From the NCBI RefSeq assembly GCF_000375425.1, contig NZ_AQXG01000001.1, positions 561,176-593,175 of the forward strand: a DNA stretch of 32,000 nucleotides, in the 5' to 3' direction. The notes under the pieces were generated by a model, which did no database searches, had not been told where the DNA came from, and saw only the letters and a program-made list of their open reading frames with translations. Source of the stretch: Gracilimonas tropica DSM 19535 (lineage in GTDB: Bacteria; Bacteroidota; Rhodothermia; Balneolales; Balneolaceae). This document shows, in pieces, positions 1 through 32,000 of the stretch (positions are counted from its first letter, which is position 1; every line of letters starts with the position of its first letter). The position numbers and the translations under genes are program-made.

Positions 1-117
1 GACGGTGCTTTTCATAACGGTTTTATCCATTGTGGCCTGGCCGTCACTTCCAATTGCAGCCTTGCCATTATGGATCACACCCACAACCGTAGTGGCATGT
101 AATTCAGATAAATTCAT
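1..117 (-). CDS. hslV: ATP-dependent protease subunit HslV, first 39 codons only (gene runs off the left edge)
   Basis: The reverse complement of 1..117 reads MNLSELHATTVVGVIHNGKAAIGSDGQATMDKTVMKSTV from an ATG at 115-117. The pattern TT(I/V)VGV..NG...IG.DGQ.T....VMK is the HslV/ClpQ N-terminus. It is missing from the ORF track because it is truncated. Confidence 0.8.
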   Translation of the reverse strand, partial: MNLSELHATTVVGVIHNGKAAIGSDGQATMDKTVMKSTV

Positions 118-172
118 GATCTAATTTTCGTTAATAATTTTAACAGGTGAGGTACAAAAACCAAGCCAAGCC

Positions 173-1918
173 TTAATTTGAAGACTTATAGTACTTCGAT
201 TTTCCTCTTCCGTTCGAATTGTCATTACGGCCTGACGTTCTGCTACCGTTGTTTCTCTCTTTTTTGGAGATATCCAGGTTCTCTTTGTTTCCTTTTCCAC
301 TGTCCAATTCTAATAACTCGCCTTCACGACTTAGGACATCTTCGATAGATTCGTCAAGCATAACAATCTCAGTGATATCAATATCAGAACCCACAAGAGT
401 GGCACGGAATTCGTTCATTGAAACGGTTTCGTCACCCACCAGCGAGATCTTGATACGATATTTTACCATCCATTTCCAATGGGTACTCATCAGTCCTTTT
501 GTCAGAACCGATTTCAGGAAAGGATTTACATAGAGGTCAACTGCACGATAATTGGTATTATGCTTGAATTTGCTTAGCCAGGTTTCGAGATCGGTGATGA
601 TGGTATCTTCGGTGACTACACTTCCTGAGCCGCCGCAAACCGGACAAACTTTTGAAACTGAATTCACCACACTTGGCCGGATTCGTTGTCGGGTGATCTG
701 AACCAAACCAAAATCACTCATGCCAATTACATTTGTTTTGGCGGGATCTTTGGCAAACTCCTTCTTCAGTTCATCATAGATCTTCTTGCGGTTTTTGTCA
801 TCGCGGAGGTCGATAAAGTCAACCACGATGATTCCACCGATATCCCGCAGCCGTAACTGCTTGGCTACTTCTCTTGCAGCTTCCAAGTTGGTTTTGAGGG
901 AATTATCTTCCTGCCGCTGTTTTGCCGCATAAGGACCTGAGTTCACATCTACCACATACATGGCTTCGGTTTGCTCAAAGATGAGGTATCCACCGGATTT
1001 CATCCGTACACGCGGACTGAAAATAGAATTCACATCGTGGGCGATCTTCATGTAGTCGAAGATGTGTTCCTTGCCTTTATATAATTCTACGTTAGGAACC
1101 ATCTTAGGAGCGATCTGCCCTACATATGATTTGATCTGCCTGTACATTTCAGGGTCATCGATTAGCACACGGTCATAGTTCTTGGCAAATAGATCGCGGA
1201 TCAAACTTTCCGTCATATTCAGATCACGATAGAGGAGAGAAGGTGGTTTGGCATCTTCCAGTTTATCTACGATCTGCTCCCATTTCTTCAGCACATTCCG
1301 AAGATCATCTTCAAGAGATTCTTTATCCTGACCTTGCGCAACCGTTCTCACGATCACTCCAAAACCATCGGGCACCATATTGTTTAGAACACCTTTCAAA
1401 CGGCGACGTTCTTTGTAGTTGTTGATCTTTTTGGAAACCGCAATGTAGTCGCCCATAGGAATCAACACCAGGAAACGGCCTGCGATAGTGATATCTGTGG
1501 AGATTCGGGGGCCTTTTGAGCCGATTGGTTCTTTCACAATTTGAACCAGCAGCTTCTGTCCGGTTCGAAGCATTTTTCCGGCCAGGATCTGTTTCTCTAC
1601 ATTCGAGAGTTTATCCTTGTTTTGAAGTTCTTTTTGGGCGTGATTGGGAATCGCGTTTTTGCCGTTTAGCTTGGTAATGTATTCATCCAAATGGTCGCCG
1701 GCATCCGAAAAGTGAAGGAAAGCGTCTTTCGGAGTACCCATGTCTATAAAAGCAGCGCGAATACCGCTGAGCACTTTGTGAACTCGTGCTACGTATATGT
1801 TACCAACTGTTCGCTGGTTTTCTTCCGTCTCTATAAAAAGCTGCGCTAACTCGTTGTTTTCTAAAAGCGCGATACGGGTCTGATTGCCCGAAGAGTGAAT
1901 AATAATTTGATTTTTCAT
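173..1918 (-). CDS. rng: Ribonuclease E/G family endoribonuclease (RNase G-like, 581 aa)
   Basis: S1-domain N-terminus MKNQIIIHSSGNQTRIALLENNELAQLFIE. Catalytic blocks VVDVNSG and DIGGIIVVDFIDL. Zn-link CPVCGGSG. I moved the start to the ATG at 1916-1918, because the track's M at 1966 adds 16 non-conserved residues. The C-tail is basic and Asn/Arg/Lys-rich. Confidence 0.9.
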   Translation of the reverse strand: MKNQIIIHSSGNQTRIALLENNELAQLFIETEENQRTVGNIYVARVHKVLSGIRAAFIDMGTPKDAFLHFSDAGDHLDEYITKLNGKNAIPNHAQKELQNKDKLSNVEKQILAGKMLRTGQKLLVQIVKEPIGSKGPRISTDITIAGRFLVLIPMGDYIAVSKKINNYKERRRLKGVLNNMVPDGFGVIVRTVAQGQDKESLEDDLRNVLKKWEQIVDKLEDAKPPSLLYRDLNMTESLIRDLFAKNYDRVLIDDPEMYRQIKSYVGQIAPKMVPNVELYKGKEHIFDYMKIAHDVNSIFSPRVRMKSGGYLIFEQTEAMYVVDVNSGPYAAKQRQEDNSLKTNLEAAREVAKQLRLRDIGGIIVVDFIDLRDDKNRKKIYDELKKEFAKDPAKTNVIGMSDFGLVQITRQRIRPSVVNSVSKVCPVCGGSGSVVTEDTIITDLETWLSKFKHNTNYRAVDLYVNPFLKSVLTKGLMSTHWKWMVKYRIKISLVGDETVSMNEFRATLVGSDIDITEIVMLDESIEDVLSREGELLELDSGKGNKENLDISKKERNNGSRTSGRNDNSNGRGKSKYYKSSN

Positions 1919-2485
1919 TGGTGAAATTCTTCCTTTCCCGGAAGCCGCTAAAGCCCCTGCAAACAAACCATCGTATTAATTTATGATGCAAATTGAGTAC
2001 GTTCTCGTGTTGTAGAGAGGGGATTGAAGCAAACGGACGAGCGGCTGCTTCGGGAGTAATGTCTGTTAAAATTGTTTTTTGGGTTGATTCCGTTTTGGAA
2101 TCAGAGAAAAGGTTCTGCTTTATAACTATTGATAAGATTTTGCAGAACAAGAAAAAATCGATAAAGGCATCCTTCAAAGAGTAAGTCAATGGAGCCGATA
2201 AAGTTCGTTTTTGATATGTATTCCGTGCGTTACGCAATAGAAAATAATGTTTAAAAAGCTTGTTTGGGTCGATTTTCTCGTCTAATGAATATAACTGTGA
2301 AAGCTCATTAATGTAAACGCTTTTTAGGATTATTTTATTGAAGAGAAGACGATATGATAAAGCTAAGCTCCAACACAGAGCGTGTGGAGCGAGGCTGGGT
2401 AATTGAATTGGTATTTCCAATGTCGCTGAATTACCCAGAGACTCAATACGAACCGCTTGTTCTAATTCAGAAAGGGAAGAAGGAA

Positions 2486-3754
2486 TCAATCCTCATCAAC
2501 CCGTTTAATATTCGCTCCAACAGCACTCAGCTTATTCTCAAGATCCTCATAACCACGGTCAAGGTGGTAAATACGCAGCACATCCGAATGATTTTCAGCA
2601 ACCAAAGCCGCCAATACCAGGCTTACACTGGCGCGCAGATCGGTACTCATCACCGAAGCACCTATCAACGGAGTTTTTCCTGAAATATGAACCGTATTCT
2701 TTTCCACTTCCATATCTGCACCGAGACGAGTGAGTTCCGGGACGTAGCTAAATCGATCAAAATATACCGTATCGGTGACTTTGGATTTACCCTCAGCCTG
2801 GGTCATCATCGTAGCCCATTGGGCCTGAAGATCGGTGGGAAAACCGGGATAAATCTCTGTTTTGATGGATACCGGTTTCAGCGTATCCGGAGCTTTTACT
2901 TTTATGGTCGTTCCGTCAATATCAACAGTGGTACCGGTTTTTTTGAGCTGTTTGGTGAAACTGCCAAGGTGTTCCGGATTGCAACCGGTAAGCGTAAGCT
3001 CCGAGCCGGGAAACATCGCTGCGGCAATCATAAACGTCCCCAATTCAATGCGGTCAGGATCATTAGAAACTTCAATTCCTTTAAGCTCATTCACGGCTTT
3101 TATAGTGAGCGTATCGGTTCCGATGCCATCAATATTAGCTCCCATTTTTACCAAGTGATTGCAAAGCTGTACCACATCCGGCTCTTTAGCTGCATTCTTG
3201 ATCGTAAATTTTTTGGCTTTTAAAACCGAAGCCAGCAATAGATTCACCGTGGCTCCAACAGAACTAGGTTCAAGCCTAAAAGAACCGCCTTCAATTTTAT
3301 CATTGGCTTTAGCGATCACATATCCTTTTTCCAGAGAGATATCGATGCCCATCGCTTCCATACCTTTCAGGTGCAGGTCTACGGGACGAGGTCCCCACGC
3401 ACAACCGCCGGGAAGGGAAACTTTGGCGTACCCGTGTTTTCCAACAAGAGCGCCGAGCATATAGAACGAAGCACGCATTTTTCGTACAAGATCATAAGGT
3501 GCTTCCAGGTGATTGACGTGTGTTGGATCGATCACAAGCTTGTTTTCATCTTCATGAAAATCGACCTGAGCGCCAACCACGCGGATCACATTATTAAACG
3601 TATAAATATCTTTAAGACGGGGAATATTGTGAAGGGTAGAAGCGGAGTTTCCAAGAAGAGAAGCTGCCATCAGGGGTAGTGCAGCATTTTTTGAGCCGCT
3701 GATCGGGATGGTTCCTTTAAGTGGTTTACCGCCTTCAATTACAAATTTATCCAA
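2486..3754 (-). CDS. murA: UDP-N-acetylglucosamine 1-carboxyvinyltransferase
   Basis: N-terminus MDKFVIEGGKPLKGTIPISGSKNAALPLMAASLL. Active-site loop LPGGCAWGPRPVDLH with the catalytic Cys. The 422-aa length is typical. Confidence 0.95.
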   Translation of the reverse strand: MDKFVIEGGKPLKGTIPISGSKNAALPLMAASLLGNSASTLHNIPRLKDIYTFNNVIRVVGAQVDFHEDENKLVIDPTHVNHLEAPYDLVRKMRASFYMLGALVGKHGYAKVSLPGGCAWGPRPVDLHLKGMEAMGIDISLEKGYVIAKANDKIEGGSFRLEPSSVGATVNLLLASVLKAKKFTIKNAAKEPDVVQLCNHLVKMGANIDGIGTDTLTIKAVNELKGIEVSNDPDRIELGTFMIAAAMFPGSELTLTGCNPEHLGSFTKQLKKTGTTVDIDGTTIKVKAPDTLKPVSIKTEIYPGFPTDLQAQWATMMTQAEGKSKVTDTVYFDRFSYVPELTRLGADMEVEKNTVHISGKTPLIGASVMSTDLRASVSLVLAALVAENHSDVLRIYHLDRGYEDLENKLSAVGANIKRVDED

Positions 3755-4253
3755 TGGGTTCGATCTCCAGTATAGGTGAATTTTTCTCTAATGATGCTCC
3801 GACTTCTGTCGAAATATTTGTGATGGTTCCGGCAATTGGTGCCTTCAGCTCATTTTCCATTTTCATGGCTTCCAGAATAACAAGAGGCTGATCTTTTTCA
3901 ACTTCATCGCCTTCGTTTACCATGATCTCAAGGATCTTACCCGGCATGGGGGCATTCAGGATACCCTCGCCGGCCGCAGCTCCCGTTTTGAATCCGAGTC
4001 GATCCAGCAAAAGTTCTTGCTCGTCTTTAACCTGAATAGTGTGCCAAACGCCATTCATTGAAAACTCAATGTTGGAACCGTCTTTAGCTACATTATCAAT
4101 TTTGTAGGTTTTTGTTCCCACACGAAGAATAAAGCGTCCATTGACATGTTCAAAAGTATATTTTCCGGAACCATCACCTGATGTAAAAGTGCCTTTTTCG
4201 GGATCAAGTTCAACATCGTGTTCGTTTTCACCTATAATTGCCTGAAATTTCAT
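3747..4253 (-). CDS. Biotinyl/lipoyl-domain protein (biotin carboxyl carrier-like, 168 aa)
   Basis: C-terminal block PLVILEAMKMENELKAPIAGTI carries the (E)AMKM biotinylation motif. Its 3' end overlaps the murA start by 8 nt. Confidence 0.8.
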   Translation of the reverse strand: MKFQAIIGENEHDVELDPEKGTFTSGDGSGKYTFEHVNGRFILRVGTKTYKIDNVAKDGSNIEFSMNGVWHTIQVKDEQELLLDRLGFKTGAAAGEGILNAPMPGKILEIMVNEGDEVEKDQPLVILEAMKMENELKAPIAGTITNISTEVGASLEKNSPILEIEPIG

Positions 4254-4519
4254 AGCTGTCTTTTCATGTGTTTAATGCCAGATTTTGTTATCCGAAAAGT
4301 AGATTCCTTGATATTATCCGAGTCAAACCACTGAATACTGTTGTCAGCAGGAGAATGATCAGAATCTACCACTTCAATAAGCCGTGAGTTCATGAGGTTG
4401 ATGATATCATCCCTGATCTCTCCGTAAGCCAGTTCTGTTTCTTCTTGAATCACATCAAATGATTCAGGAAAAATGAGGCGGTCCAGAATTTTTCGCTCTG
4501 ATGGGGTTAATTTTCTCAT
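4250..4519 (-). CDS. Hypothetical small protein (89 aa)
   Basis: Its stop overlaps the start of the downstream biotinyl-domain gene as ATGA, which suggests translational coupling. I recognise no motif. Confidence 0.5.
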   Translation of the reverse strand: MRKLTPSERKILDRLIFPESFDVIQEETELAYGEIRDDIINLMNSRLIEVVDSDHSPADNSIQWFDSDNIKESTFRITKSGIKHMKRQL

Positions 4520-4656
4520 ATGGGCTGAAGATAGAGCCGATACAAAATTATCACAAATATTAACCGCATTAATTTGTTTAAAAAAGCAGTATAAATAAAT
4601 CTTAAAATATGCTTTAGATTCATCGAAAAGTGTCGAACTGATTATTATCTTAGTTC

Positions 4657-5232
4657 ATGTTCAAAGTTGAAAATACCATACTTGCTGACGACATCGCGAC
4701 TGCGAAATTTTCTTGCGACTTACCCCGTTGCAAAGGAGCATGTTGCGTGGTGGGTGATGCCGGAGCCCCGGTATCAAAATCTGAGATCCCTGTTTTACAT
4801 AAGGCCTATAGATTGCTGAAAAACGAATTGCCCCAAGAATCGGTTCAGGTTGCTGAGCGTAACGGAGTAGTGATCGGAACGGAAAGCAAAGGATATGAAA
4901 TCTCAACCGTAGGAAGTAACGAATGTATTTTTGTGAAGCATGATGATCAGGGAATTGCCTATTGTGCTATACAGAAAGCCTATTTTGAAGGGCGCTTTAA
5001 TTGGGAAAAACCCATCAGTTGTCATTTATTTCCGGTACGTTTGAAACATATTGCAGGGTTTGATTATGCCAATTATGAATATGTTCCTAAACTTTGTTCC
5101 GCCGCTTGTGAGAAGGGAGAAAAAGAGAATACCTATTTAGCTGAATTCCTTCAAAAACCATTGGTTCGCAGATACGGTGAAAAATGGTATCAGTCATTCT
5201 TAAGAGCTTGTAAAGAGATTCGCAGTCAGTAG
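4657..5232 (+). CDS. DUF3109-family Cys-rich protein (191 aa)
   Basis: N-terminal FSCDLPRCKGACCVVGDAGAP plus further conserved Cys residues (YCAIQ, SCHLFP, CSAAC) match my memory of the Bacteroidota DUF3109 family. It ends 5 nt before rpoN. Confidence 0.65.
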   Translation: MFKVENTILADDIATAKFSCDLPRCKGACCVVGDAGAPVSKSEIPVLHKAYRLLKNELPQESVQVAERNGVVIGTESKGYEISTVGSNECIFVKHDDQGIAYCAIQKAYFEGRFNWEKPISCHLFPVRLKHIAGFDYANYEYVPKLCSAACEKGEKENTYLAEFLQKPLVRRYGEKWYQSFLRACKEIRSQ

Positions 5233-5237
5233 ATTAT

Positions 5238-6746
5238 ATGCTTCGAAACCAACAAAATTTAAATCAGAAACAGCAGCAGAGTTTACAGCAAAAGCTTTCG
5301 CCTCAACAACTTCAGTACATAAAACTGCTGCAGTTGCCTACTATAGGACTGGAACAGCGCATCAAAGAAGAGATCGAAGCTAATCCGGTATTGGAAGAAG
5401 TAGATCCCGGAGAAGAGGATACTGTAAGTCTTTCTGAGGTTGATGAAAATCCTAAAGAAGAGAAAGAGGAAGCGCTCGAAAGTCTTGAGGAGCACGAAGT
5501 TGACTGGGATGAGTTTGATAAAAACACGGAATATGATGGCGAGCAGTTCGGTAATTCTTTTAATCCCGATATTGAAGAATGGAAGGAGCTTCCCAATCCT
5601 TATCAGGCTTCTTTTTTAGAACAACTGGAGGAACAGGTAAATTTACTTGACCTTACGGATGAGGAACAATTGATAGCCGATCAAATTTTGGGCTCACTTG
5701 ACGAAGATGGTTATTTCCGGCGTGAATTGGAGGCGGTGGTGGATAACATTGCTTTCAACCAGGGTATTTTGATTGATGAAGAGATGGTTGAGAAGGTTCG
5801 AAAAGAGATTCAACAGCTTGAACCAATTGGTATAGCTTCCCGAGATCTCAGAGACTGCTTATTGGTACAACTGAGAGCCTCAGAGAAGAAGCTGCCGGGC
5901 TTGAACCTTGCCATCCAGATTGTTAAAAATGCATGGAAAGCATTCGAGAAAAAACACTTTTCTAAGTTGCTGAAAAAATTCAAAGTCACCAGGGAAGAAT
6001 TGAACGATGCATTTGAGGCTATAAAGCAAATGGATCCACGGCCCGGTGCTGTGGCAAGTGGACTTGAGGAAACTCAAAATTACATTGAGCCGGATTTTGA
6101 GGTTTACTGGAAGGGCATTGAAGACGGTGAAAGTGATCGGGGGGAGTTCATCATCAACCTGAACCAACGGAATGCCCCTTCACTCCGAATATCTCCGGAA
6201 TACAAGCAAATGTGGGAAGAGATCAAATCCAAGAAAGAGAAAAAATCAGATTCAGATGCCCGAAACTTTATGAAGAGTAAGATCGATTCGGCAAATTGGT
6301 TTATAGAGTCGATTCGTCAGCGGCAAAATACGCTGATGAATATCATGAAGACCATTGTGGCATTGCAGGAAGATTTCTTTAAGTACGGAGAAGGACTCAA
6401 ACCTATGATCCTGAAAGATGTAGCTGAAAGAATTGGCATGGATATTTCGACTGTTTCGAGAGTTGTAAACGGTAAATATGTACAGACTTACTTTGGGGTT
6501 TATGAGTTAAAATACTTTTTCAATGAGGGGCTGGAAACTGAAAGCGGAGAAGAAGTATCTAACCGGGAAGTAAAGAATATTCTCGAAAACATCATCAATA
6601 AGGAAGACAAGCAAGATCCTTACAGCGATCAGCAACTAACCGATATGTTGAATGAAAAGGGGTATAAAGTAGCGCGAAGAACGGTTAGCAAATACAGGGA
6701 ACAGCTAAACCTTCCGGTTGCGCGGATGAGGAAACAAGTGATCTAA
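5238..6746 (+). CDS. rpoN: RNA polymerase sigma-54 factor
   Basis: Gln/Leu-rich region I (QQQSLQQKLSPQQLQYIKLLQLP), an acidic region II, a C-terminal HTH (ISTVSRVVNGKY) and the RpoN box ARRTVSKYR. Confidence 0.95.
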   Translation: MLRNQQNLNQKQQQSLQQKLSPQQLQYIKLLQLPTIGLEQRIKEEIEANPVLEEVDPGEEDTVSLSEVDENPKEEKEEALESLEEHEVDWDEFDKNTEYDGEQFGNSFNPDIEEWKELPNPYQASFLEQLEEQVNLLDLTDEEQLIADQILGSLDEDGYFRRELEAVVDNIAFNQGILIDEEMVEKVRKEIQQLEPIGIASRDLRDCLLVQLRASEKKLPGLNLAIQIVKNAWKAFEKKHFSKLLKKFKVTREELNDAFEAIKQMDPRPGAVASGLEETQNYIEPDFEVYWKGIEDGESDRGEFIINLNQRNAPSLRISPEYKQMWEEIKSKKEKKSDSDARNFMKSKIDSANWFIESIRQRQNTLMNIMKTIVALQEDFFKYGEGLKPMILKDVAERIGMDISTVSRVVNGKYVQTYFGVYELKYFFNEGLETESGEEVSNREVKNILENIINKEDKQDPYSDQQLTDMLNEKGYKVARRTVSKYREQLNLPVARMRKQVI

Positions 6747-8263
6747 GCTCCGGCCTTCTGTTCTATAAAATAAAGTACGGGCTGAAGATCATAACTGGTA
6801 TTGGATAGATCTGTATAGCTTTGAAGTGTTCCTTCCCAATCGCTGAACTGCTCTGAGACTAAAATAAAGGCATCTTTGCCGGCTTTTATAATGTTGGTTT
6901 TCAATCCCATCAGCATCAAAATTTTATTGGATAGTTCCTGAGCTTTTTCCAATGACTGAAAAAGTCCCAACTGGATCTGAAAATCGTAGGAGTAATTGGA
7001 GCCTGATAGTTTTTTATAGTTTACCAGGTTTTTATTTCCGGTAGCTCGTTCCAGAAAGTCAGATCGCTTCAAGGTTTCTGAGAGACTCTGCAGCGGTTGG
7101 GTTTGTACCCGGTAAAGTCCGTTTGAAACCGATGAAACCTCCATATCGATATCGTACTTATTTTCTAGAGAAGACGCGTAATTTCGAGCGTTTTCAACAG
7201 ATCGGAATGCTCCCAACTGAATTTGGTATTCGATTGAAGAGGGTATAAACGACTTATCGTAACACTGATGAATGATACCATTTGCAGATCCTGCCCAATT
7301 CGTATTCAGGTTTTCTGCCTTATCAAGGGTTTTTAGAAGATTATTATCTGGTGAAGTTCGAAGTGAAAAATGGGTTCCATTATACACGAGATTCAAATCC
7401 GTATTGCCAGCAGAGCGGGATGAAATAGATTTTGAGGCATTCCTGAAAGCATTTCCAAAGGAGGAAAAACTTCCTAATTGAACGGAATATCTGCATTGCT
7501 GATCAAGAGAAGACACCGCATTTTTTTCTTTTTCTGAACCGGATGCATCTGCCACCGGAAGGGGTTCGGTATAAAAAAGTCTGAGTGTTACCCGCCTGTT
7601 TTGAGCCCGGTTTTCAGGAATAGGCTTGCCGTTGCTATCAATATTAGAGGCAATAGGTCGTGAATCGGCATAGCCTGATGCTTTCAGACGGTCTTTGGAA
7701 ATACCCATTCCGGCCAGAAATTTAACCAGATTTGTGGCTCGTGCAGTCGATAATTCCCAGTTCGATTCATATGCTGCAGAATGGATGGGGACATCATCGG
7801 TATGGCCTTCAACCTCAATCTTAAAATCGTTGTAGGCGTTATTTTTTAAAGCTCGTGCGATTTTATTTAAAAGTGTAAGTGCCTCAGCCTGAATAGTTGC
7901 ACTTCCGGATAGATAGAGGTTATCACTCTTGAGGCGTATAAGAAGATCGTTGAGGTCTCTTTTGATTTCAATTTGATCATCAGCAACTTCTTCTATCAAA
8001 GCAAGTTCTATCTGTTTTCTGATCTTATTAATGGGAGTGGTAATGAACCTGGCTTCTTCCACATCAGATTTAAAAAGGCCTGAAACGGAAAAAACTTCAT
8101 TATCCGACATTTTTGAGACGGAAAGTAAAATGATCAGAAAACCGAGAAGAATAGTTATAATATCAAGGTAACTGATCTGCCAGCTTTCATCTTCGGATTC
8201 TTCCATTTCCTGTTTAGGAAACAAAGAGTTGTCATGCTCTATGTTCGGATCTTTACTACTCAC
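6743..8263 (-). CDS. MotB-like stator protein: N-terminal TM with conserved Asp, OmpA-like peptidoglycan-binding domain, and three C-terminal SPOR-like repeats (506 aa)
   Basis: SWQISYLDIITILLGFLIILL resembles the MotB TM/plug region, including the Asp. The OmpA block is EVEGHTDDVP..NWELSTARATNLVKFL..NRRVTLRL. GTG start at 8261-8263, 6 nt after the MotA stop. An in-frame ATG at 8206 is an alternative start. Confidence 0.85.
   Translation of the reverse strand: MSSKDPNIEHDNSLFPKQEMEESEDESWQISYLDIITILLGFLIILLSVSKMSDNEVFSVSGLFKSDVEEARFITTPINKIRKQIELALIEEVADDQIEIKRDLNDLLIRLKSDNLYLSGSATIQAEALTLLNKIARALKNNAYNDFKIEVEGHTDDVPIHSAAYESNWELSTARATNLVKFLAGMGISKDRLKASGYADSRPIASNIDSNGKPIPENRAQNRRVTLRLFYTEPLPVADASGSEKEKNAVSSLDQQCRYSVQLGSFSSFGNAFRNASKSISSRSAGNTDLNLVYNGTHFSLRTSPDNNLLKTLDKAENLNTNWAGSANGIIHQCYDKSFIPSSIEYQIQLGAFRSVENARNYASSLENKYDIDMEVSSVSNGLYRVQTQPLQSLSETLKRSDFLERATGNKNLVNYKKLSGSNYSYDFQIQLGLFQSLEKAQELSNKILMLMGLKTNIIKAGKDAFILVSEQFSDWEGTLQSYTDLSNTSYDLQPVLYFIEQKAGA
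6778..7492 (-). other. Three tandem SPOR-like domains in the C-terminal half of the MotB-like protein
   Basis: Each repeat opens with an aromatic-x-(V/I)QLG-x-F signature: YSVQLGSFSSFGNAFRNA, YQIQLGAFRSVENARNYA..GLYRVQT, FQIQLGLFQSLEKAQEL. Confidence 0.65.
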
Positions 8264-8269
8264 CTGATT

Positions 8270-9070
8270 CTAAGCTATACCTGAACGATTTTGCTGGATG
8301 TGGGCCTGGAGTTTATCATATATCTGAAGTGCGGTCTTTCCTTCCTCAATCAAAAGTACTCCTTCCAGAATTAACTTTTTCCGGAAATATTTTGAAGATG
8401 CGATATTATTCATCTTTCGTGCCATGGGATTGAAAATAAAGTTACCGATAATAATTCCATATAAGGTTGTCATTAAAGCGGCGGCTAAACCTGTAAGCAG
8501 CGTTTCTATTTGATCAAAGTCTGAAAGGATTACGATCAGCCCAAATAAGGTACCCAACATTCCAAAAACCGGAGCGCTTTTACCCATGCTCGAAATGATG
8601 TCGTTGATCTTTTTTTGCCTGATATAGCTTTCCTGGATATTTGCTTGTCCCAATTCTCTGAGTTCTTGGGTTGAATAGTTTGTATCCAGAACAGAAAACA
8701 GGTAGCCTGCAAACTCTTCTTCGTATTCCAGGCTTAACTCCTCAATAGCTCCCATGCGGTCAGCTTTTATTCTTTTTTGCCATTGAATGATTTTTTCGAT
8801 GTCTTCGGCAAGCAGTTCATCGGTGATCTTGCTATAGGAAAATAATTTAAGACTGTCACGAATGGCTTTGAATACATCTCCGAACTCATAACTAATGAAA
8901 ACACTTGCAAGAATACCCCCGAAGACGATCGCCAGGCTCGGTAAATTCAAGAACCGGTAATCATCAGGAATAAAGTTAAAACTGCTTACCCCGATTACTA
9001 AAAGGGCACCCCATACCAATATCACCGATGCGATCAAAAAACACAGAATATTTAAAACAGAAGTACGCAT
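8270..9070 (-). CDS. MotA-type (flagellar-stator-like) proton channel subunit (266 aa)
   Basis: Four-TM MotA/PomA layout with a ~100-aa cytoplasmic loop between TM2 and TM3. SAPVFGMLGTLFGLI and LMTTLYGIIIGNFIFNPMARKM carry both conserved Pro positions. The C-tail LILEGVLLIEEGKTALQIYDKL resembles the MotA tail. Confidence 0.85.
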   Translation of the reverse strand: MRTSVLNILCFLIASVILVWGALLVIGVSSFNFIPDDYRFLNLPSLAIVFGGILASVFISYEFGDVFKAIRDSLKLFSYSKITDELLAEDIEKIIQWQKRIKADRMGAIEELSLEYEEEFAGYLFSVLDTNYSTQELRELGQANIQESYIRQKKINDIISSMGKSAPVFGMLGTLFGLIVILSDFDQIETLLTGLAAALMTTLYGIIIGNFIFNPMARKMNNIASSKYFRKKLILEGVLLIEEGKTALQIYDKLQAHIQQNRSGIA

Positions 9071-9076
9071 AAACGG

Positions 9077-9622
9077 CTAATTTTGTGGATTGTAGTTTTC
9101 ACCAATCAGTCCTTCTTTTTTCAACTGTTGTATCAGGTAGGGGATATTTGGGATTGGGACTTCATTGTCCATCTCAAGTGCAAGTCTCCATTGCTCGGTA
9201 AATTTTTCAATGTCTCCAAGCCCGAGATAAATACTCCCCCTAAGAGCCAGAATATCTGCTGTTTCCTTGATTTCCGCAGCTTTATTAATATGATATAATG
9301 CACTTTGAAATTTCCCCATATAAAATAGCCTCTGTGCGGAGGAATAGAAGGTAGTGATTCCGTTGGCCCGTCCCTGATATCGTTCACTCAGTTCCCGGAT
9401 ATATTGTTGTTCCAGTTCTTGCTGCCTTTTTTGGGCTTCCAGCTCTTCTAGTGTCAACTGAGCAGTGCTATCTGCACTCACAGAATCGACAGCCTGAGTT
9501 GTTTGTGTGCTTTCATCGGCAGATCTGTTTTTTTCTGAAGCACTGCAATTTATGCACAGAACTGAAATGCCTATGTACAATCCGGTTAATATCTTTCTCA
9601 AAGAGGAAATAACTGATACCAC
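9077..9622 (-). CDS. Secreted or lipoprotein-like coiled-coil plus TPR-like protein (181 aa)
   Basis: Hydrophobic N-terminus ending ..GISVLCINCSAS. Coiled-coil segment LEELEAQKRQQELEQQYIRELSERY. The TPR-like C-terminus is paralogous to the C-terminus of the 999-aa protein. GTG start at 9620-9622; an internal TTG giving MRKILTGLYIG.. is an alternative. Confidence 0.6.
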   Translation of the reverse strand: MVSVISSLRKILTGLYIGISVLCINCSASEKNRSADESTQTTQAVDSVSADSTAQLTLEELEAQKRQQELEQQYIRELSERYQGRANGITTFYSSAQRLFYMGKFQSALYHINKAAEIKETADILALRGSIYLGLGDIEKFTEQWRLALEMDNEVPIPNIPYLIQQLKKEGLIGENYNPQN

Positions 9623-9658
9623 TGATTTTTTAAATATTTAGCCCTTTTGAGGGAGAAG

Positions 9659-11530
9659 TTAATTCAATGCTTTACGAATAGCATCTATAACCATATGCTT
9701 GGCCTGTTCGCCTTTATCAGAATAATTCATCTGTTGAAGTTCCATACGTATCAGATGTTGTTCCCGTTTGGGACGAACAGATAAAAGTTTATCGGCAATT
9801 TCATTATCAAAGCTATAAACTGCTTCCAATAAAAGTTCTGTGGGGATGTGCGCAATGGCTCTCTTGATCAAAGAATGGCTCAGGTGTGGAATTTGATCAA
9901 TAGTGATGAATTGTTCCTCTATAATCCCTGCAACAGGCGATCCGGAAGCTTTCAATTGTTCTATATAGTTAGCCTGATCTTCTAAAGGCATTTGTTGAAT
10001 TATTCTCAGGATATTTTCAGTCCCTTGTTTTAGCTCTTTTTCTACCTCCAAAATATCCATGGCTTTAGAGAACAATCGGGAGGATATCTCTTTGTGTTCT
10101 TTGTACGAAAGAGTATGTAATTGGGCTATACCAAGCATGATATCGACTGTTCGGTCTTTGCCGATCTTATTCAACACTTGAGCCGCTTCGGATTCCGGAA
10201 GATAATCAATAAGCAAAGCTGAAGTGATCCTATCTTCTCCATGAAGAAGCTGCACAATATGATAATCTTTAAGGTGATCAAGAAACTGGAATAGCCCCAA
10301 TTGTTGATGCTTGGCCTTAGCTGATCCGCTTCCAAGTTTATTATTGAGTGCGTCGGCGAATTCGGCAATAGCCGGTTTTGTTGCCTCCGGCGACAAGGGT
10401 TCTGTCGAATTTAACTGGGCCTGAATAGTTTCAAAGTAGGCAGGTTTTAATTCTCTTTTGAGGGCTTTTATAAGGTGCCGGTCTACTGTTTGAATTATAT
10501 TCGAAGCTTTTTCAGCCCCTTTTTTGAGATCGTTTTCCATCCAAAATTCAAATAGCAAGGCGACTTCTTTTGGGTGGTTTAAAAATTGGTCGGTAACAAA
10601 TGTTGTCCCTGCATTGCTGTTGGTTACAGATGCCTTATGGTCATCAATAAAGTCTTCAGCCGAGGGTTGTTTGCTTCCTGGAATTCGTTCACGGGGAACA
10701 TGCATTTCGTGTTTAAGATCATCTCTCGATAATCCGGCTTTATGATCTTTTTTCGGCTGTTTTCTTGAAGGGGAATGAGTAAGCCTTCCAATCAACAAAG
10801 TCAGTCCAACCAAAAGCAGTAATACAAACCCCGGGATATAGTCTTTTACTGAACCCAATAAGGTTTCCCGGGCATCTGCCGGTTCTTCAATTCTGACAGG
10901 AGGGAGCGACTCAATCCCAAAGTCGGGCATGTTGATCAGGGTTATATTTACTTCATCGCCCCGTACTTCATTGATCTTAGCCGCTATCCCGGCTATTAAC
11001 CGCATAAATTCAACCCGATCTTGTTGCCGTGAGATTGAAGAATCAGCATATACGTTGACGCTCAGCTTTAGGATCTGCAACCTTTGTATGGTTTGCTCAT
11101 TTATGATCGTTTGGGTGGTTTCCTGATCATTACTTTGAACTTCTGCCGTCCTCCGGTTTTCTTCAGGTAGAAAAGGCAGACCCGGCATTATTACATTCTC
11201 CTGTTGAGTTCGTCCGCCTTTGATGATTTGATTTTGAGTGGTCTGGAAAGTCTCGTCTACAAATCGTGCATCGATGTTTATATCCACAAAAAACTTTCGG
11301 CTATCAAAGTAATTGGATAATACGTTCAGAACTTGAGCATCGAACTGTTGTTCAAGGGTAATTACTTTTAATTCCAATGACTCAGCGGTATTGGGTTGAG
11401 CATATGTTACCGTGAAGGGAAGGAGGAGAAGAAAAAACGGGAGTATCACTTTCCATAAATGCGAGAGCAAAGCATTGCAATACTGCTTTACTTTCGAACC
11501 ATTTTGAAATGTAAGTGATGCTATTCTCAT
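9659..11530 (-). CDS. Membrane-anchored protein with a FliF/YscJ-like periplasmic ring-building part, one TM, and a FliG middle/C-terminal-like cytoplasmic part (623 aa)
   Basis: Signal-like N-terminus VILPFFLLLLPFTVTYAQ. The periplasmic block LKLSVNVYADSSISRQQDRVEFMRLIAGIAAKINEVRGDEVNITLINMP resembles the FliF/YscJ motif. TM segment GFVLLLLVGLTLLIGRL. Cytoplasmic FLDHLKDYHIVQLLHGEDRITSALLIDYLPESEAAQVLNKIGKDRTVDIMLGIA is FliG_M/MgtE_N-like. FITIDQIPHLSHSLIKRAIAHIPTELLLEAVYSFDNEIADKLLSVRPKREQHLIRMEL..AKHMVIDAIRKAL is FliG_C-like. Its ATG overlaps the upstream stop as ATGA. The CDS is solid; the function is inferred. Confidence 0.6.
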   Translation of the reverse strand: MRIASLTFQNGSKVKQYCNALLSHLWKVILPFFLLLLPFTVTYAQPNTAESLELKVITLEQQFDAQVLNVLSNYFDSRKFFVDINIDARFVDETFQTTQNQIIKGGRTQQENVIMPGLPFLPEENRRTAEVQSNDQETTQTIINEQTIQRLQILKLSVNVYADSSISRQQDRVEFMRLIAGIAAKINEVRGDEVNITLINMPDFGIESLPPVRIEEPADARETLLGSVKDYIPGFVLLLLVGLTLLIGRLTHSPSRKQPKKDHKAGLSRDDLKHEMHVPRERIPGSKQPSAEDFIDDHKASVTNSNAGTTFVTDQFLNHPKEVALLFEFWMENDLKKGAEKASNIIQTVDRHLIKALKRELKPAYFETIQAQLNSTEPLSPEATKPAIAEFADALNNKLGSGSAKAKHQQLGLFQFLDHLKDYHIVQLLHGEDRITSALLIDYLPESEAAQVLNKIGKDRTVDIMLGIAQLHTLSYKEHKEISSRLFSKAMDILEVEKELKQGTENILRIIQQMPLEDQANYIEQLKASGSPVAGIIEEQFITIDQIPHLSHSLIKRAIAHIPTELLLEAVYSFDNEIADKLLSVRPKREQHLIRMELQQMNYSDKGEQAKHMVIDAIRKALN

Positions 11531-14526
11531 TTAGGAGTACTTTCCGCTTCAGGTATTACCATTCTGTCTAATTGTTCCATATCCGGAATGTAAATATCCG
11601 GATCGTATTTTTTTGCTAAATCCCAATAAGATCTAGCATTTTCCTTCTCATTATTCAAGTAAGCCAAACTTCCTTTTAAAGCATAACCTTGAGCAGTTTC
11701 AAAAATATTCAGTGATTCATTAACAAGACTCATTGCCCGGCTCAGGTTCTTATTATAGAAAGCATTTTGTGCTTTAATAATCAATCTTAAAACTTCATCC
11801 AAATTTTGATCAAGTTCAGATTCCAATGCCAACATTTTTTCGTCCGTTTTTATCTCATTGGGAATGGCCTCTGCAGTAATAGGGGAGGCCTCAACTTCCG
11901 GCACTTCATAATCCTGAGGGACTACTAAAAAAGAAAGTCCTTCCACAAAATCCCCTTCCGGTATAGCTTCAACTTCAAATTTCAGACGTTCAGGTATCGA
12001 CTTAGATTGCAATTGTTGAAGATTACCCCGGTCAATTTCGAGACTATATGAACCCGGAGGCACTTCCCATTCATAAAAACTTCCGTCAGAGAATGTTCTT
12101 AATTCTTTAGCAAAATCTCCGTTAGAATCTGATAATCTTAGCTTTAATCCTCCGATCCCGGTTTTACTGCTATCATCTCTCATTCTTTCCACAAATCCAT
12201 CAATAACCCCAGACATATAAAATGGAATTTCCACCTTCTTAAAGCGATTTGGATCGGTGATGAGTCCAAATTTTTCAAATTCCGGAACCAGCATAGGATT
12301 CTGAATGGCGGCTTTATTCATTTCCATATTGTAATAGAAATAGGGCTGCATCTGGGTATAATAAAGAATTCCATCTTTAGACTGACTGATCGCTCCGGAT
12401 CGCTGGATTCTTACGGCATTTCCTTTAATGGGGTCGTCTCCATCGTCAAAGGTGCCATTGTTATTGTTATCCACAAAAAGCTGTATAGCAGTACCAGAAC
12501 GGCCAACCTGATCGCGGCTGGTAAAGAGGAAGTTGTTGTAGTTGGTGTCATACCCGATAGAACCTCGAATATTTTGTGTGAGATTGTTATTCCCACTTAC
12601 ATTATTAAAGGTGGTGTTGGTTCTTACTTTATCGAAATCTATCACGAAGCTAAAGCGGATCGTATTAAAGTCTCGGGCAAAATTCCGGCCTACAGATAAC
12701 TGGAACTGCCCCTTGTTAAATAGGTTTCTGGATACAAGAAATTCAGCAGATTCGAATTGATCCACAGTAGGCTGGTACCTCATTTGTGCTCTCAGGAAAA
12801 CACCCCGCATAAAATTGGGAAGGTTCCTGTTTCTGGAGATGTTATAAGTAGCAGAACTTTCGAAGAAAGCTGTTTGAGTTGGATTGAATGGATCGAAGGT
12901 ACCGGTGTATCGATCGCTGTATCCAATCCGAACATTCATTCTTCCAATTCTGGTATTCGCATCTAAGCGAAAGGAGGTATTACTGGTGTTAGTTCGGAAC
13001 CGGGAAAAAGCTGATGCTCTTAAATTGAAGGGTAATCCACCAAAATTAAATGGATAAAAAACACTGCTTACTAAACGTTTATCATCATTGGAGGGATTGT
13101 ATACTCCAAAACCACTTGTGAAATCCGTGTAATCTATGTTTATGCTTGCGGAATTCGGGTAGATGACGTTCAATAATCCCCTGTAATAAGCTTGAGAAGC
13201 TGCTTCAAGGGTTAACAGGTAATTAGAAGAAATTCTCGAAGATACACTGCCCGTAAAAGTCGGGAGATCAGTATGATATCCTTGAAAAAACTCTATACCT
13301 GCCTTAGCCGTGAGCCAGTCGGTGACACCATAAGCACCGTTACCCTGGGCAGTGAACTGCTGTGAAGTTTCTCCAAAAATAGGATTGTCTAACTGACCGG
13401 CATTGATCGTGTAGTTAAACACTCCCTGAGGCTGGAAAGTAAAAGGAATCTGTATACGATCGGAACGCTCAATGACCTGACCGGTAGGACCGTAAATTCT
13501 CAGGTCAAGTTGGGAGGTTCCATAAGAAACAGGGGTAAGAAATCGGTAATTACCTAATTCATCAGCTTCCTGAAAATCGATCAAAGCGTTGTTCATGTAT
13601 AGTTCCACTTCAGATTCCGGGATTGTGCTTCCTTGAACTACAAACTCATCAAACATCCTTCGGGGCTCAATAGGCTCATTTGATAATCGAACCCCGGTGT
13701 ATGAATTTCTTGTAAAACCGTCAGTTGTGGTTTGTCCGATGGTGAGTTTTGTCAACCAGGGCTGATCCCGGAACATATATCGCCAGCGAAGATTGTCGGT
13801 GGCAAAGTTGGTAAAATTATCCGAGTAGCTTCCGAAAATTGAACCCTGAAGATCTCCTCCGTAAAGCTGAATACCCAGATTGGTATTAAAATTATACACT
13901 TGGTTATTGGGGGTTGCGTTTGCAGAAATATTGTAATCTACAAAACCGCCATCTAGGAAGGGGCGCTGGCGGTCGTACATCAAATCATATTTGGTATCCT
14001 GAAGGCGATTTCGGTCCGCTACTTGCCTACGTTGAGATCGTATAGCCTGTTCTATTGCAGGCAGTTCCTGATTGGTTTGTAAGTTCAGGGTTAGATTGTT
14101 GAAGTTTATGGTAAAATCAAGTCCAAATGCTTCATAGAATACCTCAGCCCGCAAATAACTGTCAATTTCTCTGAGGATATAATCATCAACGGTAAGCTCA
14201 ATGGTTTTGTCTCCGAAACGGATCTGATTGGCTTGGAGATTAATACGATAGGGAGTTTGATCGACTCCAAATTTCCCTTCAATGACGAGTCCGTTAACAT
14301 TCTTGTCGATATTGAAAAGGCTGAAAAGTTCTGAGACGGGGAGATAGAACTCGTCATTCTTATAGTAAGAAATAACAACGGTGTTGATAACACCACGGTG
14401 ACGGAAGTCTAAGTAAACCTCAAAAACATCTTCGTCATTATTTTGTGCAGAAGCATCATTTGGGAAGAAGCCAATACAAAAAATGAAAGAGAATATGATT
14501 GATATTGAAGACTTCCATCGGTACAC
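11527..14526 (-). CDS. Usher-like outer-membrane protein with extra CarboxypepD_reg-like and TPR-like C-terminal modules (999 aa)
   Basis: Signal peptide ..FFPNDASAQ. VELYMNNALIDFQEADELGNYRFLTPVSYGTSQLDLRIYGPTGQVIERS resembles the usher plug/middle-domain pattern. A long region of alternating Gly/aromatic/Asn residues is typical of a beta-barrel. GIGGLKLRLSDSNGDFAKELRTFSDGSFYEWEVPPGSYSL is carboxypeptidase-regulatory-like. The C-terminus is TPR-like. GTG start 1 nt after the chaperone stop. Confidence 0.55.
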   Translation of the reverse strand: MYRWKSSISIIFSFIFCIGFFPNDASAQNNDEDVFEVYLDFRHRGVINTVVISYYKNDEFYLPVSELFSLFNIDKNVNGLVIEGKFGVDQTPYRINLQANQIRFGDKTIELTVDDYILREIDSYLRAEVFYEAFGLDFTINFNNLTLNLQTNQELPAIEQAIRSQRRQVADRNRLQDTKYDLMYDRQRPFLDGGFVDYNISANATPNNQVYNFNTNLGIQLYGGDLQGSIFGSYSDNFTNFATDNLRWRYMFRDQPWLTKLTIGQTTTDGFTRNSYTGVRLSNEPIEPRRMFDEFVVQGSTIPESEVELYMNNALIDFQEADELGNYRFLTPVSYGTSQLDLRIYGPTGQVIERSDRIQIPFTFQPQGVFNYTINAGQLDNPIFGETSQQFTAQGNGAYGVTDWLTAKAGIEFFQGYHTDLPTFTGSVSSRISSNYLLTLEAASQAYYRGLLNVIYPNSASINIDYTDFTSGFGVYNPSNDDKRLVSSVFYPFNFGGLPFNLRASAFSRFRTNTSNTSFRLDANTRIGRMNVRIGYSDRYTGTFDPFNPTQTAFFESSATYNISRNRNLPNFMRGVFLRAQMRYQPTVDQFESAEFLVSRNLFNKGQFQLSVGRNFARDFNTIRFSFVIDFDKVRTNTTFNNVSGNNNLTQNIRGSIGYDTNYNNFLFTSRDQVGRSGTAIQLFVDNNNNGTFDDGDDPIKGNAVRIQRSGAISQSKDGILYYTQMQPYFYYNMEMNKAAIQNPMLVPEFEKFGLITDPNRFKKVEIPFYMSGVIDGFVERMRDDSSKTGIGGLKLRLSDSNGDFAKELRTFSDGSFYEWEVPPGSYSLEIDRGNLQQLQSKSIPERLKFEVEAIPEGDFVEGLSFLVVPQDYEVPEVEASPITAEAIPNEIKTDEKMLALESELDQNLDEVLRLIIKAQNAFYNKNLSRAMSLVNESLNIFETAQGYALKGSLAYLNNEKENARSYWDLAKKYDPDIYIPDMEQLDRMVIPEAESTPK

Positions 14527-14527
14527 G

Positions 14528-15358
14528 TCAGGGGATAGTTACGGTCGTGGTTGCAGTTTCCGGTTCCATTTGAACTAAATCTGTCGGAGAAATATCGCTT
14601 CTGCGTGTTTCGAAAGTAACTTCTACTTGGTATTGACCTGGAGTTAACTCGCTTATATCTACAACTTCACTATGTACTCCATCGAAGTAGAAACTAGTGG
14701 AAGAAAATTTAGAAACTAAAACTTGGCCATCTTTCTTAATGTTAGTTTTTACAGATCCAAGAAAGGGAGAGTTGCCTCCTTTCTTGAACTTAGTTATTAA
14801 CTGTAATTCTCCATTTGAAACAGTACCTTTTTCAATATTCTCAATCATTATATCAGTCGTAGTATTACCGACTTTATAGAAAATACCAGATACTTGAGTA
14901 ATAACTACTCCTATATTAGCTCCAACACCTTGTTCATCACTAAGTTCTACAGGAGCACTTTCTGACTGAGAAATGGTTTTTAATCTAGTCCAGTATGTCC
15001 CATCATTTACTTTATTAGAACCTATTATTCTTAATCTAACAACTTGTCTTTGGCTAGGCTGCAATACGAAGTTTTTCGGGAAAGCCCTGATATCATCTGC
15101 TATCGAATACTTTTGAGCCAGAGCAGAGTCCTCATAAGTTGTTGTTTTATTCCCTTCCTCATCAGTTATAAAATACCCGAATGTAGTTTCAATGCTAATT
15201 TCTTGAGATTCACTAGAATTATTGATGACCATGAAGGTACCGAATTTAGAATCTTCTGTCAGAAACACATTAGTTGGAGCTATAGAAACTTGAGCAAAAG
15301 TAAGTACTGGGAGAATTGTTACAAGTAAAATTAACGAAAATGACTTTCTGAAATTCAT
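14528..15358 (-). CDS. PapD/CsuC-like periplasmic fimbrial chaperone (276 aa)
   Basis: Signal peptide ..LPVLTFAQ. VSIAPTNVFLTEDSKFGTFMVINNSSESQEISIE and IRAFPKNFVLQPSQRQVVRLRI match the two signature strands of pilus chaperones (..P..v.. ..v.N.s.. and f.v.P..f.l.p...q.vR+). The size fits two Ig-like domains. Confidence 0.6.
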   Translation of the reverse strand: MNFRKSFSLILLVTILPVLTFAQVSIAPTNVFLTEDSKFGTFMVINNSSESQEISIETTFGYFITDEEGNKTTTYEDSALAQKYSIADDIRAFPKNFVLQPSQRQVVRLRIIGSNKVNDGTYWTRLKTISQSESAPVELSDEQGVGANIGVVITQVSGIFYKVGNTTTDIMIENIEKGTVSNGELQLITKFKKGGNSPFLGSVKTNIKKDGQVLVSKFSSTSFYFDGVHSEVVDISELTPGQYQVEVTFETRRSDISPTDLVQMEPETATTTVTIP

Positions 15359-15440
15359 GGCTGTACTTATTATTTCACTTTGATAAGATAAGCTAAAGTA
15401 TAATTCATTATTTCCAATTTTACATCATTAATGGTTAGCT

Positions 15441-15477
15441 AAAAAAAAAGTCCCATAATCATTATGGAACTTTTTTT
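15441..15477 (-). terminator. Intrinsic terminator between the putative major subunit gene and the chaperone gene
   Basis: The minus-strand RNA reads GUUCCAU-AAUGAUU-AUGGGAC (7-bp stem with one G-U pair) followed by U9. An A7 tract upstream makes it potentially bidirectional. Confidence 0.7.
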
Positions 15478-15492
15478 GAAAGTTTAAAAAAC

Positions 15493-16041
15493 TTATTGAT
15501 AACTAACAGAAACATTGAGTGGGCCAGAGCCACCATCACCAGTATCTGAACTATATACTCCGGTTGTTGCACCATTTAATGAACCCAAGTTACCACCAAT
15601 GTAGATATAGAGAGCTCCAGTAGCAGATGTTTCACTAACAGTATTAGCAGTGTTTTTTGTCACATCACTTGAAGATGCAATTGCGTCAGTACTATTAGCT
15701 GAAATATCAGGTGTAAAAAGGATAGTATTACTATTTCCATCTCCTAGAGTTACTGTGGTCTGATCCCAATCAATAAGTAATTGGGTTTCGTTTGGACCAC
15801 TTACAGTGAGCTTACCAAATGCACTTCCACCCCCAACATCAGCGGTATTTGTACCTTGGGGATCCAATACTGGTGAGGAAGTTGCAGAAATAACTCCAAA
15901 ATCAACATCAGCATTTTTTGTGACAGTAATTGCAGCTTGAACGTCAGCAGCAATACTAACATCGGCTGATTGCGCATAAGCGCCTGCTGAGAATACAGCG
16001 GCTACGGCAAAAACGGTTAAAAGTGTTTTGAGCGTTTTCAT
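15493..16041 (-). CDS. DUF4402/SCPU-like fimbrial subunit, candidate major subunit (182 aa)
   Basis: I moved the start to the ATG at 16039-16041, giving the signal peptide MKTLKTLLTVFAVAAVFSAGAYAQ. The mature part is rich in Thr/Ser/Gly/Ala/Asn. It has the VDFG motif near the N-terminus and the C-terminal YIYIGGNLG....GVYS...LNVSVSYQ shared with the three upstream paralogs. It is monocistronic, flanked by hairpin terminators. Confidence 0.7.
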   Translation of the reverse strand: MKTLKTLLTVFAVAAVFSAGAYAQSADVSIAADVQAAITVTKNADVDFGVISATSSPVLDPQGTNTADVGGGSAFGKLTVSGPNETQLLIDWDQTTVTLGDGNSNTILFTPDISANSTDAIASSSDVTKNTANTVSETSATGALYIYIGGNLGSLNGATTGVYSSDTGDGGSGPLNVSVSYQ

Positions 16042-16082
16042 AATCGTGAGATTTAGTTTTATTGTTGTTTTAAATTCTGTGA

Positions 16083-16113
16083 TAAAATTATCGAAGTCTT
16101 TTACTTCATCCAA
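16083..16113 (-). promoter_or_regulatory. Candidate Bacteroidota-type promoter for the major subunit gene
   Basis: The minus strand reads TTG-N20-TAATTTTA, compared with the consensus TTG-N19-TAnnTTTG as I remember it. It lies ~45 nt upstream of the ATG. This is a pattern match only. Confidence 0.25.
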
Positions 16114-16163
16114 GTTAGATAGCTTTAATTAAAAGGGTCTAACTGTTTGCTGAAACCTGACTT

Positions 16164-16222
16164 AAAAAGTCTTAGATGACAATTTTGTCTGACCTAAAAT
16201 AAACATGTCTCATCAGACTTTT
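16164..16222 (-). terminator. Imperfect long hairpin / possible terminator after the three-gene minor-subunit block
   Basis: Inverted repeat AAAAGTCTtaGATGACA ... TGTCTCATCAGACTTTT: about 13 bp with bulges and a T-run on the minus-strand 3' side. Confidence 0.35.
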
Positions 16223-16258
16223 ATTTAGAGTTCTTTAATCTTTCTTGTGTTAGAGCCA

Positions 16259-16786
16259 TCAATCATAATCCACCGAAAGAACAATGTCGCCGGTATAAAC
16301 TCCATTGGGAACGTTGCCAACGTTTATGGCACCATATACATAGATGTACATGATCTTCCAGATATCATTGCGGCTTTCCAGGCGGGTGTCTTCATGAATG
16401 GAAACCATTCCGTTGTTATCCGACAGGATATCGGCTCCATTAATACTGTTTTGGCCTGTATTGTTGTATGCCATATTCAGTTCCAGAGGAATTTCAGCTT
16501 CGTTAGCTGGATTATCACTTTCAAGAGATTCGGGATACTGTAAAGTGAGATATACATTTTGGGTATGGAAGGCTTTAATGCTAAAAACCCCCATGTTGAT
16601 GTCCCCAAGCTGGATCTCGGTTCTCCCCGAATTAGTCACCTGAGTTCCAAAGTCAAGATCCTGCTCCACGGTAGCACTTAATTCCGGTTCAACCTTTAGC
16701 TGTAAATTGATGAACTGTGCAGATGTAGGAGAAACATAACAAGCTGAAAAAAGGAAAAGTAATATGATATTTCGAATCTTAATCAT
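16259..16786 (-). CDS. DUF4402/SCPU-like fimbrial subunit paralog (175 aa)
   Basis: Signal peptide ..YVSPTSAQ. LDFG motif. C-terminus MYIYVYGAINVGNVPNGVYTGDIVLSVDYD. The start overlaps the upstream stop by 8 nt (ATGATTAA). Confidence 0.7.
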   Translation of the reverse strand: MIKIRNIILLFLFSACYVSPTSAQFINLQLKVEPELSATVEQDLDFGTQVTNSGRTEIQLGDINMGVFSIKAFHTQNVYLTLQYPESLESDNPANEAEIPLELNMAYNNTGQNSINGADILSDNNGMVSIHEDTRLESRNDIWKIMYIYVYGAINVGNVPNGVYTGDIVLSVDYD

Positions 16787-17432
16787 AAGAAACGGTTATA
16801 GTAATCTCGCCGGAGTAACTTCCTGCATCTACGTTGCCCACATTTAAGGAGCCATAAATATAGATGTAAGCGGTCTCGTTAAATAGAGCCGGATTGTATC
16901 CTTCATAAACCGGGGTAGGAGGAGGTCCGGGTGGTTGATTTCCTCTCGCTAAAATAGGGAATTGTGCACTGGCAACATTAGAAGCTATCTGCATCAAAAC
17001 CGCCTGATTGGTGTTGTTTGATCCCCGGTTTGCATAAGCAGCTTGCAGCGTAAATGGAATGCAATTGGTGTTGGTTCCATTACAGGCCACGTCTGAGTCG
17101 AGGAAGAGATAATTGTCAGCTGTGATATCGACAATGACATCCAGGTATTTGACGCCCTCAATCATTAATATTTTGGCGTCTACAAGATCAATGGATTTAA
17201 CTCCTTCATTTTGAATAACGGTTCCAAATTCCAAATCTTCAGCTGGGTTGAGTTCAGAAAGAGTGACAGCATATTTGCTGCTGAAATCACCAAAATCTAT
17301 TTCCTGGGCTTTCAGCGAAACAGAAGATAGTTGAGTCGTAAAAACCATGATAAGAAGAAACAGAAAACCCGTTCTGCAAATGAATAAAGCAGATCCGAGT
17401 AGTGCATTATTTCGTTTCTTTTTATTTATCAT
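16779..17432 (-). CDS. DUF4402/SCPU-like fimbrial subunit paralog with a Pro-rich insert (217 aa)
   Basis: Signal/TM segment ..FLLIMVFTTQLSSVSLKAQ. LEFG motif. Insert GNQPPGPPPTPVYEGY. C-terminus AYIYIYGSLNVGNVDAGSYSGEITITVSYD. ATGA overlap with the upstream gene. Confidence 0.7.
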   Translation of the reverse strand: MINKKKRNNALLGSALFICRTGFLFLLIMVFTTQLSSVSLKAQEIDFGDFSSKYAVTLSELNPAEDLEFGTVIQNEGVKSIDLVDAKILMIEGVKYLDVIVDITADNYLFLDSDVACNGTNTNCIPFTLQAAYANRGSNNTNQAVLMQIASNVASAQFPILARGNQPPGPPPTPVYEGYNPALFNETAYIYIYGSLNVGNVDAGSYSGEITITVSYD

Positions 17433-17938
17433 ATGTAATCAATCTCAATGGTGAAGTCGCCTTCATAATTTCCTGGCGCTGCATTTTGAAGATTTACACG
17501 CCCGCCAACCCAGATGAAAAATTGTCCTTCTTCATTAAAACGGATATTGCGATTGTCCAATTCCAAAAGTTCGGAAGTAGATTGGTCTTCAATGGAATTT
17601 CCGGAAATTTCGTAGGTAAAAGTCAGTGTTCCGTCTCCGTCAATTTGAGTGAGCTCACGTTCAGGAACATAATTTAATCTGAATTCGGCGTTCGGAGTAC
17701 CAACTGCAATCATATATCCGGCGTTTAAACTTGTTACAGGGTTTACATAGATCTCCTGCTGACCCGGTTGAGCATTGCCGAATTGCATGGTATTAATGGT
17801 AATGAGTTCGATAGATTGGATCACTTCTGCACTTACATTTACACGTGCAGAAATACTTTGATCCTCTCCGTTTTGAGCATGCAAATTCTGGAAACAGAAA
17901 ATTAATAATAAAAATAGGGCTGAGAGAACTCTGTGCAT
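17429..17938 (-). CDS. DUF4402/SCPU-like fimbrial subunit paralog (169 aa)
   Basis: I moved the start to the ATG at 17936-17938, giving MHRVLSALFLLLIFCFQNLHAQ. MQFG motif. C-terminus FFIWVGGRVNLQNAAPGNYEGDFTIEIDYI. Confidence 0.65.
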   Translation of the reverse strand: MHRVLSALFLLLIFCFQNLHAQNGEDQSISARVNVSAEVIQSIELITINTMQFGNAQPGQQEIYVNPVTSLNAGYMIAVGTPNAEFRLNYVPERELTQIDGDGTLTFTYEISGNSIEDQSTSELLELDNRNIRFNEEGQFFIWVGGRVNLQNAAPGNYEGDFTIEIDYI

Positions 17939-18086
17939 TATACCTAAAGCTATAATCTTAATATTAGCGGTATAAAGTTCGTAGTAATTGGCCAACAATA
18001 ATAGTTAATATCCTTTAATTAGCTTGATGTAACACAAGTTAAAAGGCTTTAAGATTTCTCTTGAACATGTAGGATTTCAGGCTAAT

Positions 18087-18470
18087 TCACCAGGCAAAAG
18101 CATTGAAATAAAGTGCGGGAAGTTCCATTTCACCGGAACGGAGATTTAATTTACGTGACATGCGTTCTGTTTCGGTCTCGTTTGGTTTCACAATTTCGAA
18201 ATTATATTCCAATTGTTCGCCAACGTATCTGCTCGTGAATCTAATTTCGGCGGTATAAATGCTGTCGGTGTCTGCATCTGTTAACTGAACCGGACGAGTT
18301 GAAAGCGGGTAAATGTTTCCTGTTACCCGGATGATATCACGCCCCGGTACAAATGCGCTGTCTTCAAGATTAGGCTGAAGATTTACATTGAAAATTACAG
18401 TTGACTGTGCCTGTACGGAACCTAATCCAACGGCCAGAAAAAAAGCTATAACTGACAACAAATGTTTCAT
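18087..18470 (-). CDS. Small secreted beta-rich protein (127 aa), function unknown
   Basis: Clear signal peptide MKHLLSVIAFFLAVGLGSVQAQ. Alternating beta-strand pattern (VIFNVNL, IIRVTGNIY, YTAEIRF, LEYNFEIV) reminiscent of a CBM/Ig-like sandwich. Ends ..YFNAFAW. Confidence 0.6.
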   Translation of the reverse strand: MKHLLSVIAFFLAVGLGSVQAQSTVIFNVNLQPNLEDSAFVPGRDIIRVTGNIYPLSTRPVQLTDADTDSIYTAEIRFTSRYVGEQLEYNFEIVKPNETETERMSRKLNLRSGEMELPALYFNAFAW

Positions 18471-18529
18471 AAATAGATATCAAAAATAGGTTTATGTTCT
18501 TATGAAATTAGAAAATAATTCGACTGGTT

Positions 18530-19897
18530 TTATTGAATTTTTTCTTTCCAATATACAATGGTGAAAATACTTTCACGAGGAAATGACGGAGGAATGGTCT
18601 CTTTAAGGCGATCATCATAAATATAATTTTTTGAAAAACCTGAGGCCGTACCATAATTATTAAAAGTACCAACCGGACCACGATTTCTCTGAATGATTCC
18701 GCCCAAAATATTCAAGGTTCCCCTGGGACTTCCACTATTGTAATTCTCAACGGTGAATGCGTTATCAAGAGCCATAATTGAAGCATGTATTGTAAGGTTA
18801 CTGCTTCCGTTATCTTGATGAGCATCTTTATCAACAATTACATTGCCTTCGCTCACAAGACCCAAAAGGTCGGGAGATGGGGTATCGGGATCATCGAGTG
18901 GATTTGTATCGTAATAGATATCTCCCATGATCTCAATTTCATCAGTCGCATGCACTGTATATTTTCCCTTGATTTCGCCTTTCACTCTTGCAGTACCCTC
19001 AACACTTATGAGTCCATTGTAATTCGATAATGAATAGTTGGTGTGATTAGTTGTGCCTTCGCAAGTGTACCAATTCCGATAACCGCAGGCATAAGTGTAA
19101 ATGTCTGCTGCCTGAACCTGGGGATTACCATTGCCATCCACAAAAAACTCAAGCACTTTGTCGCTATCAAAGGTTAGTCCGCCCATATTTGCGGTGGTTA
19201 TCAGTTCATTGATTTGAGCTTGGTCGGGGAGATCTCGCGTTGTAGCCATGTTGAAATTTGTATTGCCATTAAAAATGGGAGTCTCATCTCCATGGCGCTC
19301 ATCGGGATCATCGCTGTTTGGGTCTCCATCTTGTCCTACCCAGTCATTGGGGCTGCTGACGTCTCCATTGAAGGTAGGAGAACCGGCGATTCTTAAGGTT
19401 CCATTTGTATGAACGGGTCCGGTGATGACATCATCATCATAGAAATAAATTTCGATATCATCGTTGGGATGGGGAAGTGTTTCTGCATCGGTGAAGTAAG
19501 AGAATTTTGAAAATGAATCCCGCTGTAAAAGCACTTCAATCTCAGCGGTGTAGCCTTCGTATTCTGCACGGCTGATCATCAAAACTTTGTATTGATTCCA
19601 TTCTGTAACGCTGTGATCCACGGTATCAAGTCCGGATGAATTCATGCCATACATCAATAATTGTCCTTTTCCGGCATAGTCCTGATCGGTGCTTATGGTG
19701 CCGGTCCATTCCATATCACGAAACAGATTTTGTACAGCATTATCCACCAGGCTTGTTGCAACATTTTTCGCCTGCTGTTCTTTGAAATAGTTGGCGGATT
19801 CTTCGGGCAATACTTCCAACCGGTTGTTATTTGATATCTGAATAATTCCTGAAATAACAACAAGACCGCTAACTAAAAGTAACAATGCGCGTCCCAT
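18530..19897 (-). CDS. PilX/GspK-class large pseudopilin-like protein, set 1 (455 aa)
   Basis: N-terminal hydrophobic helix MGRALLLLVSGLVVISGIIQ. Motifs ITGPVHTNGTLRIAGSPTFNGDV, LLGLVSEGNVIV and GGIIQRNRGPVGTF..GFSKNYIYDDRL..IPPSFP match what I remember from PilX-like/DUF4900-type proteins in type IV pilus minor-pilin operons. A strong AGGAGG Shine-Dalgarno sits 5 nt upstream of the ATG. Confidence 0.6.
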   Translation of the reverse strand: MGRALLLLVSGLVVISGIIQISNNNRLEVLPEESANYFKEQQAKNVATSLVDNAVQNLFRDMEWTGTISTDQDYAGKGQLLMYGMNSSGLDTVDHSVTEWNQYKVLMISRAEYEGYTAEIEVLLQRDSFSKFSYFTDAETLPHPNDDIEIYFYDDDVITGPVHTNGTLRIAGSPTFNGDVSSPNDWVGQDGDPNSDDPDERHGDETPIFNGNTNFNMATTRDLPDQAQINELITTANMGGLTFDSDKVLEFFVDGNGNPQVQAADIYTYACGYRNWYTCEGTTNHTNYSLSNYNGLISVEGTARVKGEIKGKYTVHATDEIEIMGDIYYDTNPLDDPDTPSPDLLGLVSEGNVIVDKDAHQDNGSSNLTIHASIMALDNAFTVENYNSGSPRGTLNILGGIIQRNRGPVGTFNNYGTASGFSKNYIYDDRLKETIPPSFPRESIFTIVYWKEKIQ

Positions 19898-19920
19898 AGG
19901 AGCCTCCTTTTATACGGGTA

Positions 19921-20511
19921 TTAATACCATGGTTTGTTAATATTGTTAGGAGAAAAAGTGCGTTTCCAAACAGTGCGGTGATAGGTATTATTAACATCAC
20001 CGCCGGATACAAATCTGGAATTCATGGGTTCTCCTGATTCCACCATAACTTCTACTTCAATGCTTACATCTCTTTGCTGGAACAAAGTTGAAATGTCGTT
20101 TACTACATTATTATCCTTATCGTAGTACATGAGTTTGAAATGGGTAACAGGGTATTTTGTGATGGTTCCATTTCCATCGTCACGATACAAGTAAAAATCG
20201 TTGGGATTGGTTGTGGTGGTGACTTTATCATCTTCAACGGTGTACCAGGTTATATTTCCTTCCGAGGTTTTAAATTCGATTTCATCCGGCTCGGCAGTAA
20301 TGATGGGATCATCCATAAATGAGGTAGTATTGTTATAACCAACCCTTTTCAGGTCAAAGGAAATGACCTCAACGATATCGTTCAGGCGCTGCTGATTGAT
20401 GGCAGAAATGGTTGTTTCTTGCGTACTGGAGGATAGCTGCATATTGTAGGCAAGGATGCTGAGCAGCATCAAACCGCCTACCACAAAACTTGTAATGATG
20501 CCCATATTCAT
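19921..20511 (-). CDS. PilW/GspJ-class pseudopilin-like protein, set 1 (196 aa)
   Basis: N-terminal helix MNMGIITSFVVGGLMLLSILAY, then LNDIVEVISFDLKRVGYN (PilW-like ..dlr.aGy). Shares TNPND, F.L.YYD and W+KRFSP.N blocks with the set-2 paralog. Confidence 0.6.
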   Translation of the reverse strand: MNMGIITSFVVGGLMLLSILAYNMQLSSSTQETTISAINQQRLNDIVEVISFDLKRVGYNNTTSFMDDPIITAEPDEIEFKTSEGNITWYTVEDDKVTTTTNPNDFYLYRDDGNGTITKYPVTHFKLMYYDKDNNVVNDISTLFQQRDVSIEVEVMVESGEPMNSRFVSGGDVNNTYHRTVWKRTFSPNNINKPWY

Positions 20512-20520
20512 AAATTCACC

Positions 20521-20940
20521 CTATTCTTTAAAGTAAGTTTTAATGTATTCCAGTTGAACCTGAACGGGAGGGTCGGTTGCATCAGAAGTAACCTGAACGG
20601 TAACACGGTACTGTTTTTGGGTGGAAGTGTTTTCAATCAAAACTGAATTTCGGGTCACTTCATACTCTTCTGAAAATTCATCGCTGGAACCATATTCTAC
20701 GGTTGTTGTAATGGGATCGGAGTCAAACAGATATTGGTTGGACGTAGGGTTCAAATGGATTTCCGGAGCCCAGCGTATGTTGTCCAGCTCATCCTGTGCC
20801 AAAGCTATCGCCCGATATTCAATTGTAGATTGGATAGACGTGCTCGTAGTATTCATGAAGCTTCGGGAGGTGTTGATCGTAAGCATGGAGAAAACGACCA
20901 TCGCGACCATCAGAAATATGACATCAGAAAAGTCATTCAT
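20521..20940 (-). CDS. PilV/GspI-class small pseudopilin-like protein, set 1 (139 aa)
   Basis: N-terminus MNDFSDVIFLMVAMVVFSML, followed by RAIALAQDELDNIRW. The size and helix-plus-beta layout resemble small minor pilins. Confidence 0.55.
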   Translation of the reverse strand: MNDFSDVIFLMVAMVVFSMLTINTSRSFMNTTSTSIQSTIEYRAIALAQDELDNIRWAPEIHLNPTSNQYLFDSDPITTTVEYGSSDEFSEEYEVTRNSVLIENTSTQKQYRVTVQVTSDATDPPVQVQLEYIKTYFKE

Positions 20941-21329
20941 ATGATCTAAATAATTTGGTTATTCATTGCAACTCAACTACAAGAGTATCGAGGGTAGTAG
21001 ATTGTTACAAATTGCTTAAAAAAACACGAAGCATAAGCAAGGCTGTAAGGCCTAAAAACATCTAACTGTATTTAAAATAACTACTGGATAATACTAATAG
21101 CGTTAGATTTTATTATTATTTAAAAGATAGGAATTTTGTTTGAGCAGAAGCGATTATGGGAAGGTTTGTATTGCCAATTTTACGAAGTTAATGCAATGAT
21201 CGCACCTAAGAATCAGTGATTAAGGTCAGCAATTTATATCTCCCAAGATGGATGAATTAACGTCCGTTTCTATCGAAGAAGTTTTCTAAAGTATATTAAC
21301 AGAACGAAAGCCAGGAGGTAGGATTGATT

Positions 21330-22463
21330 TTACTCAAAGGTACTCAGCCGAACGTATCTGTTTTGTTTTAGCATGGAAGCTGAGGCAAGTTGTGCATACT
21401 TTTCAGCGGTGCAATCATACTGTATATCAATGGTACCGCCCAGGTCAATATCAAAATTGGAGTAGTTGTTTTCAGTTTTGCCTACAAGTACGGAGCCATT
21501 TATTCTTGGAGTTCCCCGTCCGGTCATGGTATATGCATTTTCAAAGATTACCAATCCGTTAAAAGTAAAATTTCCGGCTACAGAAAGTTCCCCTTCGTAT
21601 TCCAGTTCCCCATTGGTTCTAACTACCATAATGCCATATCCTTCGGAAATACCACCGGTTAGTTTGGCGTAATCTTCTACAAAAAATACACCGGGATTGT
21701 CAGCCGTACCCATGCTCCCTTTATAATTACCACTGACTTTCACCACCTCATTCATTTGAGCAAGCCGAGCTACTAATTCATCAACGGGTTCGTACGATAT
21801 ATCTGGGTCAACAGCTATGGCAGCACTGTCACTTTCAAAATGCTCAGAGTTATCTCCGCCTGACAGCCATTCAACAAAGTTATCGGCTCCGGTAATTTTA
21901 TCTGCTGAACCTTCATCCCTTACGGTCATAGCTGGTTTTGAGGGACAAGTACCGCTGGCATCGTTACCGCTTATTAAGGCGCTACCACTCGCTGCAAAGG
22001 AGAAATCATGTTCACCGACTGCTAAAGACATCGCTGATTGAAATTCGGGGACGAAGTGCATGGCTGTTTTTACATAAGTCGTAATAATATCAATGCTCTC
22101 TTTTTTATTTGTGAGGGGATTCTGATACCAGGAGGAAGCATATATTTCAAGAGTATCTCCCTGTAAAGAAGAGAATGCCCCGGTCGAAGTCGATTTAATA
22201 AGATTGTAGTAGAGAGAGATAGAATCACCGTCAATTTCTTCGATCCAGGGTGAGCTTTTTGTGGGATGCCATGAGCCTCCGCTTTCATTAATTCTTTCCA
22301 TTGTAATTTGAGCGGCAGTGAATGCTTTGTTTCTGATTTCAGTCTCATATGCGGAGACGGCATTATTTGCTGTGATACCTTCTCTTTGGCCCTGTATGCC
22401 TACTTGGATGATGCCAATTACAATTACTGCACCGGCACTAATTATCAACATTGCTCGTCCCAT
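21330..22463 (-). CDS. PilX/GspK-class large pseudopilin-like protein, set 2 (377 aa)
   Basis: N-terminus MGRAMLIISAGAVIVIGIIQ is nearly identical in pattern to the set-1 protein. The C-terminal beta-helix-like block is GYGIMVVRTNGELEYEGELSVAGNFTFNGLVIFENAYTMTGRGTPRINGSVLVG. Confidence 0.6.
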   Translation of the reverse strand: MGRAMLIISAGAVIVIGIIQVGIQGQREGITANNAVSAYETEIRNKAFTAAQITMERINESGGSWHPTKSSPWIEEIDGDSISLYYNLIKSTSTGAFSSLQGDTLEIYASSWYQNPLTNKKESIDIITTYVKTAMHFVPEFQSAMSLAVGEHDFSFAASGSALISGNDASGTCPSKPAMTVRDEGSADKITGADNFVEWLSGGDNSEHFESDSAAIAVDPDISYEPVDELVARLAQMNEVVKVSGNYKGSMGTADNPGVFFVEDYAKLTGGISEGYGIMVVRTNGELEYEGELSVAGNFTFNGLVIFENAYTMTGRGTPRINGSVLVGKTENNYSNFDIDLGGTIDIQYDCTAEKYAQLASASMLKQNRYVRLSTFE

Positions 22464-22478
22464 TGTGTATTCAGTTAA

Positions 22479-23078
22479 TTAATTATTTGGTCTTAAATTT
22501 ACCGGCGAAAATCGCTTCTTCCAGTAGGTTTTGGTGTACCTGCCAGAGTCTGTATTCCGCTGAGAAAGGGTATAATTACTTTGCAATTCCAGTTCTATCT
22601 CGACCTGCACAATCTTAGAGAAATCAGAACTACTCACCGGGGTAGTCATAGGAATGTCAGAGCCGTAAGAGTCGTAGTAATTGATCCTGAACTTTGTGAC
22701 ACCAACGGTTATTTCAGTTTTATCACCGTCAACTGTGCGTACCAATATCTCATCATTTGGGTTTTTTGAATTTGTAACAGGAGCGTCGGTGTATTTCCAT
22801 GTAACAAGTTCGACATTACCAGCATCATCGAGATTACTGTAGAAAGAGATTTCAGTACTATCAGCTTTTACAAAAATATTTGAAAGTATTCCCTTTTCCT
22901 GATAACCAATTTTTGGAATATCGTGGATGATCATATCCTCAATTGCTTTGCTGTGACTGGATTTTGTAAGAGTTGTTGAAACTTCCTGATTGCTATAATT
23001 CACATTTTGAGTCACAGAAAGGATGGTTAACATCAGGAACCCGGCTATTATGTAACTAATTAATATTCCGTAATTCAT
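22479..23078 (-). CDS. PilW/GspJ-class pseudopilin-like protein, set 2 (199 aa)
   Basis: N-terminus MNYGILISYIIAGFLMLTILSV. IEDMIIHDIPKIGYQ. KNPND, F+INYYD and WKKRFSPVN blocks are shared with the 19921..20511 protein. Confidence 0.6.
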   Translation of the reverse strand: MNYGILISYIIAGFLMLTILSVTQNVNYSNQEVSTTLTKSSHSKAIEDMIIHDIPKIGYQEKGILSNIFVKADSTEISFYSNLDDAGNVELVTWKYTDAPVTNSKNPNDEILVRTVDGDKTEITVGVTKFRINYYDSYGSDIPMTTPVSSSDFSKIVQVEIELELQSNYTLSQRNTDSGRYTKTYWKKRFSPVNLRPNN

Positions 23079-23084
23079 AGTATT

Positions 23085-23630
23085 CTAATCTGCATAATAA
23101 CTTCGGATGAAACTGAAATTGTAGATGGTGTTTTCATTATCTAAGTTTTTTTGAAGGAACTTGGACTGAATTTCAACCGTGATTCTTTTCAGAGTAGATT
23201 TGCCACTTACCACCCAAAAATCTTGATAATTAGTTGTCTCAATATATTCTACTCTTACTGCGACATCGTAATCAACCCCTCCAATTGATACGCTTTCCCT
23301 AAAGCCATGAAAATCGTCAAAGTCGTCAAATTGAGTGCGGTTGACTTCAGGGTCGGCAGAGGTGTCATCAGGTCCTAATGCGGAAAATCCAGAGGGGATA
23401 TAAACCGGAACCGTGCTGTTTCCTTCAGAGTCGTAAGTTGTCTCTTCATCAAATGCCAGTGCCCTGGATTCTTCAATTATATCCTGAGCGTAGGCTACTA
23501 CTTGTCCTTCCAGCTGCCCTTCAATCATGGTTGAATTGTTCACTTGTATCACGCGATTAGCATTTAATGCCATCGTCGATACAATCACCATGGAGAGCAT
23601 CACATATAAAACTTCATCATATCCAGCCAT
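23085..23630 (-). CDS. PilV/GspI-class small pseudopilin-like protein, set 2 (181 aa from ATG; 183 aa if TTG at 23636 is used)
   Basis: The track start at 23636 is a TTG. The ATG two codons downstream gives MAGYDEVLYVMLSMVIVSTMAL. VVAYAQDIIEE is comparable to AIALAQDELDN in set 1. There is an acidic FDDFDDFHGF block. Confidence 0.55.
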   Translation of the reverse strand: MAGYDEVLYVMLSMVIVSTMALNANRVIQVNNSTMIEGQLEGQVVAYAQDIIEESRALAFDEETTYDSEGNSTVPVYIPSGFSALGPDDTSADPEVNRTQFDDFDDFHGFRESVSIGGVDYDVAVRVEYIETTNYQDFWVVSGKSTLKRITVEIQSKFLQKNLDNENTIYNFSFIRSYYAD

Positions 23631-23777
23631 GTCCAACCACTTTATTTATTGGATAAAGATAATATTAAAATGTTTTAATAAATAGTGATTTTTTCAAACC
23701 ACTTTATCTGTAGTACGAAGCTTTTGTAAAGGCAGATTGGAAAAAATTACAAGAAAGGTATATGGAAGAGAGTACTA

Positions 23778-26700
23778 CTATTTGATGAGAAGCATTTTCT
23801 TGGTACGCACATTATCGTTGGTAATTATGCGGTACAAATATAAACCACTGGCTAAGCTGCCTGCTCTAAAACTAATGGTATGTCGGCCTGCGGGCATTTT
23901 TTCTGAAACCAGGGTATGTACTTTTCTTCCCAGGATATCAAATACCTCAAGGCGGACATCACTTTCTTCTGTTAACCCAAATGGAATAGTGGTTGTTGGA
24001 TTAAAAGGATTCGGATAATTTTGATAGAGATAAAATTCTTCAGGGATGTTGGCTTCAATTTCTTCGGTGGTTAATCTGAGCACAAACCGGGACCGGTCCA
24101 AATTACTTCGTTTCACAGGCGCTCCTTCACTCGGGCTGGAGATGAACAGCTTGGAGTCGGAGTTATAACTAAAGGTATAGCTGGCGTTTTCCCTCAGGTC
24201 AATTTGCTTGCCAGAGTCGTTGTCAATCAGGATTAACAGCCACTCTTCAGGGACATTTCGAAGCATATCGCGGGAGATGGTGAATTGTCCCATTTCCGGT
24301 CTGCCGTGTCTGAAAGCAGCAAAATGAAGAGGAATATTTTGCCGGTATTCAAACTCCCTTGGAATATTATTGATGGCCAGTTCTGTTCCATTTTCAAGAG
24401 TAGAATAGAATTCAATATGGGTATCTGAAAATGGAACCAGTCGAAGCGCATCATGCATATCTTTACCAATGGATGCATTTTTGCCGCCCATAATAAATGT
24501 TTGCTTTGTAAGCTCTTCTCCACTTGCCCTCAATGCAATAACCGGAGCATAATTCTCGTAATCCTGATGTTTTTTTTCTGATTCCGGAGCCTCTTTCCGT
24601 AAGAAATTACCGCCGGTAGTTTTGGCTTCCGTATCTACTATCAACTCCGGACCTGGACCATTAGCCTTCACCCAAAATCCCTGGAAGGGAGGGATTATTC
24701 CACTTCCTAAAGAACCGGTTGAACCGTTCCAGGTTAAAAATTCACCGTTACCATTGTTAGCCGCAGGATCCCAAATATAAATGGTGGATTCCATGTTGGT
24801 TTTGGTCCAGTTCGCATTATCATCCCAATTGATGGCAGCTCCAAAAGGATTTCCAACGAAATTCCATCCCGAGTCGGCTGAAGGCGTATATGTGACTCCA
24901 AAATCAAATTCTGAACTTCCTGAACCAAATTCTTGTCCGGCTACATCCAGGGTATCGGGAAGCGGATCGTTATAAAGTGGGTCTGCGGGAATGTTTCCAA
25001 AGAAATACACCCAGTATCCTCGTCCGCCGGCTACAGAGTTAGTGGCGTTGGCAGGAGCGCGTAACCGGTCATTATCTGTGGCTGGCAGTCCTTCAACATT
25101 AGTATCATAATCCTCGAGATACCACATTACATTAGGCTGAAGAGTGTCTCCGGGGTTGGAGCCCGTGGAGTAGGTCGCACCGGTATATCCCTGGGTCAGG
25201 GTGCCATCCAGAAAATCTCCGAAGGTTGAGTTAACAGGTGAAGAAAGCATTCTCCAGCCGCGAACGCCGGAAATTCTACGCTGGAATCTCAGATTTCCTG
25301 AGCCATAGGCCAAATTACTGGCCAGAAGGTTTATCCCGGAAGGAATCAATAATTCTCCATCGGTAAGTGTCAGCAATCCATTTACGGTGAGATTCTCTGA
25401 AATGGTGAGCGTATTTGGATTATCCAGTTCCAAATTGATAAAATCGGTGGGACTTACAATTTCCTGATCGGTATTTCCATTAAATATGACGGTCCCCAGG
25501 GTAATTTCAGAGATATTGAGATTTCCTCCTACCGTGAGGGAGTCATTATTACTACCCAGTATCTGACCATTTCCGGTTACATCCCCGGAGACGATGAAAT
25601 TGATTCCTCCGGCTACATTTAGCTCAGCACTTGCTTCTATGGACAGTTCTGCAATTTCGGTGTCGGTTTGAGAGACCGCCGGAAACTCATTTCCTACAGC
25701 AGGATTAGCGGGAATCAAAACTACTGACGACGCATTCGGCACGCTGTTGACGTTCCAGTTATCCGGATCGAAATAATTGGAGGCATCCGAAAGTGAACCC
25801 AGCTGACTTTCCCAAATATGACTGAAAGAAGCGAACTCTACTTCGGCCTCATCGGTGATATCATCACCATTAAGCGTGCCGGAAATAGTTGCGATGCCAG
25901 TAGATGTGGACGAAGTTAATGTGGCCGAATATGTTCCGTCTCCATTATCTGTAACTCCGCCAATAGAACCGAGTGTAGTGCTCAAGGCAACCGTTTCTCC
26001 CCCAGAATCAATAATATTCCCAAATTCGTCTTTTGCCTGAACAGTGATGGCAGAAGTGGAGGACCCATCGTTCAGAATTACTGTGGGAGAGGCGGTGATG
26101 CTTGTCTGCGTCTCATCAACCGGGCCGGGGATAACAAGGAAAGAATTACTGGTACCACTTTCGGAACCGGCAGAATTGGTGGCGGTTATCGTACAGCGTT
26201 TTACGTTGGTGATATTTACAGTCAGCGAAGACAACACTCCCGAACTGAAATTAGGAGTAGTTCCTTGTCCGGCTCCAAGATTACAGGACGACGTAACACT
26301 CACCGTTCCATTAAAAGAAGTGATGGTATCGCCAATGCCGTCAATAGCTGTAATTTTGATATTGAAATTCTGTCCGGCAAACTTCTGGCTGATGTTTCCA
26401 CTTGGAACGCGTTCAATTTTGAAACCAGTGAGAACACCGGCATTTACAACCTGGAAGGTGTTGGTAACCGCGTCATCAAGTCCTGTGCTGGTTGCGGTGA
26501 GGCGTTTGGTGCCAGTCTCATCAATTTCGAGATTTGCGAATTCGGCTATCCCAAGTGTGTTGGTCTGCGTGGTGGTAGTTCCTGAAAGAGTTCCGCTGCC
26601 GGAGCTTAAAGCTATGGAAACATTGGTTCCGGCAGTTTTAACTTCATTTCCAAACTGATCGGTAAGCTGAACCCGCACAGAAGGGGAGATTACCGTATTT

Positions 26701-32000: not shown

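What the first reader, a model, noticed from the sequence alone, without database searches (positions are those of the whole stretch)
6743..15358. Near gap-free six-gene operon joins a chaperone/usher pair to a MotA/MotB stator and a FliG-like protein
What the sequence shows:
- The chaperone stop is 1 nt from the usher-like GTG.
- The usher-like stop overlaps the ATG of the FliG-like gene as ATGA (11527-11530).
- The following junctions are 36, 6 and 6 nt, to the TPR protein, MotA and MotB.
- A strong terminator (15441-15477) sits just upstream, and the block ends where it converges on rpoN.
- MotA has flagellar-type hallmarks: four TMs, both conserved Pro motifs and a MotA-like C-tail. MotB keeps the channel Asp (YLDIIT).

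Established knowledge: chaperone-usher assembly is regarded as independent of energy at the outer membrane. MotAB-class 5:2 motors deliver proton-motive force to FliG in flagella, or to TonB/TolA/GldM-type partners.

Inference: this locus may encode a PMF-driven envelope-spanning device that powers assembly, rotation or retraction of a DUF4402-type fibre. Its parts would be a stator, a membrane-anchored FliG-like rotor, periplasmic TPR connectors and an usher-like pore. I know of no described system with this composition.
Basis: partly seen in the sequence, partly recalled or inferred. Interest (0 to 1): 0.92.

Follow-up and report, generated by a model that had tools for sequence, protein, structure and literature searches.

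The report
Flagellar-type motor fused to pilus usher
A non-motile marine bacterium has a tightly packed operon that joins a stripped-down flagellar rotor and stator (a FliF–FliG fusion protein plus MotA/MotB) to an outer-membrane pilus-assembly pore; no such machine has been described, and it suggests a use for "half a flagellar motor".

Summary
Six minus-strand genes (15358→6743) are joined by +1, −4 (ATGA), +36, +6 and +6 nt. The source is Gracilimonas tropica, which is described as non-motile.

**What the proteins are**
- The 999-aa protein has no significant Pfam Usher hit. Its AlphaFold model matches only FimD/PapC ushers at the top (E down to 1e-28), with a plug inserted after barrel strand 6.
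- The 623-aa protein is more than "FliG-like". It is a collinear fusion of the FliF RBM3/collar ring domain, a TM helix and FliG N-M-C. The torque-helix Arg is invariant; the FliM-binding EHPQR motif is lost.
- MotA and MotB are flagellar-type (Pro173, Pro222, Thr209 and Asp32 equivalents invariant).
- The chaperone call is weak at sequence level.

**Conservation**
- The DUF4402, chaperone, usher, FliF/FliG, TPR and MotAB genes keep this order in 31 of 31 informative Balneolaceae loci, and the arrangement recurs in four distant metagenomic lineages.
- The motor core also occurs without usher genes.
- A motor-less version of this same locus exists in another Gracilimonas species.

**Reading.** This is most likely a PMF-driven rotor/stator module docked to a divergent chaperone-usher fibre machine. 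The coupling is inferred and the function is untested. I found no description of it in the literature I could search.

The parts
15493..17998 (-). Four tandem DUF4402-type putative fibre subunit genes (15493-16113, 16259-16786, 16779-17432, 17429-17998)
   Evidence: Pfam DUF4402 matches all four window proteins weakly (E 2e-5 to 0.03; one exceeds the gathering cut-off). It matches 20 of 25 family members, best E 1.5e-8. All share a C-terminal GxYxGDxTIxIDY strand. They are conserved upstream of the chaperone gene in type-1 loci, and homologs are present in the remote loci L052 and L053.
15441..15477 (-). Hairpin plus T-run (terminator/attenuator-like) between the last subunit gene and the chaperone gene
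   Evidence: Sequence read. RNA fold -16.5 kcal/mol, z -3.45, 0 of 200 shuffles as stable. Not picked up by the consensus scan.
14528..15358 (-). 276-aa signal-peptide-bearing protein, putative PapD-like periplasmic chaperone
   Evidence: No significant Pfam, NCBIfam or PDB sequence hit. PapD_N is sub-threshold in 4 of 18 orthologs, best E 0.003. hhalign against FimC is not significant, although it aligns the F1/G1-strand motif region. Orthologs are named 'molecular chaperone', 'fimbrial biogenesis chaperone' or 'PapD' by NCBI and JGI. It always lies immediately upstream of the usher gene.
11527..14526 (-). 999-aa divergent outer-membrane usher. N-terminal domain (residues 35-150), beta-barrel (about 182-660; nt 13983-12547) with a plug-like insert after strand 6 (residues 291-358; nt 13656-13453), two C-terminal beta-sandwich domains (665-870), and a C-terminal TPR domain (890-990; nt 11859-11557).
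   Evidence: AF2 model with mean pLDDT 80.7. In Foldseek against the PDB the top 19 hits are all FimD/PapC ushers: E 1.2e-28 to 1.7e-9, up to 943 aligned columns, TM 0.63 to the translocation domain. The next fold class starts at E 1e-8. Pfam Usher matches only 1 of 32 family members.
9659..11530 (-). 623-aa rotor protein. Signal/TM (residues 11-36), FliF RBM3/collar-like periplasmic domain (52-199; nt 11377-10934) with an invariant PGLPFLP loop (115-122), TM helix (225-251; nt 10858-10778), disordered linker, and FliG N-M-C domains (304-622; nt 10621-9665).
   Evidence: Pfam FliG_M 35.0 bits and FliG_C 31.4 bits, both above cut-off; YscJ_FliF_C at E 0.027. Family profile against PDB: FliG MC E 2e-25, FliG_N E 0.004, FliF 373-560 E 0.006. 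hhalign against E. coli FliF 395-457 gives E 3.5e-4 and includes the invariant RGD. AF2 model and Foldseek: all 31 hits with E<=1e-3 are full-length FliG or FliF RBM3/S-ring structures. The R281 equivalent (R589) is invariant in 15 of 15, and the D289 equivalent (E597) is Glu in 11 of 15.
9077..9622 (-). 181-aa TPR protein with an N-terminal signal or lipoprotein-like anchor; putative periplasmic adaptor
   Evidence: Weak TPR hits. Its N-terminus resembles the Pal lipoprotein leader. The same TPR module recurs as a separate gene, at the usher C-terminus, or fused behind a lipoprotein signal after FliG_C in other lineages.
8270..9070 (-). 266-aa MotA/PomA-type stator A subunit
   Evidence: MotA_ExbB 60.9 bits. 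Best NCBIfam matches are MotP/PomA/MotA. Best PDB matches are flagellar MotA/PomA (8ucs, 6ysf, 8brd, E about 4e-22), with no ExbB or TolQ. P173, P222 and T209 equivalents are invariant; the R90 equivalent (K102) is Lys or Arg in 13 of 15.
6743..8263 (-). 506-aa MotB-type stator B subunit: TM with the channel Asp (D34) and plug, an OmpA-like peptidoglycan-binding domain, and a C-terminal SPOR region
   Evidence: MotB_plug 32.2 bits, OmpA 60.7 bits and SPOR 47.7 bits. Best NCBIfam matches are MotD/MotB. The D32 equivalent is invariant. The SPOR region is collinear with the SPOR tail of the usher in motor-less Gracilimonas.

Best explanation
The operon encodes two machines that are kept together.

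**The fibre machine.** It is a very divergent chaperone-usher pathway:
- four DUF4402 subunits;
- a PapD-like periplasmic protein;
- a 999-aa usher with barrel, plug, N- and C-terminal domains, plus an added C-terminal TPR domain.

**The motor.** It is a minimal, flagellum-derived rotor/stator:
- The rotor is one polypeptide. It combines the ring-building RBM3/collar domain of FliF (periplasm), a TM helix, and a complete FliG (cytoplasm). By analogy with the MS-ring it would oligomerise into a membrane ring that carries one FliG per subunit.
- The stator is a MotA5B2-type proton (or Na+) channel. It is anchored to peptidoglycan through the OmpA and SPOR domains of MotB.

**Proposed mechanism.**
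1. Ion flow through the MotB Asp34 channel turns the MotA pentamer.
2. The MotA cytoplasmic face pushes on the FliG torque helix (R589/E597).
3. The rotor ring turns, or is loaded with torque.
4. The periplasmic collar engages the TPR module (the free TPR protein and/or the usher's own TPR tail), possibly through its invariant PGLPFLP loop. This transmits the motion to the usher or to the fibre base in the outer membrane.

The most likely output is movement of an already assemblable fibre: spin, screw-like extrusion or retraction. Assembly itself is probably not the output.

**What is shown and what is inferred.** Protein identities, conserved catalytic and interface residues, gene order and its conservation are shown. 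Ring formation, the TPR-collar contact, physical coupling to the usher and the nature of the output are inferred.
For: - **Fold and profile identities.** Usher; FliF-RBM3 plus FliG fusion; flagellar-type MotA/MotB.
- **Functional residues kept across 35-59% and about 23% identical relatives.** MotA P173/P222/T209 and the R90-like charge; MotB D32; FliG R281 invariant and D289→E. The FliM-binding EHPQR motif is lost, as expected if there is no C-ring.
- **Translational coupling.** An ATGA overlap joins the usher and rotor genes here and in L050; gaps elsewhere are 0-34 nt.
- **Synteny in Balneolaceae.** All 31 type-1 loci that have upstream sequence carry chaperone plus usher directly upstream of the rotor gene. 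All loci with downstream sequence carry TPR-MotA-MotB.
- **Synteny in remote lineages.** Four lineages whose rotor proteins are only distantly related keep usher, chaperone and DUF4402 homologs next to the rotor and MotAB genes. For L050, L052 and L053 homology was confirmed with family profiles (usher E about 1e-232 or better). The fourth contig had no DNA, so its assignment rests on gene sizes and a precomputed DUF4402 hit.
- **Shared TPR module.** It is found on the usher tail, as the free TPR protein, and in the TPR genes of usher-less loci.
- **Family size.** There are 191 representatives (50%-identity clusters) at E<=1e-30, and nearly all of the 150 best listed are full-length at about 600-750 aa. 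This is not a decaying remnant.
- **Host.** It is reported non-motile, with few motility genes.
Against: - **No experiment.** There is no structural model of any complex either.
- **The motor core occurs without usher genes.** In type-2 loci it sits with a 357-395-aa unknown protein. In one Gammaproteobacteria MAG it sits beside Wza/Wzc/Wzy. Its partner is therefore not fixed.
- **A motor-less locus exists.** Gracilimonas sp. Q87 has the same chromosomal locus with subunits, chaperone and usher but no motor. The fibre pathway evidently persists without it.
- **Some rotor homologs may be tethered.** They run in frame into a lipobox-like segment plus a LysM peptidoglycan-binding domain. That is hard to reconcile with a freely spinning ring.
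- **Interface charges are only partly kept.** The MotA E98 equivalent and the FliG K264 and R297 equivalents are not conserved.
- **The chaperone is not confirmed at fold level**.
- **I could not scan the G. tropica genome** for a flagellar regulon or a second motAB pair.
Confidence: 0.55

Rival explanations
1. The rotor/TPR/MotAB genes form an independent envelope module. It could be, for example, a Tol-Pal-like or septum-associated force generator acting on peptidoglycan or the outer membrane. In this view it merely sits next to the fibre operon in some lineages, and the fibre is assembled and used without it.
For: - The motor core exists without usher genes in many genomes, some of which also hold a type-1 locus.
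- A motor-less fibre locus exists.
- Peptidoglycan-binding domains recur: SPOR on MotB, LysM on some rotor proteins, and a Sel1/SPOR neighbour.
- A TPR protein plus an OmpA-domain protein next to a MotA/TolQ-family channel recalls TolQR-Pal-CpoB. The TPR protein's leader resembles Pal's.
- Bacteroidetes are reported to lack recognisable tol-pal loci (PMC12204202).
Against: - The usher and rotor genes are translationally coupled (ATGA) here and in a remote lineage.
- The association recurs in four distant lineages with homologous usher, chaperone and subunit genes.
- The usher carries the same TPR module as the motor's TPR protein.
- The rotor is FliF/FliG-type, not TolA/TonB-type, and MotA groups with flagellar stators.
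Confidence: 0.25
2. The motor does not spin a fibre. It acts like TonB: limited-angle torque or pull from the ring is used to gate the usher, by removing the plug or resetting the C-terminal domains. It could equally energise export through whichever outer-membrane barrel is encoded nearby.
For: - Different outer-membrane barrels lie beside the core in different loci: usher here, a Plug-domain 974-aa barrel in L037, DUF5723 in L059, and BBP2_2/Wza in L049.
- LysM-tethered rotor variants argue against free rotation.
- The usher model has a plug domain in its pore.
Against: - Classical ushers gate without energy (established knowledge).
- The motor-less Gracilimonas locus keeps an otherwise 72%-identical usher.
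- The rotor keeps the full ring-building and FliG architecture of a rotary device.
Confidence: 0.15
3. The FliG-like, MotA and MotB genes are decaying leftovers of a lost flagellum that happen to lie beside a fimbrial operon. This is the 'broken flagellar pathway' reading published for the Balneolaceae.
For: - PMC9909488 reports incomplete flagellar pathways in the Balneolaceae and interprets them as gradual loss. Some relatives (Aliifodinibius) retain many flagellar genes.
Against: - All ORFs are intact in 47 genomic loci despite divergence down to about 23% identity. Channel and torque residues are invariant.
- The rotor is a rearranged fusion, not a truncated fliG.
- The family is large and reaches a Gammaproteobacteria MAG.
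- Gene order is fixed.
Confidence: 0.03

Closest known systems
Bacterial flagellar motor core (FliF MS-ring, FliG, MotA5B2/PomAB stator)
   Same: - The MotA/MotB pair is of the flagellar clade: plug, channel Asp and an OmpA-like peptidoglycan anchor.
- FliG N, M and C domains are present, with the torque-helix Arg and an acidic residue.
- The periplasmic domain has the FliF RBM3/collar fold, followed by a TM helix. The order is collinear with fliF-fliG.
   Different: - FliF and FliG are one polypeptide, and FliF RBM1 and RBM2 are missing.
- The FliM-binding EHPQR motif is lost.
- No FliM/FliN, export gate, rod, hook or filament genes are in the cluster.
- MotB carries SPOR repeats.
- The host is reported non-motile.
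- The genes sit in an operon with an usher.
Chaperone-usher pili (FimD/PapC type 1 and P pili; archaic Csu/spore-coat-U type)
   Same: - The usher fold has N-terminal domain, barrel, plug after strand 6 and two C-terminal domains.
- The gene order is subunits-chaperone-usher, with a hairpin after the subunit genes.
- The small secreted subunits share a conserved C-terminal strand.
   Different: - Sequence similarity is below Pfam and NCBIfam thresholds for both usher and chaperone.
- The subunits are DUF4402, not Fimbrial or SCPU.
- The usher has an extra TPR tail, or a SPOR tail in relatives.
- Known chaperone-usher systems have no inner-membrane or energy-transducing component.
Engineered or spontaneous FliF-FliG fusion proteins (Salmonella; Vibrio, PDB 8z4d/8z4g, bioRxiv 10.1101/2023.02.06.527414)
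   Same: There is one chain with the FliF ring domain, a TM helix and FliG. The Vibrio fusion is reported to form rings in the membrane (listed). I recall, from my own knowledge, that the Salmonella fusion supports motility.
   Different: Those are laboratory constructs of full-length FliF within complete flagella. This is a natural, conserved fusion that lacks RBM1 and RBM2 and lies outside any flagellar gene set.
Other 5:2 ion-driven motors coupled to the outer membrane (ExbBD-TonB, TolQR-TolA-Pal-CpoB, GldLM/T9SS, AglRQS-Glt)
   Same: The concept is the same: an inner-membrane ion-driven motor next to TPR and peptidoglycan-binding proteins and an outer-membrane barrel, delivering energy to an outer-membrane process.
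   Different: - The transducer is not TonB/TolA/GldM-like. It is a FliG domain contacted from the cytoplasmic side.
- MotA is of the flagellar type; only a negligible ExbB hit appeared and none to TolQ.
- The B subunit has the flagellar plug and an OmpA-like domain.

Membership tests
Chaperone-usher pathway | Outer-membrane usher: 24-strand barrel with an internal plug domain, a periplasmic N-terminal domain and two C-terminal domains | tested here: met
   AF2 model with pLDDT 80.7, with an insert at residues 291-358 after the sixth barrel strand. The top 19 Foldseek PDB hits are all FimD/PapC, E to 1.2e-28, with up to 943 aligned columns covering near full-length ushers.
Chaperone-usher pathway | Sequence membership in Pfam Usher (PF00577) or in the NCBIfam usher models | tested here: not met
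   The window protein has no hit. PF00577 matches 1 of 32 family members at E 3e-4.
Chaperone-usher pathway | PapD-like periplasmic chaperone (two Ig-like domains, a conserved Arg8/Lys112 cleft, a G1 donor strand) | tested here: inconclusive
   No PDB sequence hit. PapD_N is sub-threshold in 4 of 18 members. hhalign against FimC gives E 0.44, though it aligns the F1/G1 motif region. By eye, the position I would match to Arg8 in 'APTN' is Asn; this is my own comparison, not a tool alignment. Orthologs are named PapD or fimbrial chaperone by NCBI and JGI.
Chaperone-usher pathway | Subunits with an incomplete Ig fold that polymerise by donor-strand exchange | not tested
   Only the DUF4402 assignment and a conserved C-terminal strand motif. 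There is no solved relative by sequence.
Bacterial flagellar motor | MotA/MotB-type stator: four-TM A subunit with the two conserved prolines; B subunit with channel Asp, plug and an OmpA-like peptidoglycan-binding domain | tested here: met
Bacterial flagellar motor | FliG with N, M and C domains and a charged torque helix | tested here: met
   FliG_M and FliG_C are above Pfam cut-offs, while FliG_N is just below at 21.6 bits against 25. Profile against PDB gives E 2e-25. The fold matches full-length FliG over about 310 columns. R281 is invariant and D289 is Glu, but K264 and R297 are not kept.
Bacterial flagellar motor | Full FliF MS-ring (RBM1, RBM2, RBM3) as a separate protein | tested here: not met
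   Only the RBM3/collar-to-C-terminus part is present, and it is fused to FliG.
Bacterial flagellar motor | C-ring partners FliM/FliN and the FliG EHPQR FliM-binding motif | tested here: not met
   No such genes are in the window or in related loci. Only E125 of the EHPQR motif is conserved.
Bacterial flagellar motor | Type III export gate, rod, hook and filament genes in the genome | not testable with these tools
   They are absent from the 32-kb window. The literature reports G. tropica as non-motile, with 17 COG-N genes, and lists it among the Balneolaceae lacking flagellar-assembly genes. The whole genome could not be scanned here.
Ton/Tol-type force transduction | ExbB/TolQ-type A subunit, ExbD/TolR B subunit without plug or OmpA domain, and a TonB/TolA transducer | tested here: not met
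   The MotA best hits are all flagellar; ExbB appears only at E 0.007 and 16.5 bits. The B subunit has MotB_plug and OmpA. No TonB or TolA domain is in the operon.

The most novel reading that the evidence does not exclude
This would be a previously undescribed class of envelope-spanning rotary machine. A one-polypeptide FliF(RBM3)-FliG ring, driven by MotAB stators without any C-ring, export apparatus or axial rod, would turn or screw an usher-assembled DUF4402 fibre (a 'motorised pilus'). In sister loci it would drive other outer-membrane devices. It would be the first non-flagellar use of FliG, and a natural 'minimal rotor' bearing on how the flagellar torque generator arose or was recycled.
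Probability: 0.35. Interest if true: 0.95.

Novelty: categorically new. Interest (0 to 1): 0.88.

Why it matters
- **A new role for FliG.** FliG and the FliF ring are known only from flagella. A conserved, widespread module that keeps just rotor ring, FliG and MotAB, and wires them to a pilus usher, would be a new way of delivering proton-motive force to the outer membrane.
- **A challenge to a textbook view.** Chaperone-usher fibres are regarded as passive and energy-independent.
[quoted passage not shown]" (bioRxiv 10.1101/2024.12.05.626484).
- **Relevance to flagellar origins.** The system offers a natural minimal rotor/stator pair with no C-ring, no switch and no export gate.
- **Tractability.** The system sits in cultured, sequenced marine isolates (Gracilimonas tropica DSM 19535; Balneola vulgaris at least carries the chaperone ortholog). 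A natural motor-less comparator exists in another Gracilimonas species.

Tried and rejected
- **Literature.** Searches for DUF4402, for FliG with usher or chaperone-usher, for FliG homologs in non-flagellated bacteria, and for FliG/MotA in Bacteroidota found no description of this system. They turned up only general MotAB phylogeny, periplasmic force transducers and the 'half a motor' remark.
- **Sequence tests of the chaperone.** Pfam, NCBIfam, a PDB profile search and hhalign against FimC were all non-significant. The recurrent Por_Secre_tail-like hits on its C-terminal half (12 of 18 members) I take as generic beta-sandwich similarity, not evidence of T9SS sorting. They do not reach significance in the window protein.
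- **PDB profile search with the DUF4402 family.** It gave only chance-level alginate-lyase hits.
- **Promoter and terminator scan.** Counts were no higher than in shuffles, and the scan missed the AT-rich hairpin.
- **Sigma-54 promoter pattern.** I tried it because rpoN is adjacent and one remote locus has a sigma-54 activator. It gave 14 matches against 12.3 expected, so there is no signal.
- **Flagellar-relic explanation.** Rejected on conservation grounds.
- **A recent deletion creating the motor-less Gracilimonas locus.** This is plausible from collinearity, but the SPOR regions are only 24% identical. The direction and age of the event remain open.

Full report
**1.

The window is from Gracilimonas tropica (Balneolaceae). 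The 623-aa product is 100% identical to an NCBI protein of that species.

Six minus-strand ORFs occupy 15358-6743. I read the junctions directly:
- chaperone TGA, then one base, then the usher GTG;
- usher stop and the next start share ATGA (11527-11530);
- gaps of 36, 6 and 6 nt follow.

The last gene ends 4 nt inside the stop of the convergent rpoN.

An AT-rich hairpin with a T-run lies at 15477-15441. It folds at -16.5 kcal/mol (z -3.45), although the consensus terminator scan missed it. It sits between the fourth DUF4402 gene and the chaperone gene. This resembles the attenuators that follow major-subunit genes in fimbrial operons (my own knowledge). The six genes may therefore also be reached by read-through from upstream.

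**2. What the six proteins are.**

*MotA (266 aa).*
- It matches MotA_ExbB.
- Its best NCBIfam and PDB relatives are all flagellar MotP/PomA/MotA, with E about 4e-22 to 8ucs, 6ysf and 8brd. Only a negligible ExbB hit appeared (E 0.007), and none to TolQ.
- Equivalents of E. coli P173, P222 and T209 are invariant in 15 family members. The R90 equivalent (K102) is Lys or Arg in 13 of 15. The E98 equivalent is not conserved.

*MotB (506 aa).*
- It has MotB_plug, OmpA and SPOR domains.
- It has an invariant channel Asp, D34.

*The 999-aa protein.*
- It has no significant usher hit by sequence. PF00577 matches 1 of 32 relatives.
- Its AlphaFold model (pLDDT 80.7) shows an N-terminal domain, a large barrel with a domain inserted after the sixth strand, two beta-sandwich domains and a TPR tail.
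- Its top 19 PDB matches are all FimD/PapC ushers (E 1.2e-28 to 1.7e-9). The next fold class starts at 1e-8.
- It is a genuine but very divergent usher.

*The 276-aa protein.* It is only weakly chaperone-like:
- it has no PDB sequence hit;
- PapD_N is sub-threshold in 4 of 18 orthologs;
- hhalign against FimC is non-significant;
- NCBI and JGI do name orthologs as PapD or fimbrial chaperones.

*The four upstream proteins.* They belong to DUF4402 and share a C-terminal GxYxGDxTIxIDY strand.

**3. The 623-aa protein is the key part, and it is more than FliG-like.**

- FliG_M and FliG_C exceed Pfam's cut-offs.
- A 20-sequence family profile hits FliG MC structures at E 2e-25. It hits FliG_N at 0.004 and Salmonella FliF residues 373-560 at 0.006.
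- hhalign against E. coli FliF aligns the invariant 'RGD...P' segment with FliF 395-457 at E 3.5e-4.
- The AlphaFold model (pLDDT 70.8) contains, in order:
  - an alpha-beta-beta-alpha-beta ring-building motif, whose two strands are about 24 residues long and form a hairpin with the invariant PGLPFLP at its disordered tip;
  - a TM helix (residues 225-251);
  - a disordered linker;
  - an all-helical FliG.
- All 31 PDB matches with E<=1e-3 are either full-length FliG (about 310 aligned columns) or FliF RBM3/collar S-ring structures (TM 0.45-0.59). The next hit is SpoIIIAG, another ring-former.

The protein is therefore collinear with FliF(RBM3 to C-terminus) followed by FliG(N-M-C). It is a natural one-chain MS-ring/FliG rotor that lacks RBM1 and RBM2.

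In the torque helix the R281 equivalent (R589) is invariant, and the D289 equivalent is Glu in 11 of 15. The FliM-binding EHPQR motif is lost except for its Glu, as expected if there is no C-ring.

**4. Conservation.**

A scan of one genome per species found 47 loci. Nearly all are labelled Balneolaceae, Balneola or Gracilimonas. They fall into two types.

- **Type 1 (33 loci; rotor 35-59% identical).** All 31 with upstream sequence carry the chaperone and usher genes directly upstream, and nearly all keep recognisable DUF4402 homologs. All with downstream sequence carry TPR-MotA-MotB.
- **Type 2 (14 loci; rotor about 23% identical).** The order is rotor, a 361-aa unknown protein, TPR, MotA and a short MotB, with no usher. 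In L037 a 974-aa Plug-domain barrel lies downstream. Some genomes hold both types.

An exhaustive profile search found 191 representatives (50%-identity clusters) at E<=1e-30. Nearly all of the 150 best listed are full-length, at about 600-750 aa.

I sampled their contexts.
- **Usher-linked.** L050, L052, L053 and the P0479 contig have DUF4402, chaperone and usher genes next to the rotor and MotAB. For the three loci with DNA, family profiles confirmed homology: usher E about 1e-232 or better, chaperone 1e-65 to 1e-98.
- **Type 2.** L054, L057 and L059.
- **Variant.** L058.
- **Gammaproteobacteria MAG.** The core sits beside a BBP2_2 porin and Wza/Wzc/Wzy.

One TPR module recurs in four forms: as a free protein, as the usher's tail, in type-2 TPR genes, and in L052 in frame behind a lipoprotein signal after FliG_C.

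**5. A natural control.**

Gracilimonas sp. Q87 has the same chromosomal locus. It runs from the T9SS adhesin through the pilin-like triplet, four DUF4402 genes, the chaperone and the usher to the convergent rpoN, DUF3109, BCCP and EPSP synthase genes. It has no rotor, TPR, MotA or MotB.

Its usher (72% identical over the shared part) ends in SPOR repeats. These are collinear with residues 188-503 of the window's MotB (24% identity, E 7e-11). Many Gracilimonas ushers have this form.

Two things follow.
- The usher C-terminus and the MotB C-terminus are both periplasmic and wall-associated.
- The fibre pathway persists without the motor. The motor therefore most likely adds a property, such as movement, rather than enabling assembly. 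This is consistent with the established energy-independence of chaperone-usher assembly.

**6. Is it just a flagellar stator next door?**

- G. tropica is described as non-motile and has 17 genes in COG category N (PMC4642740).
- A comparative study lists G. tropica and Balneola among the Balneolaceae lacking flagellar-assembly genes. It calls the pathway incomplete everywhere and interprets this as gradual loss (PMC9909488).
- The conservation in sections 3 and 4 argues against decay.
- I could not scan the whole genome, so this point rests on the literature.

**7. Most likely mechanism (inferred).**

1. Ion flow through MotA5B2 turns MotA against the FliG torque helix. The stator is anchored to the wall by OmpA and SPOR.
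2. The fusion guarantees one FliG per ring subunit, so the rotor ring turns or is loaded with torque.
3. The periplasmic collar contacts the TPR module on the usher and/or the free TPR protein.
4. The motion acts on the usher or the fibre base.

Rotation is an attractive output because chaperone-usher fibres are thought to rotate in the usher pore as they are extruded (my own knowledge of FimD work).

Against a free-spinning ring, some rotor homologs carry a C-terminal LysM domain behind a lipobox-like segment. A limited-angle, TonB-like action is therefore a serious alternative. So is an independent envelope role for the motor, given the type-2 loci.

**8. Comparison and novelty.**

- It works like a flagellar rotor/stator, but it is not a flagellum. 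RBM1 and RBM2, FliM/N, the export gate and the axial parts are not met.
- It contains an usher by fold, but it lies outside the sequence-defined usher and chaperone families.
- Literature searches found no description of such a system. I found only the remark that rotor proteins in non-motile species 'could have an alternative function'.
- I rate it categorically new in composition. The function is untested.

Noticed in passing
window 18530-23636 (-): There are two paralogous triplets of pilin- or pseudopilin-like proteins with N-terminal hydrophobic helices (183/199/377 aa and 139/196/455 aa; the 455-aa one has DUF4900). They lie between the T9SS adhesin and the DUF4402 genes. They are conserved in about half of the type-1 loci and missing in the rest.
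   Followed up: partly
window 23778-31355 (-) and 31460-31822 (-): A 2525-aa protein with Laminin_G_3, Invasin_D3 and a T9SS C-terminal sorting domain heads the cluster. Homologs of it precede the fibre genes in most related loci. A second small T9SS-tailed protein lies upstream.
   Followed up: partly
L048 (Gracilimonas sp. Q87) 3973-14188: This is a motor-less version of the same chromosomal locus. The usher is 1395 aa and ends in SPOR repeats collinear with the SPOR tail of the window's MotB. Many Gracilimonas ushers (1164-1549 aa) are of this kind.
   Followed up: yes
L037 9989-18005; also L054, L057, L059: A second ('type 2') architecture has a FliF/FliG fusion, a 357-395-aa unknown secreted or anchored protein, a TPR protein, MotA and a short MotB, with no usher. 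An outer-membrane barrel gene lies downstream in some: a 974-aa Plug-domain protein in L037 and DUF5723 in L059. Some genomes carry both types.
   Followed up: partly
L049 5191-18819 (Gammaproteobacteria MAG): The motor core is in permuted order, with a Sel1/SPOR protein. It sits directly beside a BBP2_2 porin and Wza/Wzc/Wzy polysaccharide-export genes.
   Followed up: no
L050 5844-8267, L053 10001-12226, L052 10001-12265: The rotor ORFs run in frame into a lipobox-like hydrophobic segment followed by a LysM domain (L050, L053) or a TPR domain (L052). This is either a third TM with a periplasmic tail, or an unrecognised separate lipoprotein gene.
   Followed up: partly
window 6743-6746: The stop codons of motB (-) and rpoN (+) overlap by 4 nt, so the two convergent genes share no intergenic terminator. 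No sigma-54 promoter match above chance was found in the window.
   Followed up: yes
window 9659-11530, residues 115-122 of the product: An invariant PGLPFLP motif sits at the low-confidence tip of the long periplasmic beta-hairpin of the rotor protein. It is conserved even in the 22%-identical type-2 relatives. It is a candidate docking site, but nothing tests this.
   Followed up: no

What the first reader, a model, noticed from the sequence alone, without database searches (positions are those of the whole stretch)
6743..31355. 24.6-kb strictly co-directional supercluster mixing parts of four different surface-machinery classes
What the sequence shows:
- Twenty consecutive minus-strand genes, with no plus-strand gene between them.
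- The only gaps longer than 60 nt are 147 nt (23631-23777), 389 nt (20941-21329), 148 nt (17939-18086), 217 nt (16042-16258) and 134 nt (15359-15492).

The content draws on four classes:
- a T9SS cargo (the giant adhesin);
- type IV filament-like minor pseudopilins (two sets);
- an archaic chaperone-usher fimbria (DUF4402/SCPU-like subunits);
- flagellar-motor-like parts (MotA, MotB, FliF/FliG-like).

Each class is incomplete on its own. Together they could form one composite apparatus, or a co-regulated adhesion/motility island.
Basis: inference. Interest (0 to 1): 0.8.

Follow-up and report, generated by a model that had tools for sequence, protein, structure and literature searches.

The report
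Fimbrial usher locus with flagellar-type motor
A non-motile marine bacterium keeps, in one conserved gene block, a giant surface adhesin and a complete chaperone-usher fimbria system, and the fimbria's outer-membrane pore appears to be wired to a stripped-down flagellar rotor and stator, a combination I found described in none of the papers I searched.

Summary
There are 18 (not 20) co-directional minus-strand genes at 6743-31355. The stated gaps are exact.

The organism is Gracilimonas tropica (Balneolaceae), which is described as non-motile.

In 59 complete related loci the gene order is fixed:
- a T9SS adhesin;
- 0-3 'triplets';
- 3-4 DUF4402-type subunits;
- a chaperone;
- an usher;
- an optional motor.

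The chaperone-usher system is complete. The usher model matches FimD/PapC (Foldseek E 5e-29).

The 'FliF/FliG-like' gene is a natural fusion of the FliF RBM3/collar, a TM helix and FliG (N/M/C). It is followed by a TPR lipoprotein and flagellar-type MotA/MotB.

The motor and the usher co-vary perfectly:
- 32 loci have the motor and an usher with a TPR C-terminus homologous to the cassette's own TPR lipoprotein.
- 26 loci lack the motor and have a longer usher. All ten C-terminal extensions scanned carry SPOR.
- The usher and rotor genes abut or overlap.

The motor derives from a widespread stand-alone cassette: rotor fusion, small outer-membrane barrel, TPR, MotA, MotB.

The 'pseudopilin' label is unproven. 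The triplets are facultative and can sit elsewhere in the genome.

Verdict: a real, modular, partly composite apparatus. The usher-motor coupling appears new. It rests on comparative genomics and predicted structures only.

The parts
23778..31355 (-). Giant adhesin (2525 aa): signal peptide, DUF2341, two LamG_3 domains, Big/Invasin_D3 repeats, a conserved ~620-aa pre-CTD region and a T9SS type A CTD.
   Evidence: Pfam and NCBIfam hits. The C-terminal 620 aa are 44% identical to the adhesin of locus L005, which lacks DUF2341/LamG. An Adh homologue lies directly upstream of the fimbrial genes in nearly all related loci.
23085..23630 (-). Triplet A, small protein A1 (181 aa). N-terminal sequence is M-A-G-Y-D-E followed by a hydrophobic helix and a long amphipathic helix.
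   Evidence: Alignment A5. Paralogue of B1 at 22-26% identity. No Pfam or PDB profile hit.
22479..23078 (-). Triplet A, medium protein A2 (199 aa). N-terminal MNxG followed by a hydrophobic helix; G4 is invariant.
   Evidence: Alignment A6. Paralogue of B2 at 28-33% identity. No Pfam or PDB hit.
21330..22463 (-). Triplet A, large protein A3 (377 aa). N-terminal MGRAML followed by a hydrophobic helix.
   Evidence: Alignment A4. Distant paralogue of B3 at 17-21% identity.
20941..21329 (.). 389-nt intergenic gap between triplet A and triplet B. Probable internal promoter region.
   Evidence: No minus-strand ORF of 25 aa or more. No Rfam match. Holds one copy of a 25-nt repeat shared with the gap at 15359-15492.
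20521..20940 (-). Triplet B, small protein B1 (139 aa).
   Evidence: Alignment A5.
19921..20511 (-). Triplet B, medium protein B2 (196 aa).
   Evidence: Alignment A6.
18530..19897 (-). Triplet B, large protein B3 (455 aa): N-terminal anchor helix, DUF4900 and a bactofilin-like beta-helix region.
   Evidence: Pfam DUF4900 31.4 bits against a cut-off of 29.4. 20 of 38 family members hit DUF4900 and 15 of 38 hit Bactofilin weakly.
18087..18470 (-). P127: small exported protein, probably a beta-sandwich, that always follows B3.
   Evidence: Follows B3 in all B-type sets, including the stand-alone set in L084. A homologue gives a weak CBM_20 hit.
17429..17938 (-). Fimbrial subunit D1 (DUF4402).
   Evidence: Pfam DUF4402 25.6 bits against a cut-off of 25.2. 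The C-terminus has a penultimate Tyr and a Gly at -14 (read).
16779..17432 (-). Fimbrial subunit D2 (DUF4402-like, 217 aa).
   Evidence: Weak DUF4402 hit. Carries the same C-terminal Gly(-14)/Tyr(-2) motif.
16259..16786 (-). Fimbrial subunit D3.
   Evidence: Aligns with D1, D2 and D4 in alignment A3. Carries the C-terminal Gly(-14)/Tyr(-2) motif.
15493..16041 (-). Fimbrial subunit D4 (DUF4402-like). Missing in some relatives.
   Evidence: Weak DUF4402 hit. Penultimate Tyr. Relatives carry 3 or 4 D genes.
14528..15358 (-). Periplasmic chaperone candidate (276 aa, two Ig-like halves).
   Evidence: 6 of 29 family members hit PapD_N (best E 3.6e-4). Sits between the subunits and the usher in every locus. 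One nucleotide separates it from the usher gene.
11527..14526 (-). Outer-membrane usher (999 aa): N-terminal domain, plugged beta-barrel, two C-terminal beta-sandwich domains and an extra C-terminal TPR domain.
   Evidence: AF2 model with pLDDT 82.9. The top 19 Foldseek PDB hits are all FimD or PapC, E 5e-29 to 1e-9.
11527..11880 (-). C-terminal TPR domain of the usher, found only in motor-bearing loci.
   Evidence: BLASTP against the window's TPR lipoprotein gives E 8e-8, and against the TPR of the stand-alone cassette in L002 gives E 4e-14. All ten motor-less ushers scanned carry SPOR here instead.
9659..11530 (-). Rotor fusion (623 aa): signal peptide, periplasmic FliF-RBM3/beta-collar-like domain with an invariant PGLPxxP loop, one TM helix and a cytoplasmic FliG N/M/C region.
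   Evidence: Pfam FliG_M 35.0 bits and FliG_C 31.4 bits, both above cut-off. AF2 model with pLDDT 77.5. Foldseek matches full-length FliG (E ~1e-6) and FliF RBM3 S-ring chains (E ~1e-4, TM-score normalised to target 0.56). Overlaps the usher gene by 4 nt.
9077..9622 (-). TPR protein (181 aa) with a signal peptide and Cys residues that could form a lipobox; probable lipoprotein.
   Evidence: Weak TPR hits, and an NCBIfam hit to the Pal N-terminus. Conserved in every motor cassette.
8270..9070 (-). MotA/PomA-type stator A subunit.
   Evidence: Pfam MotA_ExbB. Best PDB relatives are flagellar MotA and PomA, E ~4e-22.
6743..8263 (-). MotB-type stator B subunit (506 aa) with plug, TM Asp, OmpA-like domain and a C-terminal SPOR region.
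   Evidence: Pfam MotB_plug, OmpA and SPOR. The segment SYLDIITILL aligns with the PYADILTLLL segment of PDB chain 6ysl_A.
31460..32000 (-). C-terminal end of a second T9SS-CTD protein that runs off the window edge.
   Evidence: Frame stays open to position 32000. Por_Secre_tail hit.

Best explanation
The block is one conserved but modular surface-fibre locus of Balneolaceae.

The constant core has two parts:
- a giant adhesin exported by the type IX system;
- a complete, very divergent chaperone-usher fimbria system, with 3-4 DUF4402-type subunits, a PapD-like chaperone and a FimD/PapC-fold usher.

Two optional modules plug into this core.

(1) A four-gene rotary-motor cassette sits directly behind the usher gene, abutting or overlapping it. 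It consists of:
- a rotor protein that naturally fuses the FliF RBM3/collar, one TM helix and a complete FliG;
- a TPR lipoprotein;
- flagellar-type MotA and MotB, the MotB carrying SPOR.

The cassette descends from a widespread stand-alone five-gene cassette whose outer-membrane partner is a small beta-barrel protein (X361). In the fimbrial locus the usher has taken that place. It did so by acquiring a C-terminal copy of the cassette's TPR domain.

Inferred mechanism:
- Ion flow through MotA5B2 stators, anchored to peptidoglycan by OmpA and SPOR, applies torque to a ring of the fusion protein.
- The ring's periplasmic collar, perhaps through its invariant PGLPxxP loop, engages the TPR modules. 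This couples inner-membrane energy, or at least position, to the usher and its fibre.
- Where the motor is absent, the usher instead binds peptidoglycan directly through its own SPOR domains.

(2) Zero to three copies of a 3-4-gene 'triplet' encode small, medium and large proteins, each with an N-terminal hydrophobic helix. Their role is unknown. They may be a periplasmic or surface accessory of the adhesin or fibre. They are not obligatory and not always linked to the locus.

Shown: gene content, folds, synteny, co-variation and domain homology.
Inferred: ring formation, rotation, the TPR-collar contact, and what the energy is used for.
For: Identity and lifestyle:
- The rotor protein is 100% identical to a Gracilimonas tropica protein.
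- The species is described as non-motile (PMC4642740).
- A KEGG-based survey did not detect flagellar-assembly genes in G. tropica, Balneola or Fodinibius (PMC9909488).

Synteny:
- 78 loci were fetched with the usher.
- Order is conserved.
- Of 59 complete loci, 32 have the motor, 26 lack it and 1 shows a decaying motor.

Usher: AF2 pLDDT 82.9, and the top 19 Foldseek hits are FimD or PapC, down to E 5e-29.

Subunits: DUF4402 hits, and the Gly(-14)/penultimate-Tyr motif in D1-D3.

Chaperone: weak PapD_N hits in 6 of 29 relatives.

Rotor fusion:
- FliG_M and FliG_C score above Pfam cut-offs.
- The AF2 model matches both full-length FliG and the FliF RBM3 S-ring.
- Engineered FliF-FliG fusions form rings (PMC10941966, PMC11481574, PMC6079021; abstracts listed).

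Stators: nearest solved relatives are flagellar MotA/PomA and MotB/PomB. The TM Asp is kept and MotB_plug is present.

Usher-motor coupling:
- Motor-bearing ushers are 989-1021 aa and align to the query's end. Motor-less ushers are mostly 1150-1506 aa and diverge after about residue 880.
- All 10 motor-less C-terminal extensions scanned carry SPOR.
- The usher TPR domain is homologous to the cassette's TPR lipoprotein (E 8e-8 and 4e-14).
- The estimated gap between usher stop and rotor start is -9 to +43 nt in 39 loci.

Ancestry of the cassette:
- A profile search finds 184 representatives at E <= 1e-30, mostly 560-810 aa and aligned end to end.
- All 42 metagenome loci fetched show the cassette as far as their contigs reach. 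The 28 that extend far enough carry all five genes: fusion, X361, TPR, MotA, MotB.
- X361 has a signal peptide and a beta-barrel-like C-terminal half ending in an aromatic residue. 7 of 24 members give weak OMP_b-brl hits.
Against: - No experiment, expression data or protein-protein evidence is available.
- Both optional modules are dispensable for the core. 26 of 59 loci lack the motor, so the fibre can be made without it.
- The stand-alone cassette mostly has no usher or other large outer-membrane protein nearby. Its native job is therefore not fimbrial.
- The usher-TPR/collar contact is conjecture. TPR homology could reflect shared binding to something else, for example peptidoglycan-associated partners.
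- The window's usher, chaperone and D3 do not reach Pfam thresholds.
- The chaperone fold was not modelled.
- The rotor lacks a recognisable FliM-binding EHPQR motif, and no FliM/FliN is present. A switchable flagellar-style C-ring is therefore excluded, and ring stoichiometry is unknown.
Confidence: 0.55

Rival explanations
1. Simple juxtaposition. Unrelated surface loci (a T9SS adhesin, a fimbrial operon, a membrane-anchored triplet set and a relic motor cassette) have accumulated in one co-oriented adhesion island. At most they share regulation. There is no physical composite machine.
For: - Triplets and the motor vary independently of each other and of the core.
- A B quartet stands alone at another site in the genome that holds L026.
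- In L068 the triplet lies behind the usher and the adhesin is on the other strand.
- Relatives of the motor cassette stand alone among housekeeping genes in 42 metagenome loci.
- The window has 134-389-nt gaps that could hold internal promoters.
Against: - Motor presence matches the usher's C-terminal domain type in every complete locus.
- The usher's TPR domain is homologous to the cassette's own TPR lipoprotein.
- The usher and rotor genes abut or overlap in 39 loci.
- The adhesin is adjacent to the fimbrial genes in essentially every locus, across usher identities of 36-75%.
Confidence: 0.2
2. The motor cassette serves envelope anchoring or positioning rather than energy transduction. The fusion ring, TPR lipoprotein and MotB (OmpA and SPOR) simply tether the usher to the wall and inner membrane, for example at septa or poles. 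This is the same job the SPOR domains do in motor-less loci. Ion flow, if any, only regulates assembly.
For: - SPOR is always present, either on the usher (motor-less loci) or on MotB (motor loci).
- Motor-less loci evidently function.
- L039 shows the motor decaying while the usher persists.
Against: - The stator keeps the flagellar hallmarks needed for ion-driven torque: the plug, the TM Asp and MotA TM3/TM4 motifs aligned with solved stators.
- The FliG C-terminal domain is the best-conserved part of the fusion, with an invariant RExxL segment in the C-terminal helix.
- A passive tether would not need five conserved genes across at least 184 sequence clusters.
Confidence: 0.15
3. One reading: the triplets are type IV-filament minor (pseudo)pilins. 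They would form GspI/J/K-like tip complexes that present the giant DUF2341/LamG adhesin, in analogy to MshO/P/Q. They would be assembled by type IV machinery encoded elsewhere.
For: - All six proteins start with a very short leader followed by a ~20-residue hydrophobic helix.
- A1/B1 continue into a long amphipathic helix and carry a conserved acidic residue at position 5-6.
- The small/medium/large size series recalls GspI/J/K (my own knowledge).
- Sets can stand alone, as minor-pilin operons often do.
- The adhesin's DUF2341 and LamG domains also occur in MshQ (my own knowledge, not tested here).
Against: - No N_methyl or other pilin family hit in Pfam or NCBIfam, even at lenient E-values.
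- Profile searches against PDB sequences find no pilin.
- There is no Gly(-1)/Glu(+5) in register.
- A3 and B3 are DUF4900 plus beta-helix, unlike GspK or PilX.
- No ATPase, platform, secretin or prepilin peptidase appears in any of the roughly 80 loci.
- The long-form adhesin occurs in at least 10 loci without triplets.
- The adhesin carries a T9SS CTD, a different export route.
Confidence: 0.2

Closest known systems
Chaperone-usher fimbriae (FimD/PapC ushers; archaic sigma-type Csu/SCPU systems)
   Same: - Plugged-barrel usher fold with N- and C-terminal periplasmic domains.
- Gene order subunits, chaperone, usher.
- Several small beta-rich subunits carrying the Gly(-14)/penultimate-Tyr motif.
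- Weak PapD_N and Usher profile hits in relatives.
   Different: - Sequences are too divergent for the Pfam Usher and PapD models.
- The usher carries an extra C-terminal TPR or SPOR domain.
- The usher gene abuts or overlaps a flagellar-type rotor gene, with stator genes further downstream.
- No two-domain tip adhesin is evident. A giant T9SS adhesin sits upstream instead.
- Classical chaperone-usher assembly needs no inner-membrane energy source (established knowledge).
Bacterial flagellar motor (FliF MS-ring, FliG, MotA5B2 or PomAB)
   Same: - FliG N/M/C fold and a FliF RBM3/collar-like domain.
- MotA/MotB of the flagellar type with plug, TM Asp and OmpA-like domain.
   Different: - FliF and FliG are one polypeptide, and RBM1/RBM2 are missing.
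- The locus has no export gate, rod, hook, filament or FliM/FliN.
- The EHPQR motif is not kept.
- MotB has added SPOR domains.
- The host is non-motile.
Chlamydiaceae FliF-FliG natural fusion (Bergeron 2016, PMC4768692)
   Same: A natural fusion of a shortened FliF and a FliG-like region in a non-flagellated bacterium.
   Different: - The chlamydial protein is about 330 aa, keeps RBM2 plus one further RBM, and has only a FliG-M-like region.
- The paper mentions no MotA/MotB stator partner and proposes a link to the injectisome.
- The fusion here has RBM3/collar plus FliG N, M and C, and always travels with MotA, MotB, a TPR protein and an outer-membrane partner.
Trans-envelope ion-driven 5:2 motor systems (TonB-ExbBD, Tol-Pal with CpoB, GldLM/T9SS, AglRQS-Glt)
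   Same: - A MotA/ExbB-family stator in the inner membrane is genetically linked to an outer-membrane barrel and a TPR periplasmic protein.
- One Balneolaceae paralogue sits next to a TonB-dependent-receptor-like protein with a Plug domain.
   Different: - The stator here is of the flagellar clade, not the Exb/Tol clade.
- The stator's partner is a FliG-bearing ring protein rather than TonB, TolA or GldM.
- None of those systems is known to feed an usher (my own knowledge; no paper found).
Type II secretion / type IV pilus minor pilin tip complexes (GspI/J/K; FimU-PilVWX-PilY1; MshO/P/Q)
   Same: - Three proteins of graded size, each with an N-terminal hydrophobic helix.
- Encoded next to a very large adhesin.
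- Sets can be unlinked from the machinery.
   Different: - No prepilin motif, no pilin-family profile hit and no cognate machinery nearby.
- The large member is DUF4900 plus beta-helix.

Membership tests
Chaperone-usher pathway | Outer-membrane usher with the FimD/PapC fold (N-terminal domain, 24-strand barrel with plug, C-terminal domains) | tested here: met
   AF2 model with pLDDT 82.9. The top 19 Foldseek PDB hits are FimD or PapC, E 5e-29 to 1e-9, with 500-940 aligned columns.
Chaperone-usher pathway | Match to the Pfam Usher family (PF00577) at its curated threshold | tested here: not met
   No hit for the window protein. One of ten relatives hits at E 3.2e-4.
Chaperone-usher pathway | PapD-like two-domain periplasmic chaperone | tested here: inconclusive
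   6 of 29 relatives hit PapD_N weakly (best E 3.6e-4), but the window protein does not. No PDB sequence hit.
Chaperone-usher pathway | Subunits with the conserved C-terminal motif (penultimate Tyr, Gly at -14) and an Ig-like fold completed by a donor strand | tested here: met
   The motif was read directly in D1, D2 and D3. D4 keeps the penultimate Tyr only. The fold and the donor strand were not tested.
DUF4402 (PF14352) fimbrial-type subunits | Score at or above the Pfam gathering cut-off of 25.2 bits | tested here: inconclusive
   D1 25.6 bits (met). D2 20.5 and D4 19.4 (below). D3 no hit.
Archaic (sigma) clade of chaperone-usher systems | Phylogenetic placement of the usher with CsuD/SCPU-type ushers | not tested
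   No usher phylogeny was built, and no Csu or SCPU hit appeared in the Pfam or PDB sequence searches.
Flagellar stator (MotAB/PomAB) | MotA four-TM subunit plus MotB with plug helix, conserved TM Asp and OmpA-like peptidoglycan-binding domain | tested here: met
   Pfam MotA_ExbB, MotB_plug and OmpA. Best PDB relatives are flagellar stators (E ~1e-22). The Asp in SYLDI aligns with that in the PYADI segment of PDB chain 6ysl_A.
Flagellar rotor (FliG) | FliG middle and C-terminal domains | tested here: met
   FliG_M 35.0 bits against a cut-off of 25, and FliG_C 31.4 against 23.3. Foldseek matches full-length FliG chains over about 310 columns.
Flagellar rotor (FliG) | EHPQR motif that binds FliM, and presence of FliM/FliN | tested here: not met
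   The window has GEDRIT where FliG has EHPQT. This comes from reading alignment A8; the motif itself is recalled from the literature. No FliM or FliN gene appears in the window or in any related locus.
Flagellar MS-ring (FliF) | Periplasmic ring-building motifs RBM1, RBM2 and RBM3 between two TM helices | tested here: not met
   Only an RBM3/beta-collar-like domain is present (Foldseek E ~1e-4 to 6sd1, 7cg7 and 6scn). There is no RBM1 or RBM2. The N-terminal helix looks like a cleavable signal peptide.
Bacterial flagellum as a whole | Type III export gate, rod, hook and filament genes | tested here: not met
   Absent from the window and from roughly 120 related loci. A KEGG-based survey did not detect flagellar-assembly genes in G. 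tropica (PMC9909488). I could not scan the whole genome myself.
Type IV filament (pseudo)pilins | Class III signal peptide (Gly at -1, Glu at +5; N_methyl PF07963 / TIGR02532) | tested here: not met
   No Pfam or NCBIfam hit for any of the six proteins or for 46 relatives at E up to 5. Read from the alignments: G4 is invariant in A2/B2 but +5 is Tyr or Phe. A1/B1 have Glu or Asp at position 6 of the unprocessed protein.
Type IV filament (pseudo)pilins | Pilin fold (long N-terminal helix packed on a beta-sheet) | not testable with these tools
Profile searches against PDB sequences found no pilin.
Type IV filament (pseudo)pilins | Cognate machinery nearby (ATPase, platform, secretin, prepilin peptidase) | tested here: not met
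   None in the window or in any fetched locus, including the stand-alone quartet L084.
T9SS cargo | Type A C-terminal sorting domain | tested here: met
   Por_Secre_tail 36.6 bits against a cut-off of 27, and TIGR04183 38.2 against 23.

The most novel reading that the evidence does not exclude
The cassette of FliF-RBM3/FliG fusion, TPR protein and MotA/MotB, together with an outer-membrane partner, is a previously unrecognised trans-envelope rotary machine. It spans several phyla and descends from, or is sister to, the flagellar motor.

In Balneolaceae it has been grafted onto a chaperone-usher usher. The result would be the first ion-powered chaperone-usher fibre, one that is rotated, tensioned or actively gated.

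This would give non-motile bacteria a use for 'half a motor'.
Probability: 0.35. Interest if true: 0.92.

Novelty: categorically new. Interest (0 to 1): 0.82.

Why it matters
- Chaperone-usher assembly is the textbook case of an outer-membrane machine that works without cellular energy. An usher hard-wired to a flagellar-type rotor and stator would overturn that, or reveal a new way of moving, tensioning or gating a fibre.
- It gives a concrete, testable answer to a published open question: why about 11% of non-motile species keep rotor proteins without a filament (PMC12199754).
- The minimal fusion rotor has no export gate and no FliM/FliN. With its stand-alone relatives it bears on how the flagellar motor evolved, and it offers a much simpler rotor for structural and single-molecule work.
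- The natural motor/SPOR swap between sister species of one genus provides a ready-made comparative experiment.

Tried and rejected
- Sequence-profile searches of the chaperone, D-subunit and usher alignments against PDB sequences found nothing relevant.
- The same searches for the three triplet families found no pilins.
- Pfam at lenient E-values on 46 small and medium triplet relatives gave no pilin or other recurrent family.
- NCBIfam gave no names for the chaperone-usher or triplet proteins. The 'TafC fimbrial' hit of the adhesin is only LamG-domain similarity to an archaeal Tat-fimbria subunit.
- My idea that the motor is a general energiser of plugged barrels (usher or TonB-dependent receptor) was weakened. 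The receptor-like neighbour occurs only in Balneolaceae-type loci. Most stand-alone cassettes end after motB, and their upstream neighbours are housekeeping genes such as rpoBC, smc and methylmalonyl-CoA mutase.
- The idea that DUF2341/LamG on the adhesin tracks the triplets, as in MshQ, was rejected in cis. The long-form adhesin occurs in at least 10 loci without triplets.
- The L002 972-aa protein is not a homologue of the usher.
- Promoter and terminator scans showed no excess over shuffled sequence. Rfam found nothing.
- Two look-ups of the adhesin, meant to read upstream of the window, failed, probably because of a start-codon mismatch.
- Literature searches for DUF4402, DUF4900, FliG-like, and usher together with FliG/MotB found no description of this system.


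Full report
**1. Observation**

The ORF listing shows an uninterrupted series of minus-strand ORFs from 6743 to 31355. The plus-strand ORFs in the interval are short and lie antisense inside the minus-strand genes.

I count 18 genes, not 20. The 389-nt gap contains no minus-strand ORF of 25 aa or more and no Rfam family.

The run is longer than stated at its upstream end. The ORF at 31460-31822 is only the tail of a further T9SS-CTD protein whose frame stays open to the window edge. At the downstream end rpoN (plus strand) converges on motB.

**2. Gene content**

Pfam and NCBIfam confirm the following:
- A 2525-aa adhesin with DUF2341, two Laminin_G_3 domains, Invasin_D3 and a type A T9SS sorting domain.
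- MotA, and MotB with MotB_plug, OmpA and SPOR.
- A 623-aa protein with FliG_M and FliG_C above threshold.
- A TPR protein.
- Four small exported proteins with marginal or sub-threshold DUF4402 hits.
- DUF4900 in one of the six 'pseudopilin' candidates.

Nothing in either library names the 276-aa and 999-aa proteins or the other five triplet proteins.

**3. Organism**

The FliG-containing protein is 100% identical to a Gracilimonas tropica protein. The type strain is described as non-motile (PMC4642740). A comparative study of Balneolaceae did not detect KEGG flagellar-assembly genes in G. tropica, G. amylolytica, Balneola or Fodinibius (PMC9909488).

**4. Is the block conserved?**

I aligned usher homologues and scanned one genome per species. 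This returned 78 loci. Almost all are titled Balneolaceae or one of its genera; a few carry broader or different MAG labels, and one is a 23%-identical Gemmatimonadota hit.

phmmer of the window's proteins against six-frame ORFs of every locus shows one conserved order:

adhesin, [0-3 triplets], D1-D3/D4, chaperone, usher, [rotor fusion, TPR, MotA, MotB].

Of 59 loci with complete flanks:
- 32 have the motor.
- 26 lack it.
- 1 (L039) has a truncated rotor gene, a TPR gene and no stator.

Triplets occur in 21 of 32 motor loci and 19 of 26 motor-less loci. The two optional modules therefore vary independently.

Exceptions exist:
- In L068 the triplet lies behind the usher and the adhesin is on the opposite strand.
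- In the genome that holds L026, whose main locus has no triplet, a B1-B2-B3-P127 quartet stands alone 1.7 Mb away among unrelated genes.

It is not met for the adhesin-fimbria core, nor for the usher-motor pair within this family.

**5. The fimbrial core is a complete chaperone-usher system**

- Usher. An AF2 model of the 999-aa protein (74-sequence alignment, pLDDT 82.9) finds FimD and PapC as its top 19 PDB matches (E 5e-29 to 1e-9). Beyond the usher body it has an all-helical C-terminal domain (residues ~890-990).
- Chaperone. The 276-aa protein sits where a chaperone should. 6 of 29 relatives touch PapD_N (best 3.6e-4).
- Subunits. D1-D3 end with the classical signature of chaperone-usher subunits, Gly at -14 and a penultimate Tyr. 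I read this directly; the signature itself is established knowledge.
- Thresholds. None of these proteins reaches the Pfam thresholds for Usher or PapD, and profile searches against PDB sequences were empty. This is a very divergent branch.

The claim that this class is 'incomplete' is wrong.

**6. The 'FliF/FliG-like' gene**

The AF2 model (54 sequences, pLDDT 77.5) has, in order:
- an N-terminal signal-like helix;
- a periplasmic alpha-beta-beta-alpha-beta domain with two long strands and a disordered loop carrying an invariant PGLPxxP motif;
- one TM helix;
- a disordered linker;
- an all-helical cytoplasmic region.

Foldseek matches the cytoplasmic part to full-length FliG (3hjl, 8wiw, 8umx; ~310 columns). 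It matches the periplasmic part to the RBM3/beta-collar S-ring of FliF (6sd1, 7cg7, 6scn; E ~1e-4, TM-score normalised to target 0.56).

It is thus a natural fusion of the FliF RBM3 domain, a TM helix and FliG. Engineered FliF-FliG fusions assemble rings and support rotation (PMC10941966, PMC11481574, PMC6079021; PMC9389320). The one published natural precedent I found is the much shorter chlamydial FliF-FliG(M) fusion (PMC4768692).

The family keeps an invariant R-E-Q-x-L segment in the C-terminal helix. By my recollection of the E. coli FliG sequence, this corresponds to the charged torque helix. The family does not keep the FliM-binding EHPQR motif.

MotA and MotB are of the flagellar kind. 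Their nearest solved relatives are MotA/PomA and MotB/PomB (E ~1e-22 and ~1e-21). The TM Asp and the plug are present.

**7. Evidence that the motor is coupled to the usher**

(a) Motor-bearing ushers are 989-1021 aa and align with the query to its end. Motor-less ushers are mostly 1150-1506 aa and lose homology at about residue 880.

(b) All ten motor-less C-terminal extensions that I scanned contain SPOR domains (E 8e-8 to 5e-21). In motor loci the SPOR domain sits on MotB instead.

(c) The TPR domain at the C-terminus of motor-type ushers is homologous to the cassette's own TPR lipoprotein. It is 32% identical over 65 aa (E 8e-8) to the window's copy, and 36% over 73 aa (E 4e-14) to the copy in a distant stand-alone cassette.

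(d) The usher and rotor genes overlap by 4 nt in the window. Their estimated spacing is -9 to +43 nt in 39 loci.

(e) Other Gracilimonas species carry the SPOR-type, motor-less version at the same rpoN-adjacent site. The swap is therefore recent and recurrent.

**8. Where the motor comes from**

A profile of the fusion family, searched against 1.84 billion representatives, finds 184 clusters at E <= 1e-30. Most are 560-810 aa and align end to end. One is from an Elusimicrobiota MAG.

A metagenome scan with a distant subgroup returned 42 loci. Each shows the cassette as far as its contig reaches. The 28 that extend far enough carry the same five genes in order: fusion, X361, TPR, MotA, MotB.

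X361 has a signal peptide, a periplasmic half and a C-terminal half with beta-barrel character that ends in an aromatic residue. 7 of 24 members give weak OMP_b-brl hits.

Flanking genes are unrelated housekeeping genes. Only in Balneolaceae-type loci does a TonB-dependent-receptor-like protein follow.

The usher-linked cassette lacks X361. The simplest reading is that the usher, by gaining the TPR module, replaced X361 as the outer-membrane partner.

**9. The triplets**

A and B sets are paralogous: small 22-26%, medium 28-33% and large 17-21% identity.

All six proteins begin with a 2-4-residue leader followed by a hydrophobic helix. A1/B1 carry M-x-[GS]-Y-x-[ED] and a long amphipathic helix. 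A2/B2 have an invariant Gly4. A3/B3 start with MGR.

This architecture is compatible with pilin-like proteins, and the size series recalls GspI/J/K. Several points count against that reading:
- No pilin profile matches in Pfam, NCBIfam or PDB sequences.
- Gly(-1) and Glu(+5) are not in register.
- The large members are DUF4900 plus a bactofilin-like beta-helix.
- No type IV machinery lies in any locus.

The label stays unproven.

**10. The adhesin**

Its C-terminal ~620 aa (before the CTD) are 44% identical to the adhesin of a locus with only 60% usher identity. An Adh homologue precedes the fimbrial genes almost everywhere.

Two forms exist: a short form of ~1700-1755 aa without the DUF2341/LamG part, and a long form. 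The long form occurs in at least 10 loci without triplets. DUF2341/LamG therefore does not track triplets in cis.

How a T9SS-exported adhesin relates physically to the fimbria is unknown. The constant adjacency suggests a functional link, perhaps docking on the fibre.

**11. Mechanism (inference)**

- MotA5B2 units, fixed to peptidoglycan by OmpA and SPOR, drive a ring of the fusion protein.
- The ring's periplasmic collar contacts TPR modules, both on the free lipoprotein and on the usher.
- This links ion-motive force, or at minimum envelope position, to the usher.

What the energy does is open. It could rotate, tension or retract the fibre, or gate the plug. Because motor-less loci work with a SPOR-anchored usher, a pure anchoring or positioning role is the main mechanistic rival.

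**12. Novelty**

The chaperone-usher system and the T9SS cargo are new members of known kinds. The fusion-rotor, TPR, MotAB and outer-membrane-partner cassette, and its graft onto an usher, match no system I know. No paper I could find describes them.

A recent survey explicitly leaves unexplained why 11% of non-motile species keep rotor proteins without a filament (PMC12199754).

All functional statements rest on comparative genomics and predicted structures.

Noticed in passing
window 31460-32000 (-): The ORF listed as 120 aa is the C-terminal end, with a T9SS CTD, of a larger protein whose frame is open to the window edge. It is a second T9SS cargo upstream of the giant adhesin. Several relatives also have two Adh-like ORFs in tandem (L014, L038, L075).
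   Followed up: partly
window 15409-15433 and 21169-21193: A 25-nt direct repeat (TATT[TG]CCAATTTTAC...) occurs in two intergenic gaps of the cluster, upstream of the chaperone gene and upstream of triplet B. It may be a shared promoter or operator element.
   Followed up: no
L039:12840-14265: A locus with a motor-type-length usher is followed by a truncated rotor gene (298-aa ORF) and the TPR gene, with no motA or motB. The motor appears to be caught in decay.
   Followed up: partly
L084:8943-11733: A stand-alone B1-B2-B3(DUF4900)-P127 operon sits among unrelated genes, with ComEC- and ComEA-like genes at the locus edges. It is in the same genome as L026, whose adhesin-fimbria-motor locus has no triplet.
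   Followed up: partly
L002:10001-18017, also L087 and L126: A paralogous cassette (fusion, X361, TPR, MotA, MotB) in Balneolaceae is followed by a 972-aa protein with a TonB-dependent-receptor Plug domain (Pfam E 1.4e-7). This is a second pairing of the motor with a plugged outer-membrane barrel, in a Balneolaceae chromosome of the same length as the one that holds L071.
   Followed up: partly
window 5238-6746 (+) and 6743-8263 (-): rpoN (sigma-54) converges on motB with a 4-nt overlap of gene ends. rpoN flanks the locus in Gracilimonas and some Balneola genomes whether or not the motor is present. The motor was therefore inserted or deleted between the usher and rpoN.
   Followed up: partly
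window, N-termini of the exported proteins (usher, chaperone, D1-D4, P127, rotor fusion, adhesin): The usher, chaperone, D1-D4, P127 and rotor-fusion signal peptides end in Ala-Gln. The adhesin's ends in Gly-Gln. My reading, from my own knowledge, is that this is the Bacteroidota-style cleavage site that leaves an N-terminal Gln. It implies the rotor fusion's first helix is cleaved and the mature protein has a single TM helix.
   Followed up: no
L016, L018, L021, L026, L030, L040, L041, L045, L054, L066 versus L005, L038, L056, L057, L064: The adhesin comes in a long form (over 2100 aa, including the LamG-type N-terminal part) and a short form (~1700-1755 aa, starting at the equivalent of window residue ~1395).
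   Followed up: partly
window 173-4253 (-) and 4657-5232 (+): The left flank is ordinary housekeeping: RNase E/G, MurA, a biotin-lipoyl carrier protein and a small Cys-rich protein. The same neighbours occur in relatives (L001, L004).
   Followed up: no

What the first reader, a model, noticed from the sequence alone, without database searches (positions are those of the whole stretch)
9659..11530. Single polypeptide combining FliF/YscJ-like periplasmic ring motif, a TM anchor and FliG-like middle and C-terminal domains
What the sequence shows:
- The topology is signal-like N-terminus, a ~180-aa periplasmic part, one TM (GFVLLLLVGLTLLIGRL), then a ~370-aa cytoplasmic part.
- The periplasmic block LKLSVNVYADSSISRQQDRVEFMRLIAGIAAKINEVRGDEVNITLINMP follows the ASV.v.....l....v..I..Lva.av.gl....V.ivD pattern of FliF/YscJ ring-building motifs.
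- The cytoplasmic part follows FliG_M, then FliG_C (F.tiDqi..L....i.r.i..ip.e.L..A......ei.dklL....pkr....i..el......s.k..e.Ak..v.daIrk).

Canonical FliG is a soluble ~330-aa protein docked on FliF. Here both functions appear fused and sit directly upstream of MotA/MotB, without FliM, FliN or export-gate genes. This would be a minimal rotor.
Basis: partly seen in the sequence, partly recalled or inferred. Interest (0 to 1): 0.85.

Follow-up and report, generated by a model that had tools for sequence, protein, structure and literature searches.

The report
Flagellar rotor fusion inside pilus operon
A bacterium described as non-motile and reported to lack flagellar assembly genes encodes one protein that fuses the two core parts of the flagellar rotor, beside flagellar-type stator genes and inside a pilus-assembly operon, which points to an undescribed ion-driven motor that serves something other than a flagellum.

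Summary
Window 9659..11530 (-) encodes a 623-aa protein of Gracilimonas tropica. Its parts, in order, are a signal peptide, a FliF RBM3/beta-collar (S-ring) domain, one TM helix, a disordered linker and a complete FliG (N, M, C) with an invariant torque-helix Arg.

It is not a flagellar relic. dN/dS is 0.03-0.08, and gene order is conserved in about 38 Balneolaceae genomes. The periplasmic domain defines at least 137 sequence clusters.

The gene overlaps by 4 nt the stop codon of a FimD/PapC-type usher (Foldseek E 3e-28) that carries an extra C-terminal TPR domain. The operon order is:
- four DUF4402 pilin-like genes
- a chaperone-like gene
- the usher-TPR
- the FliF-FliG fusion
- a TPR lipoprotein
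- a flagellar-type MotA
- MotB with OmpA and SPOR domains

Sister Gracilimonas species have lost exactly the usher TPR, FliFG, TPR lipoprotein, MotA and the MotB N-terminus. This leaves an usher-SPOR fusion.

Best reading (about 0.55): a stripped-down ion-driven rotor-stator pair, coupled through TPR adaptors to an outer-membrane machine. I found no published description. The function is inferred, not shown.

The parts
9659..11530 (-). FliF(RBM3/beta-collar)-TM-FliG(N-M-C) fusion protein, 623 aa ('FliFG')
   Evidence: ORF. Pfam FliG_M and FliG_C above GA. PDB profile hits to FliG at E 2e-25. AF2 model with Foldseek hits to both FliG and FliF RBM3. dN/dS 0.03-0.08.
11399..11530 (-). Signal peptide (aa 1-44), predicted cleavage TYA|Q
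   Evidence: Variable hydrophobic N-terminus followed by A-x-A|Q. Gln45 is invariant in 40 sequences. Cleavage is inferred.
10916..11398 (-). Periplasmic RBM3 + beta-collar-like domain (aa 45-205)
   Evidence: AF2 topology: alpha 52-74, long strands 80-103 and 138-163, alpha 170-184, beta 193-199. Foldseek hits 6sd1_A, 7cg7_A and 8z4g_1 with TM 0.56-0.58. A profile of this domain finds 282 clusters, some of which pass the Pfam YscJ_FliF_C threshold.
11156..11188 (-). Conserved loop MPGLPFLPEEN (aa 115-125) in the disordered segment between the two long beta elements, read as the collar tip; candidate TPR ligand
   Evidence: P116, G117, L118, P119 and P122 are invariant. pLDDT is below 50 across 104-137. 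The PGxP motif is present in 95 of 107 full-length superfamily representatives. The ligand role is inferred.
10781..10831 (-). Single transmembrane helix (aa 234-250)
   Evidence: Hydrophobic stretch. AF2 helix 224-251.
10343..10618 (-). FliG_N-like helical domain (aa 305-396)
   Evidence: Profile hit to FliG_N 5tdy_B at E 0.002. Foldseek aligns 306-316 columns to full-length FliG chains. Pfam FliG_N is below GA.
10052..10297 (-). FliG middle domain (aa 412-493); EHPQR motif reduced to E432
   Evidence: Pfam FliG_M E 1.7e-8. In the alignment to T. maritima FliG, EHPQ aligns with EDRI.
9671..9958 (-). FliG C-terminal domain (aa 525-620), including torque helix RPKREQHLIRMELQQ (aa 586-600, nt 9731-9775)
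   Evidence: Pfam FliG_C E 2.4e-7. R589, E590, Q591 and L593 are invariant and E597 is at least 90% conserved. The R281 equivalent is R/K in 105 of 109 representatives.
9077..9622 (-). TPR lipoprotein (181 aa), conserved partner of every FliFG-MotAB module
   Evidence: TPR Pfam hits below threshold. Its N-terminus matches the Pal lipoprotein leader. Present between FliFG and MotA in about 40 loci. 32% identical to the usher C-terminal TPR.
8270..9070 (-). Flagellar-type MotA/PomA stator subunit (266 aa)
   Evidence: Pfam MotA_ExbB. PDB best hits are MotA/PomA at E 4e-22, TolQ at 0.03. NCBIfam best hits are MotP/PomA/MotA. K102 and E110/E111 lie at the rotor-contact sites. Equivalents of PomA P151, T158, T186 and P199 are invariant 40/40. 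dN/dS 0.005-0.03.
6743..8263 (-). MotB (506 aa): TM with Asp34, plug, OmpA-like domain and a C-terminal SPOR-repeat tail
   Evidence: Pfam MotB_plug, OmpA and SPOR. Asp34 is invariant 41/41. The long SPOR tail occurs in all Balneolaceae loci and is absent in distant ones.
11527..14526 (-). Outer-membrane usher (999 aa) of FimD/PapC fold with an extra C-terminal TPR domain (aa ~890-990); its stop overlaps the FliFG start (ATGA)
   Evidence: AF2 pLDDT 81. Foldseek 9fx8_D E 2.6e-28 and 3rfz_B 907 columns. TPR tail homologous to TPR181. Overlap shown.
14528..15358 (-). Periplasmic chaperone-like protein (276 aa)
   Evidence: Position 1 nt upstream of the usher, conserved in 37 loci. N-terminal pattern 'VSIAPTNVFL...VINNS' resembles PapD-like chaperones (my reading). 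No Pfam or PDB hit, so identity is inferred.
15493..17998 (-). Four DUF4402 genes (206, 175, 217, 189 aa): putative fibre subunits
   Evidence: Pfam DUF4402 matched at E <= 1 in 26 of 31 aligned members. Gly at -14 is invariant and the penultimate Tyr is nearly invariant. This is the classical C-terminal signature of chaperone-usher subunits (established knowledge, not tested structurally).

Best explanation
**Proposal.** The gene encodes a natural FliF-FliG fusion. With the co-operonic flagellar-type MotA/MotB it forms a stripped-down, ion-driven (possibly Na+-driven) rotor-stator pair. This pair has no export gate, rod, hook, filament or FliM/FliN switch.

**Proposed working, step by step.**
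- MotA5B2-type units are fixed to peptidoglycan by the OmpA-like and SPOR domains of MotB.
- They conduct ions past MotB Asp34 and push on the FliG_C torque helix. The proposed contacts are R589 and E597 of FliFG against E110/E111 and K102 of MotA.
- Because FliG is covalently joined through one TM helix to an RBM3/beta-collar domain, the periplasmic S-ring-like collar turns with it.
- The invariant, disordered MPGLPFLP loop, which I read as lying at the collar tip, is proposed to be held by TPR domains. These are the TPR lipoprotein and the TPR tail of the usher.
- Work from the inner-membrane ion gradient would thus reach an outer-membrane machine.
- In Balneolaceae that machine is a chaperone-usher apparatus that would assemble DUF4402 fibres.
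- In other phyla (Fibrobacteria, Chitinophagales) it is a small beta-barrel protein 'X'.

**Shown:** domain homologies, the usher fold, conserved synteny, purifying selection, conservation of catalytic and contact residues, and co-loss of the module.

**Inferred:** ring formation, rotation, the TPR-loop contact, and what the work is used for (fibre rotation or extrusion, usher gating, or tension).
For: **Fusion architecture and homology.**
- FliG N/M/C and FliF RBM3/collar are both supported.
- MgtE matches only at E about 1.

**Stator.**
- It is of the flagellar type, with intact channel residues and the invariant MotB Asp.
- Thr equivalents of the Na+-binding PomA T158/T186 are invariant (PMC6677748).

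**Rotor-stator contact residues.**
- R589 is invariant, and R/K in 105 of 109 representatives. E597 is at least 90% conserved.
- On MotA, K/R is present in 29 of 40 sequences and E/D in 30 of 40 at the partner sites.
- The E. coli pairs R90/D289 and E98/R281 are cited in PMC12505986.

**Operon structure.**
- The usher stop and FliFG start overlap (ATGA). Gaps of 36, 6 and 6 nt lead to the TPR, motA and motB genes.

**Synteny.**
- DUF4402 x3-4, chaperone, usher, FliFG, TPR, MotA and MotB keep this order in essentially all of about 38 Balneolaceae loci, while the flanking genes differ.
- The same order recurs in L047, where the FliG part is only 18% identical and the usher again carries a TPR tail.

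**Selection.** All components are under strong purifying selection, with dN/dS 0.005-0.16.

**Co-loss.**
- Gracilimonas relatives L045 and L050 keep the same flanks, and L049 (G. mengyeensis) has the same usher-SPOR form. All lack the usher TPR, FliFG, TPR lipoprotein, MotA and the MotB N-terminus.
- Their usher (75% identical over residues 24-885) is fused to a SPOR tail homologous to the MotB tail.
- This is a Rosetta-stone-type link between the two ends of the proposed chain.

**RBM-TPR fusion.** P0334 is a periplasmic lipoprotein with RBM repeats fused to the same type of TPR domain. It lies in a FliG-MotAB cluster.

**Precedent.** Engineered FliF-FliG fusions form rings (PMC11481574 and PDB 8z4d).

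**Organism.** It is described as non-motile and reported to lack flagellar assembly genes.
Against: - No oligomer model, no cryo-ET and no genetics exist. Ring formation and rotation are assumed from homology.
- Only two of the five classical FliG charged residues are kept. The K264 and R297 equivalents are not. The MotA partner charges are conserved in only about 72-75% of sequences.
- Motor-less Gracilimonas keep an intact chaperone-usher cluster. The motor is therefore not needed for basic fibre assembly. Chaperone-usher assembly is classically energy-independent.
- The geometry is unresolved. An S-ring-like collar sits next to the inner membrane, while the usher sits in the outer membrane. 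The bridging role of the TPR proteins is conjecture.
- Class-X loci have no usher. The usher is therefore not the universal partner.
- The chaperone and pilin identities rest on sequence motifs only.
Confidence: 0.55

Rival explanations
1. **Static envelope tether.** FliFG, the TPR lipoprotein and MotAB form a non-rotating trans-envelope scaffold. It positions the usher and anchors it to peptidoglycan and the inner membrane. Ion flow, if any, only controls assembly of the scaffold.
For: - In motor-less relatives the usher itself acquires the SPOR peptidoglycan-binding tail. This suggests that peptidoglycan anchoring of the usher is a function worth preserving.
- MotB in Balneolaceae carries unusually long SPOR tails.
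- LysM-bearing FliFG variants exist.
Against: - A pure tether would not need an invariant MotB Asp, invariant channel Pro/Thr residues in MotA, or an invariant torque-helix Arg under dN/dS 0.03-0.08.
- The distant class-X systems have short MotB without SPOR.
Confidence: 0.17
2. **TonB-like pulsed force transducer.** The module does not spin continuously. It delivers intermittent pulling or torsion through the TPR proteins to open the plug of an outer-membrane barrel, either the usher plug or the neighbouring TonB-dependent-receptor-like proteins.
For: - Ushers have a plug domain, and the AF2 model matches plug-containing FimD/PapC.
- TonB-dependent-receptor-like genes follow MotB in L001 and L042.
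- Fibrobacteria TPR lipoproteins carry Pro/Ala-rich spacers like those of TonB/TolA.
Against: - The receptor adjacency is seen in only two loci and may be coincidental.
- A ring-forming RBM3/collar is not needed for a TonB-like pull.
- No TonB-box-like element was identified.
Confidence: 0.15
3. **Decaying flagellar relic.** These are leftover fliF/fliG/motAB genes from a flagellated ancestor with no current function. This is the published reading for 'incomplete flagellar pathways' in Balneolaceae (PMC9909488).
For: - Aliifodinibius (Balneolaceae) genomes carry an incomplete flagellar pathway, and the authors infer that the family's ancestor may have been flagellated. Flagella with motility are reported for Balneola vulgaris and Salinibacter ruber.
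- Scores fall far below the NCBIfam equivalog cut-offs.
Against: - ORFs of constant length are intact in about 40 genomes. dN/dS is 0.03-0.08 for FliFG and 0.005-0.03 for MotA.
- Functional residues are invariant.
- The specific fusion architecture is shared by at least 137 clusters across phyla.
- Fixed synteny is with non-flagellar genes.
Confidence: 0.03
4. **Neighbours only.** The FliFG-TPR-MotAB module works on its own, for an unknown inner-membrane or periplasmic task. It merely sits next to the chaperone-usher genes.
For: - Class-X loci show that the module exists without an usher.
- Usher clusters exist without the module.
Against: - There is a 4-nt translational overlap of usher and FliFG.
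- The association is retained in two very divergent lineages.
- The usher TPR tail is homologous to the module's TPR lipoprotein and is lost together with the module.
Confidence: 0.1

Closest known systems
Flagellar rotor core: FliF MS-ring plus FliG (Salmonella, Vibrio, T. maritima)
   Same: - The RBM3/beta-collar fold and FliG N-M-C domains occur in the same N-to-C order as FliF(C-terminal half)-FliG.
- The torque-helix Arg/Glu is present.
- The partner is a flagellar-type MotA/MotB.
   Different: - It is one polypeptide.
- It has no RBM1/RBM2 and probably a cleaved signal peptide instead of TM1.
- There is no FliM/FliN, and the EHPQR motif is lost.
- There is no export gate, rod, hook or filament.
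- Scores are far below the FliG equivalog cut-off (48 against 226.7 bits).
- The organism is described as non-motile and reported to lack flagellar assembly genes.
Engineered FliF-FliG fusions (Salmonella deletion-fusion; Vibrio FliFG, PDB 8z4d/8z4g, PMC11481574)
   Same: Covalent FliF-FliG linkage. The Vibrio fusion assembles into MS/S-rings. Foldseek matches the Vibrio S-ring with TM 0.56-0.57.
   Different: Those fusions are laboratory constructs of full-length FliF within a complete flagellum. This one is natural, lacks RBM1/2, and works outside any flagellum.
Chlamydiaceae FliF-FliG natural fusion (Bergeron 2016, PMC4768692)
   Same: A natural fusion of a FliF-derived periplasmic RBM region, a TM helix and a FliG-derived cytoplasmic domain, in bacteria not thought to be flagellated.
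   Different: - The Chlamydia protein is about 330 aa. It keeps RBM2 plus one RBM-like segment and lacks the SpoIIIAG-like domain. It has only FliG_M and is thought to work with the injectisome.
- Here RBM3/collar and full FliG with the torque helix are kept, with MotAB adjacent.
Non-flagellar 5:2 ion-driven motors coupled to outer-membrane processes (ExbBD-TonB, TolQR-TolA, GldLM of the type 9 secretion system, AglRQS)
   Same: A MotAB-family inner-membrane motor whose energy is apparently delivered across the periplasm to an outer-membrane machine. Pro-rich or TPR periplasmic adaptors are involved.
   Different: - None of those systems uses a FliG/FliF-type rotor.
- Their A subunits belong to the generic (non-flagellar) clade, whereas this MotA is of the flagellar type.
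Chaperone-usher pili (FimD/PapC ushers; archaic Csu-type systems)
   Same: - The usher fold is matched along nearly the whole FimD chain (907 alignment columns; 3rfz_B is 778 residues).
- The gene order is subunits, chaperone, usher.
- Subunits carry the C-terminal Gly(-14)/penultimate-Tyr signature.
   Different: - The usher has an added TPR tail.
- Subunits are DUF4402, and the chaperone is unrecognisable to Pfam.
- The operon continues into rotor and stator genes, whereas known chaperone-usher assembly needs no membrane energy.

Membership tests
FliG (flagellar rotor/switch protein) | FliG_M and FliG_C domains above Pfam gathering score | tested here: met
   FliG_M 35 bits (GA 25) and FliG_C 31.4 bits (GA 23.3). 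Profile against 1lkv gives E 2e-25.
FliG (flagellar rotor/switch protein) | FliG_N domain that docks on FliF | tested here: inconclusive
   Pfam FliG_N is below GA and mapped to the wrong region. Profile hit to 5tdy_B at E 0.002 over profile positions 312-373. Foldseek aligns about 310 columns to full-length FliG.
FliG (flagellar rotor/switch protein) | Charged torque-helix residues (E. coli K264, R281, D288, D289, R297) | tested here: inconclusive
   The R281 equivalent (R589) is invariant and the D289 equivalent (E597) is at least 90% conserved. The D288, K264 and R297 equivalents are not conserved.
FliG (flagellar rotor/switch protein) | EHPQR motif for FliM binding, with fliM/fliN present | tested here: not met
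   EHPQ aligns with EDRI and the R160 equivalent is Gly. No fliM or fliN lies in the window. The whole genome was not searched here; the literature reports no flagellar assembly genes.
FliG (flagellar rotor/switch protein) | NCBIfam equivalog score (TIGR00207) | tested here: not met
   48.1 bits against a cut-off of 226.7.
FliF (MS-ring protein) | RBM3 + beta-collar (S-ring) fold | tested here: met
   Foldseek hits 6sd1_A E 9.5e-5 TM 0.57, 7cg7_A TM 0.58 and 8z4g_1 TM 0.56. The next unrelated hit is at E 0.39.
FliF (MS-ring protein) | Pfam YscJ_FliF_C above gathering score | tested here: not met
   15.3 bits against GA 23.8 in the focal protein. The threshold is passed only by remote relatives retrieved with the domain profile (P0334 33 bits, P0337 26.7 bits).
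FliF (MS-ring protein) | SctJ-like RBM1-RBM2 that house the export gate | tested here: not met
   The periplasmic part is only about 180 aa and consists of one RBM with a collar. There is no PF01514 hit. SctJ-type PDB hits reach only E about 0.45.
FliF (MS-ring protein) | Self-assembly into a ~33-34-mer ring | not testable with these tools
   No multimer prediction is available. Engineered FliFG fusions do form rings (PMC11481574).
Flagellar-type MotA/MotB stator | A subunit closer to MotA/PomA than to ExbB/TolQ, with conserved channel residues; B subunit with TM Asp, plug and OmpA-like domain | tested here: met
   MotA/PomA at E 4e-22 against TolQ at 0.03. PomA P151, T158, T186 and P199 equivalents are invariant and the MotB Asp is invariant. 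Pfam MotB_plug and OmpA hit. Scores are below equivalog cut-offs.
Chaperone-usher pilus system | FimD/PapC-fold usher | tested here: met
   AF2 pLDDT 81. Foldseek 9fx8_D E 2.6e-28 and 3rfz_B 907 columns.
Chaperone-usher pilus system | PapD-like periplasmic chaperone | tested here: inconclusive
   No Pfam hit and no PDB profile hit. Only position, size and an N-terminal motif suggest it.
Chaperone-usher pilus system | Subunits with incomplete Ig fold assembled by donor-strand exchange | not tested
   Only the C-terminal Gly(-14)/penultimate-Tyr signature was seen.
Zorya anti-phage system (ZorAB) | ZorA with long cytoplasmic tail, ZorB, and ZorC/D or ZorE | tested here: not met
   MotA gives only weak ZorA hits (E about 1e-4) over the TM core. 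FliFG and the usher give no PADLOC hit.

The most novel reading that the evidence does not exclude
**Reading.** The system is a second kind of rotary surface organelle. A flagellar-type rotor-stator core, with no type III export apparatus, would turn or drive a fibre built by the chaperone-usher pathway.

**What it could explain.** It could account for the old report of 'flagella' and motility in Balneola vulgaris, although Balneola genomes are said to lack flagellar assembly genes.

**Evolutionary corollary.** The FliF-RBM3/FliG/MotAB torque module can exist and be selected independently of the flagellar export and axial parts. This bears directly on how the flagellar motor was assembled in evolution.
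Probability: 0.12. Interest if true: 0.97.

Novelty: new variant of a known kind. Interest (0 to 1): 0.86.

Why it matters
**A rotor outside a flagellum.** FliG-MotA torque generation has been known only inside flagella. All other known uses of MotAB-family motors (Ton, Tol, Gld, Agl, Zor) lack a FliG/FliF rotor.

This locus shows a rotor-stator core that is:
- conserved, with at least 137 clusters at 50% identity;
- under strong purifying selection;
- found in non-flagellated bacteria;
- wired by gene order, gene overlap, shared TPR domains and co-loss to an outer-membrane usher.

**Consequences if it works as proposed.**
[quoted passage not shown]' (PMC12199754).
- It makes the modular origin of the flagellar motor experimentally testable in culturable marine bacteria.
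- It would challenge the rule that chaperone-usher fibre biogenesis is independent of membrane energy.

**Annotation.** It also corrects current annotation. These genes are being read as remnants of a lost flagellum (PMC9909488) or as 'flagellar motor switch protein FliG'.

Tried and rejected
- **Generic MgtE_N helical repeat instead of FliG.** Rejected. MgtE structures match only at E about 1, against 1e-6 for FliG. Pfam MgtE_N is below GA.
- **YscJ/SctJ-type RBM.** Rejected in favour of FliF RBM3/collar.
- **Flagellar relic.** Rejected by dN/dS, synteny and family breadth.
- **Zorya or another defence system.** No PADLOC support.
- **Chaperone and DUF4402 profiles against PDB.** No hits at E <= 10. 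Pfam SCPU gave only one marginal hit among 31 DUF4402 members. A link to Csu-type pilins therefore remains unproven.
- **Usher family profile against PDB by sequence.** Only TPR hits. The usher identity came from the fold search alone.
- **Literature searches.** Searches for DUF4402, for FliG with Balneola, for non-flagellar or FliG-like proteins, and for usher with FliG and MotA found no description of this system.
- **Placing the cluster in Balneola vulgaris itself.** Cluster look-ups and encoding-contig look-ups returned only unnamed metagenome records.
- **First all-pairs dN/dS script.** It timed out and was redone on selected pairs.


Full report
**1. The observation**

The window holds an ORF at 9659..11530 on the minus strand (623 aa). 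It is identical to an NCBI protein of Gracilimonas tropica annotated only as 'FliG C-terminal domain-containing protein'.

- A hydrophobic N-terminus ends in TVTYA|Q. Gln45 is invariant in 40 homologues, which fits a cleaved signal peptide.
- A periplasmic part of about 180 aa follows.
- There is one TM helix at residues 234-250.
- A disordered linker and a helical cytoplasmic part of about 320 aa complete the protein.

**2. The FliG half**

- Pfam finds FliG_M (35 bits, GA 25) and FliG_C (31.4 bits, GA 23.3). MgtE_N and FliG_N are below threshold.
- A profile of 40 family members hits T. maritima FliG-MC (1lkv) at E 2e-25, FliG_N (5tdy_B) at E 0.002 and Salmonella FliF residues 405-560 at E 0.03. 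These matches are colinear with FliF(C-terminal part)-FliG.
- The AF2 model (mean pLDDT 75, most of the cytoplasmic domains about 90) aligns over about 310 columns to full-length FliG (3hjl, 8wiw, 8umx; E 1e-6 to 1e-5). MgtE cytoplasmic domains reach only E about 1.
- In the torque helix, RPKREQHLIRMELQQ (residues 586-600), R589, E590, Q591 and L593 are invariant and E597 is at least 90% conserved.
- R589 aligns with E. coli R281 and E597 with D289.
- Across 109 full-length representatives of the wider superfamily the R281 site is R/K in 105.
- The K264, D288 and R297 equivalents are not conserved.
- The FliM-binding EHPQR motif is reduced to a single invariant Glu (EDRI). This fits the absence of FliM and FliN.

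**3. The FliF half**

The periplasmic model has a helix (52-74), two very long beta elements (80-103, 138-163), a helix (170-184) and a strand (193-199). This is an RBM with an inserted beta-hairpin collar.

Foldseek matches specifically the RBM3/beta-collar (S-ring) of FliF:
- 6sd1_A, E 9.5e-5, TM 0.57
- 7cg7_A, TM 0.58
- Vibrio S-ring 8z4g_1, TM 0.56

The next unrelated fold is at E 0.39, and SctJ-type rings are at about 0.45. Those two motifs are absent.

The segment between the two long beta elements (104-137), which I read as the collar tip, is disordered. It carries the invariant motif MPGLPFLP.

A profile of the periplasmic domain alone, run against 1.84 billion representatives, gave these results:
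- It finds 282 clusters at E <= 1e-3 and 137 at E <= 1e-10.
- 107 of the best 150 are proteins of 560 aa or more, a length that fits the fused architecture.
- Some have an N-terminal LysM domain.
- Some are periplasmic RBM-repeat lipoproteins ending in a TPR domain.
- A few pass the Pfam YscJ_FliF_C threshold.
- The PGxP loop motif is present in 95 of 107 full-length representatives.

**4. The stator**

Downstream lie a 181-aa TPR lipoprotein, then MotA (266 aa), then MotB (506 aa). The gaps are 36, 6 and 6 nt.

- MotA matches flagellar MotA/PomA structures at E 4e-22 and TolQ only at 0.03. Its best NCBIfam models are MotP, PomA and MotA.
- K102 and E110/E111 of MotA align with PomA R88 and E96/E97. 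The basic site is K/R in 29 of 40 homologues and the acidic site is E/D in 30 of 40.
- PomA P151, T158, T186 and P199 equivalents are invariant 40/40, and MotB Asp34 is invariant 41/41.
- T158 and T186 are the Na+-binding threonines of PomA (PMC6677748). A sodium-driven stator is therefore plausible in these marine and halophilic bacteria.
- MotB has plug, OmpA-like and SPOR domains.
- PADLOC gives no support for a Zorya-type system.

**5.

The gene immediately upstream is 999 aa, and its stop overlaps the FliFG start as ATGA. It has almost no Pfam signal.

- Its AF2 model (pLDDT 81) matches FimD/PapC ushers along nearly the whole FimD chain. Hits are 9fx8_D at E 2.6e-28 and 3rfz_B (778 residues) over 907 alignment columns.
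- It has an extra C-terminal TPR domain. This domain is homologous to the TPR lipoprotein (32% identity within the window).
- Upstream of it lies a 276-aa chaperone-like gene. It has no Pfam or PDB hit, so its identity is inferred from position, size and an N-terminal motif.
- Further upstream lie four DUF4402 genes. Their C-termini carry an invariant Gly at -14 and a penultimate Tyr. This is the classical signature of chaperone-usher subunits (established knowledge; their fold was not tested).

The operon is thus a chaperone-usher fibre system that runs directly into a rotor-stator module.

**6. Conservation**

A scan of one genome per species found 42 loci. Of these, 38 are Balneolaceae. The others are from Fibrobacteria and Chitinophagales, and the P0078 locus (L001/L002, whose organism I did not identify) comes in addition.

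- In Balneolaceae the order DUF4402 x3-4, chaperone, usher, FliFG, TPR, MotA, MotB is kept in essentially every locus that is not cut by a contig end. The flanking housekeeping genes match only in the closest relatives.
- In six pairs of loci 90-93% identical in FliFG, Nei-Gojobori dN/dS values are:

| Gene | dN/dS |
|---|---|
| FliFG | 0.03-0.08 |
| MotA | 0.005-0.03 |
| MotB | 0.04-0.16 |
| TPR lipoprotein | 0.05-0.14 |
| Usher | 0.03-0.07 |
| Chaperone-like | 0.05-0.09 |

- A metagenomic locus (L047) has a LysM-bearing FliFG only 18% identical in the FliG part. It has the same layout, including two chaperone-like genes and an usher with a TPR tail that is 34% identical over its full length.
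- A second layout ('class X') occurs in L001, L041, L042, L044 and L046. It reads FliFG, X, TPR lipoprotein, MotA, MotB.
- X is a 360-380-aa secreted protein. It has a beta-rich C-terminal half ending in an aromatic residue, as in outer-membrane barrels. MotB in these loci is short (224-230 aa).

The invariant core is therefore FliFG + TPR lipoprotein + MotA + MotB, always accompanied by an outer-membrane protein.

**7. A natural deletion**

Many Gracilimonas species have an usher homologue of 1121-1549 aa with SPOR domains instead of the TPR tail.

- In L045 and L050 the flanks are the same as in the window: giant adhesin, small proteins, four subunit genes and chaperone upstream; rpoN, DUF3109, the biotin carrier and EPSP synthase downstream.
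- In both, the usher-SPOR gene abuts rpoN directly, and FliFG, the TPR lipoprotein and MotAB are missing.
- G. mengyeensis (L049) is likewise motor-less.
- P0099 (the L045 usher) is 75% identical to the window usher over residues 24-885. Its C-terminal 250 aa align colinearly with residues 256-503 of the window MotB (28% identity, E 2e-22).
- The simplest reading is a deletion from the usher TPR tail to the middle of motB.

Two conclusions follow:
- The fibre system can persist without the motor, so the motor is not required for basic assembly.
- The usher TPR tail is lost together with the motor, and the two ends of the proposed protein chain (usher and the MotB peptidoglycan anchor) become one polypeptide. 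This is Rosetta-stone-type evidence that they belong to one complex.

A further fusion of RBM repeats with the same TPR type occurs in a periplasmic lipoprotein (P0334) inside a FliG-MotAB cluster. It points the same way.

**8. Organism and literature**

- G. tropica is described as non-motile (PMC4642740).
- A comparative study states that G. tropica, Balneola, Fodinibius and others lack flagellar assembly genes. It reads the 'incomplete flagellar pathway' of Aliifodinibius as a relic (PMC9909488). One of my loci (L036) is from an Aliifodinibius MAG.
- Ten full-text searches (cited here) found no description of a non-flagellar FliF-FliG/MotAB system or of a link to ushers.
- The closest precedents are the engineered FliF-FliG fusions (PMC11481574) and the Chlamydiaceae FliF-FliG(M) fusion. 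The Chlamydia protein lacks the SpoIIIAG-like (RBM3) domain and keeps only the FliG M region, and Chlamydia is reported to possess only the flagellar genes FliF, FliL and FlhA (PMC4768692).

**9. Mechanism**

I commit to this reading at about 0.55. Peptidoglycan-anchored MotA5B2 units use an ion gradient to drive the FliG_C torque helix. The covalent link turns a periplasmic S-ring-like collar. The collar's PGLPFLP loop is held by TPR domains (the lipoprotein and the usher tail), which pass the work on to the outer-membrane machine.

- Shown: homologies, the usher fold, synteny, selection, residue conservation and co-loss.
- Inferred: ring formation, rotation, the loop-TPR contact and the output.

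Rivals:
- a static tether (0.17);
- a TonB-like pulsed transducer that opens barrel plugs (0.15);
- mere neighbourhood (0.10);
- a relic (0.03).

The main weaknesses:
- Only two of the five classical FliG charges are kept.
- The MotA partner charges are conserved in only about three quarters of sequences.
- The periplasmic geometry is unsolved.
- The chaperone and subunits are identified by motif only.
- Class-X systems have no usher.

**10. Novelty and verdict**

By homology this is a new variant of the flagellar rotor-stator. As a system it has no described counterpart: a FliG/FliF-type rotor outside a flagellum, in an operon with an usher.

It would matter for three reasons:
- the origin of the flagellar motor, since the torque module would be an independent, selectable unit;
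- the 'half a motor' question (PMC12199754);
- the dogma that chaperone-usher assembly is energy-independent.

Interest is 0.86.

Noticed in passing
window 23778..31355 (-): A 2525-aa protein with DUF2341, Laminin_G_3, Invasin_D3 and a type 9 secretion C-terminal sorting domain. A homologue lies upstream of the fibre genes in 23 of 38 Balneolaceae loci, and directly before the DUF4402 genes in L051-L053. It may be a cargo or tip adhesin of the same system.
   Followed up: partly
window 18530..23636 (-): Two paralogous triplets of small proteins (183/199/377 aa and 139/196/455 aa; the last has DUF4900). Each has an N-terminal hydrophobic helix and resembles minor type IV pilins or pseudopilins, but has no obvious prepilin cleavage site. 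They are conserved upstream of the cluster in 22 loci.
   Followed up: partly
L045 10001-13516; L049 9001-12516; L050 9001-13650: Usher-SPOR fusion proteins (1171-1549 aa) occur in Gracilimonas species that lack FliFG, the TPR lipoprotein and MotAB. In L045 and L050 the fusion sits at the syntenic position, which fits an apparent deletion from the usher TPR tail to the middle of motB.
   Followed up: yes
L041 12809-14119; L044 12068-13420: The TPR lipoproteins of the Fibrobacteria modules carry long Pro/Ala-rich tails (about 200 aa). These are reminiscent of the periplasm-spanning regions of TonB and TolA.
   Followed up: no
L001 15099-18017; L042 15121-17862: TonB-dependent-receptor-like genes (Plug, with or without CarboxypepD_reg and beta-barrel domains) directly follow the FliFG-X-TPR-MotAB module in two distant loci. 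Whether they are linked to the module or merely adjacent is unknown.
   Followed up: no
L001 11848-12933; L041 11707-12840; L042 12002-13108; L046 2550-3650; L048 6876-7994: Protein 'X' (360-380 aa, no Pfam hit) has a signal peptide, an N-terminal alpha/beta part and a beta-rich C-terminal half. It ends in Phe, as in outer-membrane barrels. It replaces the usher as the outer-membrane partner of the module.
   Followed up: partly
literature (Balneola vulgaris): The reports conflict. Flagella with motility are reported for B. vulgaris (PMC5167729, citing Urios 2006). Balneola is said to lack flagellar assembly genes (PMC9909488). A B. vulgaris proteome shows one 'flagellar assembly' protein and no chemotaxis proteins (PMC9027524). 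I could not place the cluster in B. vulgaris itself.
   Followed up: partly
window 5238..6746 (+) and 6743..8263 (-): rpoN converges on motB, and the two genes overlap by 4 nt at their 3' ends. The rpoN-DUF3109 flank is shared only with the closest relatives, so no regulatory link is implied.
   Followed up: no
window 8270..9070 (-), MotA residues 174 and 202: The Thr equivalents of the Na+-binding PomA T158 and T186 are invariant in all 40 MotA homologues, and the best NCBIfam models are MotP and PomA. This hints at a sodium-driven stator.
   Followed up: partly

What the first reader, a model, noticed from the sequence alone, without database searches (positions are those of the whole stretch)
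18530..23636. Two tandem paralogous triplets with GspI/J/K (PilV/W/X) size and order
What the sequence shows:
- Set 2 (23630->21330) is 181, 199 and 377 aa. Set 1 (20940->18530) is 139, 196 and 455 aa. Both run small-medium-large in the direction of transcription.
- The middle proteins share the TNPND/KNPND, F.(L/I).YYD and W(K)KRFSP.N blocks.
- The large proteins share MGRA(L/M)L.. N-termini and beta-helix-like C-terminal parts.
- The small proteins share (D/E)V(I/L)(F/Y).M..MV and A.AQD blocks.

Established knowledge: in T2SS and type IV pili, a trimer of small, medium and large minor pilins caps and primes the filament.

Inference: there are two alternative tip or priming complexes. They may be matched to different cargo or adhesins, such as the giant protein immediately upstream.
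Basis: partly seen in the sequence, partly recalled or inferred. Interest (0 to 1): 0.72.

Follow-up and report, generated by a model that had tools for sequence, protein, structure and literature searches.

The report
Two leaderless type IV minor-pilin sets
Two neighbouring three-gene sets in a Gracilimonas genome most likely encode tip or priming subunits of a type IV pilus, but none of the six proteins has the leader peptide and Glu5 that normally define pilins.

Summary
Six tightly packed minus-strand genes form two small-medium-large sets, 181/199/377 aa and 139/196/455 aa. The middle pair is paralogous over its full length (E 1e-23). The small pair matches over the N-terminal 56 aa (E 8e-9). 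The large pair matches only over the N-terminal ~115 aa (hhalign 98.5%).

The pilin reading is largely supported:
- AlphaFold models of M2 and L1 show a 54-59-residue N-terminal helix followed by beta-strands.
- L1 adds a beta-solenoid, and its only significant PDB match is the Thermus tip pilin ComZ (E 2e-10).
- In related Balneolales and other metagenomic contigs the same triplet sits between PilB/PilC and PilT.
- In an Armatimonadetes contig an L1 homolog follows a prepilin-type protein and a weaker one, near a secretin.

Three corrections apply:
- The context in relatives is a type IVa pilus, not a T2SS.
- All six proteins lack a class III leader, Gly-1 and Glu5, and in-frame stops lie 2-6 codons upstream of each ATG.
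- Set 1 carries a conserved fourth gene (127 aa, Sec signal).

A link to the giant upstream protein is unsupported, because that protein is T9SS cargo. Whether G. tropica has the pilus machinery could not be tested.

The parts
23085..23630 (-). S2, small subunit of set 2 (181 aa from the ATG). It resembles PilV/GspI and has no leader.
   Evidence: ORF. Orthologs start M-[AVS]-G-Y. It is paralogous to S1 over the N-terminal 56 aa, E 8e-9. The S-family profile matches an N_methyl prepilin-type protein in L065 at hhalign 58.8%, E 9e-5.
22479..23078 (-). M2, medium subunit of set 2 (199 aa). It occupies the PilW/GspJ position.
   Evidence: AF2 model with pLDDT 83.8: helix 3-56, then seven strands. 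Paralog of M1 at E 1e-23. The family has 970 cluster representatives and no Pfam family.
21330..22463 (-). L2, large subunit of set 2 (377 aa). Its N-terminal domain is homologous to L1; its C-terminal beta-rich domain is different.
   Evidence: hhalign of the L2 family against the L1 family: 98.5%, E 3.6e-15, residues 1-~115 only. An L2-type protein follows S and M and precedes PilT in L066. No model was made.
20941..21329 (.). 390-bp AT-rich spacer between the two sets. It probably marks the boundary of two transcription units.
   Evidence: Sequence read. No promoter or terminator signal above chance.
20521..20940 (-). S1, small subunit of set 1 (139 aa).
   Evidence: 100% identical to a Gracilimonas tropica protein that NCBI names 'type IV pilus modification PilV family protein'. 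Conserved N-terminus M-x-x-[YF]-[SA]-[DE] followed by a hydrophobic helix.
19921..20511 (-). M1, medium subunit of set 1 (196 aa).
   Evidence: Paralog of M2. Conserved in 55 ORFs across the fetched loci.
18530..19897 (-). L1, large subunit of set 1 (455 aa). It is a ComZ/PilX-type pilin with a beta-solenoid and carries DUF4900.
   Evidence: DUF4900: 31.4 bits against a cut-off of 29.4. AF2 pLDDT 89.1: helix 2-60, strands 67-128, solenoid ~134-426, last strand 441-454. Foldseek top hit ComZ 6QVI, E 2e-10, probability 1.0.
18087..18470 (-). p127, a conserved fourth gene of set 1. It is a Sec-exported small beta-rich protein and not pilin-like.
   Evidence: It follows L1 in 53 ORFs across the fetched loci. 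No family was found.

Best explanation
The six genes encode two paralogous sets of type IVa-pilus minor-pilin-like proteins. In each set the small protein takes the PilV/GspI position, the medium protein the PilW/GspJ position, and the large protein the PilX/GspK/ComZ position.

By analogy with GspIJK, ComZ-PilA2 and the Myxococcus priming complex, each set is inferred to work as follows (these steps are inferred, not shown):
- The three proteins insert in the inner membrane by their N-terminal hydrophobic helices.
- They bundle into a blunt complex with the bulky large subunit on top.
- The complex primes filament extension on the PilC/PilB platform.
- It ends up at the pilus tip.

L1 would put a triangular beta-solenoid at the tip. 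L2 would put a different beta-rich domain there. The two sets would therefore give pili with different tips or properties.

Unusually, all three subunit types start directly with the hydrophobic helix. They have no leader, Gly-1 or Glu5, so they would not need prepilin-peptidase cleavage. The 127-aa Sec-exported protein after L1 is probably a periplasmic accessory of set 1.

Shown here: gene structure, paralogy, predicted folds, the ComZ match, absence of the motif, and T4aP context in relatives.

Inferred: complex formation, priming, tip location, and the use of two alternative sets.
For: - Predicted fold: M2 has a helix at 3-56 followed by strands. L1 has a helix at 2-60, strands, a solenoid and a final strand.
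- L1 against the PDB: ComZ at E 2e-10, next hit at E 0.12, with ice-binding solenoids next. The ComZ paper reports the same pattern for ComZ itself (PMC6561018).
- ComZ is a precedent. It is a tip pilin with no recognisable pilin motif, and it is encoded after smaller minor pilins.
- Context in relatives:
  - L059 carries a 134-aa pilin-like gene, PilC (E 4e-29 to 3JC8) and PilB (E 2e-95), then S, M, L, a p127 homolog and a PilT-like gene.
  - L066/L067 carry PilB, S, M, L and PilT (E 3e-67), followed by proteins I read as a PilM/N fusion and PilO.
  - PilB lies upstream of the triplet in L007, L057 and L058.
- Armatimonadetes L065 carries an N_methyl protein, a weak N_methyl protein, an L1 homolog (hhalign 98.1%, E 1e-13) and a secretin 3.4 kb away.
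- NCBI names S1 a PilV family protein. Two S-family members weakly hit ComGG.
- Multiple minor-pilin sets per genome are documented (PMC7541494, PMC8833165, preprint 10.64898/2026.02.12.705559).
Against: - No class III signal peptide, Gly-1 or Glu5 occurs in any of 66 S, 72 M or 72 L orthologs, nor in 141 M-family representatives. Upstream in-frame stops exclude hidden leaders.
- No Pfam, NCBIfam or PDB sequence match to pilin families was found.
- hhalign against E. coli GspJ, GspI and PpdB was not significant.
- S1, S2, M1 and L2 were not modelled.
- A FimU/GspH-type fourth pilin is missing.
- In Gracilimonas and Balneola the sets lie next to a T9SS adhesin and a DUF4402 cluster, or stand alone. 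None of the 21-kb loci from these genera holds PilB or PilT.
- The presence of T4aP machinery in G. tropica was not tested.
Confidence: 0.68

Rival explanations
1. Co-opted anchor complex. In crown Balneolaceae the pilin-like proteins no longer work with a type IV pilus. Instead they form an inner-membrane-anchored periplasmic complex that serves the surrounding locus: the giant T9SS adhesin, four DUF4402 proteins, the 276-aa and 999-aa proteins, and the FliG-like/MotAB module. It could act as a scaffold or a force-transmitting element.
For: - The order giant-S1-M1-L1-p127-DUF4402 x3-4-276 aa-999 aa is conserved in roughly 30 of the 57 loci from the genome scan.
- No PilB or PilT occurs in any 21-kb Gracilimonas or Balneola locus.
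- Loss of the leader and of Glu5 would fit proteins that are no longer polymerised.
Against: - The same quartet also stands alone among unrelated genes, for example in L043.
- Basal Balneolales and other lineages with the same leaderless N-termini have the triplet inside T4aP clusters.
- The FliG/Mot module is absent from several loci that keep the quartet.
- Minor-pilin operons are commonly separate from the machinery genes (established knowledge).
Confidence: 0.15
2. T2SS pseudopilus tip. The triplets are GspI/J/K equivalents that cap a secretion pseudopilus, as the finding's title first suggests.
For: - The size and order match GspI/J/K (for the E. coli sizes).
- The ComZ and PilA2 folds were described as T2SS-pseudopilin-like (PMC6561018).
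Against: - Relatives are flanked by PilT, a retraction ATPase (E 3e-67).
- The flanking ATPase is of PilB type, with best hits to T4aP PilB over the full length.
- I read the neighbouring proteins in L066 as a PilM/N fusion and PilO. I saw none that I read as GspC, GspL or GspM.
- There are no meaningful T2SSI/J/K Pfam hits: a single member at E 0.099.
Confidence: 0.05
3. Unassembled bitopic membrane proteins with a pilin-like shape. They might be regulators or periplasmic binding proteins, and their resemblance to minor pilins would be ancestral only.
For: - The processing motif is absent.
- Cyanobacteria have pilin-like proteins that were suggested to be regulators, although those lack the alpha1-N helix.
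Against: - The strict S-M-L order is kept across phyla.
- The hydrophobic alpha1-N helix is retained.
- The triplets sit between PilB and PilT in relatives.
- ComZ itself lacks the motif and is still required for pilus-dependent DNA uptake (PMC6561018).
Confidence: 0.1

Closest known systems
ComZ with PilA1-3 of Thermus thermophilus (competence-pilus minor pilins; PDB 6QVI and 6QVF; PMC6561018)
   Same: - The large subunit has a pilin domain plus a triangular beta-solenoid, and the last beta-strand comes after the solenoid.
- Foldseek E 2e-10.
- ComZ also lacks recognisable pilin motifs (it is not found by PilFind) and has a hydrophobic helix from about residue 5.
- It is encoded directly after smaller minor pilins.
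   Different: - Sequence identity is about 10%, and no sequence-level match was found.
- In Thermus, PilA1-3 are canonical prepilins. Here the small and medium subunits also lack the motif.
- L1 is shorter (455 aa; the ComZ chains matched are 498-518 residues).
- DNA binding is untested.
- Here there are two sets, and one extra Sec-exported gene.
GspI-GspJ-GspK pseudopilus tip of the T2SS (PDB 3CI0; recalled from the literature and as cited in PMC6561018)
   Same: - The genes run small, medium, large.
- The N-terminal helices are expected to bundle.
- The large subunit caps the complex.
   Different: - No Pfam T2SSI/J/K match.
- No class III signal peptide.
- The large subunit has a beta-solenoid rather than the GspK alpha-domain.
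- The machinery in relatives is T4aP, with PilT.
Core minor pilins FimU-PilV-PilW-PilX with PilY1 (Pseudomonas, Myxococcus; PMC7541494, PMC8833165)
   Same: - The operon is separate from the machinery genes.
- There are several alternative sets per genome.
- The proposed role in priming and at the tip is the same.
   Different: - Three pilin-like genes per set instead of four.
- No PilY1 homolog. A 127-aa secreted protein follows set 1 instead.
- No prepilin motif.
Cyanobacterial PilX_Com and PilX_EPS sets (preprint 10.64898/2026.02.12.705559)
   Same: - There are two minor-pilin sets.
- The PilX subunit carries a beta-solenoid inserted before the C-terminal strand.
- The two sets are proposed to prime two kinds of pili.
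   Different: - A different phylum.
- No sequence relation was tested.
- The preprint sections read here describe these families as having the pilin fold; they were not checked for N-terminal motifs.

Membership tests
Type IV pilin / pseudopilin superfamily | Class III signal peptide: a short basic leader ending in Gly-1, cleaved by the prepilin peptidase (N_methyl motif). | tested here: not met
   - 0 of 66 S, 72 M and 72 L orthologs, and 0 of 141 M representatives, carry G|[FM]xxxE in the first 40 residues.
- No N_methyl hit.
- In-frame stops lie 2-6 codons upstream of each ATG.
Type IV pilin / pseudopilin superfamily | Glu at position 5 of the mature protein. | tested here: not met
   - In the hhalign register against a prepilin-type protein, the +5 position of S is an aromatic residue.
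- S has a conserved D/E at residue 6 of the unprocessed protein.
- M and L have none.
- 57 of 141 M representatives have D/E at residues 5-8.
Type IV pilin / pseudopilin superfamily | A hydrophobic alpha1-N segment within a helix of about 53 residues, followed by an antiparallel beta-sheet. | tested here: met
   - M2 has a helix at 3-56 followed by strands.
- L1 has a helix at 2-60 followed by strands.
- Only the order of secondary-structure elements was seen; packing was not inspected.
- S1, S2, M1 and L2 were not modelled. M1 is covered by full-length homology to M2, and L2 by N-domain homology to L1.
Type IV pilin / pseudopilin superfamily | Encoded with, and assembled by, a type IV filament machine (PilB/PilC/PilM-Q or the Gsp equivalents). 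| tested here: inconclusive
   - Met in relatives: PilB, PilC and PilT flank the triplet in L007, L057-59 and L066-67.
- Not present in the window or in Gracilimonas/Balneola loci.
- The rest of the G. tropica genome could not be searched.
ComZ/PilX-type tip pilin with beta-solenoid | A beta-solenoid inserted between the penultimate and the last strand of the pilin fold. | tested here: met
   - For L1: Foldseek hit to 6QVI at E 2e-10, probability 1.0.
- The strand order puts the solenoid at ~134-426 and a final strand at 441-454.
- L2 was not tested.
ComZ/PilX-type tip pilin with beta-solenoid | Binds a GspI-like partner pilin and caps the filament. | not testable with these tools
   No multimer prediction or experiment was available.
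T2SS GspI/GspJ/GspK | Sequence membership in T2SSI/J/K and a neighbourhood of GspC, D, L and M. | tested here: not met
   - No Pfam hits; a single M member hits T2SSJ at E 0.099.
- hhalign against E. coli GspJ and GspI is not significant.
- Relatives have PilT and T4aP-type PilB.
Core minor pilin set FimU-PilV-PilW-PilX plus PilY1 | Four pilins plus a PilY1 adhesin encoded together. | tested here: not met
   - Each set has three pilin-like genes.
- The fourth gene of set 1 has a Sec signal and no pilin helix.
- No PilY1-type domain appeared among the Pfam hits of the window proteins scanned.
Pfam DUF4900 (PF16241) | A score above the curated gathering threshold. | tested here: met
   L1 scores 31.4 bits against a cut-off of 29.4. 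All 16 aligned family members hit, with a best E of 1.9e-12.

The most novel reading that the evidence does not exclude
Balneolales, Ignavibacteria and related lineages run a type IVa pilus whose pilins are all leaderless. This would cover the three minor-pilin types and possibly the major pilin; the 134-aa 'MGQQQLLLIILG...' gene beside PilC and PilB in L059 is a candidate. These pilins would start directly with the alpha1-N helix and lack Gly-1 and Glu5. They would be inserted and polymerised without a prepilin peptidase or N-methylation. The Melioribacter genome report is consistent with this: pilT, pilQ, pilB and pilC were found, but not pilA or pilD (PMC3534657).
Probability: 0.3. Interest if true: 0.8.

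Novelty: new variant of a known kind. Interest (0 to 1): 0.58.

Why it matters
Cleavage by the prepilin peptidase and the Glu5 residue are treated as near-universal features of type IV filament subunits. Pilin-finding software depends on them.

Here, three families of minor-pilin-like proteins all lack these features, and the M family alone has about 970 clusters at 50% identity with no Pfam model. Yet the triplets sit between PilB/PilC and PilT in relatives. This has three consequences:
- Type IV pili would be under-called in Balneolales, Ignavibacteria and related lineages.
- It gives a natural test of whether leader cleavage and Glu5 are needed for priming-complex assembly.
- It extends the ComZ-type beta-solenoid tip, and the idea of several tip sets per cell, to another phylum.

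It also assigns a function to DUF4900.

Tried and rejected
- Pfam and NCBIfam scans of the six proteins and of family alignments found no pilin family. The only hits were DUF4900 on L1 and two weak ComGG hits among S members.
- Profile searches of PDB sequences with the M, L1, L2 and p127 families found nothing meaningful.
- hhalign against single E. coli GspJ, PpdB and GspI sequences gave in-register N-terminal alignments that were not significant.
- Foldseek of the M2 model against the PDB gave no hit at E <= 0.001.
The scan with the L1 alignment used one narrow pattern, so it returned mostly Balneolaceae.
- Sigma-70 promoter, terminator and sigma-54 promoter scans were not above chance.
- The idea that the 276-aa and 999-aa neighbours are a chaperone and an usher got no support from Pfam or PDB sequence searches.
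- The small secreted proteins in L005 showed no relation to the DUF4402 proteins.
- No homolog of the L059 134-aa pilin-like protein was found in any fetched locus or in the window.
- The flank to the left of the window holds only housekeeping genes. The giant protein was not on record for a look-up of the right flank.
- Literature searches for DUF4900, DUF4402, and Balneolaceae or Gracilimonas pili returned nothing relevant.

Full report
**Origin and layout**

The window comes from Gracilimonas tropica (Balneolaceae). S1 is 100% identical to a protein from a 783,752-bp contig of that species.

All relevant genes lie on the minus strand. In the direction of transcription they are:
- A 2525-aa protein (23778-31355) with DUF2341, Laminin_G_3, Invasin_D3 and a T9SS C-terminal sorting domain.
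- S2, M2 and L2.
- A 390-bp spacer.
- S1, M1 and L1.
- A 127-aa gene (p127).
- Four DUF4402 proteins.
- A 276-aa protein and a 999-aa protein.
- A 623-aa protein with FliG_M and FliG_C domains, a TPR protein, MotA, and a MotB/OmpA/SPOR protein.

**The observation**

The six ORFs have the stated coordinates and sizes. S2 is 181 aa from the ATG at 23630, which is the start that orthologs use.

- The middle proteins are clear full-length paralogs (E 1e-23, 30% identity).
- The small proteins share only their first 56 residues by BLASTP (E 8e-9). The family alignment also aligns their C-terminal strands.
- The large proteins are not significantly similar by BLASTP. Profiles of the two families match at 98.5% probability (E 3.6e-15) over the N-terminal ~115 residues. 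Their C-terminal parts differ.

**Conservation**

A genome scan with the L1 family returned 57 loci. Almost all are Balneolaceae, with two Ignavibacteria and one Armatimonadetes. A synteny survey shows the following.

- S1-M1-L1-p127 is the conserved unit. It lies between the giant protein and the DUF4402 cluster in roughly 30 of those 57 loci. It also stands alone among unrelated genes, for example in L043 of Balneola sp. EhC07.
- Set 2 is optional. It sits either before S1, as in the window, or after p127.
- Some genomes have set 1 in tandem duplicate (L017, L023).

The middle-protein family is large. It has 970 representatives of 50%-identity clusters at E <= 0.001. None has a Pfam family.

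**Fold**

The model of L1 (58 sequences, pLDDT 89.1, pTM 0.81) has these elements:
- A helix at 2-60.
- Strands at 67-128.
- A long run of short strands to about 426.
- A final strand at 441-454.

Its only significant PDB matches are the three chains of ComZ from Thermus thermophilus (E 2e-10 to 6e-10, probability 1.0). Ice-binding beta-solenoids follow at E >= 0.1, and a Streptococcus sanguinis minor pilin at E ~2.

The ComZ paper (PMC6561018) reports the following:
- ComZ has a GspK-like pilin domain with a triangular beta-solenoid inserted between the penultimate and the last strand.
- Its closest solenoid relative is an ice-binding protein.
- It binds the GspI-like PilA2.
- It is proposed to sit at the tip.
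- PilFind did not recognise it as a pilin, because it lacks the characteristic motifs.

L1 therefore belongs to this structural type. Pfam DUF4900, which L1 hits above threshold, falls at L1 residues 119-182, at the junction of the head strands and the solenoid in the L1 model.

**Genomic context in relatives**

L059 is a MAG contig whose S, M, L and p127 genes are homologous to those of the window. Its gene order is:
- A 134-aa protein starting MGQQQLLLIILGTIIVAIAIVVG.
- PilC (E 3.7e-29 to M. xanthus PilC).
- PilB (E 2e-95, full length, to Geobacter PilB).
- A 168-aa protein.
- S, M, L and a p127 homolog.
- The start of a PilT-like ATPase.

Other contigs agree:
- L058, a Balneolales MAG, has PilB, then two triplets, then a PilT-like gene.
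- L066/L067, of unknown lineage, have PilB, S, M, an L2-type large protein and PilT (E 3e-67). A 524-aa and a 298-aa protein follow, which I read as a PilM/N fusion and PilO.
- L007 has a PilB fragment just upstream of S-M-L.
- In the Armatimonadetes locus L065, an L1 homolog (hhalign 98.1%, E 1e-13) follows a 167-aa protein with an N_methyl motif above threshold and a 303-aa protein with a weaker one. A secretin lies 3.4 kb away.
- The S-family profile aligns to that 167-aa prepilin-type protein over the whole alpha1 helix (58.8%, E 9e-5).

Together these results place the triplet family in type IVa pilus gene clusters, in the positions of PilV, PilW and PilX/ComZ.

**What is unusual**

None of the six proteins has a class III signal peptide.

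- The hydrophobic segment begins at residue 7 in S, residue 3 in M and residue 4 in L.
- The conserved N-termini are M-x-x-[YF]-[SA]-[DE] for S, M-N-x-G-[LI] for M and M-G-[RK] for L.
- The pattern G|[FM]xxxE is absent from all 66 S, 72 M and 72 L orthologs and from 141 M-family representatives.
- In-frame stop codons lie 2-6 codons upstream of each ATG, so no hidden leader is possible.

For the large subunit, ComZ is a precedent. For the PilV- and PilW-position subunits I know of none; this rests on my own knowledge and was not searched exhaustively.

The Melioribacter roseus genome paper reported pilT, pilQ, pilB and pilC but no pilA or pilD (PMC3534657). That would fit a lineage whose pilins escape motif-based detection and need no peptidase. 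This is a lead, not a test.

**Mechanism**

I infer that each set forms a priming and tip complex like GspIJK, ComZ-PilA2 and the Myxococcus minor-pilin/PilY1 complex (PMC7541494). L1 and L2 would present different distal domains.

Several sets per genome are normal in Myxococcus (PMC8833165). In cyanobacteria, two sets are reported to prime two kinds of pili, with beta-solenoid PilX subunits (preprint 10.64898/2026.02.12.705559).

Complex formation, priming and tip location are not shown here.

**Limits**

- I could not search the rest of the G. tropica genome, so the presence of PilB, PilC, PilT, PilQ and a major pilin there is unknown.
- In Gracilimonas and Balneola, no 21-kb locus holds PilB or PilT. 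Conserved linkage to the T9SS adhesin and the DUF4402 cluster leaves room for co-option. I give that rival 0.15.
- The proposed match to the giant upstream protein is unsupported, because that protein is exported by the T9SS.
- S1, S2, M1 and L2 were not modelled, and no multimer prediction was possible.

**Verdict**

These are two type IVa minor-pilin-like sets, not T2SS components. The large subunit of set 1 is ComZ-type. All subunits lack the prepilin motif. This is a new variant of a known kind, with a more novel reading still open: a pilus lineage that is leaderless and independent of PilD.

Noticed in passing
window 6743-11530 (-): A 623-aa protein with FliG_M and FliG_C domains and a weak FliF C-terminal hit is followed by a TPR protein, MotA/ExbB and a MotB-plug/OmpA/SPOR protein. 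No other flagellar genes are present. The module follows the 999-aa gene in many Balneolaceae loci. It is missing in others (L001, L012, L034, L063), where the 999-aa homolog is about 1170 aa and, in L001, carries a SPOR domain.
   Followed up: partly
window 11527-17998 (-): Four paralogous DUF4402 secreted proteins are followed by a 276-aa secreted protein and a 999-aa protein. The layout looks like a fibre-subunit, chaperone and usher arrangement, but neither Pfam nor PDB sequence search gave any chaperone or usher match.
   Followed up: partly
window 18087-18470 (-): A 127-aa protein with a Sec signal peptide and the conserved C-terminus YFNAFAW always follows L1. It has no family; two members weakly hit CBM_20.
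   Followed up: partly
window 23778-31355 (-): A 2525-aa T9SS cargo protein with DUF2341, Laminin_G_3 and Invasin_D3 domains. Homologs of about 2500-2700 aa lie directly upstream of the minor-pilin set in most Balneolaceae loci. Several loci (seen in the gene calls for L001/L002) have a second T9SS-tail protein further upstream.
   Followed up: partly
L059 31-435: A 134-aa protein starting MGQQQLLLIILGTIIVAIAIVVG lies directly upstream of PilC and PilB. It is a candidate leaderless major pilin. No homolog was found in the other fetched loci or in the window.
   Followed up: partly
L005 2035-4967, 10632-12798 and 13090-15867: In this contig, which is probably from Ignavibacteria (its large subunit resembles those of the Ignavibacteria loci L062 and L064), the triplet is flanked by two histidine-kinase/sigma-54-activator pairs. 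These are followed by five paralogous small secreted proteins, which show no relation to DUF4402 by hhalign.
   Followed up: partly
window 5238-6746 (+): rpoN (sigma-54) lies next to the end of the large locus. It keeps that position in L001 even though the FliG/Mot module is absent there. No sigma-54 promoter match above chance was found in the window.
   Followed up: partly
L012 10001-11335; L055 2349-3972: The L1 gene is split into two ORFs in these genomes. This may reflect frameshifts, pseudogenes or assembly errors.
   Followed up: no
L017, L023, L038: There are tandem duplications of the whole S1-M1-L1 set (L017, L023) or of L1-p127 alone (L038). The module therefore duplicates readily.
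   Followed up: no
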